Shown: piece by piece, positions 1-64,000 of the stretch | Layout of the letters: the number at the start of each line of letters is the position of its first letter | How positions within the stretch are numbered: the first letter of the stretch is position 1 | Assembly: GCA_036172245.1 (NCBI GenBank) | Contig: JAYWIR010000083.1 | Span: forward strand, 248,001-312,000 | Source: Raillietiella orientalis | Lineage: Eukaryota | Reading direction: 5' to 3' | DNA length: 64,000 nt | The notes under the pieces: generated by a model | What the model saw: only the letters and a program-made list of their open reading frames with translations | Database searches by the model: none | Told to the model about the DNA's origin: nothing | Made by a program: the position numbers and the translations under genes

Positions 1-2200
1 GGAGTCACATGACATTCCCCGTGCCTGCTGTCTCAGACGGCTGCGGATCCAGGCTGCCTCAAGCCCGAAGCGAAGATGGCTAACAGAGTGCTCTCTGTTT
101 CTGGACCTAGTATCACAGACTTCCATCTTGCCGTGCGCATGCCGTTGTCCTTCTTTCTAAGGACTTGACATCAAAAATGCTTTAGGGCAGCAAGCTCTCA
201 TCTCCGAAAATCCAGGGTACCTGGCCTGCGGGTCGCGACACAGAGTCTCTCCCCGCCTTCGCAAGCCAGTTCCCTCTCGGAGACCAATCCAACGGTCTTC
301 TGGCTTTCAGGAAGCGGAAAAGAATGGCGTGGAGTCCTTGTGATTCTTGGAACGAACGAGCCCTTCGACTCTCGCGCTCACGCAGCTTGAGATTTGTGGA
401 ACCGCGGGAGAAGCTCTGCCGCACCACAGCTTCGCAGCATCTTCTTGCAGCGCAGCTTCAGCTACACAACTGCGAGGTCCGTAGCCGAAGACAAAAAGCT
501 TACTGGGTCCCCCGGTTCCGATCGCGCTTTGATCGCACCGTCCGACCGTGGAGGGAGGAGGGGGGGAACTTCGGGATGCCAAAGCGCTTGAGGGGACGCG
601 GAAGCACTTCGCGGCGCCGTGCGTCCCGTGTGGACAGCTTGCCTTTTCGGTGCATCTCTGTGATACAGTCCCCGCGGTGGTCAGGATGGGAAACGGTCAA
701 GAACCGTCCTGTTTTCTGACCGAACAGGACCGATGCGACCACAGAACCGCAACGGCGGTATAGGTCGCTGTCAAGTCTTTTCCCTGCCGCTCCGCTCAAC
801 ATCCCTGGTGCTCGTGCAGCAGCTCTCGCTTACCGTGCCTACAGGAAAATGGATCCCTGCGGCTCCAGGTTTCGAAGATATCGAGCGCGCGCAAAACCGA
901 AAAGGTCGCGTGCGCTGCGAATGTCACAAGCAGCGACCCTAGCCGGCCGACGGTCTCTTTCTCTAGAGCGCTTCGAACGGAAGGTCTCACGTTGTCGCTT
1001 GGGGAATTCGTTTCGAATAGGACCTCCCGAATGGATGTCCAGGGGAGCTTCAATCTACGCAAGGGTACGCAAACGTGGTCCCCGGGTATCGGGAATCACG
1101 TTTTGCGCGGATATCTGTCTCTGTGACGACGGGGAAGCTTTCGTCAGCGTTCCTCCTTTAGCGGAAGTGGTCTCACGTTTCTCCCTTGCAGGTCATCTAC
1201 TTGCTGAAGAGGAGCTTCAACCGGACCTTGGACAGGAGGTTTCCCAACCGCATTCACTCGGGTAAGAGGGTGGTTCGACCCCATCAGGAGTTGCCGTCAC
1301 TTTAGGTTCAGGGAACTGCTTCCCGTCAAGCGCTTATGTGTTCAATAACAGGCGACAAACGTCCTCCTCTTACGTCAAGTGCAAGAGCGAAGCGGAGCAC
1401 GTCATGCTGCATCGTGTGAAGGATGCGGACAAAGAGAAAGAGTTCCCTCCAGAGAACGATCCCTGCATGGGAGCCACGAACGAGTGACCGAAAAGAAGGA
1501 AGGATATGAGTAAATAAATCTCTATTTTCTTTGGACTCCTTGTGTTCAGTCAGCCGGCCTGGGGCCGCTCCCGGCGAACTGGGGCTACCCCGGGAGGAAA
1601 CCCCCTCTGGGCGCGCCGCTGCTAGCACTTTCAGCAGCTCGCCCTGGGTGCTCGTTCCCGTGCAGTGCGGACGGGATCAGAAGTCACTGCCTGGACCCGG
1701 GTGTTTTGGAAGCACTCCGAAACGGAATGTTTGCAGCCCGTTCGGTGCACATTTCCAAGTTCTGTGCATCTTTTCGTTAAAAAAGCCACCGGCTTCCGGA
1801 ACAAGTTCCACAGTGCCGCTAGCGTCGGTCAACCTCCTGCCTGACGAGACAACCGATCTTGAGAAGCAGGTGGTTCCCGACTGGGGACAGACGCCGTCAC
1901 ACTTCGATCTACCATGTCACACCTTTACCGAGCGTCCATTGTCGAAATCTGTCCGTCGATGACGTCGGCACGGATCTTCAGCCGTTCAGACCGACCTCGG
2001 GGTGATCCTTCGTGAGCGTGCGCAACCTTCGATGCAGCTTTCTCCTGCAAGTTGCAATGTTTTGTGTGTTTTCCCTCGAGCGTTGAACCGGAAGCTAAGG
2101 AAGGCAGAAGGACTCTCCGCCCTCCCGTTGATCCGTTGGCTCTGAGAGGCACCAAAGTCCTTCCAGGATTTGCAACGGAATTTCGAGGCCACTATTTCTG
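1..2200 (-). pseudogene. Heavily decayed Tx1/L1-like LINE (ORF1 zinc knuckle to APE/linker of ORF2)
   Basis: Minus-strand fragments across frameshifts: RHCGTC...C...H...C near 1700-1830 (compare RYCGYC in ORF1 of the younger copies), RLD...DHR (APE end-like) near 670-780, and a TPFF.RFLK linker-like motif near 300-340. Boundaries are approximate. Confidence 0.35.
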
Positions 2201-3147
2201 AAAGCTTCTTGTGCCACTCCTGAAATCGGCAGCGAGCTCACGGGGCAATTATTTCATCATGAGCCACGCTTGGCTGCTCTCCTCTGGACCAAAAGGCGCA
2301 CTCGATCTCAGCAAGACTGAGAAGGAGAATTTGCCGACACGATTCTTAGGGTGCGTATTCCTCAAGGGCGTGTCACGCAGTTCTCGTGAGAAGCTGAACC
2401 CTTCCTTGCACTTACTGCATTCCCCTGCTTGCGACCACGTGGTTCCTCATCAGGTGAATCGAGGACAGGGAATTAAAATAAATCTTGTTTTTATCACGCG
2501 ACGATCCGAGAGCAGACGCTTCAATCCGCAACCTGCCCGTTTCTCTCCTGCATGCCCTCCCAACGACTGCGAGGCGCACGCGAAATGACCAGGAGGCGGG
2601 CAGGGCGGCGCGAAGACTTCGCTCTTCTCGCTTGCCCTGCCATCTCACCTCCCGCGTTGGAAGCCGTGCTCATGGGCTGCAGGGCGCGCGTTTCGAGTTC
2701 CCCCCGCAAGACGACGCCGGTTGGACGGGAGACTTTGGGTCTGGGGCACTGGTGGGTCGAAGCCAGATGTCCCCCGATGAGGGTGGCCGGGACTGGAAAG
2801 TTGATCTTCCGGGATTGATCTTCCAGGAATCGAGGAGCCTCGGGTTTCCCCCCCGTTTGTGGAAATGGAGCCCTCGAGAGTGCTAAGAAGCGCTCCGCTC
2901 TCATCGGAGAGAGAACCTTCAGAGAAATTTTTCAAGAGTCCCTTCGAGGTTCCCTTCGGAGAAAAAAAACGGGAGGCCCCTTCCAGGGGTCCTCCTGGAG
3001 AGAACAAGGAATGGATTTCCCTTGTAATTCCCTTCCAAGCGTGAGAGGAAGCCTTCCTGGATTCATGGGGTGGTCCTCTCCCTGGGTGCCCTCTAACTTC
3101 AGAAGTGACCACACGCACCCTCGGGTGGTGGCGTGGAACAGTGTTAA

Positions 3148-3790
3148 ACCTTTGCACTCCAAGCGTTTGTCGACACGACCGACCAGTAGCTCCAGCACAC
3201 TTTCTCAATCGAAAATTTGAAAAGAAATGGTTTTGCTTTGATAAGAAAAAAAAATGATAAATGTTCATTCGTCAGGTGTTTCGCTAAGATTACTCTTTTT
3301 GCAAAGCTGTTGGTTTCTTCTTCGATGACCCCCTTGACAAGCTCTCCTGTGAAAAATAACTAGAGATATTTCATTAGTCCCACAATGTTAGACGCGATCC
3401 GTGGTCGAGTGACCCTCGGCAATACTGTAAAATTAATCCTTTTTGGAATCCTTTTGCTATCCGTTCTATCGACCCATTCATCTTCTCTTCCGAAAGAGTT
3501 TTCATTCTCGATAATTCCGATTCTTCGTCGCCATTTTACAATAATTTGTGAGCGTTCAGTCGTTCACTCGTTCTAGTGATAGCGTCGCTGTCACTAGAAC
3601 GAATTCCAGGATCATCATCACTTGCACTATCTTCAGATGCAACATCAGTTAAATTGCCATCAACTAGGTAATAAATGAAACTCTGGTCCCCCATTCTAAC
3701 GCATCAACACAGTCCATGTCCCCTCAGCGGAGCCAGTGGATCTGTGGTGCCATTTTGACTGTCCCCTCAGAGCCAGTGGAGTGCAAAGGG
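3148..3790 (-). mobile_element. Internally deleted piggyBac DNA transposon (non-autonomous)
   Basis: TTAA at 3144-3147 and 3791-3794. 13-bp TIRs ACCTTTGCACTCC (3148-3160) and GGAGTGCAAAGGG (3778-3790) with 1 mismatch. The minus strand encodes an acidic N-terminus then LFFTGELVK/VIEEETNSFA, typical of piggyBac transposase N-termini. Confidence 0.85.
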
Positions 3791-6700
3791 TTAAAGAGCT
3801 TCGTGAGCCGCCAGGCGAGCTGTTCTCGAGGACTTCTGCAGCACCATTCGCACATGAACCCATTTTAGCGCTCGCTCGTTAACGCCTACTCCTCAAAATT
3901 CTAGTAATAAGCATCAGTTTTCAATTAATTCGGCTTCGATACAGGAGATAACTGCACTTGGTATCTCCACGCTTCTGGCCACTTCTTCGATGCTGCTCCC
4001 TATCGCAACCCGGTCAGTTTACTGTTGATGAAGTACGTACTGCGGCAAGACCAACGCAGCCCATGGTCATCGGCATCAAACCAGTTCTGTGCCTCAGCGA
4101 ATCACTTCCTCCCCTTTTGCCCAGATGCAGCTTCCGTTTCACAGTAATTGTCACCTCTCGAAGATACGTCTTCTCATCAGGCTCATTAATGCAGTTTCAT
4201 TTGTTACCTCCGAACGGACGGAACGTTCCCTCCCCCCCACCCACACTCATCAGATTAAAAGAAAGTTTTTGATGAATGGGAAAACTCTCCTTTCCAAGTG
4301 CTTAACTCTGCACGTCCCGTCTACTCGCAGTCAGTTCCTACGCGCGCGAGCGGCGACGCGCGGCGCACAAAGCAGCCGAAGGGTAAGATCCCAGACGGTC
4401 ATCCACTCTTCCCTTTCGAAGATGAGTAAGCAGACTCCTCAAGATGAGAAAGCAGCTGCGTTGTGTGTGAGGTCCATCTTGGATGAAGGCAAGCGTCGAT
4501 GGTTTTTTCTCGCTGATCGCATAATTGCTCACTACTGGTCCGATTACGGAGTGGATTATTAAAGATTCTGTAATGAAAGACACACACGAGCGGAGGCTGA
4601 AATGCCATACGGAATCCTCAGCTACTACCCTGCACACAACCACCAATCAGTGCAGTCTCAGACACAAGCCACTCTTTCTTCTTGGAATGTCTTGAGAATA
4701 TTGTCAACATCTCAGTAGTAGTCCCTGAAACGGCGTTCTCGGAAATGACGTTGTCTGCGGAACCATGGAAACCTTGCTTCCTCCGCTTTCGGTATCTGGT
4801 ACGGGATCTTCCTCATCTCGTGAACTTCCACTCTTGCGCTTTAGCCACAGACGACGCTATCAGGAAAACGGGCTGCCTGGCCAAAAATGGAATGCCACCT
4901 TCAGTGTCGCCCACATCATTACAGGGGTCACCAGTCCAGGCCTCAATGCATTATCCTAAGATAGGAATACTAAGGGCATCCACTTGGGAAACCCACGTGC
5001 CGCAACCACGCAAGCATTCTTCGCCACCGCTACTCAGCCTCCCCTATGAAACCGCGGAAAGTGATGGCGGTCATCGCTCGAGGACTCTCAGCAGCGTATG
5101 CCAAGCAAGTGCTTACCACGACGCGCAGCGATCACGTGGCATCATCTCTGTTTCCGTGTCACCTGCTTCTGACACGGCCACCTCTGGATACATCAACAGA
5201 TAAAGGTGCATCCTCACATGGAGACACACCTCATCTTTTCTCAACGGGCAAGGAAATGCTGAAGGAACACACGCTCGTTTCTTTCGTCATCTATCATGAA
5301 TGAGGGAAGCAATCGCAGGTGATCATGAGCGCAGCTATGAGTTGAATTATTTATACGCGTGACTCTTCAGTGAACAGCCGTGTAACGGACTGAAGAGCAA
5401 TTGCCATAGACGGCCAAGGATCGACGAAAGGAACTCAAGGGAGACCCCAATCAGAAGAATCCACCCATTCTATAGTAGCACACTGGCTCATGGTTGAGAA
5501 GAATTATTCTCCTACTCCAGCATTTCCTATTATTATTGCTTTCCTCGTGTCCTAAATTCTTCAGCGAAATACCTCTTGGATTCTCCTAAATTATTCTCCT
5601 CCGCGTTATCAACCATAAATTCATCCTCCAATAACCTTATTCCCTCTGATAATAACTGTTTCCTTAGATTTAGACAGTAAATTTTGAGCAGCAATGAATA
5701 CAGGACTATTACATATCTTCTCTGTTTCCAGGAAGACTGAACTTGCCTCCTATTTACACGGAAAGCTCATCAGTTACTGTTGGGGCTCTGCTGCGCACCA
5801 ACCTGCTTGTTCGTTCATGGCCACCCCTGGTCTTCCAGTTTAGGAAGCTTGGATTGCGGGTTCCACCCCTCCTTGTGCGATATCCGAAGATCTTTCTGCT
5901 CGAGACTCCACCTGCCCGCCTCAGGAAACATTACTGCGCGTTCCTGCTTGATCCCTCTTTCCGTCACTCCGATAAACGCTGGCGCCCCTGCACGCACCAC
6001 TTTGTTCTCCAGTCCACCCCGCCCTCCCTTCATGCGGACTTTCTTCGCTCTCCCCTAGCGACCCCCGTGAGCAGAAGGAGGAATATCCGTAGAAGCGAGC
6101 TGCGCCCGTGTAACCGCGCGCCCTCGAGGGACGCTGTTCCCGCGCACGCGCGATGGAGTTGTCGTGGGAACGGGGGGCAGGGGAGAGACCCACTGGAATC
6201 TTCACCATTCCTCGCTTGATTAGGATTTCCGGCGCTCGCTCCGCAAGCACTTGGTCTGCTGCTCCGGAATTCATCAATTATTCAAGTGATGCACACCCTG
6301 TTATCCTCTGAATGATCTGACAGTTTTGGCCGAGCATCGCCTCATCTCGAGCTGAGAGCACACTCGGTCTCCCAGGTAATGATGGATCCCGCTTTTTTCA
6401 GAGTCTTTCAGAACTCCTTCCCACGATTGCGCTCGGAGAGTCCCCGCTCGATTGCAGCTCCCTCCGTGCAAGCAGCCACTGCTCTTGTGGCTCCATTATC
6501 AACGCGACGGATCTTCCGGTTGCGTCATCCTTCGCAATAGATGCACTCTCCTTTTCTTTTGTTCGATGTTTTTTTTTTTTAGTGAATCATGAAATTTATG
6601 CCACTTGCACCAACCAGACCTCATCAATCAGACTTACCGAAGGCTCGCGTGGTCATCGTAACTAGCGTATCGCTTCTCGGCCTTTTGTCTAAGATCAAAG

Positions 6701-7957
6701 TGTGGCGATGGGAACTGCTGTGACGTCCTGATGCCTGCAAGGAAACCTCCGCTATCCGTTCGGCTGTCCTTCTCCCGGCCTTTCGAGTCGCCGCGACTCT
6801 CTGGAAAGCTGCGACGCCTTTCCCTCTCTGGAGTTTGCACTTCCCACCTTCGCGGTAACTTTTTTTTCCAAGTGGCGGGGAGTCGGGCGCCCCTGTTCTT
6901 GCGTGAAGGAGGGAGGGGGTCTCTTCAGAGCAAAGCGCGCCTCCACCGTCCGACCCGGGAGGGTGTGCGTGGATGCGAGCTGTGTCGGACGCGGGGAAAC
7001 GCAAACCCTCCCGCACCTACTTGTGCTGCTCCGGTGCTCCGGAGGCCGCTGGCAGCTCCAGGGGCTGCTCCCGGAGCGAGTCTTTAGCAGTGACGTGCGC
7101 GGGGTAGTGGCGGCTCGGACCACGCCGCGGGTACCGATTAATGGACGAAACTCTTCATGAGGATCGCCTCCAGGCAGTCCTCACCTGCGAAGCACCCTGA
7201 AGGAGCTTGACGTCATCCTGCAGGGGATGAACAGGACTTCTCGGAACACAATGCGATCCTTTCCTAAACTCCAAGAAGAAGCATCATATATGCAGTGGTT
7301 CCTCGTTACTCGACGGCTTCGGAACTCGTCAAAGTCAGTACTCGTCGCGTTGTGACGAGAACAAATGCTTCGATACTCGGCGCATGCTCGGAAGTCGACA
7401 CCCCACCCATCATGAAACGAGTGAACTCTTTCGTCTAGTGGCAGCTCGCGAACAGTGCCGAACACTTCCACAGACTGCCTCCCCAATCATTCCTTTTTAT
7501 GTGCTTTCTGTGAATTTTAAGCATTAATTATGGGTCCTAAAATGGTTGAAAATGATGCCATGAAGTCTAGAAAAGAACTCGTTCGGCACTTGCCACGAGC
7601 TCCGGAACGAATTACCGACGAGTACCGAGGCGTCATTGTGTTTTGTTTTTTTTTGGCTTGTCTTTACTTCCTGTTTCTCCAAGATGAATCTTCACCAGGT
7701 ATGCTCCCTTGAACATTTGGTGGCGGCAAGAATCCTACCATTATTTTCTCGTATGTTTCTTATCAAGAAACCCCCCGGGAGTAACCTTTCCAGCAACAGC
7801 GTGGCGCGAGTTCAGGAGGGCGTCCTTACATTTGCATCCTCCACGGATGGTAGCACGAAGCGTAGTGCCAAAGTAATGGTCGCCAATGCAGACCATGTTG
7901 CTATGGTTTTCGCGCGCGCTCCACCGACCGTACCCGGTTCGAATCCTGCCCGGGATT

Positions 7958-10100
7958 TCTCACCCCGTCACGCCGGGGCGTTTATTCCATATAAATTTTA
8001 CATTATACAAAATAAACCCGTTGGGAACCAAGTTTCCAGCCGACGACAGGACAACGAGCACGAGAAATTCCCCTGGCGCGCAGGCCGGTATTGCAACGTT
8101 CCCAACGGTCTGAGGGATAGGGTAAAAACAAACAAACGAAAACAAAAGAAAAACAGTGAATGGGGGTGCCGGAACAAGGGTCTTTGGGATCGCTCTGGAA
8201 GGCACCAGGATATAAGTACCAGCACCAGAAATGCAACAGAGCGAATGGGGATGGGATGTGGGTGGGCGAGAGGTCACAAGGGTCACCGGAGTACGCCTTT
8301 CTTAAAAGTCCTTAAACCGTCAATAGATGCCGGTGATGTCCTCCTTCACCACGTCATGAAAGTGAGACCACCTTGTAGCCTACTCCATGGATTCAGCTGC
8401 AAGCAGGTGGGCTGTCCCTTCGCTGCACTGACAACTCCAGGGCGTAGCGGGCCTTCACGATGGCGCGAATGCAACAGATGGTTGCGACAGTCGCGCCTAC
8501 CGAAAGTCCATTCCTGCTGAAGAAGCGCCGCAGCACATCAATGGCAATGCCTCCCTGCGGCATGATGGCCGAAATCAGCCTCCGCCACAGTTCGCGGAGG
8601 TCACCGCAGTCCAGCAGAAGGTGCGGAAACGACTCGATCGCCCCGCACCTCGAACAGAGACAGCTCTCCCGGAAACGATGTTTCGCCGCTGATTACATGG
8701 AGACCCCAATGTCAAAACAGCAGCACATCTTGTCCGGGATCGACGCCAGAGAAATGGGTAGGTTGTGAGGTCGAGTTTTCGCCGTAAGATGGCGCTGGTT
8801 GGTCTATAGGCTTCTGGTGTGGCACTGGTGGAAGCCACATGCTTCCGTTGAGAGGCCGGGATTGGAAGTTGAAGTTGACCTCCGGGGTCCCTTACAGACT
8901 CTCCTCCTGTTGTGAAGGGTTGGGCCCTCCATCGCGTACCAGCTATCGATGGCTAAACGTGCACGTTGGTCCGCGAGTCTTGAATGCACCGAAGTGCTCT
9001 CGCTACTTCCGTGTACTCTCGCGTCCTCGGTGTTCGTGTTTCCTTGTCACTATCCCTTCCAGCAACTCTCACGGTTTTGCAAGCAGCCACCAGGTGAAAA
9101 GCTCGGAACCAACGGAACGGAGATCGGGAAGAAACTCCGAAATGCTTCCCTCGATGAACCCCAAGCAGCGTCCATCATCGACTCCGCTTTCTCGCGAGGT
9201 CAGCTTATTCTCGTTGCTTAGCGCAAAGACAAAACCTCGAAATCAAAGGTCATCTTGGATGCTGAATTCTTGTAGGCAGTCAGCTGCCCTCACAAAAGAA
9301 GGAAGCTTCATGGATTCGACTCTTGAACGACGTGAGAGAACGGGCAGCAGCACCGAATGGGCTAGCAGTTTTCCACCATCGATCACTCTCATCCTGTCAT
9401 GCCATCTCGCCTGTGGCCTCACCGGCAGGCAGACCGGTCTTCCCGGTCAGAGTGCATCTTCCCAAACACCGATCGTACTCCGGGGGAGGGGGGGGGGGCA
9501 AGAGGTAAAGATGATCGGAAGAGGAAAGATCATTACTTTGGTGATGAGGTGAGGAGCCTTTCAACCCCACGAAGCTAGTCCGTCATCATGACCGGTCCGC
9601 TTGGTCTGTCCGCATCCGCAAGATATTGGACCACTTCTGTCTGCGTGAGGCTCACGCAGCTCCTCTTTGTTTCCTCGCTGAAGAACACTGAAGCTCCTTC
9701 TTTTTTTTGCTTGGTACCGCATCTGTTCTTTGCTTCTGCGTTCAGGAACACTGCAGATCCTGCAGCTACGGAAGTCTCAGACTTCAGCCCGGAATGACAG
9801 AAACAGAGGCAGAGTGGTAATGGTTGGGACGTGTTCCTGGGAACACAACGGCCCGGATCAGCGCCTCAACGAATCTGTTGCAATGAGGATCCATCGGGAT
9901 TGCTTCGCTGTCCGCCACCCCTGCTTGCTGAAACGGGTCTGGAGGAAATCGATCAGGACGGACGGCAACCAAGCACTCGGGAGGGCAGCAGCGTTGAGCG
10001 CATCAGCGGACGACAGTTAATCGGAAGCATCCTAGGAAGAACTGCGGTCGCTATGATTCCCAGGGTACGTCAGGTGTTCCCTGTAAACAGCATCCCTGTG
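7958..10100 (-). pseudogene. Decayed LINE: Tx1-type 3' UTR plus degenerate ORF2
   Basis: The minus-strand AATAAA+CGCCCCGGCGTGACGGGGTG terminus (7961-7986) and T-rich UTR match the 3' ends of the younger Tx1 copies. Only weak RT/zinc-finger-like remnants are visible upstream. Confidence 0.45.
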
Positions 10101-11559
10101 TCCCAGTGTGCTTTTTGTTACCAGCAGTGACGTCCTTCCTTGGTTTCCATCCGCATCCGCAAGCCCGTCCTGTGCGTGCTTGCTCCTGCTGGGTCATGGA
10201 AGGATGGACTATGGAGGATGCTCCCCCTCAACCCCAAGGGGCTGTTCCGGAAAAAGAGCTCCAACAGAGTGCAGTAGAGAGTGTGGAAGATGCATTCTCC
10301 CACTCCCTCCCTGAAGATGCGATTCCCAAGCGCCCAGTCCACGCGCGATTAACCTTCCTTGTTATTTGGATGAGCTCTTCCACGAGACAGATAGATTTTT
10401 CTCTTTTTCCCTTCCGTGGCAGTGGCGTCGCACCCGCCGGACCTGCTCGGCCAGTCTCCAGGGAAACAACCCAGTCGACTTGTCCTCCCGTTTGTTGCTC
10501 GAAGGCACAGTCGCGACGCCTCCGGGCCTGACTCCACGATCCCCCGCGAAAGGTGATCTGTCGGCAGCTCTGGCGGCCTCTCCCGTTGCGGTCGGCTCCG
10601 CCTGTCCATGCTTGGGAGCGCGCACCCTAAGTCCTGCCGCCCTCCCTCTATCGGCACGCTCCTCTTCTTCAGCCCTTCGTTGTCGGCGAGAAAAGTTGGT
10701 GAGTACGTGCAAGACAGGCAGATGCAGGTCCGCCAGGCGGGAGATCCCCCTCTCCCTTCCTGTTTCTTCCTCTCCCAGGGACGAGGATTGATCAGCTGGC
10801 CTCAGACGATTCCTTCGCGTGCATTTGGCTCAAAAACGGTGATCCTATCGGGTTCTTCCGGTCTTGCTGCTTTCCTTCCGGCTTCTTTTTTTCCTTTCCT
10901 GGTTTTCTCTTCTCTTTATGGTCCTCCAAGTGCTGAAGAACCGTCCGCCTTCTTGGGAGAGGTGTGTTTGGGGGGGGAGGGGAAGGAGGGTCACGAAGCT
11001 CTTGAACGCTGCCCACGCCAACCGAGAGTGCGTGTGACTCTTGGAGCTATGGAGGATAACCCGGGAGTGATCTCCCTACGAATCCGGGAAGGTTGCGGAA
11101 AAGGGTGTCCATTCCTCTCACGCTTGGGGCAAGAGGGAACGAGAGAACTATCTCTTCCTCATTTCCTTTGGAGGGACTCCCAGGATGGGACCACTCCTCG
11201 TTTCTTCTCCCACGGAAAGACCCACAGGAACGGATCCGCTCCCTGGTCTCTCCTCCAAAGAGAAAACCGAAGGGACGCTTCCCAACTTCTATGAAGGGTC
11301 GCTCTCCGAAGGGAGCAGCGTGCTTCCTACGCTCTGGAGAGGTATTCTCAATACACCAGCTCCATGATACGAGATGGAGGGTCCCCCCTACTAGGATAGG
11401 AGGACGGGTCCACCTTCACAACCGGAGTGAACCCCGAAGCGAAAGGGCATCAACCAGTTCCATGGCATGGCTCCATTTTCGCAATCGGAGGGGAACCTCG
11501 AAGGGCTGCTTAATTCCCGGAAGTATCCCGGCGGGTCGACTTTCCGATCCCGGCCAGTC

Positions 11560-12300
11560 AACGGGGGGCATCCGGCGTCCACTAACGCCGCCGCACCGAA
11601 AGTCTACAAACCAACCAGCGCCATCCTGTGGCCCTCCCCCTGAAGTAGCAGAGTCGGGACTTCTGCTGTTGCACTGGGGCCTCCCATCCATCGCCCGCTG
11701 GTCTCACTTGACCCGGGGGGCTGTAGTCCTCAACTGCTGCAGGTGCGAGGAACGAGAATTCCTCCTGCTTCCGCTTGTAGGCCGTGCTTCCCTCTGGTGC
11801 CCCGACGGACAATCCCAGGAACGTGTTGAAGCACCTCTTCGTGCGCGATGCCCTCTCGTCAGTCGCATTCCCAGCGGCTCTTTGCTGCTACCTACGCGGA
11901 ATTGCGACGGCTTGGAGCTATGCAAGAGGAGGACGGCGTGACAGGAGCGCCATGTGCTTCGGCCTGCGCTTCCTGCGTACGGCAGCAAAATGACCCCACC
12001 TGGAGCACACTCAGGTGGAACTTGCCGGCATTCTGGAAAGGATGCCGAGGCCGCCCTCCAGCGGACATGGATCCCTTCTCGTACCCTTCAGAGTTTTTTT
12101 TATCATTAATTTTTATTTTCTTTTTATTTTGTTTGTCCTTCCCCTCTCCGCTGCCGAAACGAACCTGCGTGTCGGTCTCGCAGACCTGCGTGTCGATCAC
12201 TCCACTGGTCACTTCGAGCATTTCCGACAATGTGGGATCGATGGTCGTATATATGCATGTTTATTTTTTATGCGATAAGTGCCCGGCATTAATAGGTATT
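11560..12300 (+). pseudogene. 3' end of a Tx1-like LINE (ORF2 C-terminal CCHC region and 3' UTR), frameshifted
   Basis: LLLLHWGLPSIARWSHLTRGAVVLNCCRCEERE...LFVRDALS..ALCCYLRGI..ELAGILERM aligns by eye to the C-terminus of the intact ORF2 at 50910-51330. Confidence 0.8.
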
Positions 12301-12559
12301 AAAAACACGACGATCCACCCATTTCCTAGGGTCGATCCTCCCGTGGAGATTCGAACCCGCAACGCAGGGCATCGAGCGCAGCCACATGGCCGCCAACGCA
12401 GGACCGATTGTACGCAGAAACAGGGAAGTCAGCGGTGTTTACACAGATGGGAGAGACGTCCGCCACCTCCCCGTGCAGCTGAGGGATAGGCTGCTGGGGC
12501 TGTTCTGAGCAAAGCCTTCTGAACAGCACTTTCGCAGGCTCTGGGACCAGAGTCCCTTA

Positions 12560-13700
12560 TGCTATGGGAGGGGGGAGGGAAAGTAGAGAGAGGAAACCGA
12601 GGCGACACTTGGTTTTCAGCCACAAGGAATCGTGATTGCTCACTCTTGGTGACACAGGATACTCTGGACCGCTGGTCCCACTCTTCGCCGCCTAGGAAGG
12701 TGGATGAGATCCGGATTTAAGGCGAACAGGCTTGGGCGCCGATGAAGAACCCCAAGGTCCCGCCGGAGGGCAAGTGAAGTACGAGTGCAACCACCTCGCC
12801 GCACTCCGGAGGATCGGCCAGCAGCGTGCAAAGAGCAAGATGGCGACGTTCGTGATATCCACGCCCGCCCGTCACTAAACGGACGACTGTCCGCAGAATC
12901 CCCTATCCTCCTGGGTTCAGCGCTGTCACGACTCCCTTCGGACTCATTCCGAAAGCTAGACTCGAGTGCCCTTCGCTCCAATTCCCCTGCACGGCTGACC
13001 GCCAGGGGACTTCGGATGAAAACCCTGCAAGGTTCTTCGGCTGTTGTGTCGGCTGCCTTTATCGGAGCAGCACGTCAGCTCGACGAGCTCCGCAACAACC
13101 CTGACCGGTCCCAGGGAACCTCGTTCTCTTGGGTCAGCTCTCATCAGCACTCTACCGAAAGAGCTACAGATTCGCCTGGAGATAGCGAACAGCCCGCGTG
13201 CCCCCACCTTCAGGTGGCAGCAGTCGAGGCTGCATTGGACGCTCCTATGCAGTGCCACAGGCGGCGCCACCAGTGGACGAACAGTGGACATCAGTGCCAA
13301 CTGGGTCAGCTGCAGGGAGAAAAAGACCCCTCCTCCCACCTTCCAGTGACACGTGTTGTCCTGAGGGAGCCGTGGGAACGTTTCTCCGCGTCCCTTGCCT
13401 CCCCAGTGGACAACTTCACAGTTACAGTGTGGAACCTCTTTTTGCCTGGTCGCCAGCTGTCGCCGTCGCAGCGCCGTGCTGTCCATGGGGAAATCTTCGC
13501 CTCCGGGAAAGACGCCGGGAGAGAACGGTGAGTCAGGGTTTCCACCGCCTTCTTTTCCAGTCTCCTTGCACCCGAATGAAAGGTCACAGGAGAGCATCCC
13601 TGCTATTTTAGAGCACCGTGTGCCGTATCATCTTTGCCATCCCGGAAACTCAGTGGAGCATCCGCTGAGTTTGACCTGAGAGCAAAAGTAGGTTCGAGAC
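12560..13700 (-). pseudogene. Possible decayed LINE ORF2 C-terminus (different family)
   Basis: RRQLATRQKEVPHCNCEVVHWGGKGRGETFPRL...CHW resembles the LINE C-terminal zinc-knuckle region. Weak. Confidence 0.3.
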
Positions 13701-16700
13701 GGCTCTGAAAGCAAGCGCAGGGACTGGGTCGTCGAGAGAGCGAGCGTGTAACCCCATCAGTAGAGCAATCGGCGCCGTACTTTTGGGATCACGGGACCTA
13801 ACAAGAGAAGTGAAGGTGCTGAAATGGCGAAGGATCTGCGGAAAAACATGAAAAAAGCAATCATGCGCTCAGATACAAGAGACTTCCCTGATGGAAGCAA
13901 TGGAGGAACCACTGACCCGATGGAGCGACCTCGGAGATCAATAGCCTCGCGCGGAGACATAGGAAAAGATAGGAAGGTTCGCTTGAATTCAGGGATTGCG
14001 GAGAATCCCTCCCTGTGTGCGTGACGAAGTGTGAATGAAAATCAGGGGCTCAGCACAATGCTGCAGTGCAGTTTTGCAGACTAAAACAAGGGATGGTAAT
14101 TCTGTCGTGGATGGGGGGAAATAACCTTTCTTTCTGGAGCAGTCAAGCGAAAGCTTCAGCAATGAAATTAAGAAAATGAAATATCAAAGGGGAGCTGCCT
14201 TTTTGGTGTTTGCATCTCATGGCAGGGAAAACAAATCTGGGAGCACCTTGGAGCTAAATCTGGCGAATCCAACTGGGATCGAGAAATGGATGGACATTCT
14301 GCTCAAGTCTAGATGGAAGAAGAAAAAAAACATAAAGAAAGAAAACTGACACCCTTGGCTGAAGACATTTCCTATGCAGTCACTGAAACATTGTTTGATG
14401 TCTGGTTACAGACGAACGAGATGAGATCTACTCTCGAGAAATTGAGAGCGTGAATCGGATGACGGTACGAGTAATGACTGGTTGTCTACGAGTTCTTAAA
14501 GTGGTCATTGGGAACACTCATAGGAACGCCAAGAAACTTAGAAGAACATGCAAAGGGGAAACGGTCAGCAGAATGCGGAATTCCATCGGACTACCAAAGG
14601 AGTCACAGTTACTGGAAAAACGATCATCTGAAGAAAACGTCCGAATAAATAGAAAAGAACACTTTCACATGAACCACCGAATTCCTGAAGCTCGAGTAAA
14701 CCTTCAAACAAAACAAATACACTTGAAATTCTGGAATGGTACCAACCATGAAATTCTTCCAACAGCGCTTCCCAAACATCCCGAACGATGAGGACCATAG
14801 GGTGGGAAGCCATCGCCATCGTCGTTATCTGTCGGCATTTTATTGCATCCGTTTAAGCAAAGCAGGGATGAGCATGAAGAGCTGTGGCAACAAGCTGCGG
14901 AAATCTTCTCTTGTAGCTCCCAGCAACGACCGGGAACCAGTTTGGCATTTCCCATTTAAGGCAAGCAACTAAGCTGTCCATCAGCTAAACGAGAAGATGT
15001 TCTTTCGATAACAAAATTGTGGAGAAGTGTCTACCTTGAAAACCAACGCAGTGTGAAGGGAAAGAAAATCCTCGTGAGAAATGGCAGAGTGTGGCAGCTG
15101 AGAGTGATGGAAGAATGCGTGTCAACTTCTTTTGGATTATTTGCAGGCTGCGAACACAACTGGTTACTGATGAGGTTGCTGCTGAAAGACGAGACGAGAA
15201 GGTTTTTCCACGAAACTCTGTTCGGAATCAGCAGCAGTTGTTTTGTGGCTGCCCACTGTCCCTACAACACTACTACCACCATTGCACTGATTCCCTGAAT
15301 AACGTCCCCACGCCTTCTACTTCGACACCAGTCGAGCTAACCATTTGATTCACCAGTTGGATGCGTCCAAGACTTTTGCACATGCTGCAAGAAAGCCAAG
15401 TCTTTGGATGCAGCAAATGCATCTGCGTGTACAATTGGATATCCAAATGCGAATTTTGACAAAGATATTTTATATGTGCACTATTTCTACTGAGAAAACA
15501 AAAAGGTATCAGCAGTCCGTTAAGTGGCGCGCAGCTGCCACCGTAATGCTCAGCTTCCTCTGCGAAGAAAGGATTCTTTATAGTTTTTGATAATGTCCAT
15601 GGAAGGAATCTTTAGGAAGAAATCACTGATAAAATTGTACCCACATCTGATCGATGATTGTGGACTCATTCTCCTAAGAATGCATACTTTCAAAATGTGG
15701 AAACATTTGGCCTGAACAACCTTTTAATTCTTTAACGCAGGAAAGGATCGCAGCATCCTCGACGGAAATCCCGGATTTTGCGCGTGGGCTTTCAAACGCC
15801 TCTTAATCTCCCACATGATGACTATTCGATCTGTTTTCTTTTTCTCTCTCCAGAACCTGGGTTCATCTTTGCTTCAGAAATGCATCTTTGGTATGCATTT
15901 ATTTCCACTGAAAGCCTCCAAGTTCTTTTTCTCAAACGACAAAGTTTCGGGAAAGCTCATGGAATTTTCAACCAATTTATGCTTTTCTTTTTTTCTTGGT
16001 GCAAAAATCCCTCGTCTTGTTGAAACCGAAAAAGAAAAAAAGGGCGATGAAAGAAAAGGGCAAACCTAAAGAAAGTTCACGTGTGAGTGGTACAAAGACC
16101 TGTTGCAATTTCTCAATTTGCAGGAGTACTGCAGTGGCACGGTGGTTAGAGAAAACATAAAAGGGAGAAACGGAGGGCAGGAAGAGAGGAAACTCAACTC
16201 TGGAGTTCCGGAAGCGGATAACATTTATATGGATGAATGCTTTCAATGTGCAATCTTCTGGACTGGCGCGGCGCCATATATGGCGCAGTTAGCCCCGGTG
16301 GCGTGATTTGTTCCACAGAATTTGGATCTCTCGGGTAGGTACAAAAAAAGATGGTAGAGAGCTTAGAGAATATGACGGAAAGCTTAAGAATGAAATTAGA
16401 GAGCGTACAAAGCAGCTGCTCTCTGATGTCACAGTACAAACTGAATTTAATAGCCAACAGCAAACAAGAGGCAAAGGACTCTTCCATGTTGAACACTGGT
16501 TTAAGAAATAGCAGTAAGTTGGATGATATTGTGTCTTCTGATTTATCATCTAACAAAGATTTTATCTTCAGAAACGTTGACGGTGAAGTTATTGACCTCG
16601 CTGCTGCTGTTTTATCTCATTCTGCTGGATCAGGCGGGAAAAAAACAAGGCTAATAATTCGCTTTCATCCTACGCAGAATGTTGAACTACTCTGGGGAGG

Positions 16701-17654
16701 ATAGGGTTGCAGTTGCTGCATCGGTAGGATTTATGAACAACGCCACTTTGCATTACTTCACTTTGCGATGATGTACTCGATGAAAGTGAGGTACGCCATG
16801 GAGTTACAGCAGCAAAAAATCTGGGGAAATATATGCAGCATCTTAGTTGATGACCTAGTGTTGATTCTAGCATTTAGATGGCTAATAGAATGTGCAAATT
16901 TAAACGTTCTCTCTGTTTCATCTGGAGCGTCACATCCGCTTGGAAAGGTGAAACAAAACAAATGGCAACATGCTTTAACTTTAAATTAGATACTTAGCTA
17001 TGCCCATTCGAGTGGTTACTGGTAAAGGAGTTGTTTCATCATTGTCCTTTACATGAAAACTTGCACCTTTTTCATTTTATTCATCCATTTCCAAGCTGCC
17101 ACTCTGTGTGGCTCAATGTAAGGGTGCTGAACCACTGATTGTTCTGGCTTATATATTTGCGCCATCATCAATTAAGGTGGGAGCTCCTTGGTTACCATGA
17201 GAAGAAGCAAGGTTAAGTTCTGTGGATGCACATTTTGTTCGTTCTTCTGATGAAATCACTACAAATAGAACAAGCAAGGAAAGGACGCAATAGGGAAAGC
17301 TCGTACTATACTCTGAAACATGGAATGTGCAGCTGCCTGCTGATGTTCAAACCAAATTTCCCTGGATTTTCATATTCTCATTTCCTTAACATTAATATTG
17401 GGATTTTCTTGTATCCATGCTTCAACTGGTTCAAGTTGACGCTGATTCATGTTAGTTTCTCTGCGACGCTGAGTGGGAACGAACAATTTTCTTCCCTTCC
17501 AAATTTCAGACCCTTCATCCATTTAGTCAGCGCAGTTCTTGAAACGCAAGATATCTTTGCTATGGCCGACATATTACTCTCTTTTGCTGCGTACCCGCCC
17601 TTGCGTTAGTTCATATAATTTGCTTTCAATTCGAATGTTTTTTTTTTTTTTTCA

Positions 17655-19557
17655 GAGATTGGGGGTTAGGAGGGATCTTCAAATGCTTCCATTGAGGAAA
17701 TTAGGCTTCCCAGGTTACCTCAGTCAGCATGTGGAAAATATACTTGGAAAACAAGAAGTCAAAATCCGAATTCATGGTATAGAAACGGCAGCCATTCAGA
17801 TGGAGAGAGGGGTCCGTCAAGGAGATGCCCTCAGTCCGATGCTGTTCGTGTGGTATATGGAAGCGGTATCGACAGTCATCCAACGGATCAGCCGCTTCCA
17901 GGGTATCTGCGTCGACAACCAAAGGCTGACGCACCTGACTTAAGCTGACGACCTCCTGTTCTTCCTAAAAGATGAGAAGGATCAACGTGCTCTCTTGGGT
18001 GTTGCCGAACGCATGAGGAAAGGGTTGGACCTGAAGAGCAATGCCTAGAAAAGTCATATGCTACCCATCTTAGTCCTGGATCTCCTAGTAACGGAGGAAG
18101 ATTTCCGAGTGATAGAAGTAAAATTCTTAAGCATTCACCTTGACGATACGGTTGCAACGCAATAGTTTTGGAAAGAGATCCTGGAAAAAGTGCAAGAAGA
18201 GGCAATCAAACCTACCCTGGTCGACTTTAGCATGAAGCGGAGGGCAACCCTGTGGAAGAGTGTTTACTCCCCAAGGTCCTCTACGTAGCTGATTTCTGCA
18301 GCATTGATAAGAAGTCCCGAACGAAAATAGAGAGTATGCAGAAGAAGATTCTATGGAAAGAATACAAGCGGAGAGTCAGGCTCAAACTTTTGAGCCGGCC
18401 TCAAGAGGCAGGTGGGATCAAAGTGCTGCCGCTAGAACAATCCGTAGAAATCATGGATGTGAGGCAGCTTCTACGGCTCACCGAAAAGTTGGATGAATGA
18501 CCCTTTGCGGCCCAGAGAGCCTGCTCAAAGTTGTTGAACTCGAGAGGCCTGTCTGTCCTGATAGGTGCCACTGGAGAGTGGATGAGCATAGATCCCAGGA
18601 AGAGAAAACAGGCATGGGTGAGACTTCACCTTTTCAAGATAGTGCCTAGAAGCAAAGAGATTTGAGAGGAGGAGTTAGCTCTTGTAATCCTATACTTTAT
18701 CCGTTTTCCTAGGGACACTTCTAGGTGGATATACCAGAGGCAAAGATTGACAATAGAACATTGCGAACAAGTCGTCACTAGTGGCAATCGTCACCAAGTG
18801 CGACTGTTCCGCTACTGTCAAAATTTAAAAGGGAAGTTTAGATACAGAACACGGGAGCTTTGGAAACAGCTGCCACATCAAGCGTGGATGCTGATGACCA
18901 CAGCAAATATGAAAGGAGAAATTAGGAAGAAACATCAAGATGACGACGCCCTCGATTCAGCTTCGAGTCGCAACGGACTTGCGCACTCAAACGTGCAGGC
19001 GGTCGGAGCTGCACTTTGGAGAAGCAATGTCCTCCCGGACAGTCAGGATGACCTCCTGCTGTTCCACCATGGAGCCATCCTAAGTGGCTTCTAAATTCAA
19101 CACTGGACCGGGAACATCCAAGATGAAATCTGAAAGGTGTGTGGAGCCAAGGAAACACAACTTCATGCGTTCACCTACCCTGCGCTCCGAGCGGACTGGA
19201 AAGTCATAAAAGCAGTGCCTACAAGGCCTACAAGATCACACTAAATTGGAAGTTATGTCGGACCTATTCCAGGTGAATAGAAACGTACTCCTCTGCAACC
19301 CGACGGTACGAACCACCCTTTTCCTGTTCATCAAAGCAACGGTGACAACAACGTCAAAAATGCAAAACGTCCAGCGAAAAACACCAGCAATTGAAAACCT
19401 CAGAGGATTATTACAAAAAAAAATCGGGATCAGGAACTGTGGCAAAATCCCGGCATGGACATATCGATACTTATTAAAAAAAATTGATGAATACGTTCAA
19501 GCAGCTGACTATCTCTGGCCCACCGGTAAAGAGAATGAGAATAATGTAATGTTTTGA
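17655..19557 (+). pseudogene. 5'-truncated, decayed L1/Tx1-clade ORF2 (AT-richer family)
   Basis: GVRQGDALSPMLF, then LTHLT*ADDLLFFL (YADD with Tyr changed to stop at ~17941), RPQEAGGIKV, and LLLFHHGAI. Multiple stops and frameshifts. Confidence 0.85.
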
Positions 19558-22500
19558 GTTACGAATAAGAATGGTAAGTATTTCACCCCTTCGCTGGTCA
19601 GACCGAGCAGTTCAATGTTCAATGTCGGGTTCTGGGAATTGCCTGCATATTTGCATTCAGTGGACCACTGAATCGGTTTGTATCCTTGCTGAGTACGAAA
19701 GAACAGGCTACGATTAAATTTGCAGTTAAAAGTCTTTCAAGAGCAGAAGCAAAATAACTGTTTTGTTGCATAGAAAGTATCCAAAGAGCCAAATATTCTT
19801 TTCACATATGCATACATGAATCTCCTTAGCTGACTACATCACGAAGTCCTAGAAGTCGGGTTTCTGACCTCTAAGTATCTGCGGGACTCTGGGCCATCCC
19901 CCACCCCACCATAATGTTCACTGCCTCATAATTAATCATCTAATATTGATGAAAGCATTTACTATTTATTGCGAGATCAAATATGGATGGTCAGCTCTCA
20001 GGAATTTTTTCAAGGGTTAGTACATTTGATCTATTATCATAAAAACCTTGAATGAACAACCATCTAAAAATGATTGTTATTCCAATCAGCTAACGCTTCA
20101 TTTAGGGAAATTGTACAGCATAAATTGAAAGTACCTTATGAAAGTTTATTTGTTCTATAATTGCAAAGACACTGTTTGTAGTCGCATCAGGTATTCAAGA
20201 AAATAACAGAAACAGTTTCCATGTAAACGAATGCAATCTCAACGATGATATCTACGAATATACCAAGTAAAAGTATAAGAAAAGTAATTCGCGTTCATTC
20301 ACTAATCCCGACTTTATAACGGTTGAATAACAATTCTATCATCTTAAGACGACTGTGTATCCCACACTTGGAAACTAAAAAGAGTTCAGTTTATCATGTT
20401 TTCACGTGTGCTAACATCATGTTTCGTTTATCCATGGATATCCTAGATGTTTCATGATGTTTTCCTCCTTGCAATCTTGTGGGGGTGGGGGTAATTTTTT
20501 GAGTAATTGAGGGATCCTGAAGAACATTCTTCATGCTATTCATCATTCGCAAATTTAGATGAGGTTTTCCTACAAGAATTGGTGCTTAACTTGGATGCTG
20601 ATTGCAGAAGATTAGCGGCAAAAGGAATCTGAAACATGAAGTGGCATTTCAAGCCTGCCTGAACTTGGCAACGGAAATGTGTGCATGCCATGGTGTAGCC
20701 GTGAGCGCCATTTTTCCCGCGCAGTGTCTCTGGCAAAGCGCGATGTGTACGAGTGCGCGCCTTTTTCTGACACAAAGTCAAGCCACTGGCTGTATCCTCT
20801 TGTCTGCTATGTAATGATTAGTTTTAAGGTGAATAAGTTTTGATGGAGAATTTGTGGAAATGCATCCTACTTTGCCTTAGTATGTTTTATTCAACAATTT
20901 TGCGTAAGAGCACAACCAAATACGGCGACCCTCACGTGAGTACTTTCTGAACTGAATGTTTCAGTGGATTTGGTCGTGCAGTCAATATCCGGAATTGAGC
21001 TGCAATCGGTGAAGTGTATGTTAAAAAATCGAATTATGTTAGCAAAAAAGCAGCGTTTTACACGATGTAGTAGTTAATGCAGACTTCTCATTTATGTTGG
21101 ATTTTTTGAGGGGCATTGGTTTTTATGAGAAAAAACTTATGCAATGTTCAAGTTGAGAGCACAGTTCACCATAAGGGAACACCAGTTTGCTGTGGATGGA
21201 AAATTATAAGTTTTGAATCAGTTTTCAATGATGTGAGAAGTCTAGAAGATAGTTTACAGGATTGCTTGTTTTGCAAAGACCATTCTGATTTTTGTGTTTC
21301 TCTGTGAAGAAAAATGATATGTTCCTTTGTAATCCAGTGCAGCATATGTAACTAAGATGTGATTTGTGAAAATGAAGTTCGTGTTTTATTCGAATGACAT
21401 TCTTGAATTCTTATAAAATTATTCAGGGTATACTTGAGCATTGCTTTTTTTGTCCAGAAACTTTCTAAAGAGGACTTGTATGCAAGATTTGGTTCTATGT
21501 AGCTCCATGCAGCTAGCTCATGTCACATCAGCTAATCAAAGTTCACATGATGGTTACTGAAAAACAGCTGAAACTGAAACATATTTCATTTTTTGTACTA
21601 TAAGAATGAAATGATTATTGTATAATTATTGCATTCCGCAGACCTGCCTTATTGCATTTAGATGAATCGTACTGTGAAGTATTGATCCCATGACATTTGG
21701 GTGGGAGTATTTGCTTTGTTTTCATTTACTGTTTTTGTCATTTACAGTTCCATTTGTTTCCAAGTGCAATTAATTTCCTGATATTGTTAATTTCAGGGAG
21801 TTCACTTCAAAAAAAAAAACTGGATTTACAGCCAGTTATGTCTACGTTGAATGTTGAGTCACTCAATACTTTTTAGTTCCCACTCAAAGATGCTCGAGTT
21901 TGGTTCTAATATGTGGAATACCCTGATATAAAATTGCTTTGAATCAGGTCACCCACTACTATCTGATTGCCAAGTAAACAGTGCTTTTATTTTTTGGTCT
22001 TGATTCAATCATTCATTCATTTGTTGGGCTGTGGCCTGTTCTGAAGGTTATGAAAGGTTTCTTTGGCCATGGTAAGTTTGTTGATGCTTTCTCACTTGTC
22101 ATCACAATCATTTGCATTAGGAAATAGTTTGACGGCAAGGCAAATACAATCTTTGTGAACTTGCATGCTCTTTATAAGGTTTTGTGAAGTTCATGTGGCT
22201 TCACTTTTTGGGGCCATTTTGAATCTTTCATTTTTGCTTATCTGTGTTGGATGGGTAATTATCAGTGAAAGCAAACAATTTAGTCAGTGGTTAACTGTTT
22301 TTTGTGAAGTGTGTTTTTCAAGCAAGTGAATTCTCTCGAGTTAGCATCTGTTACAAATCCTTTATTATAAGAATTCTGCCACTGATCGAAAACATTCCTT
22401 TGATTTTTTCTTGTCATGTTGATGTTTTCAGCAGTGCAGTCGCTACATCACATGTGTACTTACAAAGACGCATTTCCATATGCCATCAACCAGTGTTACA

Positions 22501-23709
22501 GGCTTACCTTGTTGGAAATCGTTGCATTTGTTTAAGTGTGTTCCATCTTATGCTGGTGTAACGTGGATAGGAAATTTCGTAGATTGTTGCAGCAACGACA
22601 TGGATTTCTGGGTATTTTCCTATAGTTGCTGATGAGTAGTTGGCTGATAATGGAGCACATTAACTCACCCACTCTGTCAGGTGCTCTCACTCTGTATATC
22701 TTGCAATGGTAAATTTTGCGGAAGCAAATTTCGCTTCATATCAATTGACAGTGTAGTACATCATTGAGAGGATGTACAGCCGAAGCGTGTACGCAGGGGG
22801 GGATCGAGATGGCTACTGCTAAGTTTGTGTCTTCGACAAAAGTCGAATGCCATCTCTTTCTCCTCAGGTAACGAGGGGTTAAGTGAATGGAATACTTTAT
22901 TGTTCAAGCGTTTATTACATATTGCGTTCGGATGCTGATCACCTCACTAAGCATACTTGACTCACATTGAATAGAACTGTTGAACAAGGTCCCAGATTGC
23001 TGGTTCACCATCATACCACTCAAGAAAGCATCTATAGGGGCGAAGTCGGAATGGGAGCATACCACGGTAATGGAACTCGTGTTAACGTTTGCGTTGAATT
23101 TGGTGAACTTGATTTATAGCTTTGCATCGTGAAAAGCCATGAGGCGAATTGCATAAATGGAAGGTTTCCTCGCTGATCGTCTCGGTTCTATCTCGTCTTC
23201 GTACCCTTTTCTCCTCTAGTGTCGTCGTTATTTTACTCTGATTGCGCTGGGGATGCGGTTCACGCATCTCGAAAGCGCGGCAATTCACCGAAATCCTTCG
23301 GATCTCCTAAAGCAGTACCAGGTCGAAAGGTTTCAGCGCACAGTTTAGCGTTCGCCACTCGCACAGTCCTTTCACATTCCAATACGGAACATTGACACAA
23401 CGAGAAGTAACGATTACCAGTTTAGGGCTAGACATATGGTGGCCTATGCCTTAGCTCGTCTACGGAAATGCCACTCGGCAGCACGTTAAATGGAAAGTTG
23501 AATTCTTTGTCTTTTGCTCGATGTTATGATGATCAGTTCTTGCTATTTGAAAAGCACGGCAACGAATCTGTCTTAATGCTTGAGCCTACACGCCTTCGCT
23601 TGGCACGTATGCGCTTCGCTCAGGTGGCGCACTACGCACGTCTGGTGTCTTTGGATTCCCCCAAGACCGAATGATGCCACTAATCAAAAGGGTTAATAAA
23701 TTGAGTCTG

Positions 23710-24250
23710 GTTTATTGCTGTTTGTTTTTGGAAAGATTACAATGGTTTCTGAGTCATTCTGAGGTTGCTTTATTCCCTTTGAAGACGGTTAGGTGGGAGA
23801 TTTTCCAACAGTCGGTGCTGAGTTTGCTGTGATCCGGATCCTAGTTACAGTTACAATGACGTGTTCGGTGTCCAAGTATTTGATTGATCTTTGATATTTT
23901 GTATCCAATACTATGCCGTTCTTCAGGGATTCAATGAAGCCATATTGGATGGTGTCTTTGTTATCTCTGGTGAAGTCGAAGATAGTTATGGGCTTCCCAT
24001 TGTATAAGTGGGCGGCGTCTCTTCTTTTGCAACTTTGGAGCTCCAAATAAATTGCACTGCGTCCAAGAAAGAGGTACTTGGCGAACCTCGGTTTCCTCTT
24101 TCGTCCTTCATACAGTACATCTCACGTGTGTGAGGTAGTCTGGCGAGTATATCGAGAATGTCATGTTGCCATTCTCGTATACAGAGGCCCTTCCATTGGA
24201 TTAGGGAAGTGATTTGCCTCTATAGACGAAAGCTTTCCATGACGAATTGA
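23710..24250 (-). pseudogene. rep: Endogenous CRESS-DNA virus Rep, SF3 helicase half (copy A, decayed)
   Basis: REWQHDILDILARLPHTREMY..FAKYL..SCKRRDAAHLYNGKPITIFDFTRDNKDTIQYGFIESLKNGIVLDTKY is homologous to the Rep at 26006-27096. A minus-strand AATAAA lies at ~23712. Confidence 0.85.
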
Positions 24251-24624
24251 ATGTTTTTTGCATAGAAAAGCGTGCTTTTCCAGAAGAAAAGTTCCTTTGT
24301 TTTTCCTAAGTACACCCTCTTTTGTGGTCCTAAGATTAGTTCTTTCGGCCGTTAGGGACGTTGTTTTCAGAAACGTTGCGTTTCTTCCAATATAGCGATC
24401 GCATGGCTTTCGTTGTCGCGTTACTTGCAACTGGACTGTCCTGGACGTGCACACGGAACGCTTGGCAACCCTCATTGCGTGCAAGGAAGACCTTACCATC
24501 AAAATGAGAACAAAGCGGGATTCCTCGCTAGTACGTTTACTGCCAGCCATTGCCGTGGACCTATAGGAGGGCTACTGCATAGCCGCAAGCGTGATCTGCC
24601 GAGTCCTCGTGTTGTGAAGAAAAA

Positions 24625-25458
24625 TTGGTCCTGTTTACCCGAAGTCCGGTCCCGCGAGTCACCCAGGTCGAAAAGTTTTTCCAAAGCTGAGTCCGGAGCG
24701 AATTGGGCAGAAAGAGCAAGAAATCGTGGGCGTAAGCCTACGCGGCAGGCGTGCCAGGGCAAGAGCTAGGCAGGGTAGCCAGACTCCCTGTACGCTCTCA
24801 CCACCAACTCAAAGTAGATGCTGAAGAGAAGGGACTCGCTCCGCATCTTCTTCCCGGCTTCCCACCCCCCGGTCACTTGAGAGTCCAGCACTCCAGCGAC
24901 CTAGCTGAGCCTCGCATTGTTGCAACTGCCAGAAGGTCCTGGCGAGGAACAAATTGGCCTCCAGGTGCGCCCGGGAACAGCGTATGTCTGTTGCGGACTG
25001 ACCACGGATTCCGCTACCCGTCCCAGCCTCTCAGCCTAGAGTTTGGCGAGCAACTTCGCGTCCACATTCACCACAGTGATGATACGCCAGTTGCCAACGT
25101 TGCGCAAGTCTCCTCCCTTAGGAAGGAGACGTATAGCTGACCGGAACGAGTTGGGGACATCGCCGCGTTAACGGATCAGCAAACACAATTTCAGCACCAG
25201 GGGAGCCAACTCTGCCGCGAAGTGTTGGTAGAATTCAGCTGGCAGGCCGTCTTCTCCTGGTGCTTTGTTTTTTTTGAGTTTTTTCATGGCGGAGACAATC
25301 TCCGCCATCGTAAATTCCAGTTGGAAGGTGTGACGTTCCTCCTCCCTTAGCGCGGGAGCACCCTCTGGCAGCACACGCTGCGCAAAAGGGCGCTCTGGTG
25401 GTCTCTTGGCGTGAAGGGAGGAGTAAAAATCCCGCAAAATGCGGCCAACCTGCTTTGG
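24625..25458 (-). pseudogene. Tx1-like ORF2 fragment (linker to RT), decayed
   Basis: RDFYSSL..KAPGEDGLPAEFY..LPSSCPGTPA..AYAHD..GTGLRVNRT. Continues the fragment at 27203-27688. Confidence 0.85.
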
Positions 25459-25474
25459 AGTAATCCTGATATGT

Positions 25475-25576
25475 CGTCTTACCTATTCCACCGACTGGGT
25501 CATAGTACCAGTAAATTTTTCGTGTATCTGGTCTGGTTCTTATAATCTTGAGGATGTCCATTTGCCAATTTTGCAG
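25475..25576 (-). pseudogene. rep: CRESS Rep Walker A fragment (copy B)
   Basis: LQNWQMDILKIIRTRPDTRKIYWYYDPVGGIGKT; 33 of 34 residues identical to Rep copy C at 26462-26563. Confidence 0.9.
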
Positions 25577-25599
25577 TCATAAGGTGGAAGATGTAATAA

Positions 25600-25976
25600 G
25601 TGGTCATAAGGAGACAAGCGGTTGTTTGTCTCGTTATTTTGGTGTGCGTGGCATACGTCTGTATTCGAGGGCTTATATAAGGAAGGACATGCAATGTTAT
25701 GGAGGGAAGCTGGAACGTTATATGCGTTGTCCTTGGATAGACTGTGGATACGGAGCAAGGCTGGACCCAGAGTTGAATGTGGAAATGTTTTTGAGTCGTA
25801 TGCACGTGATGAAGCATATGTCTGGAGTGGATATTCCAGACTCTATAAAAGAAGGTTGTCAGTCTGGTGTATGTCCAAAGAACGGACGATTGACTCAGGG
25901 TTATCCAATCTACAGGCTGACTCGTACTTTTTATGTGGAATTCAAGCACTTGAGAGACCCGCCATTGTATAATTGA
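25600..25976 (+). CDS. Probable C-terminal part of a CRESS virus capsid gene (convergent with rep)
   Basis: Open frame opposite to rep that stops 30 nt from the rep stop. It has a PWID motif and ends YRLTRTFYVEFKHLRDPPL, reminiscent of the circovirus Cap end (YVQFREFNLKDPPL). Confidence 0.5.
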
Positions 25977-26005
25977 TGAAAACAAAACTTGCAATGTATA
26001 TATGT

Positions 26006-27096
26006 TTATTGATCTATTTCTGGTGAGGGGGGTGACAAAGTGGAGCATGAGGAGTCGGGTGAATCGCGGGACTGCCCTGTACTAGGGCCTGAAGGGCAGG
26101 CCCAAGGGAGAACAACTCCAGCATCATCTAACATCCATGGACACAATTTTGTAGCTTCAGTCTTGCTGATATTCTTGACAACCCATCTGTCACTGGACAT
26201 CTTGGAGTAGTCAGGTTCCCAATTGGAGAAAACCAGGATGTGAGGTGGTTGAAAGTACTTGATACCGCCTTGGTACTTCGAGTCGAATATGATGCCGTTT
26301 TTAAGTGTTTCTATAAATCCATATTGTACGATTTCCTGATTGTCCCTGGTGAGATCGACAACTATAATGCGCTCGCCATTGTAAATGTGGGCGGCGTCCG
26401 CTTTTTTGCAGCTATGCATGTAAATAGCTGCTTTTTTAAGGTATAAGAACTTGGCGAATGCCGTCTTGCCTATTCCACCGACTGGGTCGTAGAACCAGTA
26501 AATTTTGCGTGTGTCTGGGCGAGTTCTGATAATTTTTAAAATATCCATTTGCCAATTCTGGAGTTGTAAATCGTACATAGGATTGGGATGTGTTCTGCTT
26601 CTTGTCAAACGGAAGCATTCTTTAACAAAGTTGATATTTTTCGAATAAAATTTCGTATGTTGCTCGAGTATGTCCAGTTCAGTGGCTCCGTTTTTTATTA
26701 GTTGCAGTATCTGGAATATTGTTAATTATTTTTGTTATTTTGTGAATAAAATAATTACCATGTCTGGTAGTCTGTGGTTTCTTTGTGGTCTTGTATGAGA
26801 CCGTACGTCCAGGCTTGGTGGTCCTCTTTCGTGCAGTACCGTAAGTTGCTCTGCAGAGATCCTTTGGCGCGTTCGAGATGTGCTTTCTCGAACGGAGGTC
26901 GTTTAAGGCTTGGCAAGGTGCGTGGATCGCGTAATTGAAAATAGCCTTGTAGGTGAGGCGTTCCCGTTGTGGCTGTTTTCTTGCCAATAACTGCGTATGT
27001 GCATTGGCGTCTGCACCAATCCTTGATTTGTTGTAGTTCTTCGTCGAGGTAGTTACACAGTGTGAAACACCAGTACAGAAAGTGCCCGTAAGGCAT
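26006..27096 (-). pseudogene. rep: Endogenous CRESS-DNA virus Rep, near full length, split near 26710-26760 (copy C)
   Basis: RCR motifs I WCFTLCN, II TPHLQG and III YCTKE. Helicase Walker A YDPVGGIGKT, Walker B IIVVDLTR, motif C VFSN, and SSDRW. The stop codon overlaps AATAAA. Confidence 0.95.
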
Positions 27097-27202
27097 GGTT
27101 GACTGCAGGTAATTCTGTCGAGGTGAGACTGGTTTGTGCCTTACGGTGTGGTGGTATAAATACTCGCCAACTGCGCAGTAGATGCAATCTGGTTAGTAAT
27201 CC

Positions 27203-27688
27203 GCTCCAGCCTTGATTTCCGCCAGGCGACGAACGTCGGGCTTGTTGGAGAAACGACGGGCCTGGAGATAGTTCCTGTGGTTCCTCACGCCTTCGCCGAA
27301 ACCTGGAGGAAGTTGATGGAGGGGAAACTGGTCACAGAACTCTCGGACTGAGCGTTTTATTTTATCCCATTCAGCGAGAGTCTGCAGTTCGCAACCACGC
27401 AGGAATGCGCGCAGATGTTCGCGTGCTCCTGCGAGTCGCAACCAGTCCCCCGGCAGGCGCCACGCTTCGGAGGGTGGACCTCTGTCGCGCGGATGGATGT
27501 TGATTACTAGCCGAGGGTGATCGGACAGCTCCGACGAATTGCCCCTCGAGTCCCCACCCGCGTGCACAGGTGGTTATCGAGGAACACGTGGTCGATTCTG
27601 CTTCGCACCCCGGCTTCATCTGCCAACAAGTTGCGCGCGTGCATAGCCGCACACAACTCGTTGACCAGTTGTACTCTTAGGAGCGCAG
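27203..27688 (-). pseudogene. Tx1-like ORF2 fragment (APE end and linker)
   Basis: NELCAAMHARNLL..RIDHVFLD..LSDHP..WRLPGDW..YLQARRFS..RRLAEIKAGA matches the intact ORF2. Confidence 0.9.
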
Positions 27689-27754
27689 GTAAGCCGTTAA
27701 GACCGACGGGAAAACCATACGATCTCCCGGTCCAGGCAGCCGAAGGTCTCGCTC

Positions 27755-28385
27755 GTGTTGTAGGCGCATTTTCTTGGTGCTCCTCGGTGCCGGGAATCCC
27801 CCCTTCAGTGCGCTGGTGGTTCAGTGGTCGTTCAGGCGGCAATGCCTGACGAACACCAGTATCAGGAGGCGATGGCCACGTTCCCAGTGACTATGGAGGT
27901 GGGGGCGTGGGCCTCCACAGAATCTGTCTCCTTTGCGGGGTAGCCGAGTGGTAGCGGCGCGTAGGCCTGCAGCCGCGGCGGAAATGAATGCCTACATGTA
28001 GGGCTACAACCCTCATTGCTCTACAAGGCGATTTGTACTCCGTGAAGTACGTTCGACCCTACGATGCCGATGTGCGCTCTCAACGTGTTAAACAAAAATC
28101 TCGGCGCGATCACCATCCGAAGCGGGGGGCAGAACGTTGAAGTGATTTGCAAAGGGCAGATCTGGCTCGGCGGCTGCCCAAAACTCCCGTTACGATGGGA
28201 AGCTCACTCTTCCCACTACAGTGGACCGCAGCATTGTGGTCCATCTGTTTGGTGTTCTCGCGCGAATGCGCTGTGAATTCCGTGCCGCCCTCAAGCAAGA
28301 TGGTAGCGTGCACGCGCAGCAGTTCAAGCCTTTTGTGGATTTTACGGTACATCAGTGCGAACTCTCGGCCACGCATATTTGCCTC
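27755..28385 (+). pseudogene. Decayed 5' UTR and ORF1 start of a Tx1-like LINE
   Basis: ATGCCTGA at 27842, MEVGA, and IRSGGQNVEVICK match the ORF1 at 39600. Confidence 0.75.
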
Positions 28386-28990
28386 GTACCCTGGAATCGG
28401 CTCGTACGGAGAGAGGGTCGGGCTCCCGAATAGCGCCGCGGTTCTTGCGGCGTCCGGAAGGCTCCGTTCGGCCCTTGAAAATCCGAGTGAGGTAGAACGA
28501 ATCTCGTGCCAGATCGTACCCATATCCGCAGCTGGTCTCCAAGGTGAACAGCCTCTAGACGATAGAATAATGTAGGTAAGGGAAGTCGGCAAACCAGATC
28601 CGTAACTTCGGGAGAAGGATTGGCTCTGAGGGTCGGGCCGGTCGGGCTTGGCCGGGAAACGGTAGTGGTTTCCTCGCCGTGGCCGGGAGCTAACGGGAGA
28701 TCGGCGTTTCCTCGCTCGGTCGGGGCGCGCGCGTGCCGGCGGGTCCGCTCGGGGTACGCTCAGCGGCTGCCTGCGGCGCTCGCCGGTCGCGCGTCGTCCT
28801 TCGTAGCGATACCCGTCTCCCATCCCGGCCTTGCGCGGGATTCCGACCCGCGGAACGGCCTCGCTTGACGCTCCGGTCGGCCGTCGCCCGCCGCCGCGCG
28901 CCGTTTTCTTCTCGGCGCGCGGCCGGGCGCTCTGGTCCCGGAGCGTTTCGGCCGGCATGCAGCGATCGACTCAGAACTGGCACGGACAAG

Positions 28991-29022
<32 letters not shown>

Positions 29023-29050
29023 CGCGATGGCCGTTGCCGGTGTTGACGCG

Positions 29051-29082
<32 letters not shown>

Positions 29083-29125
29083 AGTGAAGAGATTCAACCA
29101 AGCGCGAGTAAACGGCGGGAGTAAC
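28386..29125 (+). rRNA. 28S rRNA gene fragment, upstream of the R2 site (orphan/pseudogenic)
   Basis: Conserved LSU cores GTAGGTAAGGGAAGTCGGC, GATCCGTAACTTCGGG, GGGAATCCGACTGTCTAATTAAAACAAAGCAT and GTAAACGGCGGGAGTAAC, with a GC-rich expansion segment between them. Confidence 0.96.
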
Positions 29126-32100
29126 GTTTTATTTTCCACGTTTTTGATATATACAAAGAATGGTAACCCTAAGAAGGGGAAACGCACTGGGCGACACTGT
29201 AGTGTTCGCGCTGGTGGGAGACAAAGTTGTTGGGGAACACTGGGCCTAGAGGTCAATTAAGTCCCTAAACGCCGCACTGCACCATGGTGGGTGAGCCGCT
29301 GGAGTAAGTTCCATCGCGGCAGGCTCGACATCAATGGCAGGCCTCGTGGTGGTGTGGTCAAAGTAGATATCTCGAGCCGCTCGGATCACTGAGCACACAA
29401 TCTTCGGGCGAACAGCCTTTATTTCGTGTGCACTCAGGCCGAGACAGCTGAGAACGGCATCGTTGTTCGGGTGCCAGCTTCCCAGCGACCCGACAACGAG
29501 TGCCTCCACTTTAACTCTGAGACCCTGTGCTTGGTATTCCCTCTCAGCTCCTCGGTATTTGTCGAGCTTTCGGGTCCGCGCTGCATCCAGGGCTTCCTTC
29601 CTGTTTTCAAACGGGACGGTGACATCCAGGATCAGCATGCGGTTCCCGTCTGTCGCGACGATATCAGGACGCAGGGAACTGTTGATGCTCGGGTCCGAAC
29701 GGTCAATGGCGAGGTGGCGCCATTTCGGACGAGCGAGCGGGTCCAAGAGATCCAGGAATTGGTTATGCCGCTGCATAATGCTGGTCCCCAAGTGCTTCAC
29801 GCAGTGGCACAGCACATGCGAGAGAGTTTCTTTGGGGTAACCACAATGGCGGCAGGCTTCATGAAAGCCGGGGCGTTTCCTGTTACCGTTGAGGTACAGC
29901 TGATTGAGTCTCGCCCTATGGATGAATCGCCAGTCACAGAACCTGATCAATTCTGGTCGTTCAAGGAACGCCATAGAGGCTGGGTGCAGGGCCACGCAGT
30001 CGATGATCCTGCCCTGGTCAGGTTTGGCCCGGAGTTTTTCACTGCGACTAAGGCGCTGCAAGCCACGAAGTGAGCGGGCAACGATCTTGCGATCGGATTC
30101 CCGAATCGTTCTTGTGGCAAGCTGTATTGAGACTTGGGTGTTGGTCACTATCCATTCAACGCAGAGCCTCTTCGAGGCCTCTCGCGCACGAGACCAGTAG
30201 TCCATGGGATCACCAGAAGGCAAATTGAAAGGGGGATCAATGTTGCCATTCAAGTATCCCGCTAAGAGGTCCGGTGAGGGTTCTCGTTTGGATTTCCGAC
30301 GAACCGTTTCACCGAGCGATGCCCAAGCCATTGCACGGATAATGAGATCTGGGCACGTCAGCACCTTAAAGGCAGAGTCCACGGCCATAATGTCAGACTC
30401 CTCAGCAAGGAGGACGAGGCCTAGGCTCCCTCTGGCCACGGAGCCATACAGATATTCCGTTGACGAGGCCTGAGTAAGAGGAAGTATGTCCTCTTTGAGT
30501 GCTTTTCTCAGTTGGTTGTCTAACGCAGCCCAGAAAGATTTCTGCTTCGAGCCCATCCGAAGCGCATGCACGAACGAAGGAAACACAAAAGTCTTAAGGG
30601 CATCAATCTTTTGCCACGGCGCTAGGGGAGCGTCAAGCACTTTGGCTACGTGCGAGTGGATCTCCTCGTCGAGGGAGTCACTGTGTATGGCGTCAAAGCC
30701 TACCGGCCTACCTAAATATTGGTATGTGCCAGAGTCCGACAGCACAGTTATTGGTTGTCCACTGATATTAAACTGGCGTTTGCCGGCAGCACGAGGAGAG
30801 CGAGGGTCAAGGTGGAGGGAAGCACATTTCTTGGGATTAAGATTCAGCCCTAGCCGTTGAGCCATCAAGCTCGCGCAGTCGAGGGCCTGATGTAGGGAAG
30901 CGGGATCCTCAGTCATCACGACTAGATCGTCTGCGTATGCCAGTATGTTGGCGCCTGGGACACTCTGCTTCAGCTGCACACACAGAGGTTCTAGGGCAAT
31001 GTTAAATAGAAGCCCAGATAGCGGGCATCCTTGCTTAACACCCCGAGTGACCGCAATAGGGTCAGTGAGACCGTCCACTGTCACAACTTGCGTGTAATTC
31101 TGGGCATACATCTGGCAGATCAGTTCAGTAAAGAGATTGCCGGCGCCTGCACATTGGAGCGAGGAGAGGAGTTGAGTATGGGGGATGGAGGCAAATGCGT
31201 CTTTGAGGTCCAGCCAAGCGACACATAGCGGTCGGTGATGCCGTCTGCTATAGTCCATTTGGTGTCTCAGCATGAAATTATGTTCGAGAACACCATCGTA
31301 TGGCAGGAATCCTTTTTGATGCGGGCCAAGCACCTGATTGCTCAATATCCACTCCCGCATGCGGCGCGCGAGGCATTTAGAGAAAAGTTTGCCCATGGTC
31401 CGGCTAATCGCAATCGGACGAAACTGAGACAGGTCATCCAATTGGGTGTCCTGCGATTTCGGTATAAGAGTTGTGCGCGACTCTTTCCACTCCGGGGGAA
31501 CCCGGCGGTGGGCAAGACATATTGAAAATCGCCGTGAGGAACCGGCATTCAGGATCAAGCCGGCGGAAGGCAGAGTACGGTATACCGTCTGCTCCCGGCG
31601 CGGTGTCCTCACATAGGCGTAGACAGCTTGCAATTTCCTTCGGGTCAAAGGAGGAAAGGTCCATTGGCTCATGGGTGGGGGCCAGTTTAGGGTCCCAGCT
31701 CAGAGGCTGAAACCCAGGCCGAGCTGTGAAGAGGTCCATGTAGTACGCACGAATGGAGTGTCTGTCCACTTGGCATCTAACCGGGGGTCCGTCGAGGATG
31801 AGCCGAACTGCTCGTCGACGATTCTGGTTGTAGAGCCGCTGTAGAGAGCGTGGTGACAGGCTGATTGGACGCACATTATTCTTGGGAACAGTGAAAGGGC
31901 GTAGGCCCAGGGCGTTCCGAATGGCACTGTACGAGGCGTTCAGCGCTCGCATCGCCAGGCCCCAATTGTCTGTTGTTGCTGGCTGAGTCCCAATGTCGTG
32001 GAGAAGCCTTGCAGCTTCCCCGAGGGGATCCAGGCGCTCCCTCTGATTGTCACGCTGGTTATCACGGGCACGTCTCCGGACGGGGGGCGTTGAGGGACGG

Positions 32101-34587
32101 GCAGGGACAGCAATGCTGTCGGGTGAAACTGTCAGTTCACCAATGTTCTCCTCGTCCAGGACGGCGAATCGTGAACCCGGGACAGGGGTAGCGGAACGCG
32201 GAGATTCAGGCTCACTCGAGAAGGTAATGCGTCTGGTCGGGCGCCGAGCTCCACGGGCCAGGTTCCCCGGGGCATTCGGAGCACGTTTCCGCCGACTTGT
32301 CACTATTTGCCATTCCTGATTGCGCGAGGGATCAGGTAATGGGATGGAGGGTGCACTCGTCTGGGGAACATGCTCAATGACCCCTTGGGAGGGTTGGCTG
32401 GTGGCCTGTGGGGTAACGGTGGTACGTTGGCGAGTTCGAGGCGGGACTGGAAGGGTTCCCTGGCCCCTAAGACCACGCGTGTACCGCCGTTCCTCTGCCC
32501 TGTTTAGCGAGTCGTGCCATCGAGCATGATTCGCAAGAGCTTTGCGGTTAAAGAAGTGTTTCTCGCAGTTGTGCTCAGGGCAGGCGAGTGGCGCTGACTC
32601 CTCAAACCGGATCACTCGCGGGCCACAGCGATGCCTCCAGACTGGTATCTGCACTTGCGCATTGCAACGGCTACACACGAGATGGGCTCTCTCAACCGGT
32701 ATCCAGTGCGCGGTGCGCAGGTGGCGGCGTAACGACCCCAAGGTGGATTTCGCCTGTTGCGTACTGGTATGCCACCTGCAGCGCGGTAGTGGACAAGCCA
32801 TAGTAGTGCTTAGTGGCAGATACACTAGGAGGACGTCGTCCTCAGTTAAGGCCGATGGCATTGCGGGTGCCAGGTCAGTTACGGTTCCCTGGGGGCGAGC
32901 CGGAGCCAACGGTTCAGTCACATGAGGAACTGGGGATGGAACGCGATTGACCGGTCTCCGATCGTGATCCTGTAACTCTATTCGGCCATGGCTCGCCTGC
33001 ATAATGCGTAATTGCCGTTGGAAGCGGGGTATGACTGGGCGCTGCCGGCGGCGTCTTGGTCTTTTCCCCTCGACCGCGCGCACGTACGCTGGATGCACAG
33101 GCGGAGCAGGCGGGGGAGAACGAGATATCTGTACTATGTGTTCACTTCTCGGGGAGACTTGCGCAAGCAGTTCGGCCCCAGTCTGAGAAGGAGACGCAAG
33201 AGTCAGGGTGGAGTGACCAGAGAGCCGCGACTCCTGCACTGGGGTGAGCACTCTCGACGCCACATTGCACTGTGGAGGGCGAGTGAAGTAGTCCAGCTCA
33301 GCCTGGGAGAGTCGAGTCAAGAGAACTCGTGGCTGAAGAGCCTGGTGGGAGCTTCCAATCCCCCCCGTCGGAACCGAGACAGGCGGTTCGAGGAGAGGGG
33401 GTGGCAGAGAAAGGCGACGCTCTTCCACAGCCGATGTCATGGGTACTTCCATGTCAAGGATGGAGGGTGTAGCGTTCATCAGTTCACTAGTTTCATTCCG
33501 ACCTTTGCACTTTGCAGATCGAGGGCGATCCTCGTTCTGGTGAGGAGTACTGTGGATGGCAGTTGTTGGCACGTTGAACCACTTCTTGTGCAGTATTGAA
33601 GTGTCCATTGAGCTGCCTGAGGAGTCGGGGAAATCCGCTTCATCCCAAGAGTTGGGATAGTCAATCTCATCTCCAAGGTCCTCGCGGCCTTCGTTCGCTG
33701 CACCAAGGGCTCTGTCCATATGTAAGTGTTTCCATTTATGGTGCGCCTTTCGCAAGGATGGGCGCCCAAAGGAAGCATTACACTTAGGGCACTTGTACTT
33801 CAGAGCAAGTAGCATCTCAGGGAGTTCCACTGGAGGGTTGAGACAACGATGCTGAGAAAGCAGCATGTTTGTGTTCTCGCTCTTGTGGCACTGTAGGCAG
33901 AAAAAACGAACTGCCGGGATATGTACACCATGTATACGGCTCAAGTGTGCCTTAAGGTTCCGAACCCGGTTCTTAATGTCGTTTGCCGTTGTGGCGAACA
34001 CGCAGTCTGGGAGAGGACAGGGCACAGGAGTGTAGGTTCCATGGGAAATCCAAAGTTCGCGCTCCACGGAGAGCGTACAATGCGACGGAGGCATCGTTGC
34101 AAGATGGCGCCTGACGCTTCGCGTGGTCACGTGGGAGCGTGCCGCGGGGCCAATCAGCGCGCTGGTTCTCCGAGCGGACCAATGGGAGCGCACGGAAGGG
34201 ACGCTAAGTTTTCCCGCGCTCGGCGAGGGAACAAAGGATTGCAAGGAGCGATGTGGTAGATCGTTTAGATCAACCACCGTGGCTTAGATCCACACAAAGC
34301 AGTCACAGTAGGAGTGATGAGGGCCCAGGTGGTCGGTTCGAAGTGCCAATCCCTCTTACCTTCCCAACATGTGTGCTCTCTGGTCTTGACCATGGCAGCA
34401 CACAGGCGGGCGACGGAAATGTCCACAGCAGCCACAAAATTCACCACAAATGTACGAAAGTTGGCAAAAAGGTTCACTGTGGGCAGGGGATGCACTGAAC
34501 GAAGAATCACTAGTGGTCATCACTGAGAATTTTCCACAATCAGAAGTTAAAACCTCATGCAGCGTCGGAGCTCCACTCAGACACGTC
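29126..34587 (-). mobile_element. Full-length RLE-type non-LTR retrotransposon (NeSL/Utopia/R5-like), antisense in 28S
   Basis: Bounded by 28S on both sides. N-terminal zinc fingers; RT (FRPIA, DLKDAF, GVKQGCPLS, YADD, YLG); DWRFIHRARLN; CRHC..H...C; RHN; RPD...DV...KLDKY. The 3' UTR ends AATAAAAC. Confidence 0.95.
29246..34094 (-). pseudogene. ZF-RT-RLE polyprotein ORF with a single frameshift at ~31520
   Basis: ORFs 31434-34277 and 29246-31672 join as ..FLTAIFN/ICLAHRRVPPEWKESRT. The first in-frame ATG is at 34094. No other lesion is visible. Confidence 0.9.

Positions 34588-34617
<30 letters not shown>
34582..34617 (-). promoter_or_regulatory. Candidate Pol II Inr+DPE core promoter spanning the 28S/element junction
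   Basis: Minus-strand CCA(+1)TTC with A at 34615, and GGACGTG starting at 34588, which is +28. Confidence 0.45.
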
Positions 34618-34632
<15 letters not shown>

Positions 34633-34643
34633 ACTGTCCCTAC

Positions 34644-34686
<43 letters not shown>

Positions 34687-34690
34687 AATC

Positions 34691-34725
<35 letters not shown>

Positions 34726-34915
34726 ATCTGGCATTGTGAAGAGACATGAGAGGTGTAGCATAAGTGGGAGGCTTTCCCGCTGGCTTTCTCGGTTCGCGGC
34801 CGCGGTCCGCTCCCTCCCTCAGCCCGCGCCGCGCCGCCTCGGGGCGGGTACCTAGCTGCTGCCGCCTCCCCGTCGAGCGCGGTCGGGTTCGCTTCGGCGG
34901 CTCGGAGGCTGCGGA
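34588..34915 (+). rRNA. 28S rRNA gene fragment, downstream of the R2 site
   Basis: CGTCATCTAATTAGTGACGCGCATGAATGGATTAACGAGATTCCCACTGTCCCTACCTACTATCTAGCGAAACCACAGCC...GACCCTGTTGAGCTTGACTCTA, then an expansion segment. Confidence 0.96.
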
Positions 34916-35300
34916 ACGCTGCTCCGCACCAGGACGAGTTGGCTGGTGGTGATAAGGGAGTCCGGGCCGTGGATCCGGTGTCCGTCGACGTTCGGCTCGT
35001 GGTATGGTTAAAGTAGATGTCCCCAGTCGCCCTGATAACATAGCACACGATCTCAGGGCGAAGCGCCTTTCTTTCGGTGTTGCTCAGACCCAGCCAGCTG
35101 AGGATCGCATCGTTGTTCGGGTTCGAGCTACCCAGCGACCCTACAACGATGGCGTCTACCTTGACCAACCATCTCTGTGCTTCATATTCCCTCCGCACGG
35201 TTCGGTACTTGTCGATCTTGTTGGCCGCGGCTTCATCCAGTGAAGCTTGTGTGTTGTCAAAGGGGACAGTCACATGGACTATGAGGATGTTCCGATTGCT
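34916..35300 (-). pseudogene. RLE-domain fragment of a related NeSL-like element (3' UTR missing)
   Basis: [40 protein letters not shown] is paralogous to 29270-29640. Confidence 0.9.
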
Positions 35301-35875
35301 TCTTGGGGTCTGGTGGGGTTATTTTCGCAGGGCCTTGCTGTGGACATATTGTTACGTGCTGAGATTGCTGTGATTCTTACTATCGTAATTTTCTTCAAAA
35401 CTTCGACATATGATGCTTCTTTTTCACACAGTGTAACGGTATCTTGCGGTGTATTGATTACGGAGGAAATAGATGTCATGTAGGATTCATTACTTCGAGT
35501 TTGCGGGATTAATTGTAGACGTTCATGCTGTAAAGGTTGGAAGGCATCCTCATTGCACCTAAATGACTTGTATGTATCGTATCTTGTGGGATATGCTGTT
35601 CCGAGCGTGGTTCCGTAAGTTCTGATCGTTTACATGTCTGAAGGGTGGATTCCGGTGGAGAGTTGTTTAAGGGGGGAACATTCGGTGCACTCTCAAAGGG
35701 GGTGAACAGATATTCAGCGGGCTCTTCGTCCAAGTTAACTAGCAAGTTGGATTTCTTGCTAAATCCCCAGTGTGCCATCTTGTGAGTTTTGAATAAATGT
35801 TTTTTATCAAAGCTCACGGAGCACTGAGTGCATCTCTGTTTCAGATCAGCGATGGGGTCATGTAGCGTGGTGTTC
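35301..35875 (-). pseudogene. Probable N-terminal (C2H2 finger) fragment of a related RLE element
   Basis: LKQRCTQCSVSFDKKHLFKTHKMAH resembles the third finger LKYKCPKCNASF...HHKWKH of the full element. Confidence 0.5.
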
Positions 35876-35877
35876 AG

Positions 35878-36462
35878 CTTTTTATTTCCACGCTTTTGGT
35901 TGACAAATATGGTAACCCTAGTGAGGGGAAATGCACTAGGTGACATTGGTGTTTTCGCACTGGTGGGACACGGAGAGTCAACGAGGGACACTGAACTTAC
36001 AGGTCAATCAGCTCCCTATAGGCCGCACGAGGGGTGAGCAGCCGGAGTGAGCTCCTGGGCAGCAAGTTCGATGTCGGTGGATGGACGAGCGGTGGTGTGG
36101 TAAAAGTAGATATCTCGAGCAGCTCGGATCACTGAGCACACGATTTTAGGGATAACCGCCTTTATTTCATGTGCACTCAGGCCGAGACAGCTGAGAACGG
36201 CGTCGTTGTTCGGGTGCCAGCTTCCCAGCGAACCGAGAACGATCACCTCCACTTTAACCTGGAGGCCCTGAGCTTGGTAATCCCTGCTGATGCCACGATA
36301 TTTGTCCAACTTTCGGCTTCTTGCTGCATCCATGGCTTCCCCCCGGTTCTTGAACAGGATGGTGACGTCCACGATCAGCATGCGGTTGCAATCAGTGGCA
36401 TCGATATCGGGGCGAAGGGAGCTGTTGATGCTTAGATCGGAGCGTTCAATGGTGAGGTTTTT
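35878..36462 (-). pseudogene. 3' end (RLE domain and 3' UTR) of a second copy of the NeSL-like element
   Basis: SINSSLRPDI..RKLDKY..GSLGSWHPNNDAVLSCLGLSAHEIKAV is nearly identical to the full element; the UTR is shared and ends CGTGGAAATAAAAA. Confidence 0.92.
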
Positions 36463-39400
36463 CACCCGGGTGAGCCGGGGCTATTAATACTAAAATTTCT
36501 TACAAAGGAAAAAATTCCGTAATAACGTCAATGTTTTTTCAGCAATGTTTGTCTTTTTGTCAGCACAGCAGGTCATTGATTTTTCTGGCACTTGTCCTTA
36601 CCGAACCGTATGCCGAGAAGTTCCTACAAACTGGCACAGGGGTGGGAAAAACAAAAAAAAAGAATATAAAGCAAAAAAAAAAAGAATAACACAGGGGGGA
36701 ACACTGTTTTGTCGGGAGGGGGAGCGAAGAGGGGATCAGGGTGCGCCGTGAGGAGGCCTTTGCATCCTGTTCCGGATGCGAACAAGTGCCGGCAAATTTT
36801 TTTGAAGTCGTCGCCAACGGCAGGCCTTCTCCAAATACTTGGCTGCCCAGTGGATGGCATTCCGACTGGTACTTTGTCTCCTTGACGAGGTCCACTTGTC
36901 CGGGATTCCGCGTTTGCAACAGAGCACTGCTACAGTTCCGGAAGCTGGCAAGGCGTCCCGCATCAGTAGGCGTTTAAATAAATTTTTCGTGTAACCGACC
37001 GGAATGTTTAATATCGACGAGAGTCGTTCCCACATCTCCCGGAGGGCAACACATTCCAGAATCAGGTGGGGGAAGGTCTCCCGTTCCCCGCACTCTGCAC
37101 AACTGGCATCCACACTCCCCGATGTCCATTGCTTAAAAGTCCACAATGCAGCTGAAGCAACGCCGTCTCCTGCCACTGCAGGGGAAGGGTGCCTTTGTCC
37201 CAAGACGCTGCGGGCCACTTCACCTCCTCCGGAGGTACGTAGAGCAGTGCACCCCATCGTGAAAGTCCATTCGGCGCGAAACTCGGGGTACTAGCGTCCG
37301 CTAGTTCCCGGGACGACCACGCCTTCAATAATTTTTTCCTGCCTCCGAAGAGGCAGGACACTTCCCACGATGCCTCCTGTTCGCTGTCCCGAACTTCCCT
37401 GAGGGAGGGCAGCACATTGGCAAGGAGGGTGAAAGAAGCCCACAGAAGTTTTCCTGGGTTGGATACGATGTGCTGCAGTGGCTGAGCAGCGTACCTGCCT
37501 ATACGGAGGCAGGAGAAGTCCTCATAGCTGGAGTTGTTGATCTTCGCCCATGCAGAAACCGACTTTTGAAGCCAGGTAGTCCAGTCCGCTGGGATGCAAG
37601 AGATCCAAGGGTTGTCTCTCATCAGGGCAACCAGATCCCGCAGCTGAAACCCACAATGGTTCAGGCTACCGTCGTTGGCTACCGGCAATGAAGTCAATCC
37701 GAAGCAGCCGGTTGCCCTGTGAGCAAGGAGTCTTGCGGGTGCACACCATTGTGCTGTCCAAAACTTTGCCACAAGGGCAAGTTTTCTGAATTGGAGCTGT
37801 CGCTCCATGCGCTCCAACGACAGGAGACCAAGTCCACCGTCTCTGCGTGGAGCGCACAAGTCTTTCAGCCGGACGCGGGGCCTCCGGTTGCCCCAGAGGG
37901 CTTTACGTATAAGGCCCCTAGTCCGTGTCCTAATTTGGTACGGGGTTGGGCACACAAAAAGTAGGGAGCGAAGGAGGGGGGCCGCGAAAGCGTTCCATAC
38001 CATCGCCAGTTCCTGCAAGTGAAACTTGCCGTTCCGGAACGGGCCGATCGCCAACTACACCTTTTGTAGAATGTCGGACCAGGCTTCTGCAGAGCAGAAG
38101 TCCCCCAACGCAACGCCAAGGTACTTGATGTACCTGCCCGTGGGGATCTCAAAACGGATCCAGGCCGACCGTCCGGCTGTTGTCGAGTCCGTGAATAGTA
38201 ACGCCGACTTCGTCCTGTTTACCTGGAGGCCTGTACCACGGTATAGCAACTCGAAGAAATGTTCGAGCGCCGATGCCGGGGTGGACCCGGGAAGCAGGAG
38301 CAGAAGATCGTCGTCAGAGGCCGCTACGGCTGGCGTGCCGGGGCAGGAGCTCGGCAAGGGGGCCAAAGTCTCCCTGTACGCTCTCAGCACCAAGTCAGCG
38401 TAGGTGCTAAAAAGCAGGGAGCTGGGGCTGTCGCCCTGCCTTATGCACCGCCGCACCGGCACGCCCTACACCTTTTGTCCACTGAAAGTAATCGAGATTA
38501 TCGCTTTCCGCCAGCAAGAGCGCGGGTATGTAATCAAGGAGGGTGGGAAGCCCATGCGACTCAGGAGCTCCAAGAGGATTTCCTGGTCAACACAGTCGAA
38601 AGCCTTATGGAGGTCGACTGCGATCGCTAAGGCCCCGTTTCTCGCATGAGGGTCCCTACCCTGTCCCACTAGCGGCCCCAAAGTAGGGTTGCAAATTTTC
38701 CCTTTCCCTTCTTTCTTACTCCTCTGCGCGTGCATCCATGTGCTCGCGCAGAAGAGGTTGTCCTCCATACTTCGCCCGGGAACAGCGTAAGTCTGCTCCG
38801 GACTAATTATGGAATTGGACACCTGCCCCAATCGCGACGCCCACAGTCCGGCAATCAACTTGGCGTCCGTGTTCACAATTGTGATGGGACGCCAGTTGTT
38901 CAATTTTCTCAGGTCTCCCCCTTTCGGAAGGAGCCTCACTCTGCCTGACCGAAACGAGGCGGGAACATCGCCTTCGTCTCGGATCAGCCTGGTCAACTGA
39001 AGCACCAGGGGGGCCAGCTCTTCCGCGTAGCACTGGAAGAACTCCGCGGGCAAGGCGTCCTCCCCTGGCGCCTTACGCCTTCTGAGCCTTTTGATACCGG
39101 CGAGAATTTCGCCGGTCGTAAAAGGCTCGTCGAGGCTTACCTTCTCCTCCCCTATTCCCGGGGCTCCCTCCGGAAGCAAACGACTGGAAACGTCCCGCTC
39201 CGTGGGGGCCTTGGCGTAAAGGGAGGAAGAAAAACACCGCACGAGGTGCCGTATTTGAGCCGCGGCCGACTGCTCCCGGCCCTGATCGTCCATCAGGCTG
39301 GCCGACCCGGATTGCCAGGCTTGACGTTCGGCCCCGGCTCGATACTCCGCCAGGCGACGGATATTGGGGGTCCTCGCGTAACGACGGGCGTATAAATACG

Positions 39401-39517
39401 CGCGTTCGTTACGGACCCCTTCCCCAAATCAGGGGGCAGGCGATGCAAGGGGAACTCCTCGCAGAATTCCCTGACCGAGGCCTTAAAGAGGTCCCAATCA
39501 GCGAGATTGCGGAGCGT
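36463..39517 (-). mobile_element. 3' half of a Tx1-like LINE (subfamily A, nest level 1), decayed ORF2 and 3' UTR
   Basis: ORF2 from TLRNLADWD through APGED.LP, WRPI, DLHKAFD, RQGD, YLG and CAECGERETFPHLILEC, with stops and frameshifts. Confidence 0.92.
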
Positions 39518-41690
39518 CGAGCGGACGTGTCTTTTCGTTGCTCCTGAGTTTCATTTCCGTTGGTGCTTGTGCGTGGTGTGCGTGGAGGATTAGGCAGCAA
39601 TGCCTGATACCACCACCGGTGAGGATCCGGGGGCGATGACCTCATTGCCCCCGGAGGAGATGGAGGTGGGGGCTCCCGCATCAGTGGAGGCTTCCGCCAG
39701 CATGGATGCGCCCCCGGCCCTACCCAGGGCTTGGAACGCCGTGGCTGCGGCACCTACGCCAGCGGCTATGGCGGAAATGCGCGCTTACCTGGAGGAGGGG
39801 TATAACCCACCCCTTCTATATAAGGTAGGCGGTCTATATTCTCCCGAGAACGCGCGCGCCTTCTCACAGGCGATGCGCGTTCTCGGCGTACAGAAAGAGG
39901 AGCTTCTGGCTATGTCCGTCAGAAGCGGGGGTCAATTTGTGGAAGTTATCTGCAAGGAGGCAACTCTTGCGCAGAGACTTCTGCGAACCCCCGTAATTAT
40001 GGGCAGCCGGAGGCTTCTCCCAATTACTGAAGACCGGTCGGTTATCCCTCACCTGACCGGTATCACGTTCCGGATGACGAAGGAGGCCGTCCGGAACGAA
40101 TTAGAAAAATTTGCAGCTGTCCACGCGCTGTGGGGAAAGCCTACACCTTTTGTCGATTACGACGGGGTGCTTGGCGGCCTGGGTGCAGCGCGAGTGACGG
40201 TTCGCGAGGGATGTGAGTTTCCCCATAAACTCACCGTCAACGGTGAATCCGTTGACGTGTGGTACGTGGGGAAACCCAAGTTTTGCGGCTGCCGCAGCAG
40301 CTTTGGTCACCTAAAAATGAGGTGTCCGAGCGTGCAGTGCCAGCAATGCAAACAAGCGGGGCACACCCGTCTGGTGTGCCCCCAAAACACAGTCCGCGTC
40401 GTGTCCGCGAAAAACGCGAGAAAGCGCGCGGCTAAAAAGAGGAAAAAGCTGGCAGCTCGTGCTGCTGCTAAGGAGGTCACTTCCGCCACCCAGGCGAAGG
40501 CCAGCTTCGAGACCCCGGCGAAAAACGCCGAAAAGGTCGAGGGCGAGGGTCAAGAGCCAGGGTGTCAGAAGGTCGATTTCAAGAAAAACTCCCATAAGAA
40601 GGGAAAGAACGTGGTGAAACGGAGCGAAACCGCTCTGCGCCGCGAAAAAATTAAAAGCTGCTGCGTCGTCGTAGAGCGGATTCCCGCCATCGACGAATGC
40701 GGCGCTAAAGAACTCGCTGCTGCCCCTGCTCAACCCTCCGTTGACAAAGTCAACAAGGAGGGGAGCGAGGCGGCGGCGTCCGTCATCGAGCCCACGCTCG
40801 ATGACGTCGCCTTCGAGCGCGCCGCGGAGGAGCTGGCTGCCTCGTTGCAGCCGGTTGCCCCCAAGGCTGGCAAGAAGGCCGTCAGGCGTCCGGCTTCCCC
40901 TCAGGAGTCGGCCACTTCCGACCCCGAGGTGAAGGCCGGAAACACAGCATCCATCTCCGCGGCACCCCGCAAATAGGCAGGACGAATGTCCACAATGCCC
41001 CGGAAGATCGTCTCCCCCGACGAAGGGGAAGAGATGGCTTCCGGTAGCGAGGGTGCCATGAGCGTGGGGAACTCCCGGGACCCGTCGACCGAGAGACTCC
41101 CACGCGCGGACACGGAGGGGATGGTGAGGATGGAGGCCGAACAGGTACCCCAGGCGCCTGAAGAGGCCTCCGTCCTCGTTCCGATGGTCCTCGTACCGAT
41201 GGACCTTTCCTACACCTGCCCCGCGGCAGGTGCCGCGACGCCACTTTCCCAGCCATAATGCCGGGAATCGCCTCTCGCCGTCGTCTTCTGATCGCCTGTT
41301 GGAACGTGAACGGGCTAAGCGACGACGGCAAGAGGCGTGACGTGGCAGCCACCCTGGCATCCTTCGACCTGGTGCTGCCGCAGGAGATCCACGTGATCTC
41401 CGCAGATCAAGCCCGGGAGATCGAACGGATCTCGAGTGGGCGGCTGTTGTGGCGTTGCGGCACCGCGAAATCAAGCGGTGTCGTCTTCCTGCTTCGGCCA
41501 GCCATCGAGACCTCAATAAAGGACGTTCGGTTCGATGACGCAGGTCGCGTCAGTCAGCTGACTCTCAGCTGGTCCGACTTTATCGATCTGGTCGTCACCA
41601 ACCTACACGCTCCTAGTGGAAACGCCGCGTTGAGGGCGAAGGCAAGAAGGGAGTTCTACCTTCCCTGAGACGCGATTGGCTGACCGAACT
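39518..41690 (+). mobile_element. 5' part of a Tx1-like LINE (subfamily B, nest level 2): ORF1 39600-41258 with one internal stop, APE start from 41258
   Basis: ORF1 has twin CCHC knuckles (CGCRSSFGHLKMRC, CQQCKQAGHTRLVC). TAATG stop/start overlap. ORF2 begins IACWNVNGL..QEIH..NLHAPS. Confidence 0.92.
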
Positions 41691-42770
41691 TTTTTTTCTT
41701 TTCTGGCCTTTACTAGCTTCTATCCTTCTTCCTCTCCCGCGTCTTCAGCAGGTTTTTCCTCCGACGCCTGGGTGGGAGGAACAGGAGATGGCGGCTGGAG
41801 CCGGCCAGTTACGCGATAAGGTCTTTCGTCCTTTTTTCATTTTTTTTTGCCTGTGCCTTTTTGGCAGCAGGTGGCACCGGGGTGGGGCGTTTGGAGCACA
41901 CGACGAACGTGTCCCTTAACCCCGCACAAGTGGCACTCGATATTCGCGCACCGCTTGTGCAAGTGCCCTACTGCATCGCAGTAGCCACAATAGCGGGGTT
42001 TCCCCACGTACCAGAGGTCGACGGATTCATTTGCGACCTTCACTTTGTGCGGCAAGCCACTGCCCTCATTAACCGTTACACGCGCTGCGGTCTGGCTCCG
42101 AAATGGCTATTGAAGCCTTCGAAAATGGTAGGCATTGGCCACAACGCATGTATCTCACCGTACATACTGAGTTCATTACTCACCGCAGATCGCGTCATGC
42201 GGTTCGTAATGCCGGTTAGATGAACCACTACGGAGCGGTCCATGCTAACCGGCAGGATCTTCCGGCCATCCACATTCAGCGGGGTGTTAATGAGGCGCTG
42301 TGTTAAGGCTACGTCTTTGCAGACGACCTCCACGCGCTGCCCCCCGCTGAGTACGGAGAGGCCGTCAAGATCCTCCTCGCGTACAGGGAAATCCTGCAGT
42401 GCCCTACTAAAAGCCCGGGCGGTGCGACCATCAAACAGGGGTCCTACCTTATAAACCAGAGATGGTTTATATCCTGAGGCCCTGTAGGCCGCTTGCTTTG
42501 CCAAGGTTTCCGCGCTCGGCGCGGTAACCATGGCGCTCCACGTCCTCGGCGTTGCCAAGGATGATTCCGGGGCGCACGCCCCTGATTCTGCAGGCTGTGG
42601 GGGTGGGCAAGCCTCCCCCACACCTACCTCCATCGTGGTGTCCTCAGGCGTCGCTGCCATCGGACACCAACGATGTTCCACACGAACACACACAAAGAAA
42701 AAACCGCTTCCTGTCGACTCGCTCGGGAGGTTAGGAAAAACACGTCCGCTCGCCAAGGGATTTGGGGCTG
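41690..42770 (-). mobile_element. 5' UTR and partial ORF1 of a Tx1-like LINE (subfamily A)
   Basis: MAATPEDTTMEVG..YKPSLVYKVG..CGYCDAVGHLHKRC..CHLCGVKGH; 3'-truncated. Confidence 0.9.
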
Positions 42771-45700
42771 TCACCCGGGTACGCCCGCGACGTTAATTGA
42801 AAAAACTCTGCATAAACGTGGTACGAGGCCCCACTAACGGCCACACAACACCGGACCTGCAGGGACGCCGGGACGCAGCCCGGCGTGACGCTCCTCGGCA
42901 GTGGAGGGGGATAGGGATCAAAACACAAAAAAATAAAGATATGAAAAGAAAAACAAAAAGAGTTTGGAGGGAGGGGAAGGGATCACAATCCACTGGGAGG
43001 AGGGCCCATCCTTCGCAGGATGCCCTCGAGGTCCATCTTCATGCTTCCCAGATGGGGCCACCTCGCAGCTCTCCGCATGAAGCAGACCGCATACGGGATG
43101 ACATCCCTCGCGTTGGCATCCACTCCTTCGTCGCGAATGTCGCTCCAGGCCGCCACGATGCCCCGGATGCAGCAGAGGGCTGCGGCGGGTTGCAAGGCGT
43201 CCCGCATTAAGAGGGGCCGAAGAACGTCTCTGGGCGCGCTGCCCATTAGGGACCCGAGGGTCGTCCCGAACCGTTCCCACAGGGTTCGGAGGGCAGCACA
43301 GTCAACAAGTGGGGGAGCTATTCCCGCTCCCCACACCTGGCACACTCAGGCCTTACACTTCCCCGCGTCCATTGGAAGCGGTGCGCGTTGCAGGGTAGAC
43401 CCCAGTGCAACAGTAGCAGCGCCGACTCTTGCCACTTAAGGGGGAGAAGCCTGGATCCGATTAATATTGGGGGCCACTTCAGGTCATCCGTCGGGATGCC
43501 GAGCAGCTCGCCCCACCTACGAAGTCCACGCGGGAGGGCATTCGGGGTTGTGGCATCTGGCAGTTCTCCCATGGTCCAACCGCTCATCTTCTTTTCCTTG
43601 CCTGCGATTCGGCAGGAGACTTGCCACTTTGGCTTGCAGCCGCTGGTTAAAGCTTTTCGTAGGAAGGGCAGGGTCGAAGCTAGGGGGGTAGTCTCCACCC
43701 ACGTGCTCCTGGCGGGACACTCCAGAGTAGTCCGCAGTGTGCAGCAGGCGTTGGGGCCGAATCGCAGGCGGTTCCAGTCCGGGGAAGTCTGGAGGTTCAG
43801 CTTGGCCCACGTCGCAAAGGATTCCTCCAGCCAGGCGGAGGAGTTGGCGGGGCTGCATACCGTGCAGTTGTGGTCTCTGACCAGGGCTTCCATGCGCCCA
43901 AGGAGAAGGCCGCATCTTCTGACCTTCCTGCCAGAGCACAGAAGGTACGACGCGATTCCTTGCGTCCTGGACACACGGCTGGCGAGGATGCGGGCCGGAA
44001 CGCACCAAGGGGTGCTCCATGACTTTGCTGCGATGGCGAGGGTGCGCGATCGCAGCTGTATGTCCACGCGCTCCAGCGTCAGGAGGCCGAGACCGCCGTC
44101 CCGACGAGGAGCGCATAAGTCATCTAGAGGCACACGTGGCCTCACGCTGCCCCAGAGGGCGATGCGGAGTAGGTCCTTGGTCCTCTTTTTAATGTCACGG
44201 GGGACGGGGCAAACAAAAAGCAGGGGGCGGAGGATGGGAGCCGCGAACGCGTTCCACACCGCGTCCCGTTCCGGCAGAAGGAACTTGCCTTCCAGGAACG
44301 GGCCGATTGCCCACTCTACCTTTTGGAGACGACCTGACCAGGCTTCTGCGAGGCAGAAGTCCCCCAACGGGACACCCAGGTACTTCAGGTACCTGTCCGC
44401 GGGGATCCCCAAGCGGATCCAGTCAGGCCGTCCGACCCACGTCGCACCCACCGGTACGACCGACGACTTCGCCTTTTTTACCCGAAGTCCAGTGCCACGA
44501 CTTAGCAGGTCGAAGAAATCCTCGACTGCGGCTGCTGGGGCGGACATGGGCAACATGAGCAGAAGGTCGTCGGCGTATGCTGCTACGGCGGGCGTGCCGG
44601 GGCACGAGCTGGGCAGGGCAGCCAAAGTCACCCTGTACGCTCTCAGCACCAACTCAAAGTAGGTGCTAAAGAGCATGGGAGTGAGGCTATCGCCCTGCCG
44701 TATGCCCCGCCGCATCGGCACGCCGTACACCTGTTGGCTGGAAAAGCAGATGTTAAGGATGGCGTTGCTCCAGTAGGAGCGCAGGAAGGAGAGAAGGGAG
44801 GGTGGGAAGCCCATGCGACCCAGGAGCTCCAACAGTAGCTCCTGGTCAACGCAGTCGAACGCCTTATGGAGATAGACCGCGATCGCTAGGGCCCCCTTCC
44901 CAGCCCGGGTGTCCATTCCCAGCAAAGCTGGCGGTCCCAAAGTGGGGTTGCCAAACTTTCCCCCTGTGTCGTTCAGGCAGCGCTGCACATGGAACCATGT
45001 GCTCGCGAAGAACAGGTTGGCATCCATACTTCGCCCTGGAGCAGCGTATGTCTGCTCCGGGCTAATTATGGAGTCTGCCACCTGTCCTAGACGCGAAGCC
45101 CACAGTCCAGCGACCAGCTTGGCCTCCGTATTGACAATTGTGATCGGACGCCAGTTGCCTAGGGATCTCAGGTCTCCTCCCTTCGGCAGGAGCCTCACAC
45201 GGGCTGACCGAAACGAGGCGGGAACGTCGCCTTCGTCTCGGATCAGCCCGGTCAACTGGAGCACCAGGGGGGCCAGCTCTGTCGCGAAGCATTGAAAAAA
45301 TTCCGCAGGCAGGCCGTCCTCCCCTGGCGCCTCACGCCTCTTAAGCCTTTTAATACCGGCGAGAATTTCACCGGTAGAAAAAGGCTCGTCGAGGCTGATC
45401 CTCTCCTCCTCCCCTATTGCCTGGCCTCCATCCGGGAGCAGGAGCCGCGAGGCGTCTCGCTCTGGCGGTGCCCTAGCGTAGAGGGAGGAATAATAATGCC
45501 GCACGAGGTGCCTGATCGCGGATGGGGCCGATCGCTCCCGGCCCTGGTCGTCCAGCAAGCTGGCCGACCCGGATTGCCAGGGTTGGCGCTCGGCCCCAAC
45601 TCGATATTCCGCGAGGCGACGGACATTGTCGGTCCTCTCGTACCGGCGGGCCTGTAGATATGCCCGATGGTTCCGAGACCCTTCTTGGAATCCGGGGGGC

Positions 45701-48415
45701 AGGCGGTGCAGGGGAAACTCCTCGCAGAACTCGCGGACCGAGGCCTCAAGAGGTCCCAGTCTTGGAGACTTCGGAGGGTGACGCCTCTCAGGAATTCGCG
45801 AAGGTGTTCTTTCCCACCTGAGAGCCGAGTCCCGTCCCCAGGCAGCCGCCACGCCCTGGACGGGGGTCCTTTGTAGCGCGGGCAAACCTCGGCGATGATC
45901 CTGGAATGGTACGACAGCGTCGAGGCAACTTTTCCCCGTTTGCCTACCCGCGAGCACAGGTCGACATCCAGGAAGAAGTCGTCGATACAGCGGTCCATTC
46001 CCTCCGCGTCTGCCAACAAGTTGCGCGTGCGCATGGCAGCGCACAACTCGTTGGCCGTGCGTTCTTGTGCTTCGGCCTCACCTGACAGTAGACGGAGATT
46101 AAAGTCCCCAGCTATCAGGTGTGCCTTCCGCACGTTCGTATCGGCCATCCAGTCGCGTTTCAGGGTTTCCAGCAACCTGATACGGTCGCTGTATCCCCCT
46201 TTCCCGCCTGGGGCGTACACGTTCGTGACGATCAATTCGATTGGGTCGGACCAGCTGAGAGTCAGCTGACCGACCCGACCGTCGTCATCGAAGCGTACGC
46301 CCTTCACGGCAGCGTCGATGGCCGGCTTCACCAAGAACGCGACCCCGCAGGTGTTGCGGGCGCCGCATCGCCAATACAGTCGACCCCCCGCGATCGCCTC
46401 GATCTCCTGGATGTCTGCCGCGGTGAACACGTGGATCTCCTGCAGCAGGGCCAGGTCGAAGTCACGCAGGGTGTCGGCCGTATCTCGTCTGTTGCCGTCG
46501 TCGCGCAGCCCGTTGACGTTCCAACTGGCCACGCGGATTCGACGGCGACAGGCGAGCCCAGGTGTTATTCCTGGGAAATCGGCTCTGCGGCGTCCGCCAC
46601 ATGTTGGAGCGGGACGCTAGGTGGAGGAGGAGGGACAGGTGCCTCTAGCACCTGGTCACCCTCTTCCATCGGTAACGGCACGTCGGGCGGTTCACCCTCA
46701 GGTGGGGTCGCGCCTACCTGCTGGCCCTCCTCCATAGGGGTGGACTCCTCAGGGTCCGCGACGGCAGGGGGGATTTCGCCTTCCTGCTCACCCTCCTTCA
46801 TGGGGGTGTCCTGCTCGACGGCTTCCGCGGGTGGGAGCTCCCCCTCCGGGATTCCCACGCTGCCGGCGACTTCCTGCTGCTCCTCCACGCTCGTGGAGGG
46901 GAGGCGCTTCCTCGGCTTTTGGGACTTGCGTCCCGTCTTCCGGGGTGTGCCTTCGAGGAGGAGGATGTACTTCCGGCCCCCAGTTTTAACTCACCTGCGG
47001 GGGCCTTGTTTACTGGAGCCGGTCTTCGCACGGCCTTGCGCGAGAGGTTCTCACGCTCAGCCAGCGTGGCCGCGAGCTCCTCCGCCGCCTTCGCGAAGGC
47101 GGCGTCCTCGACGGCGGCGAGAGCGTCGCGCGTCTCACCCTCTGTGCAAACAGAGGGTTCGCCGTCGCGAACCTCGGGCGCGGCGGAAACGGCGAGGGGA
47201 GGCTCGTCTCCCCGGGTGGCAGCCTCGGGAACGCTGATGCGCTCCAGTGCTACCGAGCACTCGCCGAGAGTTTTAGATCGCGGACCAGGTTTTTTCGCCT
47301 TCGCGACCGTCTTTTTCTCCGCCTTCTCTTGTGAACCCTTTTTGGGTTCCTTTCTGGCCTTTACCAGCGTCCATCCTTCTTCCTCGGCCGCGTGTTTGGC
47401 GGTTTCTTCCGCTGCAGCCTGGGTTGGAGGAGGAGGAGAAGGCTGCTGGGGTCGGCCATTCTCGCGATGACGTCTTTCGACCTTATTCATCTTTTTCGAC
47501 TGTGCCTTTTTGGCAGCAGGTGGCACTGGGCTGGGGCGTTTAGGGCACACCCGACGGACGTGTCCCTCTTCCTCGCACAAGTGGCACTCGATATTCGGGC
47601 ACCGCCTGCGCACATGCCCTACTGCATCGCAGTAGCCACAATAGCGGGGTTTCCTCACGTACCAAGGGTCGACGGGCTCCTTTCCGACCTCCAGTTTGTG
47701 GGGTAACCCAACACCCTCGTTCACAGTGACACGCGCTGCTGCCTGGCCACCAAAGAGGCTTTGATAGCCGTCAAAAATGGTTGGCTTTGGCCACAGCGCG
47801 TGCACATCTTCGTATTTCCTCAATTCCGCGTTCACCGCAGAGCGCGTCATGCGGTTTGTGATCCCCGTTAGATGGACCACTACGGAGCGGTCCATGCTAA
47901 CGGGTAGGATCTTTCGGCCAGCCACATTCAGCGGGGTGTTGATGAGGCGCTGCGCAAGGGCTACGTCTTTGCAGACGACCTCCACGCGTTGCCCCCCGCT
48001 GAGTATGGCGAGGCCGTCAAGATCCTCCTCACGCACGGGGAATTCGTGTAGTGCCTTGCTAAAGGCACGCGCGGTGCGACCGTCGAACAGGTTTCCTACC
48101 TTATAAACCAGGGATGGTTTATATGCGGAGGCCCTGGAGGCCGCTTGCTCAGCCAAGGTTTCCGCGCTCGGCGCGGCGACCATGGCGCTCCAGCTCCTCG
48201 TTTTGGGCGACGAGGGCGATTCCGGGGCGGATGCCCCTGATTCTATAGGTCGTGGGGGGGGCTAGCCTCCCTCACGCCTACCTCCATCGTGGTGTCCTCT
48301 GGCAGCGATGCCATCGGACACCAACGATGTGAAAAAGCACACACTGAACCAAAAAAACAAACGCTTTCCGCTGCTCGTTCGGGGAGGGCCGGAAAAACAC
48401 GTCCGCTCTCGAGGA
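42771..48415 (-). mobile_element. Full-length Tx1-like LINE (subfamily A, level 3) with frameshifts
   Basis: 5' UTR, ORF1 ~48310-46565, ORF2 ~46565-42983 (APE, RT YADD, CCHC), and a 3' UTR with the terminal hairpin. Confidence 0.95.
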
Positions 48416-50665
48416 GCGGGATTTGGGAAGGGGCCGCGTAACGAAAGGTGCTATCTTCAGGCCCGACCTTACGCGAGAACCCCGGATATGCGGACTTTAG
48501 CAGAGTATCGAGCAGGAGCCGAGAGGCAAGCCTGGCATTCCGGGACGGCTAGCTTACTGGACGACCAGGGCCGGGAGCACTCGGCTCTTGCTCAAAAGCG
48601 CGGGATTGTGAACAAATTTTACTTCTCCCTGTACGCCAGGGCGCCTCCGGAGCGAGACGTCTCACGACTTCTGCTTCCGGAAGGTGCTAAAGCGATCGTG
48701 GAGGAGGAGAAAAGAAGCCTCGACGAGCCTTTCACGATGAACGAGATCCTAGCGGCCATCGGAAAGCTCAAGAGGCGGAATGATCCAGGGGAGGACGGCC
48801 TGCCCGCGTAGTGTTACCAAACTTTCGCGGCTGAGCTTATCCCCCTGCTACAGCAACTCACCTTGCTGATTCGCTAGACAGGTTACGTTCCCACCTCGTT
48901 TCGTTCTGCAAAGGTGCGGCTCCTCACGAAGGGAGGAGACCTAAGGAGCATGCACAACTGGCGTCCCATCACAATAGTGAATGCGGACGCCAAGTTGATA
49001 GCCAAGATGTGGGCAGAGCGTCTGGGACGGGTTGGAACAGACATACGCTGTTCGCGGGCGAAGCATGGAGGCGAACCTGTTCCACGCTTCCACATGGTTA
49101 GAGCTCCAACAAGGAAGGAGCTTATTGAGCAGTCGGAATTCCGGTGCGTCTGTTGGCGGGAGACGGAACGGTCGGGTGGGGAAGGGAGCCCTTGCGGTCG
49201 CTCTCGACTTGCGTAAAGCATTCGACAGCGTCGACCAGAATCTTTTGCTGGAGCTTCTGGAACGCTTGGGCTTCCCGGCCTCTTTGTTGGCCTACCTGAG
49301 CTCCAGCTGGCGCGACGCGCTCATTAATGTTCTTTTCAGCGGGCAAACCGTGCACGGAGTACCGGTGCGACGCGGCATACGGCAGGAAGACAGCCTGAGC
49401 ACCCTGCTCTCTGGCGCCTTTTTCGAATTGGTGCTGAGAGCGTACAGGGAGACTCTTGCGCACCTGCCGTGCGATTGCCCCGGTACGCCTGCGGTTTCGG
49501 CGTACGCGGACGATCTTCTGCTGCTGCTGCCTATGCCCACCCCGGCCTCGGCGGTCGAGGACTTCTTCGACCTGCTGAGTCGTGGAACAGGACTGTCGGT
49601 GAACAGGGCGAAGTCGTCCGTAATGCCAGTCGGAGCGGCGTGGGCAGGGCAGCAGGACTGGGTCCGTTTGGGGATCCCCACGGTGAGGTACTTCAAGTAC
49701 CTTGGTGTGCCGTTGGGGGATTACTCCCCTGCGGAAGCGTGGTCCGGCTGCCTTCAGAAGGCTCAGGAGGCGATCGGCCCGTTCCAGGACGGCAGGTTCT
49801 TCCTGCATGAACGGGCCGCGGCGTGGAACGCGTTTGCGGCACCCCTCCTTCGTCCCTTGCTTTTTGTTTGCCGTATCTCAGCGGAGTCAAAGAAGAGGAC
49901 GAAGGACCTCCTGAGGAGCGCCCTTTGGGGCAGAGGGAGGCCCCGAGTCCGTCTTTCGGACTTGTGCGCTCCTCGTCGGGATGGTGGTCTGGGCCTGCTG
50001 ACGTTGGAGCGGCTGGAGCTACAGCTCCATTTCCGAGTTGTCGCCTTTATGGCAGAAAATTGGTGCACCCCTTGGTGCCTCCCTGCACGTCTCCTCGTCG
50101 AGCGGGCCACCGGCAATGCGGAACTCTCGTGCTACTTTGCACTCCGAAGCCCCATCTGCCACTGCGGACTTCAACTTCGGAGGGTGGCCAAGCTCGTGAA
50201 GGACAACTCGACGCGGATCCTCGCACGCCCCGGGAACGGTCCTGCCTAGCTGCAGGAACCCGTGCGCACGTGGGCGATGATTCAGGAGCAGAGCTCGCAA
50301 CACGAGCGAATAGCTCTGTTCGGGCCGCATGTCCACCGCACGCTCCGAGAAATCATCGAGAATCCCCGAAGGAGAGCGTGGGCACAAAGAACCTCCCTTT
50401 CTGCGGTACTGCCTACCCTATGGGAACATCTGGGCAGCGACATCGCGGCACAATGGGAGGTTACTGTCAAGATCGCCAGCAGGGCAAAGAAGATCGGGGA
50501 TTGGAGAACGGGTCAGCTCACCAACGCGGCGACCCCGAGGACCACCATAAATGGACTCTGGCGCTGGGGAGAGCTACTTGATGTTCCAGAGGAACATCTC
50601 GAGTGGCCCTCGGTGCTCATGGACTCGCGCACCCTCTTCATGAAGTGGCAACAGTCGGCACTGCT
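48416..50665 (+). mobile_element. Middle ORF2 segment of the level-2 (+) Tx1-like LINE
   Basis: GFGKGPRN.. through DLRKAFD and YADD to ..KWQQSAL, with stops and frameshifts. Confidence 0.92.
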
Positions 50666-50909
50666 TTTACACCCGGGTGCGCCGGGGCGTTTATTTCTTT
50701 AATAAAAAAATAAACAAGCAAGTGTAGGGCTATCTCCCCTACAGTGTTCAGAACATGTTCTTCTGAACTCGCCGAGTGGGCAGCACGCAGGCTCCCAAGG
50801 TCGACTCGGCAGCGGAGGGGGAAGGGACAAATAGAAAAAAAGAAGAAAACACTATTTACAAAAGCAGGGAGGGGTTGGGGAGGGGATTACGTTCCGCTGG
50901 AGACGTCCT

Positions 50910-53900
50910 TTACATCCTTTGCAGGATGCCGGCAAGTTCAATCTGCATGTGTCCCAGATGGGTCCATCTGGCTGCCGTCCTCAAGAAGCGCAGGGCGTAG
51001 CACAAGATGTCCCTATCGTTCGGTCCATAAGTGGCGGTGCTCCAAGCCGCTACAATCCCTCGTAGGCAGCAGAGGGCTGCAAGGGCTGCGGCAGGCGAAA
51101 GGGCGTCGCGCACGAAGAGGCGCTTTAAAACGTCTCTGGGAGCGTGCAAGGGTGCACCAACGGCTGTTGCAAAGCGCAACCACAGGGGCCGGAGAGCAAC
51201 ACAGTCAACGAGCAGGTGCGGGAGAGTTTCTCGTTCCCCGCACCTGACACAGTTTGGGTCCACAACCCCCCTCGTCCAATGAGAGCGGCGGGCGTTGCTG
51301 GGGAGTCCCCAGTGCAACACCAGGAACGCCGACTCCTGCCACTTTAGGGGAAGGGCCCGAGTATTCCTCAGCACTGGCGGCCACTCGAGTTCATCCCGCG
51401 GGATGCACAGCAGCTCGCCCCAGCGCAACAGTCCTCTCGGTGGGTAACTTGGGATCGCGGCATCAGCAAGCTGACCCGTGGTCCAACCACCTTGTTCTTT
51501 CTCAGTGTCTCTGATCGTACACCGGACCTCCCACATGGCCGGCTGGCTACTGCCCAGATGTTCTTTGAGGTGGGACAGAGCTGTGGCAAGGGAGGTCTTC
51601 TCAGCCCACGCACTCAAGGCGGGCTGCACGATGATGTCCTGCAGCGTGCGGCTCTTATGATAGGAGTGCAGCATTCGCTGCCGCAACTCCGGGCTCGCTT
51701 TCTCGATCTGCGCCCACGTGCGAAGGCTTTCCTGCAACCAGGAAGTGCCGTTCGCGGGCCGGCAGGAGATCCAGGTGTTCTTCCTGGTCAGCTTCGCCAC
51801 TCGCCGAAGAGCCAGTCCGCAGTGGAACAGGTACCGGCGTTTGCGGCGCGCTAGGAAGGTAGACAGTCCCGCGCAGCCGCCGACTCGCTGAACCAGGCAT
51901 CGTGCAGGTTCGCACCAGCTGGCGCTCCACAACTTCGCCACTTGGGCGATTGTTCGGAACTGCAGCTGCAGTTCGAGACGCTCCAGCGTGAGGAGGCCAA
52001 GGCCCCCATCGCGACGAGGGGCGCACAAGTCCTTCCAACGCGCGCGGGGCCTTCCTCTGCCCCAGATGGCGATTCTGAGGAGGTCCTTTGTACGTGTTCT
52101 CACACCACGGGGTGGGGGACAAACAAAAAGCAAGGAGCGAAACAGGGGGGCCACGAAAGTGTTCCACAGCACGGCCCGTTCCGGCAAGAAGAACTTGCCA
52201 TCCAGGAACGGGCCGATCGCTCTCTCGGCCTTTTGGAGGCAGCAAGACCATTGTTCCGCTGGGGAGTAGTCCCCCAACGGCACACCGAGGTACTTAAGGT
52301 ACCGTACCGTGGGGATCCCCAAGCGAGACCAGTCTAGCTGCCCTGCCCACGAGGAACCGACTGCAACAACGGACGACTTTGCTCTGTTCACCTCCAGTCC
52401 TGTCCCGCGACGCAGCAGCTCGAAAAAGTTTTCGACCGCCGACGCCGGGGTGGACATGGGGAGCAGCAGCAGAAGATCGTCCGCATACGCCGCCAAGGCC
52501 GGTGTACCTGGGCACACGCGCGGCAGGCGACCAAGAGTCTCCCTGAATGCCCTCAGCACCAACTCGAAGTAGGTGCTGAAGAGCAAGGGGCTCAAGCTCT
52601 CACCCTGCCGTATCCCGCGGCGCACCGGCACACCGAACACGTTCCTTCCCCTGAAAGAAATGTTGGTCAGCGCGTCGCGCCAGCAAGAGCGCAGAAAGGC
52701 CAATAAGGAGGCCGGGAAGCCCAAGCGCTCCAGACGCTCCAGCAGGAGCTCCTGGTCGACACTGTCGAATGCTTTCCGCAAATCGACAGCGACCGCGAGG
52801 GCCCCTTCTCTCTCCCGACTATTCCGCGAACCACCAGCGGACGTCCCGCAAATCGGGCTGCCGACCTTGTTTCCTCCATTCATTCTGGTTCTTTGAAGTT
52901 CGAACCAGGTGTTCGCGAAGAGCAGGTTGGCGTCCATGCTTCGCCCGGGAACAGCGTAGGTCTGCTCCGGGCTGATGAAGCTTTCCGCCACTAGCCCCAT
53001 TCGCTCCGACCATAGCTTCGCAACCAGCTTGGCGTTCGCGTTCAGTACGGTAATCGGACGCCAATTGCTGAGGTTCCGTAAGTCTCCTCCTTTCGGTAGG
53101 AGACGCATACGTGCCGATGGGAAGGAGGCGGGAACGTCTCCTGTCTCCCGGATCAGCAGCGTTAGCCGCTGCACCAGGGGAGCCAGCTCCGCCGCGAAGC
53201 ACTGAATAAACTCCGCGGGCAGGCCGTCTTCCCCCGGTGACTTCCGCCTTTTGAGCTTCCCGATTGCGGTGATGATTTCACCCATCGTGAAAGGCTCGTC
53301 CAGGCGTACTCTCTCTTCTTCCCCGATCGCCGGGGCACCGTCCGGAAGCAAAAATTGGGAAAATTCCCGGTCCGGAGGCACCCTGGTGTACAGGGAAGAA
53401 TAATAGCCGCGCACTAGGCTACTCACCTCTGCCGGGGCCGAGTGCTCTTGGCCTTCGTCGTCCAGCAGGCTGGGCGACCCCGATTGCCAGGCCTGCCGCT
53501 CGGCCCCGGCTTTAAATTCCGCCAGTCTTCGGACGTCTGGTGTTCGGGAGTAACGACGGGCCTGCAGGTAAGCCCTATCGTTCCGAACACCTTCTCCAAC
53601 TCCTTTCGGGAGACGGTCCATGGGGAACTGTTGGCAGAACTCTCGCACCGAGACTTTCAAATCGTCCCAGTCGTCGAGCGTCTGCAGGCTGAAACCTCGC
53701 AAGAACGCGCGGAGGTGTTCCGCTGCGCCTGGCTTGGTCAGCCAGTCCCCCGGTCGACGCCACGCCTGCGCGGGGGGCCCCCTGTCGCGCGGGCGAATGA
53801 CGAGTTCCACACGGGAGTGGTCGGAGACTGCGGACTGTATCTTACCTCGCCTGCCCACGCGACAGCGCAGGTGATCGTCGAGGAAGACGTGGTCCACGCT

Positions 53901-54476
53901 CCGTTCCATCCCGGTATCCCCGGCTAACAAGTTGGATGCGTGCACCGCAGCGCACATCTCGTTAACCATGGTGGCCTCTGTCCTCGCCGCACCTGATAGC
54001 AGGCGAATATTAAAATCGCCGGCTATCAGGTGCGCCGTGCGCGCGCCTGCCTCCGACAGCCAGTCGCGCTTGAACGCACGAAAAAACGCCGTCCGTGCCA
54101 CGCGCGCGTGACCGCCGCTCGGCGCGTACACGTTCGTGACGACGAGATTGATGGAGTCGGACCACCTGAAGGTGATTTGCCCGACCCGACCTGCCTCATC
54201 GAAACGAACTTTCCGCACCGCGCGTTGTAAGGCAGGCTTCAGAAGGAAAGCGACCCCGCGCGTACGGCGGTGGCCGCATCGCCACATAAGCTGACCACCT
54301 GCTATCCGTTCGATCTCCCGCGCATGTTCTGCGGAAATCTCATGGATCTCCTGCAGCAGCACGAAGTCGAAGGCTTGCAAGGTGGCAGCTATGTCTCGTC
54401 TCCTGCCGTCATTGCAAAGCCCGTTGACGTTCCAGCTGGCGATGCGTATTTGACGGCAGGTGGCGAGTCCCGGCAT
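50910..54476 (-). CDS. ORF2: APE endonuclease, reverse transcriptase, C-terminal CCHC (1188 aa)
   Basis: SWNVNG, LQE, VYAP, GDFN, VDH, SDH; SPGEDG, WRPI, DLRKAFD, GIRQG..LSP, YADD, YLG; CVRCGERETLPHLLVDC. Confidence 0.97.
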   Translation of the reverse strand: MPGLATCRQIRIASWNVNGLCNDGRRRDIAATLQAFDFVLLQEIHEISAEHAREIERIAGGQLMWRCGHRRTRGVAFLLKPALQRAVRKVRFDEAGRVGQITFRWSDSINLVVTNVYAPSGGHARVARTAFFRAFKRDWLSEAGARTAHLIAGDFNIRLLSGAARTEATMVNEMCAAVHASNLLAGDTGMERSVDHVFLDDHLRCRVGRRGKIQSAVSDHSRVELVIRPRDRGPPAQAWRRPGDWLTKPGAAEHLRAFLRGFSLQTLDDWDDLKVSVREFCQQFPMDRLPKGVGEGVRNDRAYLQARRYSRTPDVRRLAEFKAGAERQAWQSGSPSLLDDEGQEHSAPAEVSSLVRGYYSSLYTRVPPDREFSQFLLPDGAPAIGEEERVRLDEPFTMGEIITAIGKLKRRKSPGEDGLPAEFIQCFAAELAPLVQRLTLLIRETGDVPASFPSARMRLLPKGGDLRNLSNWRPITVLNANAKLVAKLWSERMGLVAESFISPEQTYAVPGRSMDANLLFANTWFELQRTRMNGGNKVGSPICGTSAGGSRNSREREGALAVAVDLRKAFDSVDQELLLERLERLGFPASLLAFLRSCWRDALTNISFRGRNVFGVPVRRGIRQGESLSPLLFSTYFELVLRAFRETLGRLPRVCPGTPALAAYADDLLLLLPMSTPASAVENFFELLRRGTGLEVNRAKSSVVAVGSSWAGQLDWSRLGIPTVRYLKYLGVPLGDYSPAEQWSCCLQKAERAIGPFLDGKFFLPERAVLWNTFVAPLFRSLLFVCPPPRGVRTRTKDLLRIAIWGRGRPRARWKDLCAPRRDGGLGLLTLERLELQLQFRTIAQVAKLWSASWCEPARCLVQRVGGCAGLSTFLARRKRRYLFHCGLALRRVAKLTRKNTWISCRPANGTSWLQESLRTWAQIEKASPELRQRMLHSYHKSRTLQDIIVQPALSAWAEKTSLATALSHLKEHLGSSQPAMWEVRCTIRDTEKEQGGWTTGQLADAAIPSYPPRGLLRWGELLCIPRDELEWPPVLRNTRALPLKWQESAFLVLHWGLPSNARRSHWTRGVVDPNCVRCGERETLPHLLVDCVALRPLWLRFATAVGAPLHAPRDVLKRLFVRDALSPAAALAALCCLRGIVAAWSTATYGPNDRDILCYALRFLRTAARWTHLGHMQIELAGILQRM

Positions 54477-56077
54477 TACTGCTGGGAAAGTGATGCTGCG
54501 TCTCCCGCCTCACCTAGGGGCGGGACGCCGGCTTTCTCCTGTGCGGTGGGGGGCGGCTCGACGACCCCCTCCGTCTCCATCGGCTCCGTCTCGACCGATC
54601 GTGGGAGTTCAGGACTCGTGTCCATCTCTCCCACGCTCGCCGCACCCTCGTTTCCGGAGGATTCCTCTTCCTCGGAGGAGACGATCCTCCTCGGGTTACG
54701 GATTTTCCTTCCGGTCTTCCTCGGGGGTGCAGATGCGGATGGTGCGTGTCCGGTCTCCGGGTCCGAGTCCGAGGTCCCGTTCCCCCTCCTCTCGGCCGGA
54801 CGTCGAACGGCCTTCTTCCCGACCTTTGCGAGAGGCTGCTGACTGGCGGCGAGCTCGGCGGCGGCTTTTGCAAAGCCCGCGTCATCGCGGCTCTCCCCCT
54901 CGCCGCAGCCCTCGGACGCTGTTTGCACAGCGACGGGGCTGTCAGCGTTGTTGCACACGGCAACGTCCTGTTCGCACGGCACTTCGGCGTCTGCAAGGCG
55001 CTCCAGTGCGACCGTGCATTTTTTCAGTCCCTGCTTTTTCGCGGGTTTCGCGGCTTTTGCAGGGACTTTATTTTTATTATTTACGTCCTTTTTTTCTTTC
55101 TTTTTCTTTGGACTGACCTTTTGCCAGCCAGGCTCTTCTCCTTCCACCTCGGTTGCCTGCGTTTCTGCAGACGGGGTGGTCGGGATGCCCTTTTTGGCTG
55201 GCTCCGGGTCAACCGTATTTTCAGACGGCGGCCTGGTCTTGCCAGGCTTCTTGCTCGCGTTCGTGCCGCTCACGGCAGCAGCCGGCGCGCGCGAAGTCTT
55301 TTTGGGGCACACCTCTTCCGTGTGCCCGATTGCCTCGCACTTGCGGCAGGTGATGTTGGGGCAGCGTTTCTTCACGTGCCCCGTACCATCACAAAACGCA
55401 CAGTATTTGGGTTTCCCCAGATACCAGATGTCGACAGAATCTCCGTCGACTACTAGTTTATGGGGAACCTCAATGTCCTTATTCACAGTCACACGTGCCG
55501 CGGCGAGTCCGCTCAGGAGTCCGTCATAAGTACGGAACCTGTTCGGCTTCAGCCACAGCGCGTGTATGGTGCCGAATTTGCTGAGTTGAGCCCTGACGGC
55601 GCTCGGTGACATCCGCACGGTGATTCCACGGAGGTGGAGAACTATTGAGTTGTCCACCGGGACAGGGAAGATCTGGCGGCCCTCGACCCTGACGGGGGTT
55701 CGCAGCAGTCTTTGCGCCAACCCTGCTTCTTTGCAGGTCAACTCGACATGCTGTCCCCCGCTGCGGATGGAGAGACCCAGCAGATCCTCCTTGTTAACGT
55801 TCAAACGGTGGAGCTCCTTCTCGAAGGAGCGCGCCCCACGGTCATCAAACACCCGGCCTACCTTATACAGCAGACTCGGGTTGTAGTTGTAGGCCTTGTA
55901 GGCCTGGGCCTCGGCGATGGCCGCTGCAGATGGCGCGGCGACCGCGGCGCTGTAGTCCCTCGCCGGCGCGGGGGACGAAGCTTTCGGGGCAGGTGCCCCT
56001 ATCTCCATGGGTACGGGGGACGTTCGCCCGGCCCCCACCCCACATTCACTAGTGGCGGGATCAGGCATTTCTGCCAT
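54476..56077 (-). CDS. ORF1: nucleic-acid-binding protein with two CCHC knuckles (533 aa)
   Basis: The ATG at 56077 (MAEMPD, as at 59631) is the homologous start. CAFCDGTGHVKKRC and CRKCEAIGHTEEVC. The stop overlaps the ORF2 ATG. Confidence 0.92.
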   Translation of the reverse strand: MAEMPDPATSECGVGAGRTSPVPMEIGAPAPKASSPAPARDYSAAVAAPSAAAIAEAQAYKAYNYNPSLLYKVGRVFDDRGARSFEKELHRLNVNKEDLLGLSIRSGGQHVELTCKEAGLAQRLLRTPVRVEGRQIFPVPVDNSIVLHLRGITVRMSPSAVRAQLSKFGTIHALWLKPNRFRTYDGLLSGLAAARVTVNKDIEVPHKLVVDGDSVDIWYLGKPKYCAFCDGTGHVKKRCPNITCRKCEAIGHTEEVCPKKTSRAPAAAVSGTNASKKPGKTRPPSENTVDPEPAKKGIPTTPSAETQATEVEGEEPGWQKVSPKKKKEKKDVNNKNKVPAKAAKPAKKQGLKKCTVALERLADAEVPCEQDVAVCNNADSPVAVQTASEGCGEGESRDDAGFAKAAAELAASQQPLAKVGKKAVRRPAERRGNGTSDSDPETGHAPSASAPPRKTGRKIRNPRRIVSSEEEESSGNEGAASVGEMDTSPELPRSVETEPMETEGVVEPPPTAQEKAGVPPLGEAGDAASLSQQ

Positions 56078-56152
56078 CCCCCGACCACTGATGCACCGCA
56101 CTACACCAATAAAGTCGAGCGAGTCAGGAGCGCGCAGAGAACACGTCTGACC

Positions 56153-56813
56153 GTCGTCGCTGCTGGTGTTGCATTGGGGACTTCCTTGCAACGCCCGCCG
56201 ACACCACTGGACGCGGGGGGGTGTCAACCCTAATTGTGGCAGGTGCGGGGAGAGGGAATACCTCCCCCACCTGTTAGTGGTTTGTGTTGCCCTCCGTCCC
56301 TTGTGGGAACGCTTTGCCGCAGCCCTGGGGATCCCCGGAGGCAACCCCAGAGACGCTTTGCGCCCCCTCTTCGTCCGTGACGCCCTGCCTCCAGCGGCCT
56401 CGCTTGCAGCCCTGTGCTGCCTACGCGGGATCGTCGTGGCATGGAGCAAAGCGACGGGAGGATCCAGCGACAGGGATGCCAACGTGTATGCCTCCCGTTT
56501 CCTCAGGATGGCGACGCGATGGCCCCATCTGGAACCGCACACGCAGAAGCAGCTTGCCGGCATCCTCCAGAGTATGACGGACCCTCCCAGCAGACTGTGA
56601 TCCCTTTCCGCTCCCTCCCTGATTTTTGTTTATTTTTTTGTTTTCTTTTTGTTTCGTTCCCCCTCCCCTCTGCTGCCGAGGTCGACCGCGCCGGTCTGCG
56701 CACCGGTAGCCCGGCAGGCTATATCTTTCCAGGGCGTGGCTGGACTACTGGTGCAGTCACAGATTATATAGGTTTATTCGTGAGAATAAAGGTCCTGGCG
56801 CTCACGGGTTTCA
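56153..56813 (+). mobile_element. 3' end of the level-2 (+) Tx1-like LINE
   Basis: SSLLVLHWGLPCNARR..CGRCGEREYLPHLLVVC..stop at 56600, then the 3' UTR with AATAAA at 56785. Confidence 0.92.
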
Positions 56814-59722
56814 AGCGAGATTCCGGAGGGTGACGCCTCTCAGGAATTCGCGAAGGTGTTCCTTCGCATCTGAGAGGCGCGTCCAGTCCCCAGGCAACCG
56901 CCACGCCCTGGACGGGGATCCGTTGTCGCGCGGGCACACCTCGAATATCAATTTGGAATGGTCAGACAGTTTCGACGCAACTTTCCCCCGTTTGCCGACC
57001 CGCGAGCACTGGTCGACGTCCAGGAAGACGTGGTCGATGCTGCTGACCATTTCCGGGAGTTCCCCTAACAAGTTGCGCGTGCGCATGGCAGCGCACAACT
57101 CGTTAGCCGTCCGTTCCTGTGTGCGTGGCTCACCTGATAGCAGGCGGAGATTCAAGTCTCCCGCTATCAGGTGAGCCACGCGCACGTTCGCTTCCACCAG
57201 CCAGTCGTGCTTCAGGGTTTCCAGGAACGCCGCGCGTTCCCGGTACCTGTTATAACCGCTCGGGGCGTATACGTTTGTTACGACGAGGTCGATTGTGTCG
57301 GACCATGTGAGAATCAGCTAGCCGACACGACGGGCTTCGTCAAAGCGCACGCCCTTCAAGGCAGCGTCGACCGCCGGCTTCATGAAAAACGCGACGCCGC
57401 AGGTGTATCGGGTGCCGCATTGCCACACCAGCCGCCCCCCTGCGATCCTCTCGATCTCCTGGGCGTTCTCCCCGGTGATCACGTGGATCTCCTGCAGGAC
57501 TGCCTGGTCGAAGTCACGCAGGGTGGCTGCCGTGTCCCGTCTGTTGCTGTCGTTGCGCAGCCCGTGGACGTTCCAACATGCCACACGCAATCGACGACGA
57601 CAGGCGAGCCCAGGTGTTATTCCCGGGAAAGTGGCAATGGGGCTCCCGCCACCTGGTCGGGCGGGACGGATGGAGGCATGGGGGCACCGTTCAGCGGTTC
57701 TCTTACTTCCATGGGGGCCGATTCCTCGGCGGACCGCAACGGTTGAAGGGAGCATGCTTCACGCACCTCCATCCCCTCTTCCATGGGGGCCGATTCCTAG
57801 GCTGCGTTGACGGCAGGGGGGAGCGGTTCTCAGCTATCTGCTCCCCCTCTTCCATGACCATCTCCGCAGGCTCCACCGGTGGAAGGGGGAGGCAATGCCC
57901 TACCTGCTCCCCCTCCTCCATGGGGGTGGCCGGCTGCTCGGTGGCGGAGGGTGGGAAAATTTCTCCCTCCGTTCCCACGCTGCCGGCTTCCCCCTCGGCT
58001 GCCGGTGCGTCCCCCTCGCTCTTCGTCGGGATGCGCCTCTTGGGATTCTTGGACTTCCGTCCAGTCTTCTTCGGAGGCGCCTCCGTGGAGGACGCACTTC
58101 CGGCATCCGGGTCGTGGTCACCTGTCGGAGATGCCCTGGTCGCGGCCGGCCTTCGCAAGGCCTTTCGCGCGCCGTTCTCACGGTCGGCGAGTTCGGCCGC
58201 GAGCTCTTCCTCCGCCTGCTGGAAGGCGGCCTCGTCGATCTTGGCGAGCGCGTCGCGCGGTTCCCCCTCTGTTTGCACAAAGGGTTCGCCTTCCGTGATC
58301 GCGTTATCGTCGGCATCGACGCGGGGGATATCTCCCCCGGTGGCGGTCTCGGGTACCTCCACACGCTCCAAAGCGACCGAACATTCGCGGAGCAACGCGC
58401 GGCGTTGTCTCCTATTAAAAGGAGACGTCGCGGGTTTCGCTGTCTACCCTTCGGTTTTCTTGGTTTTCTTGGCTTTAGGCTTCGCCTTCTGCCAGCCTTC
58501 GCTCTTTTCAGCGTCGTCGGTAGATTCCACGACCGGCGTTTGCTGCACGGGCTCGGGCTCCGGTTGTGGGTTCCGTCTCACGGGTGCCTTCGCAGGCTTT
58601 TCCGTAGCCCCCGCGCGTTTTTCTTTGGCCTTTTTCAAGGCAGCGGGAGCCGGGGGTTCGCGCTTCGGGCACACTTTGCGGAGGTGGCCCTTCTCTCCAC
58701 AGTGGAAACACTGGATGTGAGGGCACCGCTTTTTCAGGTGCCCTGTGGAATCACAGTGTCCACAGTACTTGGGCTTGCCCACGTACCAGACGTCGACGGT
58801 CTCGTTGCCGACGTCTAGTTTGTGGAGTAGCCCACCGTTTTCGTGGACGGTTACACGCGCACCAGCCATGCCACTAAACAGTCTTCCGTAACTCTGGAAG
58901 ACGTTGGGCTTGGTCCATAGCGCGTGAACCGTTCCGTGTTTTCCGAGTTCCTCCTGCACGTCGGCTTTCGACATGCGGAGGGTGACTCCCGTGAGGTGCG
59001 TCACCACGGAGCGATCCTCCGTTACCGGGAAAACCTTTCGGCCTTCCAGTGTGATTGGCGTATTCAGGAGGTGTTGAGCAAGGCTTGCATTTCTGCAAGT
59101 CAGCTCCACACGCTGACCACCACTCAACACGGAAAGACCTTCCAGGTCTTCCTCTTTTACGTTCAACCGCTGCAACTCCCTTTCGAAGTTGCGAGCGGTG
59201 TTCCCCACAAACAGATTGCCTACCTTGTATATAAGGGACGGCTTCTATCTCTGCTCCAGGTAGGCTTTCTGCTCGGCGAGGGCTGCAGGAGATGGGGCTG
59301 CAGCCACTGAACTCCAGGTCTTCGGCGATGCCGAAGACGCATTCGAGGGTGCAGGTGCCCCCTTCTTCAAGGAGGCGGTTGCGCCCTTTTCCAGGGTTGC
59401 GGTTGTCCTCTTTTTCAAGGGGGCGGTTGCACCCTGTTCCAGCGGGGCTTTTGCGTCCTTTTTCAAGGGGGCCTTTGCCCTTGCTTCCGAGGCTGCGGTT
59501 GCCCCCTTTTTCAGGAGTGCGGCTGCCGTAGCCTCCGTGGGGGCGGTTGCCCCCACCTCCGTGGGTTGGGGAGAGGAGCAAGCCTCTCCCCCTCCTATAT
59601 CCATCGCGGTGTCCTCAGGCATTTCTGCCATTGGACACCGCAGATGCTATACACACAAACACAATCGAAACCAAACGCTTTACACCAGGCGCGGAGGAGC
59701 GCTAGAAAAACACGTCGCACGT
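56814..59722 (-). mobile_element. 5' half of the level-1 (-) Tx1-like LINE (ORF1 59631-57617 disrupted, APE to TLRNLA)
   Basis: ORF1 CCHC knuckles, VACWNVHGL, GDLN and SDHS; ends at FLRGVTLRNLA. Confidence 0.92.
59353..59520 (-). repeat. In-frame 24-bp tandem repeat (about 7 units) in the ORF1 N-terminus
   Basis: ALLKKGAT/AASEARAK/APLKKDAK/APLEQGAT/APLKKRTT/ATLEKGAT/ASLKKGAP. Confidence 0.85.
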
Positions 59723-62076
59723 CAAGTTGATAGCAGGGCTATGGGCTTCGCGTCTGAAGCAGGTGGCAGAATCCGTAATTAGCCCGGAGCAGACTTATGC
59801 TGTTCCCGGGCGAAGTATGGATGCCAACCTCTTCTTCGCAAGCACATGGGTGCACCTGCAGAGAAGAGAGAAGAAAGGGATCGGGAAATTCGGCAACCCC
59901 ACATTGGGGCCGCCAGCCGGGCTGGGAAGGAACCCCCGGGCGGGGAAGGGGGCCCTAGCGCTCGCAGTCGATCTCCACAAGGCGATCGACTGTGTAGACC
60001 AGGAACTCCTTTTGGAGCTCCTGGGTAGCATGGGCTTCTCACCCTCCCTGATTTCCTACCTGCGCTGTTGCTGGCGGAATGCGATGATTACCGTGTCTTT
60101 CAGTGGTCACAAGGTGTATGGCGTGCCGGTTCCGCGAGGCATAAGGCAGGGAGATAGCCTCAGCCCCCTGCTCTTCAGCACCTACTTTGAGTTGGTGCTG
60201 AGAGCGTACAGGGTGACTTTGGGCCCCTTGCCGAGCTCGTGCCCCGGCACGCCCGCCGTAGCAGCGTACGCCGACGATCTTCTGCTCTTGTTGCCAATGT
60301 CCACCGCGGCAAAGGCGGTCGGAGACTTCTTCGATCAGCTCAGCCGCGGGACCGGACTGCAGGTCAACAGGGCGAAGTCGTCGGTTGTGCCAATAGGTGC
60401 GGCGTGGGCAGAGCAGCAGGACTGGGTCCGTCTGGGGATCCCCACGGCGAGGTGCTTCAAGTACCTTGGTGTGCCGTTGGGGGACTACTACCCTGCGGAA
60501 GCGTGGTCCACCTGCCTCCAAGAAGTCGAGACGGCGATCGGCCCGTTTCTGGAAGGCAAGTTTCACTTGCCGGAACGGGCTTCGGTTTGGAACCCTTCGC
60601 GGCCCTCATCCTCCGCCCCTTGCTTTTTGTTTGCCCCCCCACCGTGGAATCCAAGAAGAGGACAAAGGACCTCCTCCGTATCGCCCTTTGGGGCAAGGGG
60701 ATACCCCGAGTCCCTCTGAAGGACTTGTTCGCTCCGCGTCGGGACGGGGGTCTTGTCCTCCTGACGCTGGAGCGCGTTGAGAAGCAGCTGCGGTAGCGAA
60801 CCCTCGCCATCGCAGCGAAGATGTGGAGCACCCCTTGGTGCACTCCGGCTCGCCTCCTGGCCAGCCGTGTGTCCCGGTGCGATGGACTCGCGTCTTTTCT
60901 TCCGAGCCGTGGCCGGAAGACGCGAAGATGCGGCCTACTGTTCGGGCGCATGGCAACATTGACCAATAAGAACAGCTGGATGGTTTGCTGTTCCGCCAAC
61001 TCCCCCGCCTGGCTGGAGAAGAATATTGGAACGTGGGCAGTGGTTAACCAGACAAGCCACGAGACGTGGAATCGTCTCCGATGCAGCCCCTACGCCCGCT
61101 GCACGCTGCGGAATCTCCTGGAGAGTCCAGCAAGATGCACGTGGGCAGAGACGACCTGCCTATCTACGGCGCTGCCCTTCTTGAGGAGGGCACTTCACAG
61201 CAGCCGGACGCCAAGGTGGCAAGTCTCCTGCTGCATCGAGGGACGCGAGAAGTTGATTAGCGGCTGGACAACAGGAGAACTGTCCGATGCCACGACCCCG
61301 AGCGTCCAGCCGCGAGCATTAGTAAGATGGGGCGAGCTGCTCGCCATCCCCAGGGATGAGCTGAAGTGGTCCTTGCTTCTCCAGGAATCCAGGATCCTGC
61401 CCCTCAAGTGGCAACAGTTGGCGTTGCTGCTGTTGCAGTGGGGTCTACCCTGCAACGCGCGCCGCTTCCACTGGACGAGGGGAGCTGTGGATCCTGCGTG
61501 TGCCAAGTGCGGGGAGCGGGAGTCTCTCCCCCACCTTATTGTGGATTGTGCTGCCCTTCGACCCCTTTGGGAACGGTTCGGGACGACCCTCGGGCTCCCT
61601 ACGGGCAGCACCCCCAGAGACGTACTTCGGCCCCTCTTCGTGAAGGACGCACTGCAGCCAGCCGCAGCCATCGCAGCCTTGTGCTGCGTCCGTGGCATCG
61701 TGGCGGCATGGAGCGACGCCAACAACGAAGGAGTGGGTCCACAGGCGAGGGATGTCATCCCGTATGCGCAACGCTTCTTGCGAAGAGCTGCCGGATGGCC
61801 CCAACTGGGGAATATGCAGACAGACCTTGAGGGCTTCGTTCGAGGGATGGGCCCTCCCCACAGCGACCAGTGATCCCTTCCCTGCCCTCCAACTTTTTGT
61901 TTGTTTCTTTTTATTTTTTCTTTTTGTCTTATCCCCATGCCCCTTCGCTGTCGGGGAGTGCCACGCCGGGCTGCGTCCTTGTGTCCCGACAGGTCCTGTG
62001 TTTACGGCCGTGGTGGGGCCTTGTACCACGCATGTAGAGTTTATTAATAAACGCCCCGGGCGTACCCGGGTGATAA
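59723..62076 (+). mobile_element. 3' half of a Tx1-like LINE (subfamily A, level 0): RT to 3' UTR
   Basis: KLIAGLW..YADD..CAKCGERESLPHLIVDC, stop at 61873, AATAAA and terminal hairpin. Confidence 0.93.
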
Positions 62077-64000
62077 CGCCGAATCCCTTGGCGAGTGGAC
62101 GTGTTTTTCCTTCGCTCCCGAGTGAGTCGACAGGAAGCGGTTTTTTCTTTGTGTGTGTTCGTGTGGAACATCGTTGGTGTCCGATGGCAGCGATGCCTGA
62201 GGACACCACGATGGAGGTAGGTGTGGTGGAGGCTTGCCCACCCCCGCAGCCTACAGAATCAGGGGCGTCCGCCCCGGAATCGCCGTCGCCGCCGAAGGCG
62301 AGGAGCTGGAGCGCCATGGTGGCCGCGCCGAGCGCGGAAACCATGGCCGAGATGGCGGCCTACCGGGCAGTAGAGTACAAGCCCAGCTTGGTGTACCAGG
62401 TAGGCCCCTTATTTGATAGAAAAACGGCACGCGCGTTTTCGAAAGCGCTGCAAAACGCCGAAGTAAGAGAACAAGATCTTCACGGCCTGTCCGTTCTCAG
62501 CGGAGGTCAGCGAGTCGAGGTGGTGTGCAAGGAGATCACCTTGGCTCAGAGTCTGATCACCAACCCGTTTGACGTCGACGGCCGCAAGATCTTGCCTGTG
62601 ACGATGGACCGCTCCGTGGTGGTCAATCTCACTGGAATAACGAGCCGTATGACTCGCTCTGCGGTAGCACAATAACTTCGGAATTTCGCCGAGGTGCACG
62701 CTAAGCCAACAAACTTCGAAGGCTTTAATAGCCATTTCGGAGGCCAGGCTGCAGCGCGGGTAAGCGCGAATAAGGACTGTGGGCTTCCCCACAAGCTGGA
62801 GGTCGCGCAAGAGAGCGTGGATCTCTGGTACGTGGGAAAGCCCCGGTATTGCAACTACTGCGATACCGTAGGACACCTTCGCAAGAGGTGTCCTAACATC
62901 CGATGCCACATGTGCGGGGAGAAGGGCCACGTTCGATGTGTTTGCCCAAAGCGCCCCATCCCGGTTCCTCCTGCCGCCAAAAAAGCGCAGGGGAAACGCG
63001 CTGTGAAGGTCACAAGACCTAAGGCGGACGCTGGCCGGCTTAAGCTGCCGGATCCTCAATCTCCAAAAGAAAAAACGGAGGATAAATTTTCCCAAGAGGC
63101 GGAAGGTGAAGAGGGCTGGCAACTTGTAGCCGCCAGAAAAGAGAAAAAAGCTCCTTGAAAGGAGAAGAAAGAAAAGTCGACCGCTAAGGCAAAAAAACCC
63201 GGGCCGCGTTCGAAAACCGTACGCGAGTGCACGGTGGCATTGGAACGTATCGTCGTTCCTGAAGATGCCACCCGGGGCGACGAACCTCCCCTTGCCGTTT
63301 CCGATGCGCCCGAAGTTCGCGACGGCGAACCCTCTGTGCAAACAGAGGGTGAGCCGCGCGACGGGCCGGTCGACACCGAGGACGCCGCGTTCGCGCAGGC
63401 GGCGGAGGAGCTCGCGGCCACGCTGGCGGAGCGTGAGAACCGCTCACGCAAGGCCGTGCGAAGGCCTGCTCCCGCGAGAAAGGCCCCCACAGGTGAGTTG
63501 GACCTGGGGGCCCGAAGCACATCCTCCTCCTCGGAGGCACCCCCCAGGAAGTCGGGACGCAAGTCCCAGAAACCCAGGAGGCGCCTACCCTCCACCAGCG
63601 AGGAGGAGAAGCAGGAAGGTATTGGTAGCGTGGGAATCCCGGAGGGGGAACTCCCACGCTCGGAAGCCGTCGAGCCGGCCACTCCCATGGAGGAAGGTGA
63701 GAAGGGACGCGATGTCCTCCCTGCAGTCGCTGAGCCTGAACAGCTTGCCCCCATGGAGGAGGGCCAACAGATAGGCGCGACCCCACCTGAGGGTGACCCG
63801 CTCGACGCTCCTTTATCCATTGAGAAGGGGGACCAGGTGCATGCAGCGCCTGACCATCCTCCTCCACCTAGCGTCCCGCCCCTACAGGTGGCGGACGCCG
63901 CATCGCCATCTTCCCAGGAGTAACACCTGGGCTCGCCAGTCGCCGTCGGATTCGTGCCACCTCTTGGAACGTCAACGGGCTGCGCGACGACGGTAACAGG
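62077..64000 (+). mobile_element. 5' UTR, ORF1 (62184-63923, disrupted) and ORF2 start of a Tx1-like LINE (subfamily A), running off the window
   Basis: MAAMPEDTTMEVG..CNYCDTVGHLRKRC..SSQE*, then TAACACCTGGG..SWNVNGLRDDG. Confidence 0.93.

What the first reader, a model, noticed from the sequence alone, without database searches (positions are those of the whole stretch)
23710..27688. CRESS virus sequence interleaved and co-oriented with a LINE ORF2
Seen, minus-strand order: LINE APE/linker (27688-27203), Rep C plus convergent capsid end plus Rep B (27194-25467), the same LINE resuming about 20 codons later (25458-24625), then Rep A. All Reps share the LINE's strand. The nuclease half has circovirus-type motifs, while the helicase (YDPVGGIGKT, DLTR, SSDRW) is of the nanovirus/smacovirus type. 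Inference: an unclassified CRESS lineage infecting this host was captured more than once at a retroelement, as seen for EVEs in piRNA clusters.
Basis: partly seen in the sequence, partly recalled or inferred. Interest (0 to 1): 0.7.

Follow-up and report, generated by a model that had tools for sequence, protein, structure and literature searches.

The report
CRESS virus fossils strand-matched to LINEs
Dead pieces of three small circular-DNA viruses are stitched between retrotransposon (LINE) fragments here, and viral pieces of the same lineage elsewhere in this genome mostly lie inside or beside LINEs on the same strand, which suggests the LINE copying machinery helps capture a DNA virus.

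Summary
The layout is real, but the two LINE flanks come from different subfamilies: the left is 96-98% like one group, the right only 84-85% like that group, and 60 nt of LINE is missing. The insert starts within 2 nt of the viral origin nick site, keeps a 48-nt Rep intron and has no poly(A), so its template was unprocessed. Reps A, B and C are three viral genotypes. They belong to an unclassified ambisense lineage: circovirus-like nuclease, CRESSV4-type helicase motifs, nonamer on the capsid strand. It left 151 helicase matches in this genome, nearly all distinct genotypes. LINE hits lie in 57 of 89 viral loci against 1 of 20 controls, and the nearest LINE shares Rep's strand in 45 of 57. 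Most likely mechanism: template jumping during LINE insertion (0.5); the main rival is repair capture plus strand-biased retention (0.28). No small-RNA or read data were available.

The parts
27200..27679 (-). LINE flank A: ORF2 end of APE domain and linker of an L1/Tx1-like LINE (label Tx1-like recalled; APE-RT-zinc finger ORF2 and CCHC ORF1 shown)
   Evidence: tblastn to the intact ORF2 at 50913-54509, residues 181-337; Pfam of that ORF2; 94-95% to copies on C110, C120, C76
27182..27200 (+). Rep-side half of the viral origin hairpin; the junction with the LINE is 0-2 nt from the nick site in the nonamer, which reads on the capsid (plus) strand
   Evidence: Sister copies have the full stem-loop (33 intact; folding z -3.2 to -5.0 in 3 of 3 tested, window copy z +0.2); junction alignment
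27155..27162 (-). TATA-like box upstream of Rep
   Evidence: motif position, similar motif in sister copies; function inferred
26759..27096 (-). Rep C exon 1: HUH nuclease (motifs I-III), frameshifted near its 3' end
   Evidence: Pfam Viral_Rep E 4e-15; frames compared with sister copies
26711..26758 (-). 48-nt GT-AG intron between nuclease and helicase parts, retained in the insert
   Evidence: 23 distinct introns of 32-51 nt at this site, 13 not a multiple of 3, only 5 open in frame; 15-residue gap at this spot against an unsplit exogenous Rep
26006..26710 (-). Rep C exon 2: oligomerisation region and SF3 helicase (Walker A GIGKT, Walker B DLT, DRW); AATAAA at 26010
   Evidence: Pfam RNA_helicase E 0.0015; Atlas nearest clusters Cressdnaviricota, score 0.98
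25578..25976 (+). C-terminal 132 codons of the capsid gene, convergent with Rep
   Evidence: 87% to the capsid of locus L013; full-length sister capsids have an Arg-rich N-terminus, a weak Circo_capsid hit below cut-off (E 2e-4) and Atlas score 0.95 to cressdnavirus clusters
25471..25577 (-). Rep B: 107-nt helicase fragment from a second viral genotype
   Evidence: 84% to Rep C, its best genomic match among 40 listed; 12 synonymous against 1 non-synonymous codon difference before the junction
24625..25462 (-). LINE flank B: ORF2 linker/RT of a different LINE subfamily, internally deleted and decayed
   Evidence: best match 90%; groups with L043/L044, 84-85% to the flank-A subfamily; 60 nt of LINE missing between flanks
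23770..24620 (-). Rep A: decayed Rep (nuclease remnants plus helicase) of a distant sublineage, directly after the LINE
   Evidence: 68-69% DNA identity to L125/L163/L165; nuclease remnant by tblastx and motif reading; tblastn

Best explanation
The stretch is a dead chimera of host LINE and virus: LINE A 5' part | virus C (from the origin nick through unspliced Rep into the capsid 3' end) | 107 nt of virus B | LINE B 3' part | virus A. Shown: the pieces, their polarity, three genotypes, an unprocessed template, and a genome-wide strand match. Inferred: a CRESS virus lineage replicated in the germ-line nucleus of this host for a long time. During LINE insertion (target-primed reverse transcription) the LINE polymerase jumped between templates and copied viral nucleic acid in the same run. 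The favoured form (about 0.3 of the 0.5) is a jump during second-strand synthesis onto virion single-stranded DNA. That strand has the same polarity as LINE first-strand cDNA, so the product puts Rep on the LINE sense strand and keeps origin and intron. The other form (about 0.2) is a first-strand jump onto unspliced Rep-sense read-through RNA or the complementary DNA strand.
For: LINE hits in 57 of 89 viral loci vs 1 of 20 controls (p 1.3e-6). Nearest LINE co-oriented with Rep in 45 of 57 loci, and 33 of 39 within 500 nt. Of 35 viral blocks with LINE on both sides, 25 are co-oriented on both, 10 mixed, 0 opposite on both (counted). All 11 blocks I picked as near-colinear interruptions are co-oriented; 7 of the 11 have a DNA-level empty site with 0, 2, 8, 9, 55-63, 60 nt missing or 64 nt duplicated. 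Junctions inspected show short microhomologies or filler. The template was unprocessed: no intron-less copy among 64 exon pairs, no poly(A) at the Rep end in 67 copies (2 had A-runs elsewhere), and the insert starts 36 nt upstream of the TATA box. Both capsid-only pieces with a LINE neighbour have capsid antisense to the LINE (L208; L096). A 177-nt host piece from this window sits inside Rep at two other loci in the same polarity. A non-LTR RT jumps serially on RNA or DNA templates in vitro (PMC8594491, passages). Template switching gives same-orientation chimeras (PMC13174262, passages).
Against: LINE-LINE neighbours in the same loci are also biased to one strand (43 of 62), and the virus-LINE bias exceeds this only modestly (58 of 68; p 0.036). 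32 of 89 viral loci have no LINE hit, and 12 of 57 have the nearest LINE opposite. Controls came only from large contigs at hand-picked coordinates, so the enrichment may be overstated. The nick-site junction has one other example (L096), joined to an oppositely oriented LINE; 2 such ends among 107-214 block ends gives p 0.02-0.07, and 0.2-0.36 if the window is left out. The capsid-only test has n = 2. Target-site duplications around whole chimeric insertions were not mapped. Different subfamilies on the two flanks could reflect later recombination.
Confidence: 0.5

Rival explanations
1. Viral DNA was patched into double-strand breaks in either orientation by ordinary repair. Copies survived mainly in LINE-dense silent chromatin, where one-strand transcription (piRNA-cluster-like) favours pieces that yield RNA antisense to both LINE and Rep.
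For: Unspliced DNA-type inserts with small deletions and microhomology. LINE-LINE neighbours biased to one strand, 43 of 62. Mosquito EVEs sit in piRNA clusters (10.1101/127498, passages). Few LINE hits in control regions fits purging outside silent chromatin.
Against: Co-orientation falls to 9 of 16 beyond 1.2 kb. LINEs in this window lie on both strands. An ambisense virus gives antisense RNA to one gene in either orientation (inference). Capsid-only pieces lie capsid-antisense to the LINE in 2 of 2, the opposite of what silencing capsid mRNA would favour. 0 of 35 blocks are opposite on both sides.
Confidence: 0.28
2. Viral Rep itself joined the nicked virion strand to host DNA (HUH strand transfer, as in rolling-circle transposons), at least at the left junction.
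For: The window junction is 0-2 nt from the nick site and L096 is exactly at it.
Against: 33 origins are intact inside inserts against 2 cut at the nick. No capsid-side nick junction was seen in three origin searches. Host sequence beyond the nick does not resemble the nonamer. It gives no reason for the LINE association or strand bias.
Confidence: 0.08
3. One or a few old viral insertions became embedded in LINEs and were then copied with them, as proposed for CVe-Carnivora-4.
For: Strong LINE association; a few duplicated loci (L128/L132, L088/L178); the proposal in 10.1101/207399 (passages).
Against: Among 26 helicase copies median pS is 0.87 and pN 0.19, and only 1 of 325 pairs has pS under 0.1. 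Virus-LINE junctions fall at different LINE and virus positions in each locus.
Confidence: 0.04
4. Assembly chimera between contaminating free virus and host repeats.
For: No reads could be examined.
Against: The viral pieces carry stops and frameshifts. They occur in about 91 clusters on 59 contigs, many megabases long, with sharp, locus-specific junctions.
Confidence: 0.02

Closest known systems
CRESSV4-type Reps (unclassified group near nanoviruses and smacoviruses; PMC5923481, PMC8780604, passages)
   Same: Walker B second position Thr, a Glu in the helix after Walker B, and only the second Arg of the arginine finger (window sequence, against the descriptions).
   Different: No named member could be placed in my trees. 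The best exogenous identity is at most 51% per domain. The nuclease scores best against circovirus Reps. Rep is spliced.
Cyclovirus-type ambisense genomes (Circoviridae; nonamer on the capsid strand and occasional Rep introns, both recalled)
   Same: Ambisense layout, NAGTATTAC stem-loop on the capsid strand, Arg-rich circo-like capsid, intron in Rep.
   Different: The helicase does not match the full-length circovirus Rep in the PDB and has CRESSV4-type motifs.
High-copy CRESS EVEs of Varroa destructor, Lepeophtheirus salmonis (56-59 copies; PMC3198968) and Armadillidium vulgare (20; PMC4231630)
   Same: Many independent insertions of one host-specific Rep clade.
   Different: More loci here, often with origin and capsid. 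The passages I saw report no strand-matched LINE association; PMC4231630 judged retroelements unlikely to be involved.
CVe-Carnivora-4 (10.1101/207399)
   Same: Circoviral Rep flanked by non-LTR retrotransposon sequence.
   Different: There one insertion is proposed to have been amplified; here the copies are distinct viral genotypes with different junctions.
Retroelement-virus copy-choice capture in Aedes (LTR elements, RNA viruses; 10.1101/127498) and RNA/LINE-1 chimeras (PMC13174262)
   Same: Same-orientation bias between retroelement and captured sequence, read as template switching.
   Different: Here the elements are non-LTR, of two kinds (APE and restriction-like endonuclease types), and the cargo is an ssDNA virus with origin and intron retained.

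Membership tests
CRESS-DNA virus (Cressdnaviricota) | Rep with HUH nuclease plus SF3 helicase | tested here: met
   Pfam Viral_Rep and RNA_helicase; Atlas 0.98 to cressdnavirus clusters
CRESS-DNA virus (Cressdnaviricota) | Stem-loop origin with nonanucleotide | tested here: met
   33 intact stem-loops, TAGTATTAC in 14 and CAGTATTAC in 8; folding z -3.2 to -5.0
CRESS-DNA virus (Cressdnaviricota) | Single jelly-roll capsid | tested here: inconclusive
   Circo_capsid E 2e-4, below cut-off; Atlas 0.95 with low recognition value; structure model unusable, pLDDT 33
CRESS-DNA virus (Cressdnaviricota) | Small circular genome | tested here: inconclusive
   Capsid-origin-Rep-capsid continuity in several loci implies a circle of about 2.4 kb; no free genome found
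Circoviridae (Cyclovirus) | Nonamer on the capsid strand, ambisense layout (recalled criterion) | tested here: met
Circoviridae (Cyclovirus) | Circovirus-type helicase domain | tested here: not met
   Only the nuclease matches the full-length circovirus Rep in the PDB; the helicase alone has no such hit up to E 10
CRESSV4 group | Helicase motifs: Walker B Ser/Thr, helix-3 Glu, second Arg only | tested here: met
   DLT, GFIETLKNG, SSDRW in the window read by eye against PMC8780604 passages
CRESSV4 group | Rep falls inside the group in a tree with named members | not testable with these tools
   Only 2 papers mention the name, seen as listings; no member sequence available
LINE-made processed retrocopy (EBLN type) | Intron loss and 3' poly(A) | tested here: not met
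   0 of 64 exon pairs lack the intron; no poly(A) at the Rep end in 67 copies
Template-switch LINE chimera (U6/L1 type) | Cargo in the same orientation as the LINE | tested here: met
   45 of 57 loci; 58 of 68 junctions within 500 nt
Template-switch LINE chimera (U6/L1 type) | One target-site duplication around cargo plus LINE | not tested
   Outer ends of the chimeric insertions were not mapped
Uni-strand piRNA cluster | Elements on one strand over tens of kb | tested here: not met
   LINEs on both strands in the window; bias fades with distance
Uni-strand piRNA cluster | Production of strand-biased small RNAs | not testable with these tools
   no run listed
Plasmid Rep or Rep transposon | Plasmid homologue, or near-identical copies with fixed ends | tested here: not met
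   No match in 72,556 plasmids; copies saturated at synonymous sites; variable ends

The most novel reading that the evidence does not exclude
Non-LTR retrotransposon polymerases capture a single-stranded DNA virus directly. During insertion they jump onto virion DNA, sometimes at the 3' end left by the Rep nick, because that strand has the same polarity as their own first-strand cDNA. This would make LINEs a routine route of DNA-virus endogenisation with a fixed, predictable strand rule, and this genome a record of dozens of such events from one virus lineage.
Probability: 0.3. Interest if true: 0.75.

Novelty: new variant of a known kind. Interest (0 to 1): 0.52.

Why it matters
Insertion of ssDNA viruses into genomes is usually put down to chance repair (PMC2987831, passages, names non-homologous recombination or retroelements as general routes). 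A strong, local strand match between an unspliced DNA virus and two kinds of LINE makes the route testable. Virion-strand capture predicts the opposite Rep orientation for viruses with the nonamer on the Rep strand, whereas small-RNA selection predicts one-strand clusters. The copies also give host, genome layout, splice site and origin of a virus lineage with no close exogenous relative in the collections searched.

Tried and rejected
Sequencing runs: none was listed, so junction reads, splicing and small RNAs are unexamined. Free viral relatives: one weak hit in viral contigs (36% over 56 residues) and none for the capsid in metagenome contigs. Capsid structure from a single sequence failed (pLDDT 33), so no fold search was run. 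Naming the virus family failed: relatives are unnamed. The 8-nt repeat at both ends of the insert looked like a target-site duplication; rejected, because empty LINE copies have 60 other bases there and the left copy is partly origin sequence. A fixed element end at 27198 was rejected: sister copies continue through the origin. Nick-primed reverse transcription of LINE RNA as a general rule was weakened, because the second nick junction adjoins an opposite-strand LINE. The pattern had one letter too many and was not used. Six 'intron-less' pattern hits were, on reading, intron-bearing or unrelated sequence. Non-native virus-virus joins were 24 same-polarity and 5 opposite, but the first class includes simple deletions, so I give it no weight. 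A Pfam scan of 121 other ORFs from 1-37000 found nothing. Control regions from small contigs were not obtained, which leaves the size of the LINE enrichment open.
Full report
Setting. The window is G000:C83:248001-312000 of a 210-Mb, 491-contig assembly. It is a nest of L1/Tx1-like LINEs (intact ORF2 with APE, RT and zinc finger; the label Tx1-like is recalled) on both strands, plus restriction-like-endonuclease elements in a 28S fragment. The 28S looks arthropod-like to me from recall; no call tested the host.

Observation. On the minus strand: LINE ORF2 residues 181-337; viral DNA from 27198; Rep C (27096-26006); the capsid 3' end on the plus strand (25578-25976); a 107-nt Rep B; LINE ORF2 from residue 359; and Rep A from about 24620. 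Empty LINE copies have 60 nt between the two flank positions.

The flanks are not one copy. The left flank is 96-98% identical to L033/L034 next to the junction. The first 255 nt of the right flank is 84-85% to those copies, which are 98% identical to each other there, and 91% to L043/L044. Differences to L033 are 22 of 481 left and 72 of 525 right (p 4e-7).

The virus. Sister copies show an ambisense genome of about 2.4 kb. The stem-loop carries NAGTATTAC on the capsid strand: 33 intact in the loci scanned, folding z -3.2 to -5.0 in the 3 tested. The capsid has an Arg-rich start, a weak Circo_capsid hit and cressdnavirus look-alikes; its fold could not be modelled. Rep has an intron between nuclease and helicase: 26 found, 23 distinct, 32-51 nt. 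GT and AG were part of my error-tolerant search pattern, so the independent evidence is that 13 of 23 lengths are not multiples of 3, only 5 of 23 read through, and an unsplit exogenous Rep has a 15-residue gap at this spot. The nuclease is closest to circovirus Rep structures, while the helicase does not match them. The helicase has the motif states described for CRESSV4 (PMC8780604, passages). Mixed domain ancestry is common: 71% of unclassified Reps (PMC5923481, passages). In trees with the 70 best unnamed exogenous hits, the endogenous pieces form one clade for both domains (41 helicase pieces, support 0.99; 54 nuclease pieces, 0.96), at most 51% identical to any outside protein. There was no plasmid match and three weak matches among phage-collection records. 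No family can be assigned.

Many captures, not one amplified copy. The helicase gives 151 matches (150 of 297 candidates scored). The coordinates I entered (minor overlapping matches left out, three origin hits added) form 91 clusters on 59 contigs. Among 26 copies above 55% identity, median pS is 0.87 and pN 0.19, and 1 of 325 pairs is near-identical. In the window, Rep B differs from Rep C at 12 synonymous and 1 non-synonymous codon before the junction, and Rep A belongs to a distant sublineage: three genotypes.

Link to LINEs. I fetched 100 stretches: 99 of the 107 planned plus one origin locus. 99 had viral hits, and 10 overlapping or duplicate ones were dropped. LINE hits lie in 57 of 89, against 1 of 20 control stretches from large contigs (p 1.3e-6). 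The nearest LINE shares Rep's strand in 45 of 57 loci. By distance the junction counts are 27/32 (under 100 nt), 31/36, 16/20 and 9/16 (over 1.2 kb). Both APE and restriction-like elements show the bias (42 of 55 and 17 of 18 before de-duplication). Of 35 blocks flanked on both sides, 25 are co-oriented on both, 10 are mixed and none is opposite on both. Of 11 near-colinear interruptions picked by eye, 7 have a DNA-level empty site. Against this, LINE-LINE neighbours in the same loci are also biased (43 of 62), and the virus excess over that is modest (p 0.036).

Template. The window insert starts 36 nt upstream of the TATA box, keeps the intron and runs about 430 nt past the AATAAA. None of 64 exon pairs lacks the intron (60 have projected gaps of 31-61 nt), and none of 67 Rep ends has a poly(A) there. 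So the template was DNA or unprocessed RNA. The left junction is 0-2 nt from the nick site; one other copy (L096) is cut exactly there, but beside an opposite-strand LINE. The excess at the nick is suggestive only (p 0.02-0.07; 0.2-0.36 without the window). Of 73 capsid matches I fetched 4 regions outside my loci. One held a capsid-only piece between LINEs, capsid antisense to them; a second such piece in L096 has the same polarity.

Mechanism. Repair of a break in a LINE should take viral DNA either way round, so a local strand rule needs a polarised process or selection (inference). LINE insertion is polarised. A non-LTR RT jumps serially on RNA or DNA templates in vitro (PMC8594491, passages), second-strand synthesis is modelled as starting with a template jump (PMC7617806, passages), and template switching gives same-orientation chimeras (PMC13174262, passages). 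Here the virion strand is antisense to Rep, as first-strand cDNA is antisense to the LINE. A polymerase jumping between the two would give Rep on the LINE sense strand with origin and intron intact, and could join two LINE subfamilies and two viruses as seen. I put LINE-coupled template jumping at 0.5, repair plus strand-biased retention at 0.28, Rep-catalysed joining at 0.08, hitch-hiking amplification at 0.04 and artefact at 0.02; the rest is unassigned. None of these steps was observed directly.

Known and new. High-copy CRESS EVEs are known from a mite, a copepod and an isopod (PMC3198968, PMC4231630; passages). LINE-flanked circoviral elements are known from carnivores (10.1101/207399, passages), and same-orientation capture of RNA viruses by LTR elements from Aedes (10.1101/127498, passages). 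Intron-bearing Reps occur in arthropod CRESS viruses (PMC6186406, passages). PMC2987831 and PMC10675110 were seen as passages; all other papers only as listings; no supplements were opened, and they may hold orientation data. Searches listed no paper on strand-matched capture of an ssDNA virus by LINEs, but the library lacks most subscription papers. Earlier scan notes on other DNA of this genome describe the intron, single virus-in-LINE loci and same-direction arrays. I read the intron and origin before seeing them; they gave me the Dennis paper and the Anicreviridae lead, which I could not test.

Verdict. A real, dead virus-LINE chimera and one example of a genome-wide pattern. It is a new variant of a known kind: interest 0.52, rising to about 0.75 if direct capture of virion DNA by the LINE polymerase holds (probability 0.3).

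Noticed in passing
window 29126-34585: A restriction-like-endonuclease retrotransposon lies antisense in a 28S fragment and replaces about 29 nt that hold the R2 site (site recalled); a second such fragment abuts 28S at about 34870. Already noted by the scan.
   Followed up: partly
window 28236-28412; G000:C33:621173-621349 and C72:167154-167330: A 177-nt piece spanning this window's LINE ORF1/28S junction (94% identical) sits between two viral Rep pieces at two other, near-duplicate loci, in the same polarity as Rep. It suggests multi-template stitching from this locus or a copy of it.
   Followed up: partly
window 27293 and many LINE copies: Most of the 40 listed LINE relatives stop matching at the same point (query position about 388 of 486), suggesting a common internal deletion or a recurrent insertion site in this family.
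   Followed up: no
L146:2570-2606: The virus-to-LINE junction has filler with short repeats resembling the viral origin flank, and 64 nt of LINE is duplicated on both sides of the virus.
   Followed up: partly
L117, L126, L164, L172: The few loci where viral pieces lie in opposite polarity, mostly an inverted capsid segment.
   Followed up: no
L206:2974-3867 (OP947160.1, Pinkberry virus LS07-2018-MD00): A 19.6-kb record in the phage collection carries a CRESS-type Rep, 29% identical to this lineage over 97% of the query, beside a methyltransferase and a tail gene.
   Followed up: no
P0002 (MCK5919361.1): A metagenome protein labelled Methylococcales with two tandem helicase stretches of this type and no nuclease evident; probably a misassigned viral or host sequence.
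   Followed up: no
window 35300-35830: An AT-rich stretch of about 500 nt between two retrotransposon fragments with no Pfam match; origin unknown.
   Followed up: partly

Follow-up and report, generated by a model that had tools for sequence, protein, structure and literature searches.

Antisense insertion in a 28S rRNA fragment

The locus described here raises the question whether a retrotransposon lying antisense in 28S rRNA represents a 28S-specific family separate from R2. The window is a stretch of 64,000 nucleotides (64 kb) of the Raillietiella orientalis contig JAYWIR010000083.1 (positions 248,001 to 312,000, assembly GCA_036172245.1), and all coordinates given below refer to this window. 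Analysis of the region 28300-35000 with Rfam cmscan revealed two plus-strand matches to LSU_rRNA_eukarya, one on each side of the element. The following features were assigned:

28387..29125, plus strand: upstream 28S fragment (298.1 bits, model positions ~1717-2263, high posterior from ~28387)
29126..34587, minus strand: full-length RLE-type non-LTR retrotransposon, 5462 bp, antisense to 28S
29126..29245, minus strand: 3' UTR, 120 nt, ending ...GGAAAATAAAAC, without poly(A)
29246..31699, minus strand: downstream reading frame, 817 aa plus stop
31437..34283, minus strand: upstream reading frame, 949 aa (first Met is residue 64, at 34094)
31519..31524, minus strand: single frameshift, leading from ..LTAIFN (upstream frame) to ICLAHRR.. 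(downstream frame)
32421..32927, minus strand: zinc-finger module B (CCHH, CCHC, CCHH)
33690..34019, minus strand: zinc-finger module A (CCHH, CCHC, CCHH), an extra and more diverged module
34284..34587, minus strand: 5' UTR up to the frame-opening stop (493 nt if Met64 is the start), beginning GACGTGTCTGAG
34588..34776, plus strand: downstream 28S fragment (102.2 bits, model position 2293 to ~2475-2481)
34905..35288, minus strand: piece of a related element covering the RLE C-terminus (58.6% identical over 128 aa)
35880..36468, minus strand: 5'-truncated sibling copy (77.7% nt identity over 592 columns, 78.8% aa identity over 146 aa)

According to cmscan, the last base of the upstream 28S piece (29125) is model position 2263, ending ...GGCGGGAGUAAC, with ...GGCGGGAGTAAC as its terminal letters, and the first base of the downstream piece (34588) is model position 2293, starting CGUCAUCUAAUUAG.... 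Between the two parts, exactly 29 nt are absent relative to the Rfam LSU consensus (model positions 2264-2292, UAUGACUCUCUUAAGGUAGCCAAAUGCCU). Both junctions are exact and without filler bases in the assembled contig, from which alone they are known. The R2 insertion point, which we take to lie 16 nt downstream of model position 2263/2264, falls inside the missing 29 bp. The preliminary description of this DNA had reported an antisense insert of 5462 bp in 28S between 29125 and 34588, and junction letters and cmscan agree on it. Its further claim that 29 bp including the R2 site were lost holds with the R2 point assumed here. As it had proposed, the junctions imply that the rRNA-sense strand was nicked first, behind ...GAGTAAC.

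The 28S cores on both sides of the insert are near the Rfam consensus. On the downstream side, the conserved core stops at ...AAGTGGGAG (34770), and the GC-rich stretch beyond may be an expansion segment or foreign DNA. The left edge of the upstream fragment adjoins the 5' region of a minus-strand APE-type LINE, with LINE pieces at 27190-27668. Further matches to LSU, 18S or 5.8S rRNA were not detected across the 64-kb window. The 28S sequence is thus not part of an rDNA unit here; it forms an orphan island of ~0.9 kb in a LINE-packed region, surrounded by at least a dozen LINE pieces. Therefore, the insertion may have hit something other than an rDNA unit, and the 28S piece, isolated in this dense field of LINEs, can be regarded as a relic.

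Anatomy of the element

The element consists of a 5' UTR, two triple-zinc-finger modules, a reverse transcriptase (RT), a CCHC knuckle, a restriction-like endonuclease (RLE) and a 3' UTR of 120 nt. Its minus-strand ZF-RT-CCHC-RLE reading frame of ~1680 codons contains one frameshift and no in-frame stop, and two stop-free frames (34283-31437 and 31699-29249) overlap on this strand. The upstream frame encodes both zinc-finger modules, long disordered spacers rich in P, S, T and R, and the N-terminal extension of the RT. The downstream frame encodes the RT (RVT_1 in Pfam, residues 79-317, E 3.9e-30), a thumb/linker with the motif DWRFIHRARLN, the CCHC knuckle and the PD-(D/E)xK endonuclease. The frameshift is placed just ahead of RT motif 1, where homologues read ..LTAVFNVCLRYRR...

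All 45 positions that are invariant in a family alignment of 36 sequences are preserved in the element. These include YADD, the CCHC knuckle and the RHN, PD, D and K of the RLE; the residues C616, C619, H628, C633, R644, H645, D679, D692 and K711 are present. The near-intact ZF-RT-RLE frame noted on the minus strand in the preliminary description is therefore confirmed. Owing to the frameshift, this copy is probably dead. The near-consensus 28S cores together with the almost intact reading frame are consistent with a recent insertion into a genuine 28S target. No ribozyme family of Rfam matched either strand of 28300-35000 at E values up to 1, a search which divergent R2 ribozymes may escape.

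Zinc-finger modules

The two modules are 26% identical to each other. Module B is the counterpart of the single N-terminal module of the homologues; it gave 9 homologue matches (best E 1.1e-11) and is modelled with pLDDT values of 86-95 (mean 80.3 when modelled alone). Module A gave one homologue match (E 3.6e-6) and pLDDT values of ~58-69. Fingers 1-2 of module B could be superposed on lineage-A R2 chains over 60-62 residues (Z 3.4-3.6, rmsd 3.6 Å), although this concerns the first 60-66 modelled residues of R2 and the scores lie below a trustworthy level.

No Myb family was detected in the element protein with Pfam, even at E values up to 10. Beyond the RT extension, the N-terminal part showed no match to solved R2 chains, and Myb proteins were not among the listed fold-search matches of an 886-residue model. 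The stretch from the fingers to the RT is predicted to be disordered. The element would thus be Myb-less, in the sense of non-detection in sequence and model.

Relationship to R2 and to NeSL/Utopia-like elements

The strongest relatives are proteins of ticks, aphids, spiders, a nematode and turtles, with up to 592 bits and 40-42% identity. Like the element, they have an N-terminal CCHH-CCHC-CCHH module and the motif FxDWRF[IV]HRARLN. The Utopia host list takes in these taxa (PMC4640811, Table 1), an overlap which is circumstantial for clade membership. Solved R2 proteins align over RT and RLE as well (9nl3_A 201 bits, 9dou_A 200 bits, 8gh6_A 158 bits), in the case of 9nl3_A in two stretches covering RT and CCHC-RLE. 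The match to LINE-1 ORF2p is well below these values (~54 bits). The score against R2 (~200 bits) amounts to roughly one third of the score against the Myb-less group (~590 bits). In a FastTree phylogeny of 112 unlabelled rows, the element is the long-branch sister (branch length 1.18 vs. a median of 0.22) of a 45-row arthropod clade with a local support of 99.

These comparisons, made with unlabelled relatives and solved R2 proteins, fit a family that belongs to the Myb-less NeSL/Utopia-like assemblage and not to R2 proper. A deep position in the R2 superclade may also be considered, the R2 clades A and D being themselves very distant from each other. The protein had been called NeSL/Utopia-like from two motifs. 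The placement as such fits, but one of these motifs, GSLGSWHPNND, aligns with a motif of solved R2 proteins and does not discriminate.

Target specificity and alternative explanations

We consider it somewhat more probable than not that the element is a recent, full-length, almost intact copy of an uncatalogued Myb-less NeSL/Utopia-like RLE family, which most likely prefers this conserved 28S site. It probably represents a new family of such elements inserting in 28S. However, specificity for this site rests on one copy, and a single copy cannot show aiming. A 28S flank is found for the only full-length copy (1/1) in the 64-kb window and not for the only sibling copy (0/1). The sibling at 35880-36468 has a homologous 3' UTR, its 3' end being ~78% identical to that of the element, and its 3' flank is neither 28S nor U2. 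That the copy ending near 35880 (35878 in the preliminary description) is not beside 28S had been recognised before. The separate 28S-specific family claimed there goes beyond the data, which comprise one copy in an orphan 28S fragment and a sole sibling with a 3' end, flanked by other sequence.

A family with no or weak target specificity could have inserted fortuitously into a stray piece of 28S, the loss of 29 bp being an ordinary target deletion. We regard this as unlikely, though it is the most serious alternative. It would account for the sibling flank and for the position of the 28S island among LINE pieces. Among metagenomic relatives, blastn found a 28S flank in 0 of 80, and an rRNA flank was present in none of the 26 loci from this set that were scanned with Rfam. 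Weak or lost target specificity is documented for reptile Utopia and for R2NS families (PMC4640811, PMC5035012). On the other hand, a 28S piece of 0.9 kb is a very small target and was struck in its most conserved core, the junctions are exact without filler, and a second related fragment (34905-35288) directly adjoins the downstream part of the same 28S piece. According to PMC4640811, the majority of non-LTR elements with an RLE have repeated genes as their specific targets.

An improbable alternative is a family aimed at another repeated gene, e.g., that of U2 snRNA, with the 28S insertion as an off-target event at a look-alike site. The closest relatives come from taxa with described Utopia, and Utopia families also insert outside U2 at short U2-like sequences (PMC4640811). 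However, neither U2 nor any other small RNA gene was detected in the 64-kb window, and the sibling copy is not in U2. By eye, only ~9 of 22 positions are shared between the 28S site and what we take to be the U2 site, a weak comparison.

A true R2 in an inverted or mis-assembled contig is very improbable: RT and RLE are homologous to those of R2, the presumed R2 point is no more than 16 nt away and the junctions are known from the assembly only, but these junctions are off the R2 point, the 29 bp are missing and not inverted, the similarity to R2 is the lower one, and neither Myb nor a 5' ribozyme was detected. A simple inversion of a sense R2 was ruled out, as the ends of the insert carry no inverted 28S pieces.

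Proposed mechanism and significance

For the preferred reading, a Myb-less family inserting in 28S, a mechanism can be proposed by analogy with target-primed reverse transcription of R2 and the cleavage geometry of Utopia. The zinc fingers of the element protein would bind the 28S duplex, and the RLE would nick the rRNA-sense strand behind ...GAGTAAC and ahead of TATGAC... (Rfam 2263/2264), 16 nt upstream of the presumed R2 point. The freed 3'-OH would then prime cDNA synthesis on the 3' end of the element RNA. A second nick would follow in the antisense strand at a distance of 29 nt (2292/2293), whereby the enclosed 29 bp, including the R2 site, would be lost. Being antisense, the element could not, unlike R2, be carried along by the rRNA transcript of Pol I; its expression would require a promoter of its own in the 5' UTR or some antisense read-through.

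A stronger version remains doubtful, namely a strictly 28S-specific, uncatalogued Myb-less RLE lineage with doubled triple-zinc-finger recognition, a sense-strand nick 16 nt upstream of the R2 point, antisense insertion under its own promoter and deletion of the R2 site. If this were true, the lineage would be a competitor of R2 for rDNA units, keeping R2 out of them, and it would be a natural safe-harbour inserter with a DNA recognition unlike the ZF-Myb module of R2.

Site-specific RLE retrotransposons serve as models for target-primed reverse transcription, and R2 is under development for gene insertion into rDNA. To our knowledge, few public data exist for the host lineage of the element. 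An additional family would provide a data point on shifts of target choice within the R2/NeSL/Utopia assemblage, and a case of one element erasing the site of another would bear on the competition for rDNA units. Such a family would also be a candidate system for Myb-independent DNA recognition. At present its value is that of a lead, given by one damaged copy in an orphan 28S fragment.

Comparison with known systems

Antisense insertion in 28S is less exceptional than the preliminary description suggests, as such insertion by RLE elements of the NeSL clade is already published. The planarian elements LIN9_SM, LIN24_SM and LIN26_SM (NeSL clade) are drawn with their 28S insertions against the reverse complement of 28S (PMC4640811, S6 Fig). 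Like the element described here, they are RLE-type non-LTR retrotransposons located in 28S antisense to the rRNA (PMC4640811). The insertion of these planarian elements in 28S rDNA, like that of the R5/LIN lineage, is site-specific. LIN24 and LIN26 also share the conserved 28S region just upstream of the R2 site; their 3' junction corresponds to window position 29054/29055, ~71-73 nt upstream (rRNA sense) of the junction of the element at 29125/29126. In contrast, the LIN9 site lies far downstream in 28S. All three terminate in a T/A run, which the element does not have. Their hosts are AT-rich flatworms, and the likeness concerns the insertion sites.

Utopia elements, which belong to the NeSL clade and target the U2 snRNA gene (Kojima and Jurka 2015), encode a single ORF with one to three zinc fingers at the N-terminus, followed by the RT and, C-terminally, by a zinc knuckle and the RLE (PMC4640811). 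The element shares this Utopia/NeSL layout of N-terminal zinc fingers, RT and a C-terminal zinc finger plus RLE. A Myb domain, whose absence serves as criterion in PMC13188248, was not detected in the element, and both have a precise 3' junction and a deletion that can be explained by staggered nicks (PMC4640811). They differ in the target, which is 28S in antisense orientation for the element and nt 38/39 of U2 in sense orientation for Utopia, and in the number of triple-finger modules (two vs. one). The identity to the presumed Utopia-like proteins is only ~40%, with a long branch.

The elements of R2 clades A-D have a homologous RT-CCHC-RLE core and N-terminal zinc fingers in common with the element. 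Both are found in 28S, at sites which lie within 16 nt of each other if our R2 point is correct. However, the junctions of the element (2263/2264 and 2292/2293) are off this point. R2 uses an HDV-like 5' ribozyme for its release from the 28S co-transcript, and none was matched in the element. As described in PMC11204384, R2 cuts the rRNA-antisense strand first; the element lies in reverse orientation and, according to its junctions, the other strand was nicked first. R9 of rotifers and R8 of hydra are members of the R2 superclade whose target sites are different. They represent R2-related lineages which were able to shift their rDNA site (PMC5035012).

Structure of the 28S insertion

The RLE-type non-LTR retrotransposon at 29126-34587 (minus strand) is flanked on both sides by plus-strand 28S sequence, as a focused Rfam scan with the eukaryotic LSU model showed. 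The upstream piece covers ~28387-29125 and corresponds to positions ~1717-2263 of the model (298.1 bits), and the downstream piece extends from 34588 to ~34770-34776, corresponding to positions 2293 to ~2475-2481 (102.2 bits). Between the two pieces, a run of 29 positions of the model, UAUGACUCUCUUAAGGUAGCCAAAUGCCU, is missing. At the 3' end of the element, which reads ...GGAAAATAAAAC and has no poly(A), the adjoining 28S bases are ...GGCGGGAGTAAC of the rRNA-sense strand. The bases adjoining the 5' end are CGTCATCTAATTAG; here the element begins with GACGTGTCTGAG... and abuts the complement of CGTCATC... directly, with no filler. The preliminary description of the insertion was accurate in both junction sequences and in the insert length of 5462 bp. 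Inverted 28S bases were found at neither end of the insert, which excludes an inverted sense-strand R2.

Genomic context

Whole-window Rfam scans revealed no further LSU piece, 18S or 5.8S rRNA in the 64 kb. The left 28S edge (~28387) abuts the 5' region of an APE-type LINE on the minus strand; residues 181-337 of this LINE map to 27668-27190 (-). At the right edge, the conserved core ends in ...AAGTGGGAG at 34770, without the continuation expected from the model. The inserted 28S is an orphan island of ~0.9 kb in a transposon-rich region, outside any rDNA unit. Both conserved cores are near the Rfam consensus and the ORF of the element is almost intact, which suggests that the island derives fairly recently from a genuine 28S gene.

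A single APE-type LINE family accounts for at least a dozen fragments distributed over 8414-64000, with 53-75% protein identity among them. One copy is intact:

50913-54509, minus strand: APE-type LINE with an unbroken 1199-aa ORF (Exo_endo_phos, RVT_1, zf-RVT)

The best database matches of this ORF show only 23-28% identity (4 hits at E up to 1e-20), so the host lineage seems to be barely sampled. Two adjacent frames at 26006-27192 (-), between two pieces of a LINE copy, look like an endogenous CRESS/circovirus-like Rep. The first (26758-27192, -) matches Viral_Rep (PF02407, E 8.3e-15) and carries HLQGY and YCTKE motifs, and the second (26009-26725, -) gives a weak RNA_helicase P-loop match (E 0.0015). 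A weak match to a microRNA hairpin family at 57125-57179 (55 nt) occurs on the two strands alike (34.6 and 34.2 bits, gathering score 82) and thus reveals a near-perfect palindrome, which probably lies within a LINE 5' region. Within 14000-27000, G+C drops from 55-62% to 34-48% for ~13 kb and then rises again.

Reading frame and protein of the element

The protein of the element is encoded in two overlapping frames and contains two N-terminal CCHH-CCHC-CCHH triple-zinc-finger modules (A and B), a feature that the preliminary description does not mention.

Features of the coding region
34283-31437, minus strand: upstream stop-free frame, 949 aa
33690-34019, minus strand: zinc-finger module A, weak, 1 match (E 3.6e-6), fold less confident than that of module B
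32421-32927, minus strand: zinc-finger module B, corresponding to the single module of the homologues, 9 matches (best E 1.1e-11), pLDDT 86-95
31699-29249, minus strand: downstream stop-free frame, 817 aa

The switch between the frames lies at ~31519-31524, between ..LTAIFN and ICLAHRR... The homologues continue as ..LTAVFNVCLRYRR.. at this place, so the ~1680 codons are interrupted by a single frameshift and no internal stop. Pfam identified RVT_1 (E 3.9e-30), and the element keeps each of the 45 columns that are invariant in an alignment of 36 family sequences, including YADD, the CCHC knuckle and the RHN/PD/D/K of the restriction-like endonuclease. Modules A and B are only 26% identical over 107 aa (E 1e-6) and represent an old duplication or a capture rather than a recent repeat.

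Relatives and clade placement

Among solved structures, the RT and RLE regions match R2 proteins (9nl3_A 201 bits, 9dou_A 200, 9nl2_A 165, 8gh6_A 158), far above LINE-1 ORF2p with ~54 bits. The homologue search scored 8000 proteins, 300 of them with E up to 0.001, and 120 of these were listed. The strongest matches among those listed are uncharacterised proteins of ticks, aphids, spiders, scorpions, a nematode, soft corals and turtles, with up to 592 bits and 40-42% identity and with ~90% of the 817 aa covered. No closer relative than this group was found in 5.8 billion clusters. Like the element, these homologues have the FxDWRF[IV]HRARLN and GALGSWDPxN motifs and an N-terminal CCHH-CCHC-CCHH finger module. 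Their host taxa match the Utopia host table of Kojima and Jurka (PMC4640811). Utopia is described there as a single ORF with one to three N-terminal zinc fingers, an RT, and a C-terminal finger and RLE.

A FastTree phylogeny was built from 112 unlabelled rows, namely the query together with 111 hits from the list of 120 (nine unnamed ones shorter than 750 aa were omitted). In this tree the sister group of the query is an arthropod clade of 45 rows (local support 99), and the query branch is long, at 1.18, where the median is 0.22. As judged from sequence likeness, with unlabelled hits making up the tree, the element is probably NeSL/Utopia-like. The motif GSLGSWHPNND, which had been put forward together with DWRFIHRARLN as a mark of this affinity, has an aligned counterpart in a solved R2 protein (GARGKWHQDN) and therefore does not discriminate.

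Myb domain and zinc-finger fold

Utopia is set apart from R2 by the missing R2 Myb domain (Hassan et al., PMC13188248). In the element protein, Pfam gave no Myb family even at E up to 10, and a phmmer search of the N-terminal 949 aa against the solved R2 chains in the PDB found nothing beyond the RT N-terminal extension and no Myb. An AlphaFold model of residues 64-949 (mean pLDDT 55.6, with the inter-domain stretches predicted as disordered) had no Foldseek match at E up to 0.001, and VIA-align returned generic helical bundles (best Z 5.6) and no Myb protein. These non-detections suggest, rather than prove, that the protein has no Myb domain.

Module B folded alone reached a mean pLDDT of 80.3. 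It had no Foldseek match at E up to 0.001, and VIA-align gave a best Z of 4.2 to generic C2H2 fingers. For fingers 1-2 of this module, lineage-A R2 proteins stood on top in Foldseek, with R2Tg at rank 1 but with an E of 0.42, and superposition on the first 60-66 modelled residues of lineage-A R2 chains gave Z 3.4-3.6 at an rmsd of 3.6 A. A ZnF3:2 co-fold was reported in some Utopia proteins (PMC13188248); the scores of the predicted module B against R2 are too weak for claiming it here.

Related copies beside the insert

Two further related copies are located within the window:

35880-36468, minus strand: 5'-truncated second copy, 77.7% DNA identity over 592 columns, 78.8% protein identity over 146 aa, homologous 3' UTR
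34905-35288, minus strand: more distant related fragment, 58.6% aa identity over 128 residues, directly adjoining the downstream 28S piece

The 3' flank of the truncated copy is non-28S DNA. The distant fragment might mark a second antisense 28S junction, since with a 3' UTR of 120 nt, as in the main copy, it would end at ~34776, where the 28S core stops. However, the stretch between fragment and core is GC-rich, like the expansion segments of the same 28S, and is unalignable with the 3' UTRs of the other copies, and we set this second junction aside. The AT-richer 590 bp between the two copies (35289-35879, -) encode one weak C2H2 finger, CTQCSVSFDKKHLFKTHKMAH (Pfam, E 0.14-0.35). Speculatively, this stretch may come from the 5' part of a further RLE element in tandem arrangement.

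Site specificity

We lean slightly towards a preference of the element for this 28S site. Most RLE elements are target-specific (PMC4640811), the use of 28S is known in related NeSL-clade families, and the insertion, whose junctions are exact, lies in the conserved core of a very small target. Against it stand the single copy, the location of the truncated copy elsewhere and the orphan nature of the 28S fragment. Of the preliminary description, the antisense orientation, the geometry of the nicks and the NeSL/Utopia-like affinity are retained, whereas the 28S specificity of the family is unproven, with one copy in 28S and its sibling elsewhere.

The exact 20-nt 3' junction had no match in metagenome contigs and the 21-nt element 3' end none in viral contigs. 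Prokaryote genome contigs gave one match of this end, a 23-mer shared by chance with an AT-rich archaeal MAG that has no similarity beyond it. A profile search for metagenomic relatives confirmed 463 loci, of which 80 were kept. None of the 80 shows similarity to the 28S flanks of the window in blastn, and an RLE-like C-terminus is present in only 8. Rfam found nothing in 9 of these loci (E up to 0.01) and, at gathering score in 17 more, U2 and U5 in a single one (L029), so that 0 of the 26 scanned relatives has an rRNA flank. L029 was rejected as a Utopia reference, as it is an APE-type Keno-like LINE. On the metagenome contig L029, this LINE (1740-5960) comprises a CCHC ORF1 and an ORF2 of 1183 aa. 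At its 3' end, which is A-rich, it abuts a U2 snRNA gene at ...TCTGTTCTTATCAG, and a U5 gene follows 600 bp downstream. According to the Utopia paper (PMC4640811), this U2 site is shared by Keno.

Proposed integration mechanism

The junctions are observed; the steps are modelled on R2 biochemistry and on the cleavage geometry discussed for Utopia (PMC4640811). Joining of the element 3' end to ...GGCGGGAGTAAC of the rRNA-sense strand would place the priming nick on this strand, between model positions 2263 and 2264. The strand nicked first would thus be opposite to that in R2, where the first nick is on the rRNA-antisense strand (PMC11204384). Joining of the 5' end to the complement of CGTCATC... 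without filler would place the second nick 29 nt from the first, with loss of the bases between. These 29 nt include the R2 insertion point, as the preliminary description states, at a distance of 16 nt from the first nick of the element, and an occupied unit would then no longer offer an R2 target. Co-transcription with the rRNA is impossible in antisense orientation, and the element would require its own promoter, located in the 304-493-nt 5' UTR. An Rfam scan detected no ribozyme family at the 5' end of the element at E up to 1.

Comparison with known 28S elements

An oyster family described by Kojima et al. is in the same evidential situation, with one of two copies beside 28S, and was termed "not totally non-specific" (PMC5035012). 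For antisense insertion, S6 Fig of the Utopia paper displays LIN9_SM, LIN24_SM and LIN26_SM of the planarian Schmidtea mediterranea in element orientation, with their 3' ends joined to a line labelled "28S rDNA" (PMC4640811). This line is the reverse complement of the rRNA. In our reading of the figure these elements lie antisense in 28S, although the text of the paper does not use this word. The novelty that the preliminary description saw in an antisense 28S insertion was therefore overstated. The sites differ: the 28S line of LIN24 and LIN26 starts with the complement of the bases that are deleted in the window, and their junction maps to 29054/29055 in the window, which in rRNA sense is ~71-73 nt upstream of the site of the element.

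The literature searched describes no RLE element inserted antisense at this position of 28S; Repbase, the R5 paper, the supplements of PMC13188248 and the inventory of Fell et al. (named in PMC13580325) may list one. Within the same scope, no match emerged for the insertion site, for the doubling of the finger module or for the sequence family. The NeSL-clade, 28S-specific, antisense element is a kind already known, and the element analyzed here is most likely a new family of this known kind.

Follow-up and report, generated by a model that had tools for sequence, protein, structure and literature searches.

An antisense R2-type retrotransposon in 28S rDNA opens with a DPE-like motif at +28 from an initiator-like site in its target: a possible junction-spanning promoter

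We found that an R2-type retrotransposon (hereafter copy 1) in the window, that is, the whole stretch of 64,000 nt of DNA that was analysed, is inserted antisense to a 28S rRNA fragment and opens with a DPE-like motif, and that this motif starts at +28 from an initiator (Inr)-like hexamer in the adjoining 28S. The leading reading of the junction, to which we assign slightly less than an even chance, is that the Inr in the 28S and the DPE in copy 1 could together form a Pol II core promoter spanning the junction. An initial annotation of the window had proposed such a split promoter, and this interpretation was partly supported by the analysis described below. The antisense orientation that it had described was confirmed, as the ORFs placed copy 1 on the minus strand and Rfam placed the 28S on the plus strand.

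Copy 1 was delimited by its minus-strand ORFs, by matches to RVT_1 and to solved R2 proteins, and by its boundaries, and comprises the following parts.

29126..34588, minus strand, antisense to the plus-strand 28S: copy 1, an R2-superfamily (RLE-type) non-LTR retrotransposon of 5463 bp
34095..34588, minus strand: 5' UTR of 494 nt
31434..34094, minus strand: N-terminal part of the ORF, 886 aa, with two homologous three-zinc-finger modules, from the ORF list
31518..31528, minus strand: single frameshift, between ...LTAIFN and CLAHRRVPPEWK
29246..31672, minus strand: C-terminal part of the ORF with reverse transcriptase, CCHC motif and restriction-like endonuclease, from ORFs, RVT_1 and solved R2 proteins
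29126..29245, minus strand: 3' UTR of 120 nt, which ends ...GGAAAATAAAAC without poly(A) and adjoins antisense 28S GTTACTCCC

The ORF of about 1600 aa is continuous apart from the one frameshift, and relatives switch frame at element positions 3061-3071, as examined by tblastn. The reverse transcriptase is of the R2 type (RVT_1, E 3.8e-30); solved R2 proteins matched copy 1 at E 2.3e-58 to 5.2e-43, whereas LINE-1 ORF2 matched at just 1e-14. The translation holds the CCHC motif CRHCGYPKETLSHVLCHC followed by RPDIV...D...K, the pattern of a PD-(D/E)xK restriction-like endonuclease. In an alignment of 12 sequences including copy 1 (A1), the columns C607/C610/H619/H623/C624 and P669 D670...D683...K702 were invariant or nearly so. 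The two zinc-finger modules share 26% identity over 111 aa (E 8e-08), and a Dermacentor relative matched both of them in tblastn. The R2-type reverse transcriptase, the CCHC motif with restriction-like endonuclease and the N-terminal zinc fingers thus place copy 1 in the R2 superfamily. Protein searches gave no close relative: the nearest reverse transcriptases, which form a clade with members from spiders, ticks and aphids, are 41% identical at best, identity to tubeworm R2 loci is only about 27-28%, and the best protein match of the N-terminal part is 28% identical (E 1e-27).

Within positions 34250-34700, no Rfam ribozyme match that would indicate an HDV-like ribozyme at the 5' end was obtained at E values up to 10, with the reservation that diverse R2 ribozymes may escape Rfam models. 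The folding energy of the 5' UTR was ordinary, without excess (z -0.05). The initial annotation had reasoned that an antisense element obtains no sense RNA from Pol I co-transcription, and this argument was upheld given the opposite strands. Since no HDV-like ribozyme was detectable and Pol I provides no sense RNA for an antisense element, a junction-spanning Pol II promoter is the reading that we prefer.

The 28S sequence flanking copy 1 was identified by the Rfam LSU_rRNA_eukarya model, as follows.

28345..29125, plus strand: left 28S rRNA fragment, LSU model positions about 1660-2263, ending ...GTAAACGGCGGGAGTAAC
34589..34900, plus strand: right 28S fragment, with conserved core to about 34790 and a GC-rich, expansion-segment-like stretch after it

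The left flank was matched exactly at 29108-29125. On the minus strand the 5' junction reads ...aatCCATTCatgcgcgtcactaattagatgac|GGACGTGtctgag..., with the boundary between 28S and element at 34589|34588. This boundary is supported by an exact 29-nt match to 28S at 34589-34617 of the plus strand, by identical 28S letters in the tubeworm rDNA loci L018 and L025, and by Rfam LSU matches on the plus strand. Between the two conserved blocks the Rfam consensus counts 56 positions, of which the window retains 9 and 17, indicating that 30 nt of 28S are missing at copy 1, or 29 nt if the shared junction G is assigned to the 28S. A fixed deletion of 29 bp had been claimed previously; the length holds when the shared G is counted in this way, and "fixed", like a precise junction, would here rest on one full-length copy. 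The missing 30 nt bracket the canonical R2 site, so that the junctions of copy 1 lie 16 nt upstream and 14 nt downstream of it. For comparison, canonical sense R2 elements in three loci (L023, L018 and L025) have their junctions 13-16 nt past GGGAGTAAC and 14 nt ahead of GTCATC.

The 28S on the right stops by about 34900-35113, and no further LSU, SSU or 5.8S match was found in the window beyond the fragments flanking copy 1, indicating that the 28S there is an orphan fragment. The surroundings are a TE-rich region, in which copy 1 is the single full-length copy of its kind, and two further R2-like sequences lie nearby.

35880..36468, minus strand: copy 2, a 5'-truncated relative of copy 1 with 78% nucleotide identity, whose 3' end is complete and followed by sequence other than 28S
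34905..35288, minus strand: copy 3, a diverged R2-like C-terminal fragment with 59% amino acid identity, adjoining the GC-rich 28S-like stretch

The 3' end of copy 1 is also present in copy 2. These circumstances bear on an explanation by chance, in which copy 1 is a dead insertion of an R2-like element that is not strictly rDNA-specific, the 28S is an rDNA pseudogene and the junction motifs have no function. The frameshift in copy 1, the orphan state of the 28S and the position of copy 2 outside 28S all agree with such an origin and, like the presence of a single full-length copy, also count against the promoter reading. On the other hand, the chance that a random insertion in 64 kb would remove exactly those 30 bp around the R2 site is about 5e-4, and together with the recurrence of the junction module described below this leads us to regard the explanation as improbable.

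At the 5' junction, three sequence blocks were recognised.

34612..34617, minus strand: CCATTC, an Inr-like hexamer in the antisense 28S, with A(+1) at 34615
34581..34588, minus strand: GGACGTGT, a DPE-like motif forming the first 8 nt of copy 1, at +28..+35 from 34615
34567..34571, minus strand: GCTCC, the second block of the module RGACGTGT-N9-SCTCC, at +45..+49

CCATTC agrees with TCAKTY at 5 of 6 positions and with the extended initiator consensus (PMC1636488, in the part accessible) at 6 of 8. GGACGTGT fits RGWCGTG at all 7 positions and the extended consensus of the LINE DPE at all 8 (PMC1636488, accessible part), a consensus from Drosophila, while the host here may not be an insect. That insect LINE promoters combine an Inr with a DPE, as had been stated beforehand, agrees with the consensus A/G-G-A/T-C-G-T-G/T-C/T at about +29..+36 given in the same text (PMC1636488). 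The junction arithmetic could be read directly from the minus strand and was correct as originally given, with the A at 34615 and GGACG at +28..+32 (34588-34584); GGACGTG reaches +34. From 34615 to 34588 there are 27 nt, so that the DPE-like motif starts at +28, the canonical strict spacing. Position +24 at the junction is T, and +18..+27 are unlike the motif-ten consensus, which, with the imperfect Inr match, weighs against the promoter reading. No Inr lies between the junction and the DPE-like motif, as copy 1 opens with the motif itself, and a whole core promoter inside the element with +1 at its first base, as in insect LINEs, was not found in copy 1.

We then compared the pair with chance expectation in the whole window (128,000 strand positions), which contains 1250 TCAKTY sites (at most one mismatch) and 30 RGWCGTG sites. 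The copy 1 junction is the only pair of the two at +28. However, about 0.33 such pairs occurred per spacing over 51 spacings, so that one +28 pair somewhere in the window is unremarkable, a point in favour of chance. What is remarkable about the copy 1 pair is its place: the element starts directly with the 8-nt DPE-like motif. Any one given position would be Inr-like by chance in about 1% of cases, going by the frequency of 0.98% in the window, and 2 of about 60 positions are so in the 28S flank nearby; the 28S Inr-like site may be a coincidence of 1-3%. With a looser Inr, [CT]CA[AGT]T, combined with RGWCGTG over 75 spacings, the pairs peaked at +28, where there were 3 against a mean of 0.17 per spacing, and all three lie at retroelement 5' boundaries. 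Likewise, CCAWT, with a frequency of 0.0015 per position, was found exactly 27 nt upstream of 3 of the 8 RGACGTGT sites and at no other distance within 70 nt.

The 22-nt module RGACGTGT-N9-SCTCC opens copy 1 and recurs in the window at the 5' ends of a LINE family unrelated to it, whose ORF2 has protein relatives that are at best 25% identical. The LINE copies concerned are as follows.

56127..56148, minus strand: LINE copy A, AGACGTGT-N9-GCTCC, with CCAATG in the flank, its A at 56175, 27 nt upstream
39523..39544, plus strand: LINE copy F, GGACGTGT-N9-GCTCC, with CCAATC in the flank, its A at 39496, 27 nt upstream
48383..48404, minus strand: LINE copy C, without an Inr-like site at -27
42726..42747, minus strand: LINE copy D, without an Inr-like site at -27
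62097-62118, plus strand: LINE copy G, the inverted duplicate partner of D
59696..59717, minus strand: LINE copy E, with one mismatch (CGACGTGT)

The module has seven matches in the window (six in the LINE and one in copy 1) against 0.29 expected, and none of 100 shuffles reached seven. The two blocks, which are separated by 9 variable nt, do not change and are the sole invariant ones across the diverged LINE 5' regions; recurrence and conservation of this kind count against a chance origin of the module. Overall homology of the R2-like and LINE 5' UTRs was considered and rejected, as local alignment was no better than with shuffled sequences (46 to 342 of 500 reached the observed score). Twin priming was likewise rejected as the source of the head-to-head LINE junctions, as it is the inverted part, not the direct one, that corresponds to the more 3' region of the LINE.

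The LINE junctions speak on both sides of a different explanation, in which the DPE-like module is a real part of an internal promoter that is not split. The master element would then have its own leader of about 27 nt with an initiator, which was lost here at integration, and CCATTC of the 28S at -27 would be coincidental. At the 5' junctions of the LINE, which are of five types, 4, 5, 10, 11 and 15 nt of LINE leader remain ahead of the motif, indicating that near-full-length copies are routinely trimmed inside the leader, or that the motif lies nearer the start site than +28. Such common trimming suits a lost leader, as do the roughly 1% chance noted above, for a finding that was selected for that very coincidence, and the fact that any uniformity of the junction rests on a single copy. 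An Inr-like site at -27 is missing in 2 of 4 independent LINE junctions (C/D/G and E), which counts against the promoter reading. However, the loss of a leader requires a truncation that ends precisely where the motif begins and, as a separate event, the occurrence of an Inr-like site at canonical spacing, and the same coincidence at -27 recurs at two LINE junctions, A and F. The weight of these two is uncertain, since their flanks are alike over a longer stretch (AAGGAAGTCCCCAAT and AAAGAGGTCCCAAT); a target preference of the LINE is therefore possible, and A and F may not be independent support. Such a preference could be the cause of CCAAT at -27 in A and F, but the C/D/G and E junctions do not agree with it. 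A lost leader and a site-specific element with a target-homologous leader cannot be told apart from one copy, and we give the former a substantial probability, of the order of one third.

It is also conceivable that RGACGTGT-N9-SCTCC is a 5'-terminal signal of the RNA or cDNA, acting in processing, in termination of reverse transcription or in 5'-end joining, or the site of some other factor, with transcription coming from elsewhere, for example by read-through in a co-oriented TE cluster. In every copy the module is at the 5' end or at most 15 nt from it, not at +28, and copy 1 is preceded on its own strand by copies 2 and 3 and by a LINE. Against these observations, there is neither conserved secondary structure nor a ribozyme match, invariant blocks around 9 variable nt are the pattern of protein-contacted DNA, and the motif coincides with the published LINE DPE consensus (PMC1636488, accessible part). 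We therefore hold this explanation to be unlikely.

We also searched for relatives of copy 1 and of its junction. In a metagenome scan for non-28S continuation after the antisense 28S flank (GCGTCACTAATTAGATGACNB), nine loci were found, none of them with an element; five are 28S variants, and four (L001, L002, L005 and L007) diverge at the same phosphodiester and continue into unrelated sequence without an Rfam name. Scans of viral contigs gave neither relatives of copy 1 nor junction matches. A scan of prokaryote assemblies with a reverse transcriptase alignment gave 75 contaminating eukaryotic R2-like loci, none antisense to 28S, and the three that carry 28S motifs, from Escarpia symbiont bins, are all in sense orientation. 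A second 5' junction of the copy 1 type was thus not found in the window or in the metagenome, viral-contig and prokaryote-assembly scans. In addition, Pfam gave no match for 14 further ORFs at positions 1-28000.

Under the junction-spanning promoter that we prefer, the following sequence of events would apply. Elements of the copy 1 type would integrate antisense into the 28S gene. The first nick would fall in the rRNA-sense strand, 16 nt before the canonical R2 site, and as the 5' junction lies 14 nt beyond this site, 30 bp would be lost. In antisense orientation such an element could make no use of the Pol I transcript. Its first 22 nt, the extended DPE GGACGTGT plus GCTCC, would be a downstream core-promoter module common to the host's non-LTR elements, and the universally conserved antisense 28S would provide the initiator-like CCATTC exactly 27 nt upstream. 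TFIID and Pol II would then start at or near 34615, and the RNA would begin with 27 nt of target sequence as a leader. The complement of this leader, made by reverse transcription, may anneal to the target and so give a uniform 5' junction and a uniform deletion. The role as junction template that the initial annotation had assigned to target sequence on the RNA 5' end has a precedent, as it has been postulated for sense R2, together with the propagation of a uniform deletion (PMC3774820, accessible part). Some R2 elements have a ribozyme that cuts inside the upstream 28S and retain a 28S leader on their RNA, and the proposed 27-nt leader would act alike; the source differs, being Pol I co-transcription and self-cleavage in sense orientation for those elements and proposed Pol II initiation in antisense orientation for copy 1 (PMC3774820, accessible part).

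Copy 1 shares with canonical R2 elements (R2Bm, R2Tg and relatives) a single ORF with N-terminal zinc fingers, reverse transcriptase, CCHC motif and restriction-like endonuclease, the targeting of the same 30-bp stretch of 28S, and a 3' end without poly(A). Unlike them, it lies antisense to the rRNA, has junctions at -16/+14 around the site with a 30-bp deletion, has a duplicated zinc-finger module, and gave no sign of an HDV-like ribozyme. Canonical R2 inserts at the R2 site in the sense of the rRNA, which allows Pol I co-transcription, and its strict target specificity shows in many copies with the same 3' junction. Here there is one 28S copy, and the 78% identical copy 2, with its complete 3' end, sits in a non-28S flank. 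To our knowledge, every R2 element described so far relies on Pol I transcript and ribozyme. The accessible parts of PMC5035012 and PMC13188248 contain no mention of antisense R2 under orientation terms. A full-text literature search and the accessible part of PMC4640811 gave no case of an antisense rDNA-specific R2-type element, and one may still be in print.

In comparison with other retroelements, neighbouring or target sequence would provide the transcription start in copy 1 as it does in HeT-A and in the spliced-leader-gene elements, with the difference that copy 1 would take half a core promoter, on the antisense strand. HeT-A is reportedly "promoting in tandem", the start being supplied by neighbouring sequence as a complete external promoter in sense orientation. 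In spliced-leader-gene elements such as SLACS, the target gene supplies the start, again as a complete external promoter in sense orientation. The insect LINEs known to bear a DPE include jockey, Doc, G, I, F, SART1 and TRAS1 (PMC4748587, accessible part), and the extended LINE DPE consensus comes from Doc, F, G, I and jockey (PMC1636488, accessible part). Copy 1 has the same extended DPE, an initiator-like site at the putative start and no TATA, but the promoter of those elements is wholly internal with +1 at the first base, whereas copy 1 opens with the DPE and has the initiator-like site in the target (PMC1636488, PMC4748587, accessible parts). In Trypanosoma cruzi, Pr77 of L1Tc is a 5'-terminal module of unrelated retroelements with a CGTG-type DPE that is essential for transcription; Pr77 is 77 nt long, lies wholly inside the elements and is also a ribozyme, while the module of copy 1 and the LINE is 22 nt long and no ribozyme was detected (PMC4748587, accessible part).

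A wider proposal, which we put forward tentatively and consider rather doubtful as a whole, is that each of the host's non-LTR elements has, at its outermost 5' end, just the downstream half of a core promoter for Pol II (RGACGTGT-N9-GCTCC), and that an initiator in the flank, 27 nt upstream, enables transcription. The R2-like lineage would hard-wire this arrangement by antisense insertion into 28S at a position where universally conserved rRNA sequence supplies the initiator, its target-identical 27-nt leader would serve as the template by which the 5' junction is precise and the 30-bp deletion fixed, and it would be the first Pol II-driven, antisense, rDNA-specific R2-type element.

R2 is a model for site-specific retrotransposition and is being engineered for gene insertion. 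If the promoter reading is true, a backward R2-type insertion at the same 28S site would represent a second solution for target-specific elements, in which the target sequence completes a Pol II promoter and also yields a target-homologous RNA leader. The duplicated zinc-finger module may bear on the changed orientation and nick sites of copy 1. One arrangement would then solve three problems, namely how to be transcribed, how to define where the RNA begins and how to keep the 5' junction precise, and a DPE-type module would span unrelated retroelement families of one host, like Pr77 in trypanosomatids.

Copy 1, a retrotransposon copy within a plus-strand 28S fragment, was found on the minus strand together with two related fragments.

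R2-like copies
29126-34588, minus strand: copy 1, retrotransposon copy of 5463 bp
34905-35288, minus strand: copy 3, R2-like, 59% amino acid identity
35880-36468, minus strand: copy 2, R2-like, 78% nucleotide identity to copy 1, 5′-truncated with a complete 3′ end

Copy 1 ends at its 3′ side with ...GGAAAATAAAAC, without poly(A), and adjoins antisense 28S at 29125. Its coding region is one long ORF interrupted by a single frameshift near 31518-31528. The N-terminal part (886 aa) has two three-zinc-finger modules homologous to each other (26% identity over 111 aa, E 8e-08); its relatives are all remote (best E 1e-27, 28% identity). The C-terminal part (808 aa) comprises a reverse transcriptase (RVT_1), a CCHC motif and a PD-(D/E)xK-type endonuclease. 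The RT part matched solved R2 proteins at E 2.3e-58 to 5.2e-43 and LINE-1 ORF2 at about 1e-14; the closest among 5.8 billion proteins, from spiders, ticks, aphids and crustaceans, had only 41% identity. Given this domain content and these matches, copy 1 is assigned to the R2 superfamily, in a lineage without a close database representative. Note that the DNA-binding duplication (31434-34094, minus strand; modules at about aa 22-129 and 430-540) is carried as one module by relatives, and that the predicted protein of ~1600 aa is unusually long for R2. The duplicated module may be linked to the reversal of orientation and the shift in nick sites. Copies 2 and 3 are located just upstream of copy 1 on the same strand, both without a 5′ end, and the 3′ flank of copy 2 is not 28S. 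Copy 3 (34905-35880, minus strand) appears internally deleted, with an N-terminal zinc finger near 35740-35810 and a C-terminal endonuclease part at 34905-35288; it has no 3′ UTR of the R2-like family, its reading frame continuing directly into a GC-rich 28S-like stretch, and copy 2 sits inserted in it in the same orientation.

In the Rfam consensus, 56 positions lie between the conserved blocks flanking the insertion, of which the window retains 9 to its left and 17 to its right. Thirty 28S nucleotides are thus missing; the 29-bp deletion of the initial annotation holds only if the G common to 28S and element is assigned to the 28S. In canonical sense R2 of tubeworm contigs, the 5′ junction lies 13-16 nt after GGGAGTAAC (L023) and the 3′ junction 14 nt before GTCATC (L018 and L025), so that the copy 1 deletion spans the classical R2 site, from about -16 to +14. 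Since a random insertion in 64 kb would bracket the site this way with a chance of about 5e-4, target choice by copy 1 is related to R2-type recognition. Its orientation is reversed relative to canonical R2, and the priming nick would therefore be on the other strand. The surrounding 28S is an orphan piece (about 780 bp left and 200-310 bp right) among densely packed LINE fragments, and no 18S, 5.8S or further 28S domains were found within the window. Separately, four metagenome 28S loci (L001, L002, L005 and L007) break at the exact phosphodiester of the copy 1 5′ junction (after ...ATTAGATGAC, antisense strand). Three of them have a related inserted sequence in common, Rfam named no intron family at the break, and L007 has a 5S gene ~160 nt past it.

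Read directly, minus-strand 34660-34570 is ...aatCCATTCatgcgcgtcactaattagatgac followed by GGACGTGtctgagtggagctccgacg, with the 28S/element junction between the two.

Promoter-like features at the 5′ junction, by direct reading
A at 34615, minus strand: CCATTC, initiator (Inr)-like, its A being +1
34588-34584, minus strand: GGACG, +28 to +32
+28 to +35, minus strand: GGACGTGT, downstream promoter element (DPE)-like, the first 8 nt of the element

From 34589 upward the sequence is 28S rRNA in plus orientation (Rfam LSU matches on the plus strand), with an exact 29-nt match at 34589-34617 whose letters are also contained in the tubeworm rDNA loci L018 and L025. The arrangement of Inr-like and DPE-like motifs at the junction is confirmed, the +28 arithmetic and strand assignment of the initial annotation being right for the A at 34615, for GGACG at 34588-34584 and for 28S on the plus strand. 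The DPE-like motif it had recognised also stands: according to PMC1636488, the extended DPE consensus of Doc, F, G, I and jockey is A/G-G-A/T-C-G-T-G/T-C/T at about +29 to +36, which GGACGTGT fits at 8/8 positions, and CCATTC fits 5/6 core Inr positions and 6/8 of the extended Inr consensus from that paper. No TATA-like sequence was read around -30. In the window, TCAKTY with up to one mismatch has 1250 sites (0.98% of strand positions) and RGWCGTG has 30, and the two form exactly one pair at +28, the copy 1 junction. Because the same search over any spacing gave 17 pairs in 51 spacings (about 0.33 per spacing), a single pair of this kind would not stand out in 64 kb. Its position does: the DPE-like motif makes up the very first 8 nt of the element, and the probability that a hexamer at any one given position is Inr-like is about 1%. 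By direct reading, 2 of ~60 positions of the adjacent 28S flank would serve.

In an alignment of the 5′ regions from an unrelated family of APE-type LINE copies (37-64 kb), only GACGTGT and, 9 nt on, CTCC are invariant blocks, and copy 1 has both at the LINE offsets.

LINE 5′ modules
39523, 42747, 48404, 56148, 59717 and 62097: RGACGTGT-N9-SCTCC, 4-15 nt from the 5′ end in every copy

Allowing one mismatch, this pattern matched seven times in the window, at these six LINE 5′ regions and the copy 1 5′ end (expectation 0.29; seven reached in 0/100 shuffles). That all junction features are chance appears improbable. Since the R2-like and LINE 5′ UTRs are otherwise not alignable (the observed local score was reached by 46 to 342 of 500 shuffles), the module would be either convergent or a small captured piece; it looks functional under either origin. 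It resembles the Pr77 hallmark, which, according to PMC4748587, is common to trypanosomatid retroelements and has a CGTG DPE essential for transcription, in that different retroelements of one host have it in common. Its recurrence gives solid support for GGACGTGT-N9-GCTCC as a putative functional 5′ element of this host's retroelements. A terminal signal acting on RNA or cDNA, with no promoter part, is an improbable explanation of the module; the first 321 nt of copy 1 folded no better than shuffles (z -0.05). As for the LINE family itself, its ORF2 has a best identity of 25% to any protein in the database.

With a looser Inr ([CT]CA[AGT]T) and RGWCGTG, 13 pairs were found over 75 spacings (mean 0.17), three of them at +28: 34615 (minus), 39496 (plus) and 56175 (minus). 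Similarly, CCAWT (frequency 0.0015) lies upstream of 3/8 RGACGTGT sites, always at exactly 27 nt and never at another distance up to 70 nt. The pairs at 39496 and 56175 belong to LINE copies F and A, and in both cases CCAAT lies in flanking DNA outside the LINE, so that, as at the R2-like/28S junction, the flank gives the Inr-like site and the element the DPE. Copy A, itself full-length, is inserted in a LINE copy of opposite orientation, where a 12-nt overlap resembles a duplication, and copy A's own sequence begins 4 nt before AGACGTGT; copy F adjoins antisense ORF2 of another LINE and keeps about 5 of its own nucleotides ahead of GGACGTGT. The junction types C/D/G and E retain a homologous leader of 10-15 nt (CCTTGGCGAGC and similar), with no Inr-like site at -27, so the LINE has its own leader, trimmed to a differing extent in every copy seen; no copy within the window has a leader longer than 4-15 nt before the module. 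Moreover, a flank start of a non-site-specific LINE would be copied into progeny, which the short leaders do not show. The flanks of A and F are alike over about 15 nt (AAGGAAGTCCCCAAT and AAAGAGGTCCCAAT), longer than an Inr requires, and this could come from a LINE target preference. The duplication halves of copy A (50650-50680 and 56148-56180) differ at 2/12 positions, and its ORF1 and ORF2 are intact. On account of the trimmed leaders, the progeny argument, the flank likeness and the 2/12 mismatch, the two LINE coincidences at -27 are suggestive only as split-promoter support.

Several further observations concern this region. The 2/12 difference is odd for an apparently young insertion, and ~100 nt separate the copy A overlap from the recognisable LINE 3′ end. 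Where the flanks have CCAAT (39494-39499 and 56172-56177), homologous uninterrupted LINE copies have CCAGT; the G-to-A difference recurs, at matching positions, in two flank sequences that are unrelated. Within 37000-64000, LINE fragments of either orientation are nested; repeats recur there at spacings of 6259 and 7910 bp, and the two parts of an inverted duplicate (42563-42804 / 62040-62281) are 92% identical. The pattern of this right 27 kb suggests that composite head-to-head LINE units were duplicated at the DNA level.

With the element on the minus strand and the 28S on the plus strand, we accept the Pol I argument of the initial annotation: the Pol I precursor cannot provide sense RNA for an element lying antisense. 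Because the DPE-like motif is the start of copy 1, an Inr of its own could not fit upstream. The simplest working model is a promoter split between target and element, in which TFIID would recognise antisense-28S CCATTC together with the element's GGACGTGT, Pol II would initiate at or near 34615, and the resulting RNA would begin with 27 nt identical to the target. This reading of the junction, first put forward in the initial annotation, is quite possible, if short of probable; the module common to both families and the peak at +28 strengthen it, and it is partly supported overall. A possible but more doubtful reading is that the module is a real promoter part and copy 1 lost its own leader at integration, the 28S Inr match being coincidental. 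The LINE copies likewise lost most of their leaders, and the match would be a 1-3% coincidence of the kind that drew attention to the site initially. For sense R2, PMC3774820 argues that 28S sequence retained at the 5′ end of the RNA allows annealing of the cDNA to the target, giving uniform junctions, and that junction variants are then propagated, e.g., a uniform 7-bp deletion in a springtail. Under the split-promoter model, the target-identical leader would likewise make the 30-bp deletion uniform, as predicted from that logic. An equivalent description would be an ordinary Inr+DPE promoter inside the element, its first 27 nt being identical to the target; an Inr supplied by the target and one carried on the RNA would both fit the one copy. 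The start site, the fixed deletion and the precise junctions are predictions of the model.

No second 5′ junction of the copy 1 type was found within the window, in metagenome contigs (none of 9 loci has the element), in viral contigs, or among 75 R2-like loci of contaminated prokaryote assemblies, where 28S flanks were present in 3, all sense. Note that eukaryotic R2-like contigs in many prokaryote MAGs, some being canonical R2 with 28S flanks, reflect host contamination of bins; those of L018, L023 and L025 carry the label endosymbiont of Escarpia laminata.

Copy 1 is like canonical R2 in its protein machinery but departs from two defining features of it, being antisense and having its junctions away from the R2 site. 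A third defining feature, the ribozyme, was not detected with Rfam families, the 5′ region giving no HDV-like ribozyme match even at E 10. In its core-promoter motifs copy 1 corresponds to the internal promoters of insect LINEs, whereas the promoter here would not be internal. Full-text searches of a literature collection that includes little subscription material, and term look-ups in PMC5035012, PMC13188248 and PMC4640811, returned neither an R2-type element specific to rDNA in antisense orientation nor a core promoter split between target and element.

What the first reader, a model, noticed from the sequence alone, without database searches (positions are those of the whole stretch)
36463..62076. 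Nest of Tx1 LINEs, each inserted antisense into ORF2 of a relative
Seen: broken ORF2 ends rejoin across the inserts. The (-) ORF2 stops at TLRNLA (56814) and resumes at TLRNLADWD (39517), with an 18-bp repeat (39500-39517 vs 56814-56831). The (+) ORF2 stops at QSAL (50665) and resumes at SSLLVLHWG (56153), with a 12-bp repeat. Subfamily markers (TAATG vs TAACA, RT insert type) agree between the rejoined halves. Orientation alternates + / - / + / - over four levels, and all four nested 5' ends (39518, 48415, 56152, 59722) abut an opposite-strand ORF2. Inference: the family targets its own relatives, strand-specifically.
Basis: partly seen in the sequence, partly recalled or inferred. Interest (0 to 1): 0.85.

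Follow-up and report, generated by a model that had tools for sequence, protein, structure and literature searches.

The report
Nested LINE cluster with antisense insertions
This is a real pile of related L1/Tx1-like jumping genes inserted into each other's reverse-transcriptase gene in the opposite orientation, and one lineage appears to home to a single short motif in a sister lineage's gene, a new target for a known habit of such elements.

Summary
The nest is real. An old (-) element R (36463-39517 + 56814-59722) is split by a full-length (+) element BS, flanked by an 18-bp duplication (16/18). BS is split in turn by an intact (-) element T (50666-56152; 12-bp duplication, 10/12). A public contig joins 50660 to 56160, showing the empty site. 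BS is also split at ORF2 codons ~300-304 by two (-) elements, Q and P. The rejoined halves carry matching subfamily markers, and decay falls inward.

Only three nesting levels are proven, not four. R's 3' end abuts an R2-like fragment, not the missing half of the (+) element X.

The strongest new point concerns lineage I (P, Q, X, Y). All four copies sit at the same motif, the antisense of ORF2 'PKGFG'. A 13-14-nt remnant of that motif lies in both tandem junctions, as expected from double insertion at a specific target.

The L1-like nature rests on APE and RT domains and on human L1 as the best solved relative. Tx1 membership could not be tested. Every nested insertion is antisense (4-6 events), which is suggestive but comes from one window, and no genome was held. 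Targeting other transposons (Tx1 clade) and self-nesting (Zepp) are both known. I file this as a new member of a known kind, of moderate interest.

The parts
36463..39517 (-). R, 3' part (lineage II): ORF2 codons ~273-1199 and 3' UTR, ending in the palindrome CACCCGGGTG. Positions 39500-39517 are one copy of the 18-bp duplication.
   Evidence: tblastn map; junction sequence; 3 in-frame stops and 2 frame changes in ORF2.
39518..41683 (+). B, the 5' part of element BS (lineage IV): full 5' end (CGAGCGGACGTGTC...), ORF1, TAATG junction, and ORF2 codons 1 to ~152.
   Evidence: Groups with T with 95/95 support.
41684..42752 (-). Q (lineage I): full 5' end and ORF1 up to the Lys-rich tract only. It is cut at a deletion junction with GTTC microhomology.
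   Evidence: Alignment with P and Y; 81.4% identity to P; 3 stops and 1 frame change.
42753..42766 (+). 14-nt remnant of BS ORF2 (CC AAG GGA TTT GGG = P-K-G-F-G, codons ~300-304), left between P's 3' end and Q's 5' end. Positions 42757-42766 are one copy of P's 10-bp duplication.
42767..48417 (-). P (lineage I): full-length, conserved 5' start at 48411, plus 6 nt of uncertain origin at 48412-48417. ORF1 is open; ORF2 has 1 stop and 2 frame changes; the ORF1/ORF2 junction reads TAACA.
48418..50665 (+). S part 1 (middle of BS): ORF2 codons ~303-1064. Positions 48418-48427 (GGGATTTGGG) are the second copy of P's duplication. Positions 50654-50665 are one copy of T's duplication.
   Evidence: The motif is homologous to R's uninterrupted ORF2 at the same codons.
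50666..56152 (-). T (lineage III): intact element. ORF1 runs 56077-54476 (533 codons from the first ATG of the element). ORF2 runs 54476-50910 (Exo_endo_phos, RVT_1, weak zf-RVT). TAATG stop/start overlap.
   Evidence: Empty site seen in a public contig.
56153..56813 (+). S part 2 (3' end of BS): ORF2 codons ~1061-1199 and 3' UTR with a degenerate terminal hairpin. Positions 56153-56164 are the second copy of T's duplication.
56814..59722 (-). R, 5' part: full 5' end, ORF1, TAACA junction, and ORF2 codons 1-278. Positions 56814-56831 are the second copy of the 18-bp duplication.
59723..62076 (+). X (lineage I): 5'-truncated at ORF2 codon ~490, complete 3' end. Its truncated end abuts R's 5' end head to head, which is unexplained.
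   Evidence: 77.5% identity to P.
62077..62091 (-). 15 nt between X's 3' end and Y's 5' end. Thirteen of them (CCGAATCCCTTGG) match the BS remnant 12/13. I read this as the antisense of PKGFG from an unseen (-) host ORF2.
   Evidence: chance about 1e-6 at a fixed offset.
62092..64000 (+). Y (lineage I): full 5' end, ORF1, TAACA junction, start of ORF2. It runs off the window.
35880..36458 (-). Context: a 5'-truncated copy of the 3' ~590 nt of the R2-like element Z. It forms the left flank of the nest, with TTTT between it and R's 3' end.

Best explanation
The block 36463-64000 is a genuine nest of at least four lineages of one L1/Tx1-like LINE family with APE endonuclease and RT. It was built by successive target-primed reverse transcription events, each leaving a 10-18-bp target duplication.

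Inferred order of events:
1. R (lineage II) was present first.
2. BS (lineage IV) inserted full-length and antisense into R at ORF2 codons 273-278.
3. Q, then P (both lineage I), inserted antisense at BS ORF2 codons ~300-304. P landed in the upstream copy of the duplicated target, which left 14 nt of BS between the two.
4. One deletion of about 5 kb removed Q's 3' part together with BS codons ~153-299.
5. T (lineage III, still intact) inserted antisense at BS codons ~1060-1064.

X-Y is a second tandem of lineage I around the same 13-nt ORF2 remnant from another host copy. So lineage I most likely recognises a specific sequence on the antisense strand of the ORF2 of T/BS-like lineages (...CCCCTT|CCCAAATCCCTTGG). 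Its own ORF2 lacks that sequence.

Shown: the anatomy, the duplications, the lineage assignments and the empty site for T.
Inferred: the order of events, the sequence-specific nicking by lineage I's endonuclease, and the existence of the unseen host of X-Y.
Not established: that T, BS and R are also targeted, or that antisense orientation is a rule.
For: - Domains: Exo_endo_phos 2.7e-14 and RVT_1 1.7e-21. The best solved relative is human L1 ORF2p, 3e-46.
- Map of pieces in ORF coordinates.
- Duplications: 16/18, 10/12 and 10/10 at the exact termini, with chance values.
- Termini: six 5' ends all carry GACGTGT, and five 3' ends carry the (C)ACCCGGGT-type hairpin. The extended terminal patterns occur nowhere else in the window.
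- Empty site for T: one 374-nt contig out of 244 laid.
- Lineage markers and identities; tree with (T,B) at 95/95 and (Q,P,Y) at 100/100.
- GGGATTTGGG right of P is true ORF2. R's uninterrupted ORF2 has TGATTTGGGG AAGGGG at the homologous place, and T, P and a relic read LP(K/P)G(V/F)(G/Q)EG there.
- P's own ORF2 reads CCCCCCGGATTCCAAG at the site, so it does not carry the motif.
- Decay falls inward. R has 5 stops and 2 frame changes, BS 5-6 stops and 1 frame change, P 1 stop and 2 frame changes, T none. Q is more decayed per kb than P.
- Established knowledge: tandem site-specific LINEs separated by a copy of the target duplication arise by double insertion, as for R1 with 33 nt of rDNA (PMC5932611, passages).
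Against: - One window only. The four lineage-I copies make just two loci, and the host of X-Y is inferred from 13 nt.
- The P-Q and X-Y junctions are alike even in the element tails (GACAGC vs GATAACG). They could descend from one composite rather than from independent hits, and the tree leaves Q/P/Y unresolved.
- P's upstream copy of the target is only 10 nt, followed by 6 unexplained nt.
- T's duplication has 2 mismatches in 12 although T has no lesion, which is odd for a young insertion.
- R has no duplication, and its two flanks (an R2-like piece and X) do not belong together.
- The run laid is only 90-95% alike for most contigs (154 of 244). It tests the family, not this assembly.
Confidence: 0.55

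Rival explanations
1. No sequence targeting. The block is a repeat graveyard next to an rDNA relic, where any new LINE lands in an older LINE. Antisense orientation and the ORF2 location are chance or survivorship. The P-Q and X-Y tandems are two descendants of one old composite, by segmental duplication or gene conversion, so the shared motif counts only once.
For: - The window holds a 28S fragment with an R2-like insert, stacked R2-like pieces and old LINE relics.
- ORF2 is about 65% of an element, so about one insertion in three would be antisense in ORF2 by chance (my estimate).
- With 4 independent events the all-antisense probability is only 1/16.
- The tails and filler at the two tandem junctions are homologous.
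- The Q/P/Y branching is unresolved.
Against: - P's 10-bp duplication shows that P itself inserted at the motif in BS. So at least P, and the origin of the other tandem, used the same site.
- Q is closer to P (81.4%) than to Y (74.4%). That is the opposite of what a duplicated P-Q/X-Y composite predicts.
- The flanks of the two tandems differ (BS versus R/unknown).
- Six of seven independent elements are full-length with exact ends.
Confidence: 0.28
2. Regional rather than sequence targeting. The family is drawn to a chromatin domain (centromere-, rDNA- or heterochromatin-like) as proposed for Zepp/ZeppL, and nesting follows from that. Orientation bias and the shared motif are secondary.
For: Zepp clusters arise by nested insertion that targets existing copies, with one cluster per chromosome (PMC8226300 and PMC3446292, passages). 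This nest lies beside rDNA-derived sequence.
Against: - Regional targeting does not explain re-use of one 10-14-nt site by lineage I.
- It does not explain the exact 13-14-nt remnants in both tandem junctions.
- Zepp arrays are described as mostly 5'-truncated 3' ends, whereas here 6 of 7 elements are full-length.
Confidence: 0.12
3. Assembly artefact: similar repeats were joined wrongly, which created apparent nesting.
For: - The region is made of 55-81% similar repeats.
- Two junctions lack insertion signatures: R/X at 59722, and B/Q at about 41683.
- No long reads of the source were available.
Against: - Misjoins do not create complete element termini flanked by target duplications, nor halves that resume at the same codon.
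- An independent contig shows the T empty site.
- The copies differ by 20-45%, too much for collapse.
Confidence: 0.05

Closest known systems
Target-specific Tx1-clade LINEs: Tx1 into the piggyBac-type Tx1D; Tx1-Mar into Mariner-N4_AMi; Tx1-8_Crp and Tx1-4_AMi into LTR retrotransposons; Tx1-9_AMi about 300 bp from the 5' end of Harbinger elements
   Same: These are APE-type LINEs of animals that insert at a fixed place inside another transposon family (PMC4494074, passages). Here lineage I sits at one motif of another element four times out of four. The window is from an animal, judged from its R2-type element.
   Different: The target here is the coding sequence (ORF2, antisense strand) of a sister lineage of the same LINE family, not a DNA transposon, an LTR element, an RNA gene or a microsatellite. 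Placement of this family in the Tx1 clade was not testable: no reference set was available, and the best database relative is 26% identical.
Zepp / ZeppL L1 LINEs of green algae
   Same: These are L1-type LINEs that form clusters by nested insertion into existing copies (PMC8226300 and PMC3446292, passages).
   Different: Zepp arrays are described as mostly 5'-truncated 3' ends, whereas here 6 of 7 elements have complete 5' ends. The 3' ends here are a hairpin plus 0-5 nt, not a long A tail. The host is an animal, not an alga. Whether Zepp nests are antisense or site-specific could not be checked, because Higashiyama 1997 and Yamamoto 2003 are not held.
Tandem R1 elements of Drosophila separated by 33 nt of duplicated rDNA (double insertion at one target)
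   Same: A head-to-tail pair of site-specific LINEs with a copy of the target duplication in the junction (PMC5932611, passages). P-Q (14 nt) and X-Y (13-15 nt) have the same layout.
   Different: R1 targets 28S rDNA and belongs to another clade. Here the duplicated target is a piece of another LINE's ORF2.

Membership tests
L1-superfamily (APE-type) LINE | N-terminal apurinic-type endonuclease followed by reverse transcriptase in ORF2 | tested here: met
   T ORF2: Exo_endo_phos at aa 24-231 (2.7e-14) and RVT_1 at aa 472-744 (1.7e-21). Human L1 ORF2p is the best solved relative at 3e-46, against R2 proteins at 6e-15 or weaker.
L1-superfamily (APE-type) LINE | C-terminal Cys-rich domain in ORF2, and an ORF1 with zinc knuckles | tested here: inconclusive
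   zf-RVT scores 21.5 bits, below Pfam's cut-off of 27.5. zf-CCHC in P's ORF1 scores 18.7 bits, below 20.8. A CX2CX4HX4C-like pair is visible in T's ORF1.
L1-superfamily (APE-type) LINE | Insertion with target-site duplications of about 7-20 bp (range recalled) | tested here: met
   18 bp (16/18), 12 bp (10/12) and 10 bp (10/10) at three insertions. None was found for R.
L1-superfamily (APE-type) LINE | Poly(A) or A-rich 3' tail (recalled as typical of L1 proper) | tested here: not met
   The five 3' ends finish in CCCGG-N5-CCGGG(TG) plus 0-5 nt (TAAA, ATAA, ACAGC, TTCA, AAAA). This resembles 'stringent' LINEs with a 3' stem-loop, a comparison I make from recall.
Tx1 clade | RT phylogeny places the element within Tx1 | not testable with these tools
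   No Tx1 reference sequences were available. The nearest database proteins are unnamed and at most 26% identical. The Atlas gives only generic APE+RT clusters.
Tx1 clade | Preference for a specific target sequence (many members) | tested here: inconclusive
   Lineage I: 4 of 4 copies at one motif, but in only two loci of one window. Lineages II-IV give one event each, at different sites.
Zepp-like LINEs | Nested insertion into existing copies, forming clusters | tested here: met
   R contains BS, which contains Q, P and T.
Zepp-like LINEs | Arrays made mostly of 5'-truncated 3' ends | tested here: not met
   Only X, 1 of 7 independent elements, is 5'-truncated. The feature is as described in PMC8226300.

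The most novel reading that the evidence does not exclude
A guild of sister LINE lineages in one animal genome that use each other's ORF2 as a safe landing site, always on the antisense strand. Each lineage's endonuclease would be tuned to a different short motif of a rival lineage and absent from its own ORF2. Lineage I would home to codons ~300-304 of the T/BS type, BS-type to codons ~275 of the R type, and T-type to codons ~1060 of the BS type. That would make it LINE-on-LINE hyperparasitism, which both disables competitors and builds inverted-repeat nests able to feed small-RNA silencing.
Probability: 0.25. Interest if true: 0.65.

Novelty: new member of a known kind. Interest (0 to 1): 0.42.

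Why it matters
If the site preference holds genome-wide, it adds a new class of target, a sister LINE's own coding sequence, to the known list for sequence-specific LINEs (rDNA, snRNA genes, microsatellites, DNA transposons). It would give a compact natural case for studying how APE-type endonucleases shift specificity between close lineages, and how LINE lineages compete. If it does not hold, the locus is an ordinary nested repeat block. It is still useful as a clean, dated example, with an intact youngest copy, three target duplications and one empty site.

Tried and rejected
- Whole-genome junction map: not possible, because no genome is held.
- Relatives elsewhere, none found:
  - protein search, best hit 26% identity;
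  - metagenome and genome contig scans with an alignment of T and P ORF2, after the first 7-sequence alignment was too variable to search with;
  - an exact scan for the Y/Q junction pattern.
- Earlier findings of this scan: none.
- Sequencing runs: one DNA run with a 0.08 share of words, and no RNA holder listed.
- Other 'joints' (41687/46053, 44201/49890, 49034/52980, 43175/51100, 44526/52441): rejected as structure. By codon arithmetic each links the same ORF2 position of two paralogs. I did not examine 49535/58678 (side 21) or 54492/57149 further.
- No contig spanning the BS empty site in R was among the rows shown.
- X's missing 5' half: not in 1-36462. The tblastn 'ORF1' hits at 28010-28331 lie inside a 28S fragment and are spurious.
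- Q's A-run as a poly(A) tail, meaning a 3'-truncated retrocopy: rejected, because P and Y have the same internal A-run and the homology continues to a GTTC microhomology.
- The first ~160 codons of the 717-codon stop-to-stop 'ORF1' of T are the antisense of S's ORF2 tail, not ORF1.
- The 14-nt filler as part of lineage I's own 5' end: rejected, because the same bases are ORF2 in S and in R.
- Twin priming with a single RNA for the R/X head-to-head junction: rejected, because R is a complete element of another lineage.
- 3' hairpin covariation: none found, 0 of 5 pairs with compensatory change.
- Literature searches (listings, plus the passages cited in this report) showed no LINE lineage described as targeting a related LINE's ORF2. 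This is not proof of absence, and the two primary Zepp papers were not held.


Full report
WHAT IS THERE

From about 28 kb onward the window is 58-63% G+C. The stretch 36463-64000 consists almost wholly of copies of one LINE family.

The best copy, which I call T (50666-56152, minus strand), is intact.
- ORF1 has 533 codons from its first ATG (56077) to the stop at 54476-54478.
- ORF2 has 1199 codons stop-to-stop (50910-54509). It carries Exo_endo_phos (2.7e-14), RVT_1 (1.7e-21) and a sub-threshold zf-RVT.
- Its best solved relative is human L1 ORF2p (3e-46). R2 proteins score far lower.
- No close relative exists in the large protein collection; the best hit is 26% identical.

So this is an APE-type, L1-group LINE.

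THE MAP

I used T's proteins and DNA as rulers and read every junction. The names are mine.

| Piece | Coordinates | Strand | Content |
|---|---|---|---|
| R, 3' part | 36463-39517 | - | ORF2 codons ~273-1199, 3' UTR |
| B | 39518-41683 | + | 5' end, ORF1, ORF2 codons 1-~152 |
| Q | 41684-42752 | - | 5' end and part of ORF1 |
| ORF2 remnant | 42753-42766 | + | 14 nt of BS ORF2 |
| P | 42767-48417 | - | full length |
| S, part 1 | 48418-50665 | + | ORF2 codons ~303-1064 |
| T | 50666-56152 | - | intact |
| S, part 2 | 56153-56813 | + | ORF2 tail, 3' UTR |
| R, 5' part | 56814-59722 | - | 5' end, ORF1, ORF2 codons 1-278 |
| X | 59723-62076 | + | ORF2 codon ~490 to the 3' end |
| Filler | 62077-62091 | - | 15 nt |
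| Y | 62092-64000 | + | 5' end onward; runs off the window |

All six complete 5' ends carry GACGTGT a few bases from the terminus. All five 3' ends finish in a short hairpin, CCCGG-N5-CCGGG(TG), plus 0-5 bases, with no long A tail. The extended terminal patterns occur nowhere else in the window.

Both 'rejoins' are real.

R.
- R's ORF2 stops at 56814 and resumes at 39517 at the same codons.
- The 18-mers 39500-39517 and 56814-56831 match 16/18 and both read TLRNLA. Chance at a fixed offset is about 4e-8.
- The insert between them begins with a complete 5' end (B) and ends with a complete 3' end (S). It is therefore one element, BS, with an 18-bp target duplication.

S.
- S's ORF2 stops at 50665 and resumes at 56153, with 12-mers matching 10/12 (chance about 6e-5).
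- T's complete ends lie exactly between them.

Independent support came from a public DNA run. Of its 244 contigs that could be laid, one 374-nt contig covers 50529-50660 and then continues at 56160-56400, with 12 differences in all. This is an uninterrupted S-type ORF2, i.e. the empty site. Most contigs of that run are only 90-95% alike (154 of 244), so it tests the family and not this assembly.

- T and B read TAATG at the ORF1/ORF2 junction (stop and start overlap). P, R5 and Y read TAACA.
- Around the RT insert, S shares T's residues, while R3, P and X share another set.
- By identity, B and S are each nearest to T (60.3% and 69.8%). R5 and R3 are each nearest to P (64.8% and 67.1%). P, Q, X and Y form a tight group at 74-81%.
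- A tree of the 5' kilobase gives (T,B) 95/95 and (Q,P,Y) 100/100, with R5 as their sister.

I therefore distinguish four lineages: I (P, Q, X, Y), II (R), III (T) and IV (BS).

Only three nesting levels are proven: R(-) contains BS(+), which contains Q, P and T (all -). The supposed outermost (+) level, X, is not shown to be R's host.
- R has no target duplication.
- R's 3' end, after four A's, abuts a 5'-truncated piece of an unrelated R2-like element (35880-36458).
- X's missing 5' half is not in the window.
- The head-to-head junction of R's complete 5' end with X's truncated end at 59722 remains unexplained.

BS is also not simply split in two. It lacks ORF2 codons ~153-299. Q ends inside ORF1 at a junction with GTTC microhomology, where P and Y continue. 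A single deletion of about 5 kb that removed Q's 3' part together with the adjoining piece of BS explains both facts.

THE MOST INFORMATIVE FEATURE

The 14 nt between P's 3' end and Q's 5' end read CC AAG GGA TTT GGG on the plus strand, that is P-K-G-F-G.
- This is what BS's ORF2 should read just upstream of S's first codons (GGG ATT TGG G.AAG GGG ...).
- The same ten bases, GGGATTTGGG, stand on both sides of P, at 42757-42766 and 48418-48427.
- They are truly ORF2. R's uninterrupted ORF2 has TGATTTGGGG AAGGGG at the homologous place, and T, P and an old relic read LP(K/P)G(V/F)(G/Q)EG there.

So P inserted into BS at codons ~301-304 with a 10-bp duplication, immediately upstream (in element orientation) of Q, whose 5' end abuts codon ~300.

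The other tandem, X-Y, has the same layout. X's 3' end is followed by 15 nt, of which CCGAATCCCTTGG matches the BS remnant 12/13 (about 1e-6 at a fixed offset), and then by Y's 5' end.

A head-to-tail pair of site-specific LINEs with a copy of the target duplication in the junction is the known signature of double insertion at one target. The classic case is tandem R1 elements with 33 nt of rDNA between them (PMC5932611, passages).

All four lineage-I copies in the window are thus at one motif on the antisense strand of a T/BS-type ORF2. Lineage I's own ORF2 reads differently there (CCCCCCGGATTCCAAG). I read this as sequence-specific targeting by lineage I.

CAVEATS ON THAT READING

- There are only two loci. 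The second host is inferred from 13 nt.
- The two junctions are alike even in the element tails, so common descent of the composites is possible.
- Against common descent, Q is closer to P (81.4%) than to Y (74.4%), but the tree leaves Q/P/Y unresolved.

ORIENTATION AND SITE

Every nested insertion whose host can be read is antisense: BS in R, Q and P in BS, T in BS, and by inference X and Y in their host. Counted as 4 to 6 independent events, this gives 1/16 to 1/64.

All six full 5' ends, and four of five 3' ends, abut antisense ORF2 sequence. The exception is R's 3' end.

ORF2 makes up about 65% of an element and the block is nearly all LINE. About a third of random hits would therefore look the same (my estimate). 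T (codons ~1060-1064) and BS (codons ~273-278) give one event each at unrelated sites, sharing only C|AGC at the inferred first nick. The general claim that the family targets its relatives strand-specifically is therefore suggestive but not shown.

AGE ORDER

In-frame stops and frame changes relative to T:

| Element | Stops | Frame changes | Note |
|---|---|---|---|
| R | 5 | 2 | outermost |
| BS | 5-6 | 1 | |
| Q | 3 | 1 | within 1.07 kb |
| P | 1 | 2 | |
| X | 1 | 1 | |
| Y | 2 | - | |
| T | 0 | 0 | intact |

This fits decay decreasing inward, and Q being older than P. One oddity remains: T's duplication has two mismatches although T is unblemished. The right-hand copy differs from the public contig's version, so an error-prone 5' junction is possible.

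CONTEXT

Left of the nest lies an R2-like element Z (29127-34587, minus strand).
- It carries RVT_1 (3.9e-30) and hits solved R2 proteins at 2e-58.
- Its nearest named relatives are R2-type proteins of ticks, aphids and spiders, at about 40% identity.
- It sits inside a 28S rDNA fragment.

The window is therefore from an animal. That fits a Tx1-type family, since the Tx1 clade is described as animal (PMC4494074, passage), but it does not prove it.

COMPARISON WITH WHAT IS KNOWN

- Tx1-clade families are known to target specific places in other transposons: Tx1 into Tx1D, Tx1-Mar into Mariner-N4_AMi, others into LTR elements or Harbinger (PMC4494074, passages).
- Zepp/ZeppL L1 elements of green algae are known to build clusters by nested insertion into existing copies. 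Those arrays are described as mostly 5'-truncated 3' ends (PMC8226300 and PMC3446292, passages). Here 6 of 7 elements are full-length.
- The primary Zepp papers were not held, so their orientation pattern could not be compared.
- In three literature searches I saw no report of a LINE lineage that targets a sister lineage's ORF2. This is not proof of absence.

VERDICT

The nest is real and more intricate than described. The best-supported new point is a probable site-specific lineage whose target is a motif in a relative's ORF2. This is a new member of a known kind, target-specific L1/Tx1-type LINEs. Interest is moderate, and it needs a genome-wide junction map to stand.

Noticed in passing
window 27984-29126 and 34588-~34990 (28S, +); 29127-34587 (Z, -): An R2-like element lies inside a 28S rDNA fragment but antisense to the rRNA. 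29 model positions of 28S are missing between the two flanks (left end ...GGGAGTAAC, right start CGTCATCTAATTAGTGACG...). From recall, classical R2 is inserted in the sense orientation within this same stretch.
   Followed up: partly
window 34587 (Z 5' end) compared with 39518, 42752, 48411, 56152, 59722, 62092: The R2-like element and all six full-length L1-like copies start with the same short motif, GACGTGT followed 9-10 nt later by GCTCC, although their proteins are unrelated. It may be a shared initiator or promoter module, or an exchanged 5' leader.
   Followed up: no
window 34999-35275 and 35880-36458: Two further partial copies of the 3' region of the R2-like element (73-78% identical to 29127-29715), on the same strand. 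The second abuts the 3' end of the LINE nest.
   Followed up: partly
window 54472-54480, 41255-41262, and the homologous sites in P, R5 and Y: The ORF1/ORF2 junction is TAATG (overlapping stop and start) in T and B. In P, R5 and Y it is TAACA, so ORF2 has no ATG there. Translation of ORF2 may start differently in the two groups.
   Followed up: partly
window 24618-27668 (-), 11630-12157 (+), 8414-8656 (-): Old, decayed relics of the same LINE family lie in the lower-GC left half of the window. One, at 27199-27668, reads through the codon ~300 site uninterrupted (LPPGFGEGVRN).
   Followed up: partly
window 26006-26725 (-): A 239-codon open frame with a weak, sub-threshold RNA_helicase match (E 0.0015, 19.4 bits against a cut-off of 21.5), lying between the two pieces of the old LINE relic.
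   Followed up: no
window 59722/59723: A head-to-head junction of R's complete 5' end with X's 5'-truncated ORF2 (codon ~490), without a duplication or the matching other half. The topology would fit two cDNAs primed from the two ends of one break, but nothing tests this.
   Followed up: partly

Follow-up and report, generated by a model that had tools for sequence, protein, structure and literature searches.

Recurrent junctions of one LINE subfamily at an ORF2 linker site in a nested cluster of Raillietiella orientalis

In a cluster of nested LINEs in Raillietiella orientalis, copies of one subfamily, referred to here as subfamily A, recurrently meet the same short run of ORF2 codons in the linker between the endonuclease (APE) and reverse transcriptase (RT) domains. 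A full-length subfamily-A element is inserted antisense into the ORF2 of another copy and flanked by a duplication of these codons, and in both head-to-tail pairs of subfamily-A copies the same 15 nt lie between the copies, with identical junction positions. The observation is confirmed, and its interpretation as repeated insertion at one site is partly supported. The sample comprises two or three events (two pairs and one host) in a single 28-kb nest within one window, the 64,000-nt stretch at positions 248,001 to 312,000 of the forward strand of contig JAYWIR010000083.1 (GCA_036172245.1).

A nest of diverged L1-superfamily elements

The nest occupies 36.4-64 kb of the window and contains four deeply diverged lineages of L1-superfamily LINEs (domains APE + RT + zf-RVT), inserted antisense into each other; copies were mapped by tblastn and blastn and their 3' ends aligned. 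Four nesting events can be read: N in M, and E3, E2 and Q in N. M, a separate lineage on the minus strand, is divided into an upstream part at 56814-59720 (5' end GTGCGACGTGTTTTTCT at 59720; ORF1 and ORF2 aa 1-~270) and a downstream part at 36458-39517 (ORF2 from aa ~265 to the 3' end, ...CCCGGGTGAAAAA), and its ORF2 joins continuously across the two after removal of N. The host copy N lies on the plus strand at 39519-56813, within an 18-nt target-site duplication (AGCGAGATTGCGGAGCGT) whose left copy (39500-39517, plus strand) is identical at 16/18 positions to the right copy in the upstream part of M (56814-56831), a match equalled by 2 of 4,000 random window pairs. N itself survives in three plus-strand pieces, at 39519-41689 (5' end GAGCGGACGTGTC..., ORF1 of 458 aa, ORF2 aa 1-142), 48418-50664 (ORF2 aa ~292-1051, in frame as GFGKGPRNER...) and 56152-56813 (ORF2 from aa ~1050 to the 3' end, ...CACGGGTTTCA). 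Between the last two lies E3, an intact minus-strand element (50665-56151; ORF1 of 533 aa), whose flanks CAGTCGGCACTGC (50652-50664) and CGTCGTCGCTGC (56152-56163) give a duplication of ~12 nt that matches at 9/12 positions ungapped, as do 112 of 4,000 random pairs equally well. The third target-site duplication in the nest, that of E2, measures 10 nt.

The 1188-aa ORF2 of E3 (P0001) matches PF03372 at aa 13-220 (E 2.7e-14) and PF00078 at aa 461-733 (E 1.6e-21), the Pfam domains being Exo_endo_phos, RVT_1 and a weak zf-RVT. Its best solved relative is human L1 ORF2p (8sxt_A, E 2.9e-46, RT region), and structure comparison also matches the APE part to the L1 endonuclease. With its N-terminal endonuclease followed by RT, the element is an APE-type member of the L1 superfamily; target-site duplications are likewise present, and one copy (F2) is 5'-truncated. 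Its 3' end, unlike that of human L1, is a hairpin followed by 3-5 A rather than a long poly(A). ORF1 carries two CCHC knuckles. The best database relatives share only about 25% identity, the nearest proteins being unnamed, and a search of metagenome and genome collections found no relatives. The contigs recovered from one sequencing run were short and diverged.

Junctions of subfamily A at the APE-RT linker

The full-length subfamily-A element inserted in N is E2 (42769-48408, minus strand; 5,640 nt), with an open ORF1 of 461 aa, a frameshifted ORF2 and a 3' hairpin followed by TGACAGC. The 10-bp sequence GGGATTTGGG flanks it on both sides, the left copy at 42757-42766 (plus strand) being an exact repeat of 48418-48427, with which the middle piece of N opens; exact matches of at least 10 nt occurred in 33 of 20,000 random 25-nt window pairs from the nest. 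The left copy falls within spacer 1 (42752-42768, plus strand, GCCAAGGGATTTGGGGC), of which 42752-42766 spells GCC AAG GGA TTT GGG, the A-K-G-F-G of N. Spacer 1, which continues the reading frame of N, is best read in the host sense as N codons about 290-294, and its last two bases (GC, 42767-42768) probably belong to the 3' tail of E2, ...GGGTGACAGC. On the far side of E2, 48416-48430 (GCGGGATTTGGGAAG) opens a plus-strand ORF2 fragment, AGFGKGPRNER..., whose aligned counterpart in the intact 1188-aa ORF2 is LPKGVGEGVRNDR (aa 289-301). Spacer 1 joined to the right flank of N gives L-A-K-G-F-G-K-G-P-R-N-E-R, against L-P-K-G-V-G-E-G-V-R-N-D-R in E3. Since M, which is uninterrupted at the homologous place, reads GATTTGGGGAAGGGG there, the bases of the site are native ORF2.

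The preliminary description had placed the end of E2 at 48415. The 5' end shared by the subfamily starts at GAGCGG (48408), so that 48409-48417 (TCGAGGAGC, plus strand), read directly, is a 9-nt filler outside the element; the end of this filler together with 48418-48419 (48414-48419, GAGCGG) repeats, in inverted orientation, the first 6 nt of the element (CCGCTC, 48403-48408). With its 10-nt duplication and 9-nt filler, the E2 5' junction is unlike those of the subfamily-A copies Q and E5, whose 5' ends meet the 15-mer at the identical nucleotide. Q comprises the first ~1,062 nt of a copy (41690-42751, minus strand), and its 5' end at 42751 lies 5 nt off the site of E2, in the same N codons. 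Its other end is an internal A-run, native also in E2 and E5, and adjoins N at aa 142, where about 440 nt of N have been lost. Q is 81.8% identical to E2 and 74.4% to E5, against 55-57% to N and E3, and the N ORF2 adjoining Q is 66.5% identical to E2, against 76.8% for E2-F2; each of Q, E2 and E5 is a mosaic of the others.

The second pair begins with F2, a 5'-truncated subfamily-A 3' part (59721-62076, plus strand; ORF2 from aa ~482 to the 3' end, ...CCCGGGTGATAAC) that is 76.8-79.7% identical to E2 and stands head-to-head with the 5' end of M, no target-site duplication being visible at that junction. It is followed by spacer 2 (62077-62092, minus strand in the host sense; plus strand CGCCGAATCCCTTGGC, antisense GCCAAGGGATTCGGCG) and by E5, the 5' part of a copy that runs past the window end (62093-64000, plus strand). 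In the host sense, spacer 2 reads GCC AAG GGA TTC GGC (G) and has the 15 nt in common with spacer 1, with two synonymous third-position differences; outside these 15-16 nt no host sequence is left in this pair. E2-spacer-Q and F2-spacer-E5 are colinear along about 3.5 kb that extends from ORF2 across the spacer into ORF1. Each tandem junction holds 15 nt of host codons, of which the single insertion of E2 in N duplicates 10, so that in two pairs and one host the tandem junction corresponds to one target-site duplication of the kind seen in a single insertion, as in the tandem pairs that R1 and the P element form by double insertion.

Within the window, all three subfamily-A 5' ends (GAG(C/T)GGACGTGTTTTTCC) have such a stretch directly upstream in element orientation, as against none of the three non-A 5' ends (M, N and E3). 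Downstream of GGGTGAYARC, both subfamily-A 3' ends run into the 15-mer at one identical nucleotide, although the two may share descent; none of the four other 3' ends (M, N, E3 and old12k) has it. Recurrence by chance is unlikely. The three non-A elements are found elsewhere, and site specificity is therefore not a property of the family as a whole. Nor does local conversion explain the shared spacer, since the near-identical Q/E5 block (about 42600-42730) ends before reaching it.

The three stretches on which the preliminary description rested (42752-42768, 62077-62092 and 48416-48430) lie where it had located them, and the spacers do encode KGFG antisense to the elements with synonymous differences only. 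Its count of three recurrent targets needs revision: 42752-42768 and 48416-48427 are the two target halves of one insertion, while the second pair does carry the same 15 nt. The cores of the spacers are, as it proposed, antisense ORF2-linker codons, but taken alone the spacers are only weakly similar to other ORF2 copies, agreeing with the linkers of E3, M, E2 and old27k at 9-12 of 16-17 positions, which ties with the best background hits; with up to 3 mismatches, the spacer 16-mer found only itself in the window, where 2.92 chance matches were expected. As to site specificity, A-type junctions recur, but the other end of Q lies off the site, the other lineages sit elsewhere, and four of the five ORF2 copies spanning the site are unoccupied.

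Regenerated target or alternative origins

We judge the chances to be even that subfamily A integrates preferentially at one position of the APE-RT linker of a host ORF2, with regeneration of the target and double insertion. A subfamily-A element would enter this linker, antisense to the ORF2 of a related host copy, by a nick on the host sense strand directly after the second Gly codon (GCC AAG GGA TTY GGS^), and a second-strand break 10-15 nt upstream would leave the insertion flanked by duplicated A-K-G-F-G codons. With the target regenerated on both sides, a second insertion could follow and would produce a head-to-tail pair with exactly the duplicated 15 nt between the copies, as in the case of R1 in rDNA. 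The same 15 nt and identical junctions in both pairs are the signature of such a double insertion. The two pairs may have arisen independently, and the closer similarity of Q to E2 than to E5 argues against simple descent of both from one ancestral pair. The endonuclease may be the source of the preference, or else the nicked host strand may anneal with a target copy acquired by 3' read-through, and Q would have been primed at its internal A-run with a target deletion of ~440 nt.

The claim of repeated insertion at one site, made in the preliminary description, thus draws on a true E2 duplication and on identical junctions in both pairs; the pairs themselves could instead be carried tandem units, an explanation that we find possible but rather unlikely. 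A master pair or array elsewhere, made once at the ORF2 linker, would give read-through transcripts or end-to-end template jumps carrying 3' end, 15-mer and 5' end together. E2-spacer-Q would then be a single retrocopy whose priming took place at the second unit's internal A-run and which entered N with the ~440-nt deletion, F2-spacer-E5 would be another, 5'-truncated as is frequent in LINE retrocopies, and the E2 5' end would have been joined at the KGFG codons of N because these are homologous to a carried upstream spacer. The native A-run of Q abuts N at aa 142 much like a primed 3' junction, a single event accounts for Q, E2 and the missing 440 nt, and the colinearity of the pairs from ORF2 via the spacer into ORF1 is as expected. 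However, GCTCCTCGA, and not the TTGGC of the spacer, stands between CCCAAATCCC and the E2 5' end, so that a carried upstream spacer is not observed; the limited identity of E2 and Q and the mosaic structure of Q, E2 and E5 indicate that adjacent units are not recent duplicates; and two insertions at the site would still be needed to create the master pair. The preliminary description had held that its reading would fail if the 16-17-mer were an invariant part of the 5' UTR in solo copies at unrelated sites; within the window the 16-17-mer is not an invariant part of the element, the E2 5' end being preceded by a different 9-nt filler. We consider it very unlikely that the 16-17-mer belongs to the 5' leader or 3' tail of subfamily A, with end-to-end joining of copies and a microhomology at 48416, even though every end of subfamily A in the window, three 5' and two 3', touches CCC(A/G)AATCCC and the nest offers no solo A copy whose end might lack the 15-mer. 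The E2 5' flank differs from the spacer in length and sequence from the 10-mer to GAGCGG, comparison with M shows the in-frame 10-mer at 48418-48427 to be native ORF2 sequence, M, N, E3 and old12k each terminate in the hairpin and a short A-run without the 15-mer, the spacers differ at 4/17 positions against about 3-4% in the adjacent 5' UTR block, and an exact 10-nt microhomology at the right codons is unlikely by chance.

Least credible to us is an origin without any targeting, through twin priming, template switching or DNA-level rearrangement in a dense cluster, with the KGFG match due to chance. Full 5' ends do abut antisense ORF2 elsewhere, at aa ~265 (N/M), ~482 (M/F2) and ~1050 (E3/N), and two of these junctions, taken alone, resemble twin-priming products. 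The junctions at aa ~265-270, however, stem from the single insertion of N into M, with its 16/18 duplication and an M ORF2 that is continuous without N, and Q belongs to subfamily A while the adjoining N ORF2 does not, so that the two do not derive from one RNA; twin-priming inversion was rejected on these grounds. We estimate a chance of about 1 in 10,000 that two A-type 3' junctions, if independent, would fall on one and the same nucleotide of a ~5.6-kb element. A bolder extension of preferential insertion, which we regard as doubtful, is that subfamily A acts as a homing LINE: it would specifically disrupt ORF2 in rival subfamilies while sparing itself, and its transcripts that read through into the duplicated target could guide the next integration by base pairing. 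The host-type target codons L-A-K-G-F-G (GCC AAG GGA TTY GGS) and subfamily A's own L-P-P-G-F-Q (CCC CCC GGA TTC CAA) match at 7/15 positions.

Relation to site-specific and self-nesting LINEs

To our knowledge, most L1-type LINEs integrate with little sequence preference, and those known to be site-specific target host multicopy genes or simple repeats. In the L1/Tx1 and R1 groups, the sequence-specific LINEs Tx1L (in the Tx1D transposon), Keno, Mutsu and TRAS/SART bear an APE and have a repeated genomic sequence as their specific target, in one case another transposon; nearly all copies of these families lie, as far as we know, at the target. The target found here, unlike theirs, is the coding region of a sister subfamily in antisense. 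It differs likewise from that of R1, a multicopy host gene holding essentially all copies, in being the antisense strand of another LINE's ORF2, and here only one subfamily shows the site, two pairs are seen, and the endonuclease specificity is putative. Tandem R1 copies are separated by 33-nt spacers of duplicated rDNA target, attributed to two insertions at a regenerated site (PMC5932611). In common with Drosophila R1, as described there, the elements are APE-type LINEs with head-to-tail copies and a short fixed target duplication, 33 nt of rDNA in R1 (PMC5932611) and 15 nt of ORF2 here.

Nested insertion into existing copies is described for Zepp and ZeppL, L1-type LINEs of green algae that thereby form GC-rich clusters (PMC8226300, PMC3446292), and the L1-superfamily copies of our nest similarly lie within their own family. 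By description, Zepp clusters are tandem arrays of mostly 5'-truncated 3' ends (PMC8226300, PMC3446292), whereas here full-length copies are nested in antisense with a recurrent 15-nt site. If our preferred reading is true, a subfamily that lands repeatedly on a defined stretch of another LINE's coding sequence would constitute a sequence-level mechanism for the growth of self-nesting clusters, which are proposed as centromere components in some algae. A duplex of 15-20 bp would then serve as an endonuclease target accessible to assay, and the locus would reveal the way in which tandem LINE arrays are seeded by double insertion. Should the homing reading hold, LINE lineages would compete by targeted insertional inactivation. 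If the recurrence reflects carried sequence only, the locus would still illustrate cleanly how LINEs insert into one another in antisense, their target-site duplications being readable.

A nest of four LINE lineages

The nest at 36.4-64 kb was resolved from blastn and tblastn maps together with junction sequences. Copy M (minus strand) is split into 36458-39517 and 56814-59720 by N (39519-56813, plus), which is flanked by an 18-nt duplication matching at 16/18 positions, a score equalled by 2 of 4,000 random window pairs; with N removed, the ORF2 of M is continuous. N is itself interrupted by E3 (50665-56151, minus; flanks matching 9/12 ungapped), beyond which N ORF2 picks up at the same residues, and by the block of Q (41690-42751), spacer 1 and E2 (42769-48408), which occupies 41690-48417 overall. 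Rightward of the M 5' end comes F2 (plus; from ORF2 aa ~482 through the 3' end), then spacer 2 and then E5 (plus), whose 5' end is at 62093 and which continues past the window edge. At 59711-59730 the complete M 5' end adjoins F2 head-to-head at ORF2 aa ~482 without a target-site duplication, and the other flank of M is unrelated DNA. Twin priming behind the head-to-head junctions was rejected, since Q and the adjoining N are different lineages and the junctions at aa ~265-270 represent N inserted in M. Identity matrices distinguish four lineages, namely subfamily A (Q, E2, E5 and F2; 70-82% among members) and M, N and E3, each separate at 50-71% versus A and versus one another. Four nested insertions have a visible host, meaning the LINE copy that received them (N in M; E3, E2 and Q in N), and each of the four runs antisense to it; this could come from a strand preference of the nick or from recombination removing same-orientation nests.

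E3 is complete, with intact, open ORF1 (533 aa, two CCHC knuckles) and ORF2 (1188 aa; 50910-54476, minus); of the copies in the window it looks the youngest, and it is possibly active. The 1188-aa ORF matches Exo_endo_phos, RVT_1 and, weakly, zf-RVT, and among solved structures human L1 ORF2p is its best relative (E 2.9e-46); a database protein search returned 43 matches, the top one ~25% identical and none with a name. Since a 695-aa ORF at 54476-56563 crosses the E3 5' end into antisense N, its upstream portion is spurious. A scan for the 5'-end motif found five sites against 0.72 expected, and the E3 5' end at 56151 is a sixth, diverged one, found by direct reading; the subfamily-A 5' end reads GAGYGGACGTGTTTTTCC. 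The family 3' end opens with a CCCGG(G)-loop-C(C)CGGG hairpin, after which come TG and a short A-rich tail. The hairpin lies just ahead of this tail and is kept in E2, F2, E3 and M (near 42772-42790, 62055-62073, 50668-50690 and 36461-36480), is decayed in N and in the older copy old12k, and has AATAAA-like motifs upstream.

A different LINE family occupies 28110-36480 (minus), with an RVT_1 ORF at 29246-31672 and a 947-aa ORF at 31434-34277 without a Pfam match. The ORFs at 34689-35318 and 36016-36480 carry motifs that we take to resemble an R2-type restriction-like endonuclease, and the M 3' end is inserted into the latter. Older fragmentary LINE copies, of the nest family or of families related to it, lie together with a further RT fragment at 24618-27668 (minus), 11636-12300 (plus), 8414-8656 (minus) and 17692-18273 (plus). 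The copy at 24.6-27.7 kb has an intact linker site, LPPGFGEG, and an unrelated interruption further downstream; this 1.7-kb interruption (25459-27198) does not belong to the LINE family of the nest.

The spacers and the target-site duplication of E2

The preliminary description placed three subfamily-A 5' ends at one antisense KGFG target in ORF2, and direct reading finds the three stretches exactly as it gave them. The subfamily-A 5' ends, GAG(C/T)GGACGTGTTTTTCC, each have CCC(A/G)AATCCC, the antisense of Gly-Phe-Gly codons, just upstream in element orientation: the junctions (/) are ...GGGTGACAGCCCCAAATCCCTTGGC/GAGCGG for Q (42751), ...GGGTGATAACGCCGAATCCCTTGGC/GAGTGG for E5 (62093) and ...CCCCTTCCCAAATCCCGCTCCTCGA/GAGCGG for E2 (48408). 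This motif is absent upstream of all three non-A 5' ends (M, N and E3). Both subfamily-A 3' ends (E2 and F2) have the tail GGGTGAYARC, followed by 15 nt and then the 5' end of the next element, which yields the dimers E2-spacer 1-Q (spacer 42752-42768) and F2-spacer 2-E5 (spacer 62077-62092). In host sense, spacer 1 reads GCC AAG GGA TTT GGG and spacer 2 GCC AAG GGA TTC GGC.

To the right of E2, N ORF2 runs in frame as GGA TTT GGG AAG GGG CCG CGT AAC GAA AGG, so that spacer 1 plus this flank gives L-A-K-G-F-G-K-G-P-R-N-E-R, compared with L-P-K-G-V-G-E-G-V-R-N-D-R at aa 289-301 of E3. An exact GGGATTTGGG bounds E2 on either side (42757-42766 and 48418-48427), and an exact shared match of at least 10 nt occurred in just 33 of 20,000 random pairs. 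Since the homologous position in the uninterrupted copy M reads GATTTGGGGAAGGGG, the bases of this 10-mer are native to ORF2. Read most simply, spacer 1 belongs to N itself. Two of the three proposed targets then lose their independence, both being copies of one E2 target-site duplication. Even so, two events fall within 15 nt of each other in the N linker, the insertion of E2 and the joining of the Q 5' end 5 nt to the left. The 9 nt TCGAGGAGC between the E2 5' end and the duplication are filler; taken with the first two G of the duplication, they include the first six bases of the element in inverted form. The resulting 6-nt inverted repeat at 48403-48419, CCGCTC-TCGAG-GAGCGG, may reflect snap-back in second-strand synthesis.

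To score likeness to other ORF2 copies, the spacers were scanned along E3, E2, the older copy old27k and the downstream portion of M. At the homologous linker site 9-12 of 16-17 positions match, and 12-14 of 19-20 once the adjoining CTC is counted. The site ranks within the top three positions for spacer 1 in E3 and M, and for spacer 2 solely with the adjoining CTC, in E3 and old27k; in E2 it falls outside the top three for both spacers. Since its score always equals unrelated positions or exceeds them by one match, the link to ORF2 rests mainly on the N flank and the reading frame. Across the whole window, the spacer 16-mer at up to three mismatches has no matches beyond the two spacers (chance expectation 2.92). 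The site is empty in four of the five ORF2 copies that span the linker.

Recurrence and independence of the two dimers

Both junction positions of dimer 1 are repeated to the nucleotide in dimer 2. If the events were independent, it is very unlikely that chance would put two A-type 3' junctions at a single nucleotide within an element of ~5.6 kb, and therefore the real question is independence. In its favour, Q is 81.8% identical to E2 versus 74.4% to E5, E5 runs on past the point where Q is truncated, and E2 has a target-site duplication of its own in N. The spacers differ at two synonymous third positions only, as might be expected of two host ORF2s diverged under selection, although with an estimated p of ~0.05-0.1 this is a weak indication. 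Against independence, the dimers are colinear over ~3.5 kb and no host sequence is left in dimer 2 past 15-16 nt. The first 500 nt of Q, E2 and E5 form a mosaic whose resembling pair changes along the way, from Q and E5 to E2 and E5 and then to Q and E2, a sequence pattern that points to recombination between lineages or local gene conversion. Since the Q/E5 block of 90-100% identity spans only ~nt 1-150 of the 5' UTR (42565-42730 versus 62114-62280; flanks 58-85%) within this mosaic, local conversion does not explain the shared spacer, which again speaks for independence.

Sequencing run X1, in which 9% of sampled words were present, gave 468 contigs on 41600-50700 at 80% likeness (13 at ≥99%, 313 at <90%); these contigs were uniformly short and gave no information at 42752-42768 or 48409-48427, with no joint reported at the dimer junction. 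Metagenome contigs contained no match to a conserved 22-mer from the 5' UTRs of Q, E2 and E5, and in them the pattern of a 3' end, 8-28 nt and a 5' end occurred at nine loci (L001-L009), every one of them unrelated sequence. A two-part 5' UTR pattern had no matches in genome contigs.

Mechanism and comparison with known systems

The most likely reading, to which we give about an even chance, is that subfamily A prefers the linker site and that double insertion yields the pairs; the earlier proposal of repeated insertion at one ORF2 site is partly supported overall, its underlying observation being confirmed. The primed strand would be the host sense strand, ending ...GGATTYGGS-3', with a predicted nick after GGG on the ORF2 sense strand within GCCAAGGGATTTGGGAAGGGG; priming there would place the new element antisense to its host. 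A second break 10-15 nt upstream of the first would regenerate the target and so leave it open to another insertion. If a transcript read through into these duplicated 15 nt, its complementarity to the nicked host strand could, by analogy with R1, guide precise priming.

The main rival, rather unlikely in our estimate, is that tandem units were carried in and that homology assisted the 5' joining. The far end of Q (41680-41700) is a native internal ORF1 A-run, GCCAGAAAAGAAAAAAAAG, abutting N ORF2 at aa 142 with ~440 nt of N missing, and looks like reverse transcription primed at that A-run with ~440 nt of target lost. This arrangement fits a single read-through retrocopy of E2, spacer and Q, but the bases upstream of E2 are GCTCCTCGA rather than the TTGGC of the spacer, which argues against one event. 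That the 15-mer belongs to the element, given that it follows the tail in both A copies, is improbable: the sequence after the 3' tail varies by copy, being GCAGTGCC in E3, CCTCACC in M, GCGAGATT in N and CACGACG in old12k, and therefore the 15-mer is not a general 3' tail. About as improbable is that rearrangement or chance made the pattern. Inverted DNA duplication of one dimer from the other, in either direction, was rejected, since E5 outlasts the Q truncation, E2 has its duplication and identity forms a 58-100% mosaic. A telomere-like or tRNA target was also rejected, since to our knowledge the 10-mer is not a permutation of any known telomere repeat and a tRNA search of the window found none.

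Tandem R1 elements with 33-nt rDNA duplications between them are explained, in one account, by double insertion (PMC5932611). Taking Zepp as later papers citing the original work describe it, the present nest combines putative R1-like double insertion with Zepp-like self-nesting, the likeness to Zepp being one of arrangement. Unlike R1 and Zepp, the present case has a defined target within the coding sequence of a sister lineage, and its nested copies are full-length and antisense in orientation.
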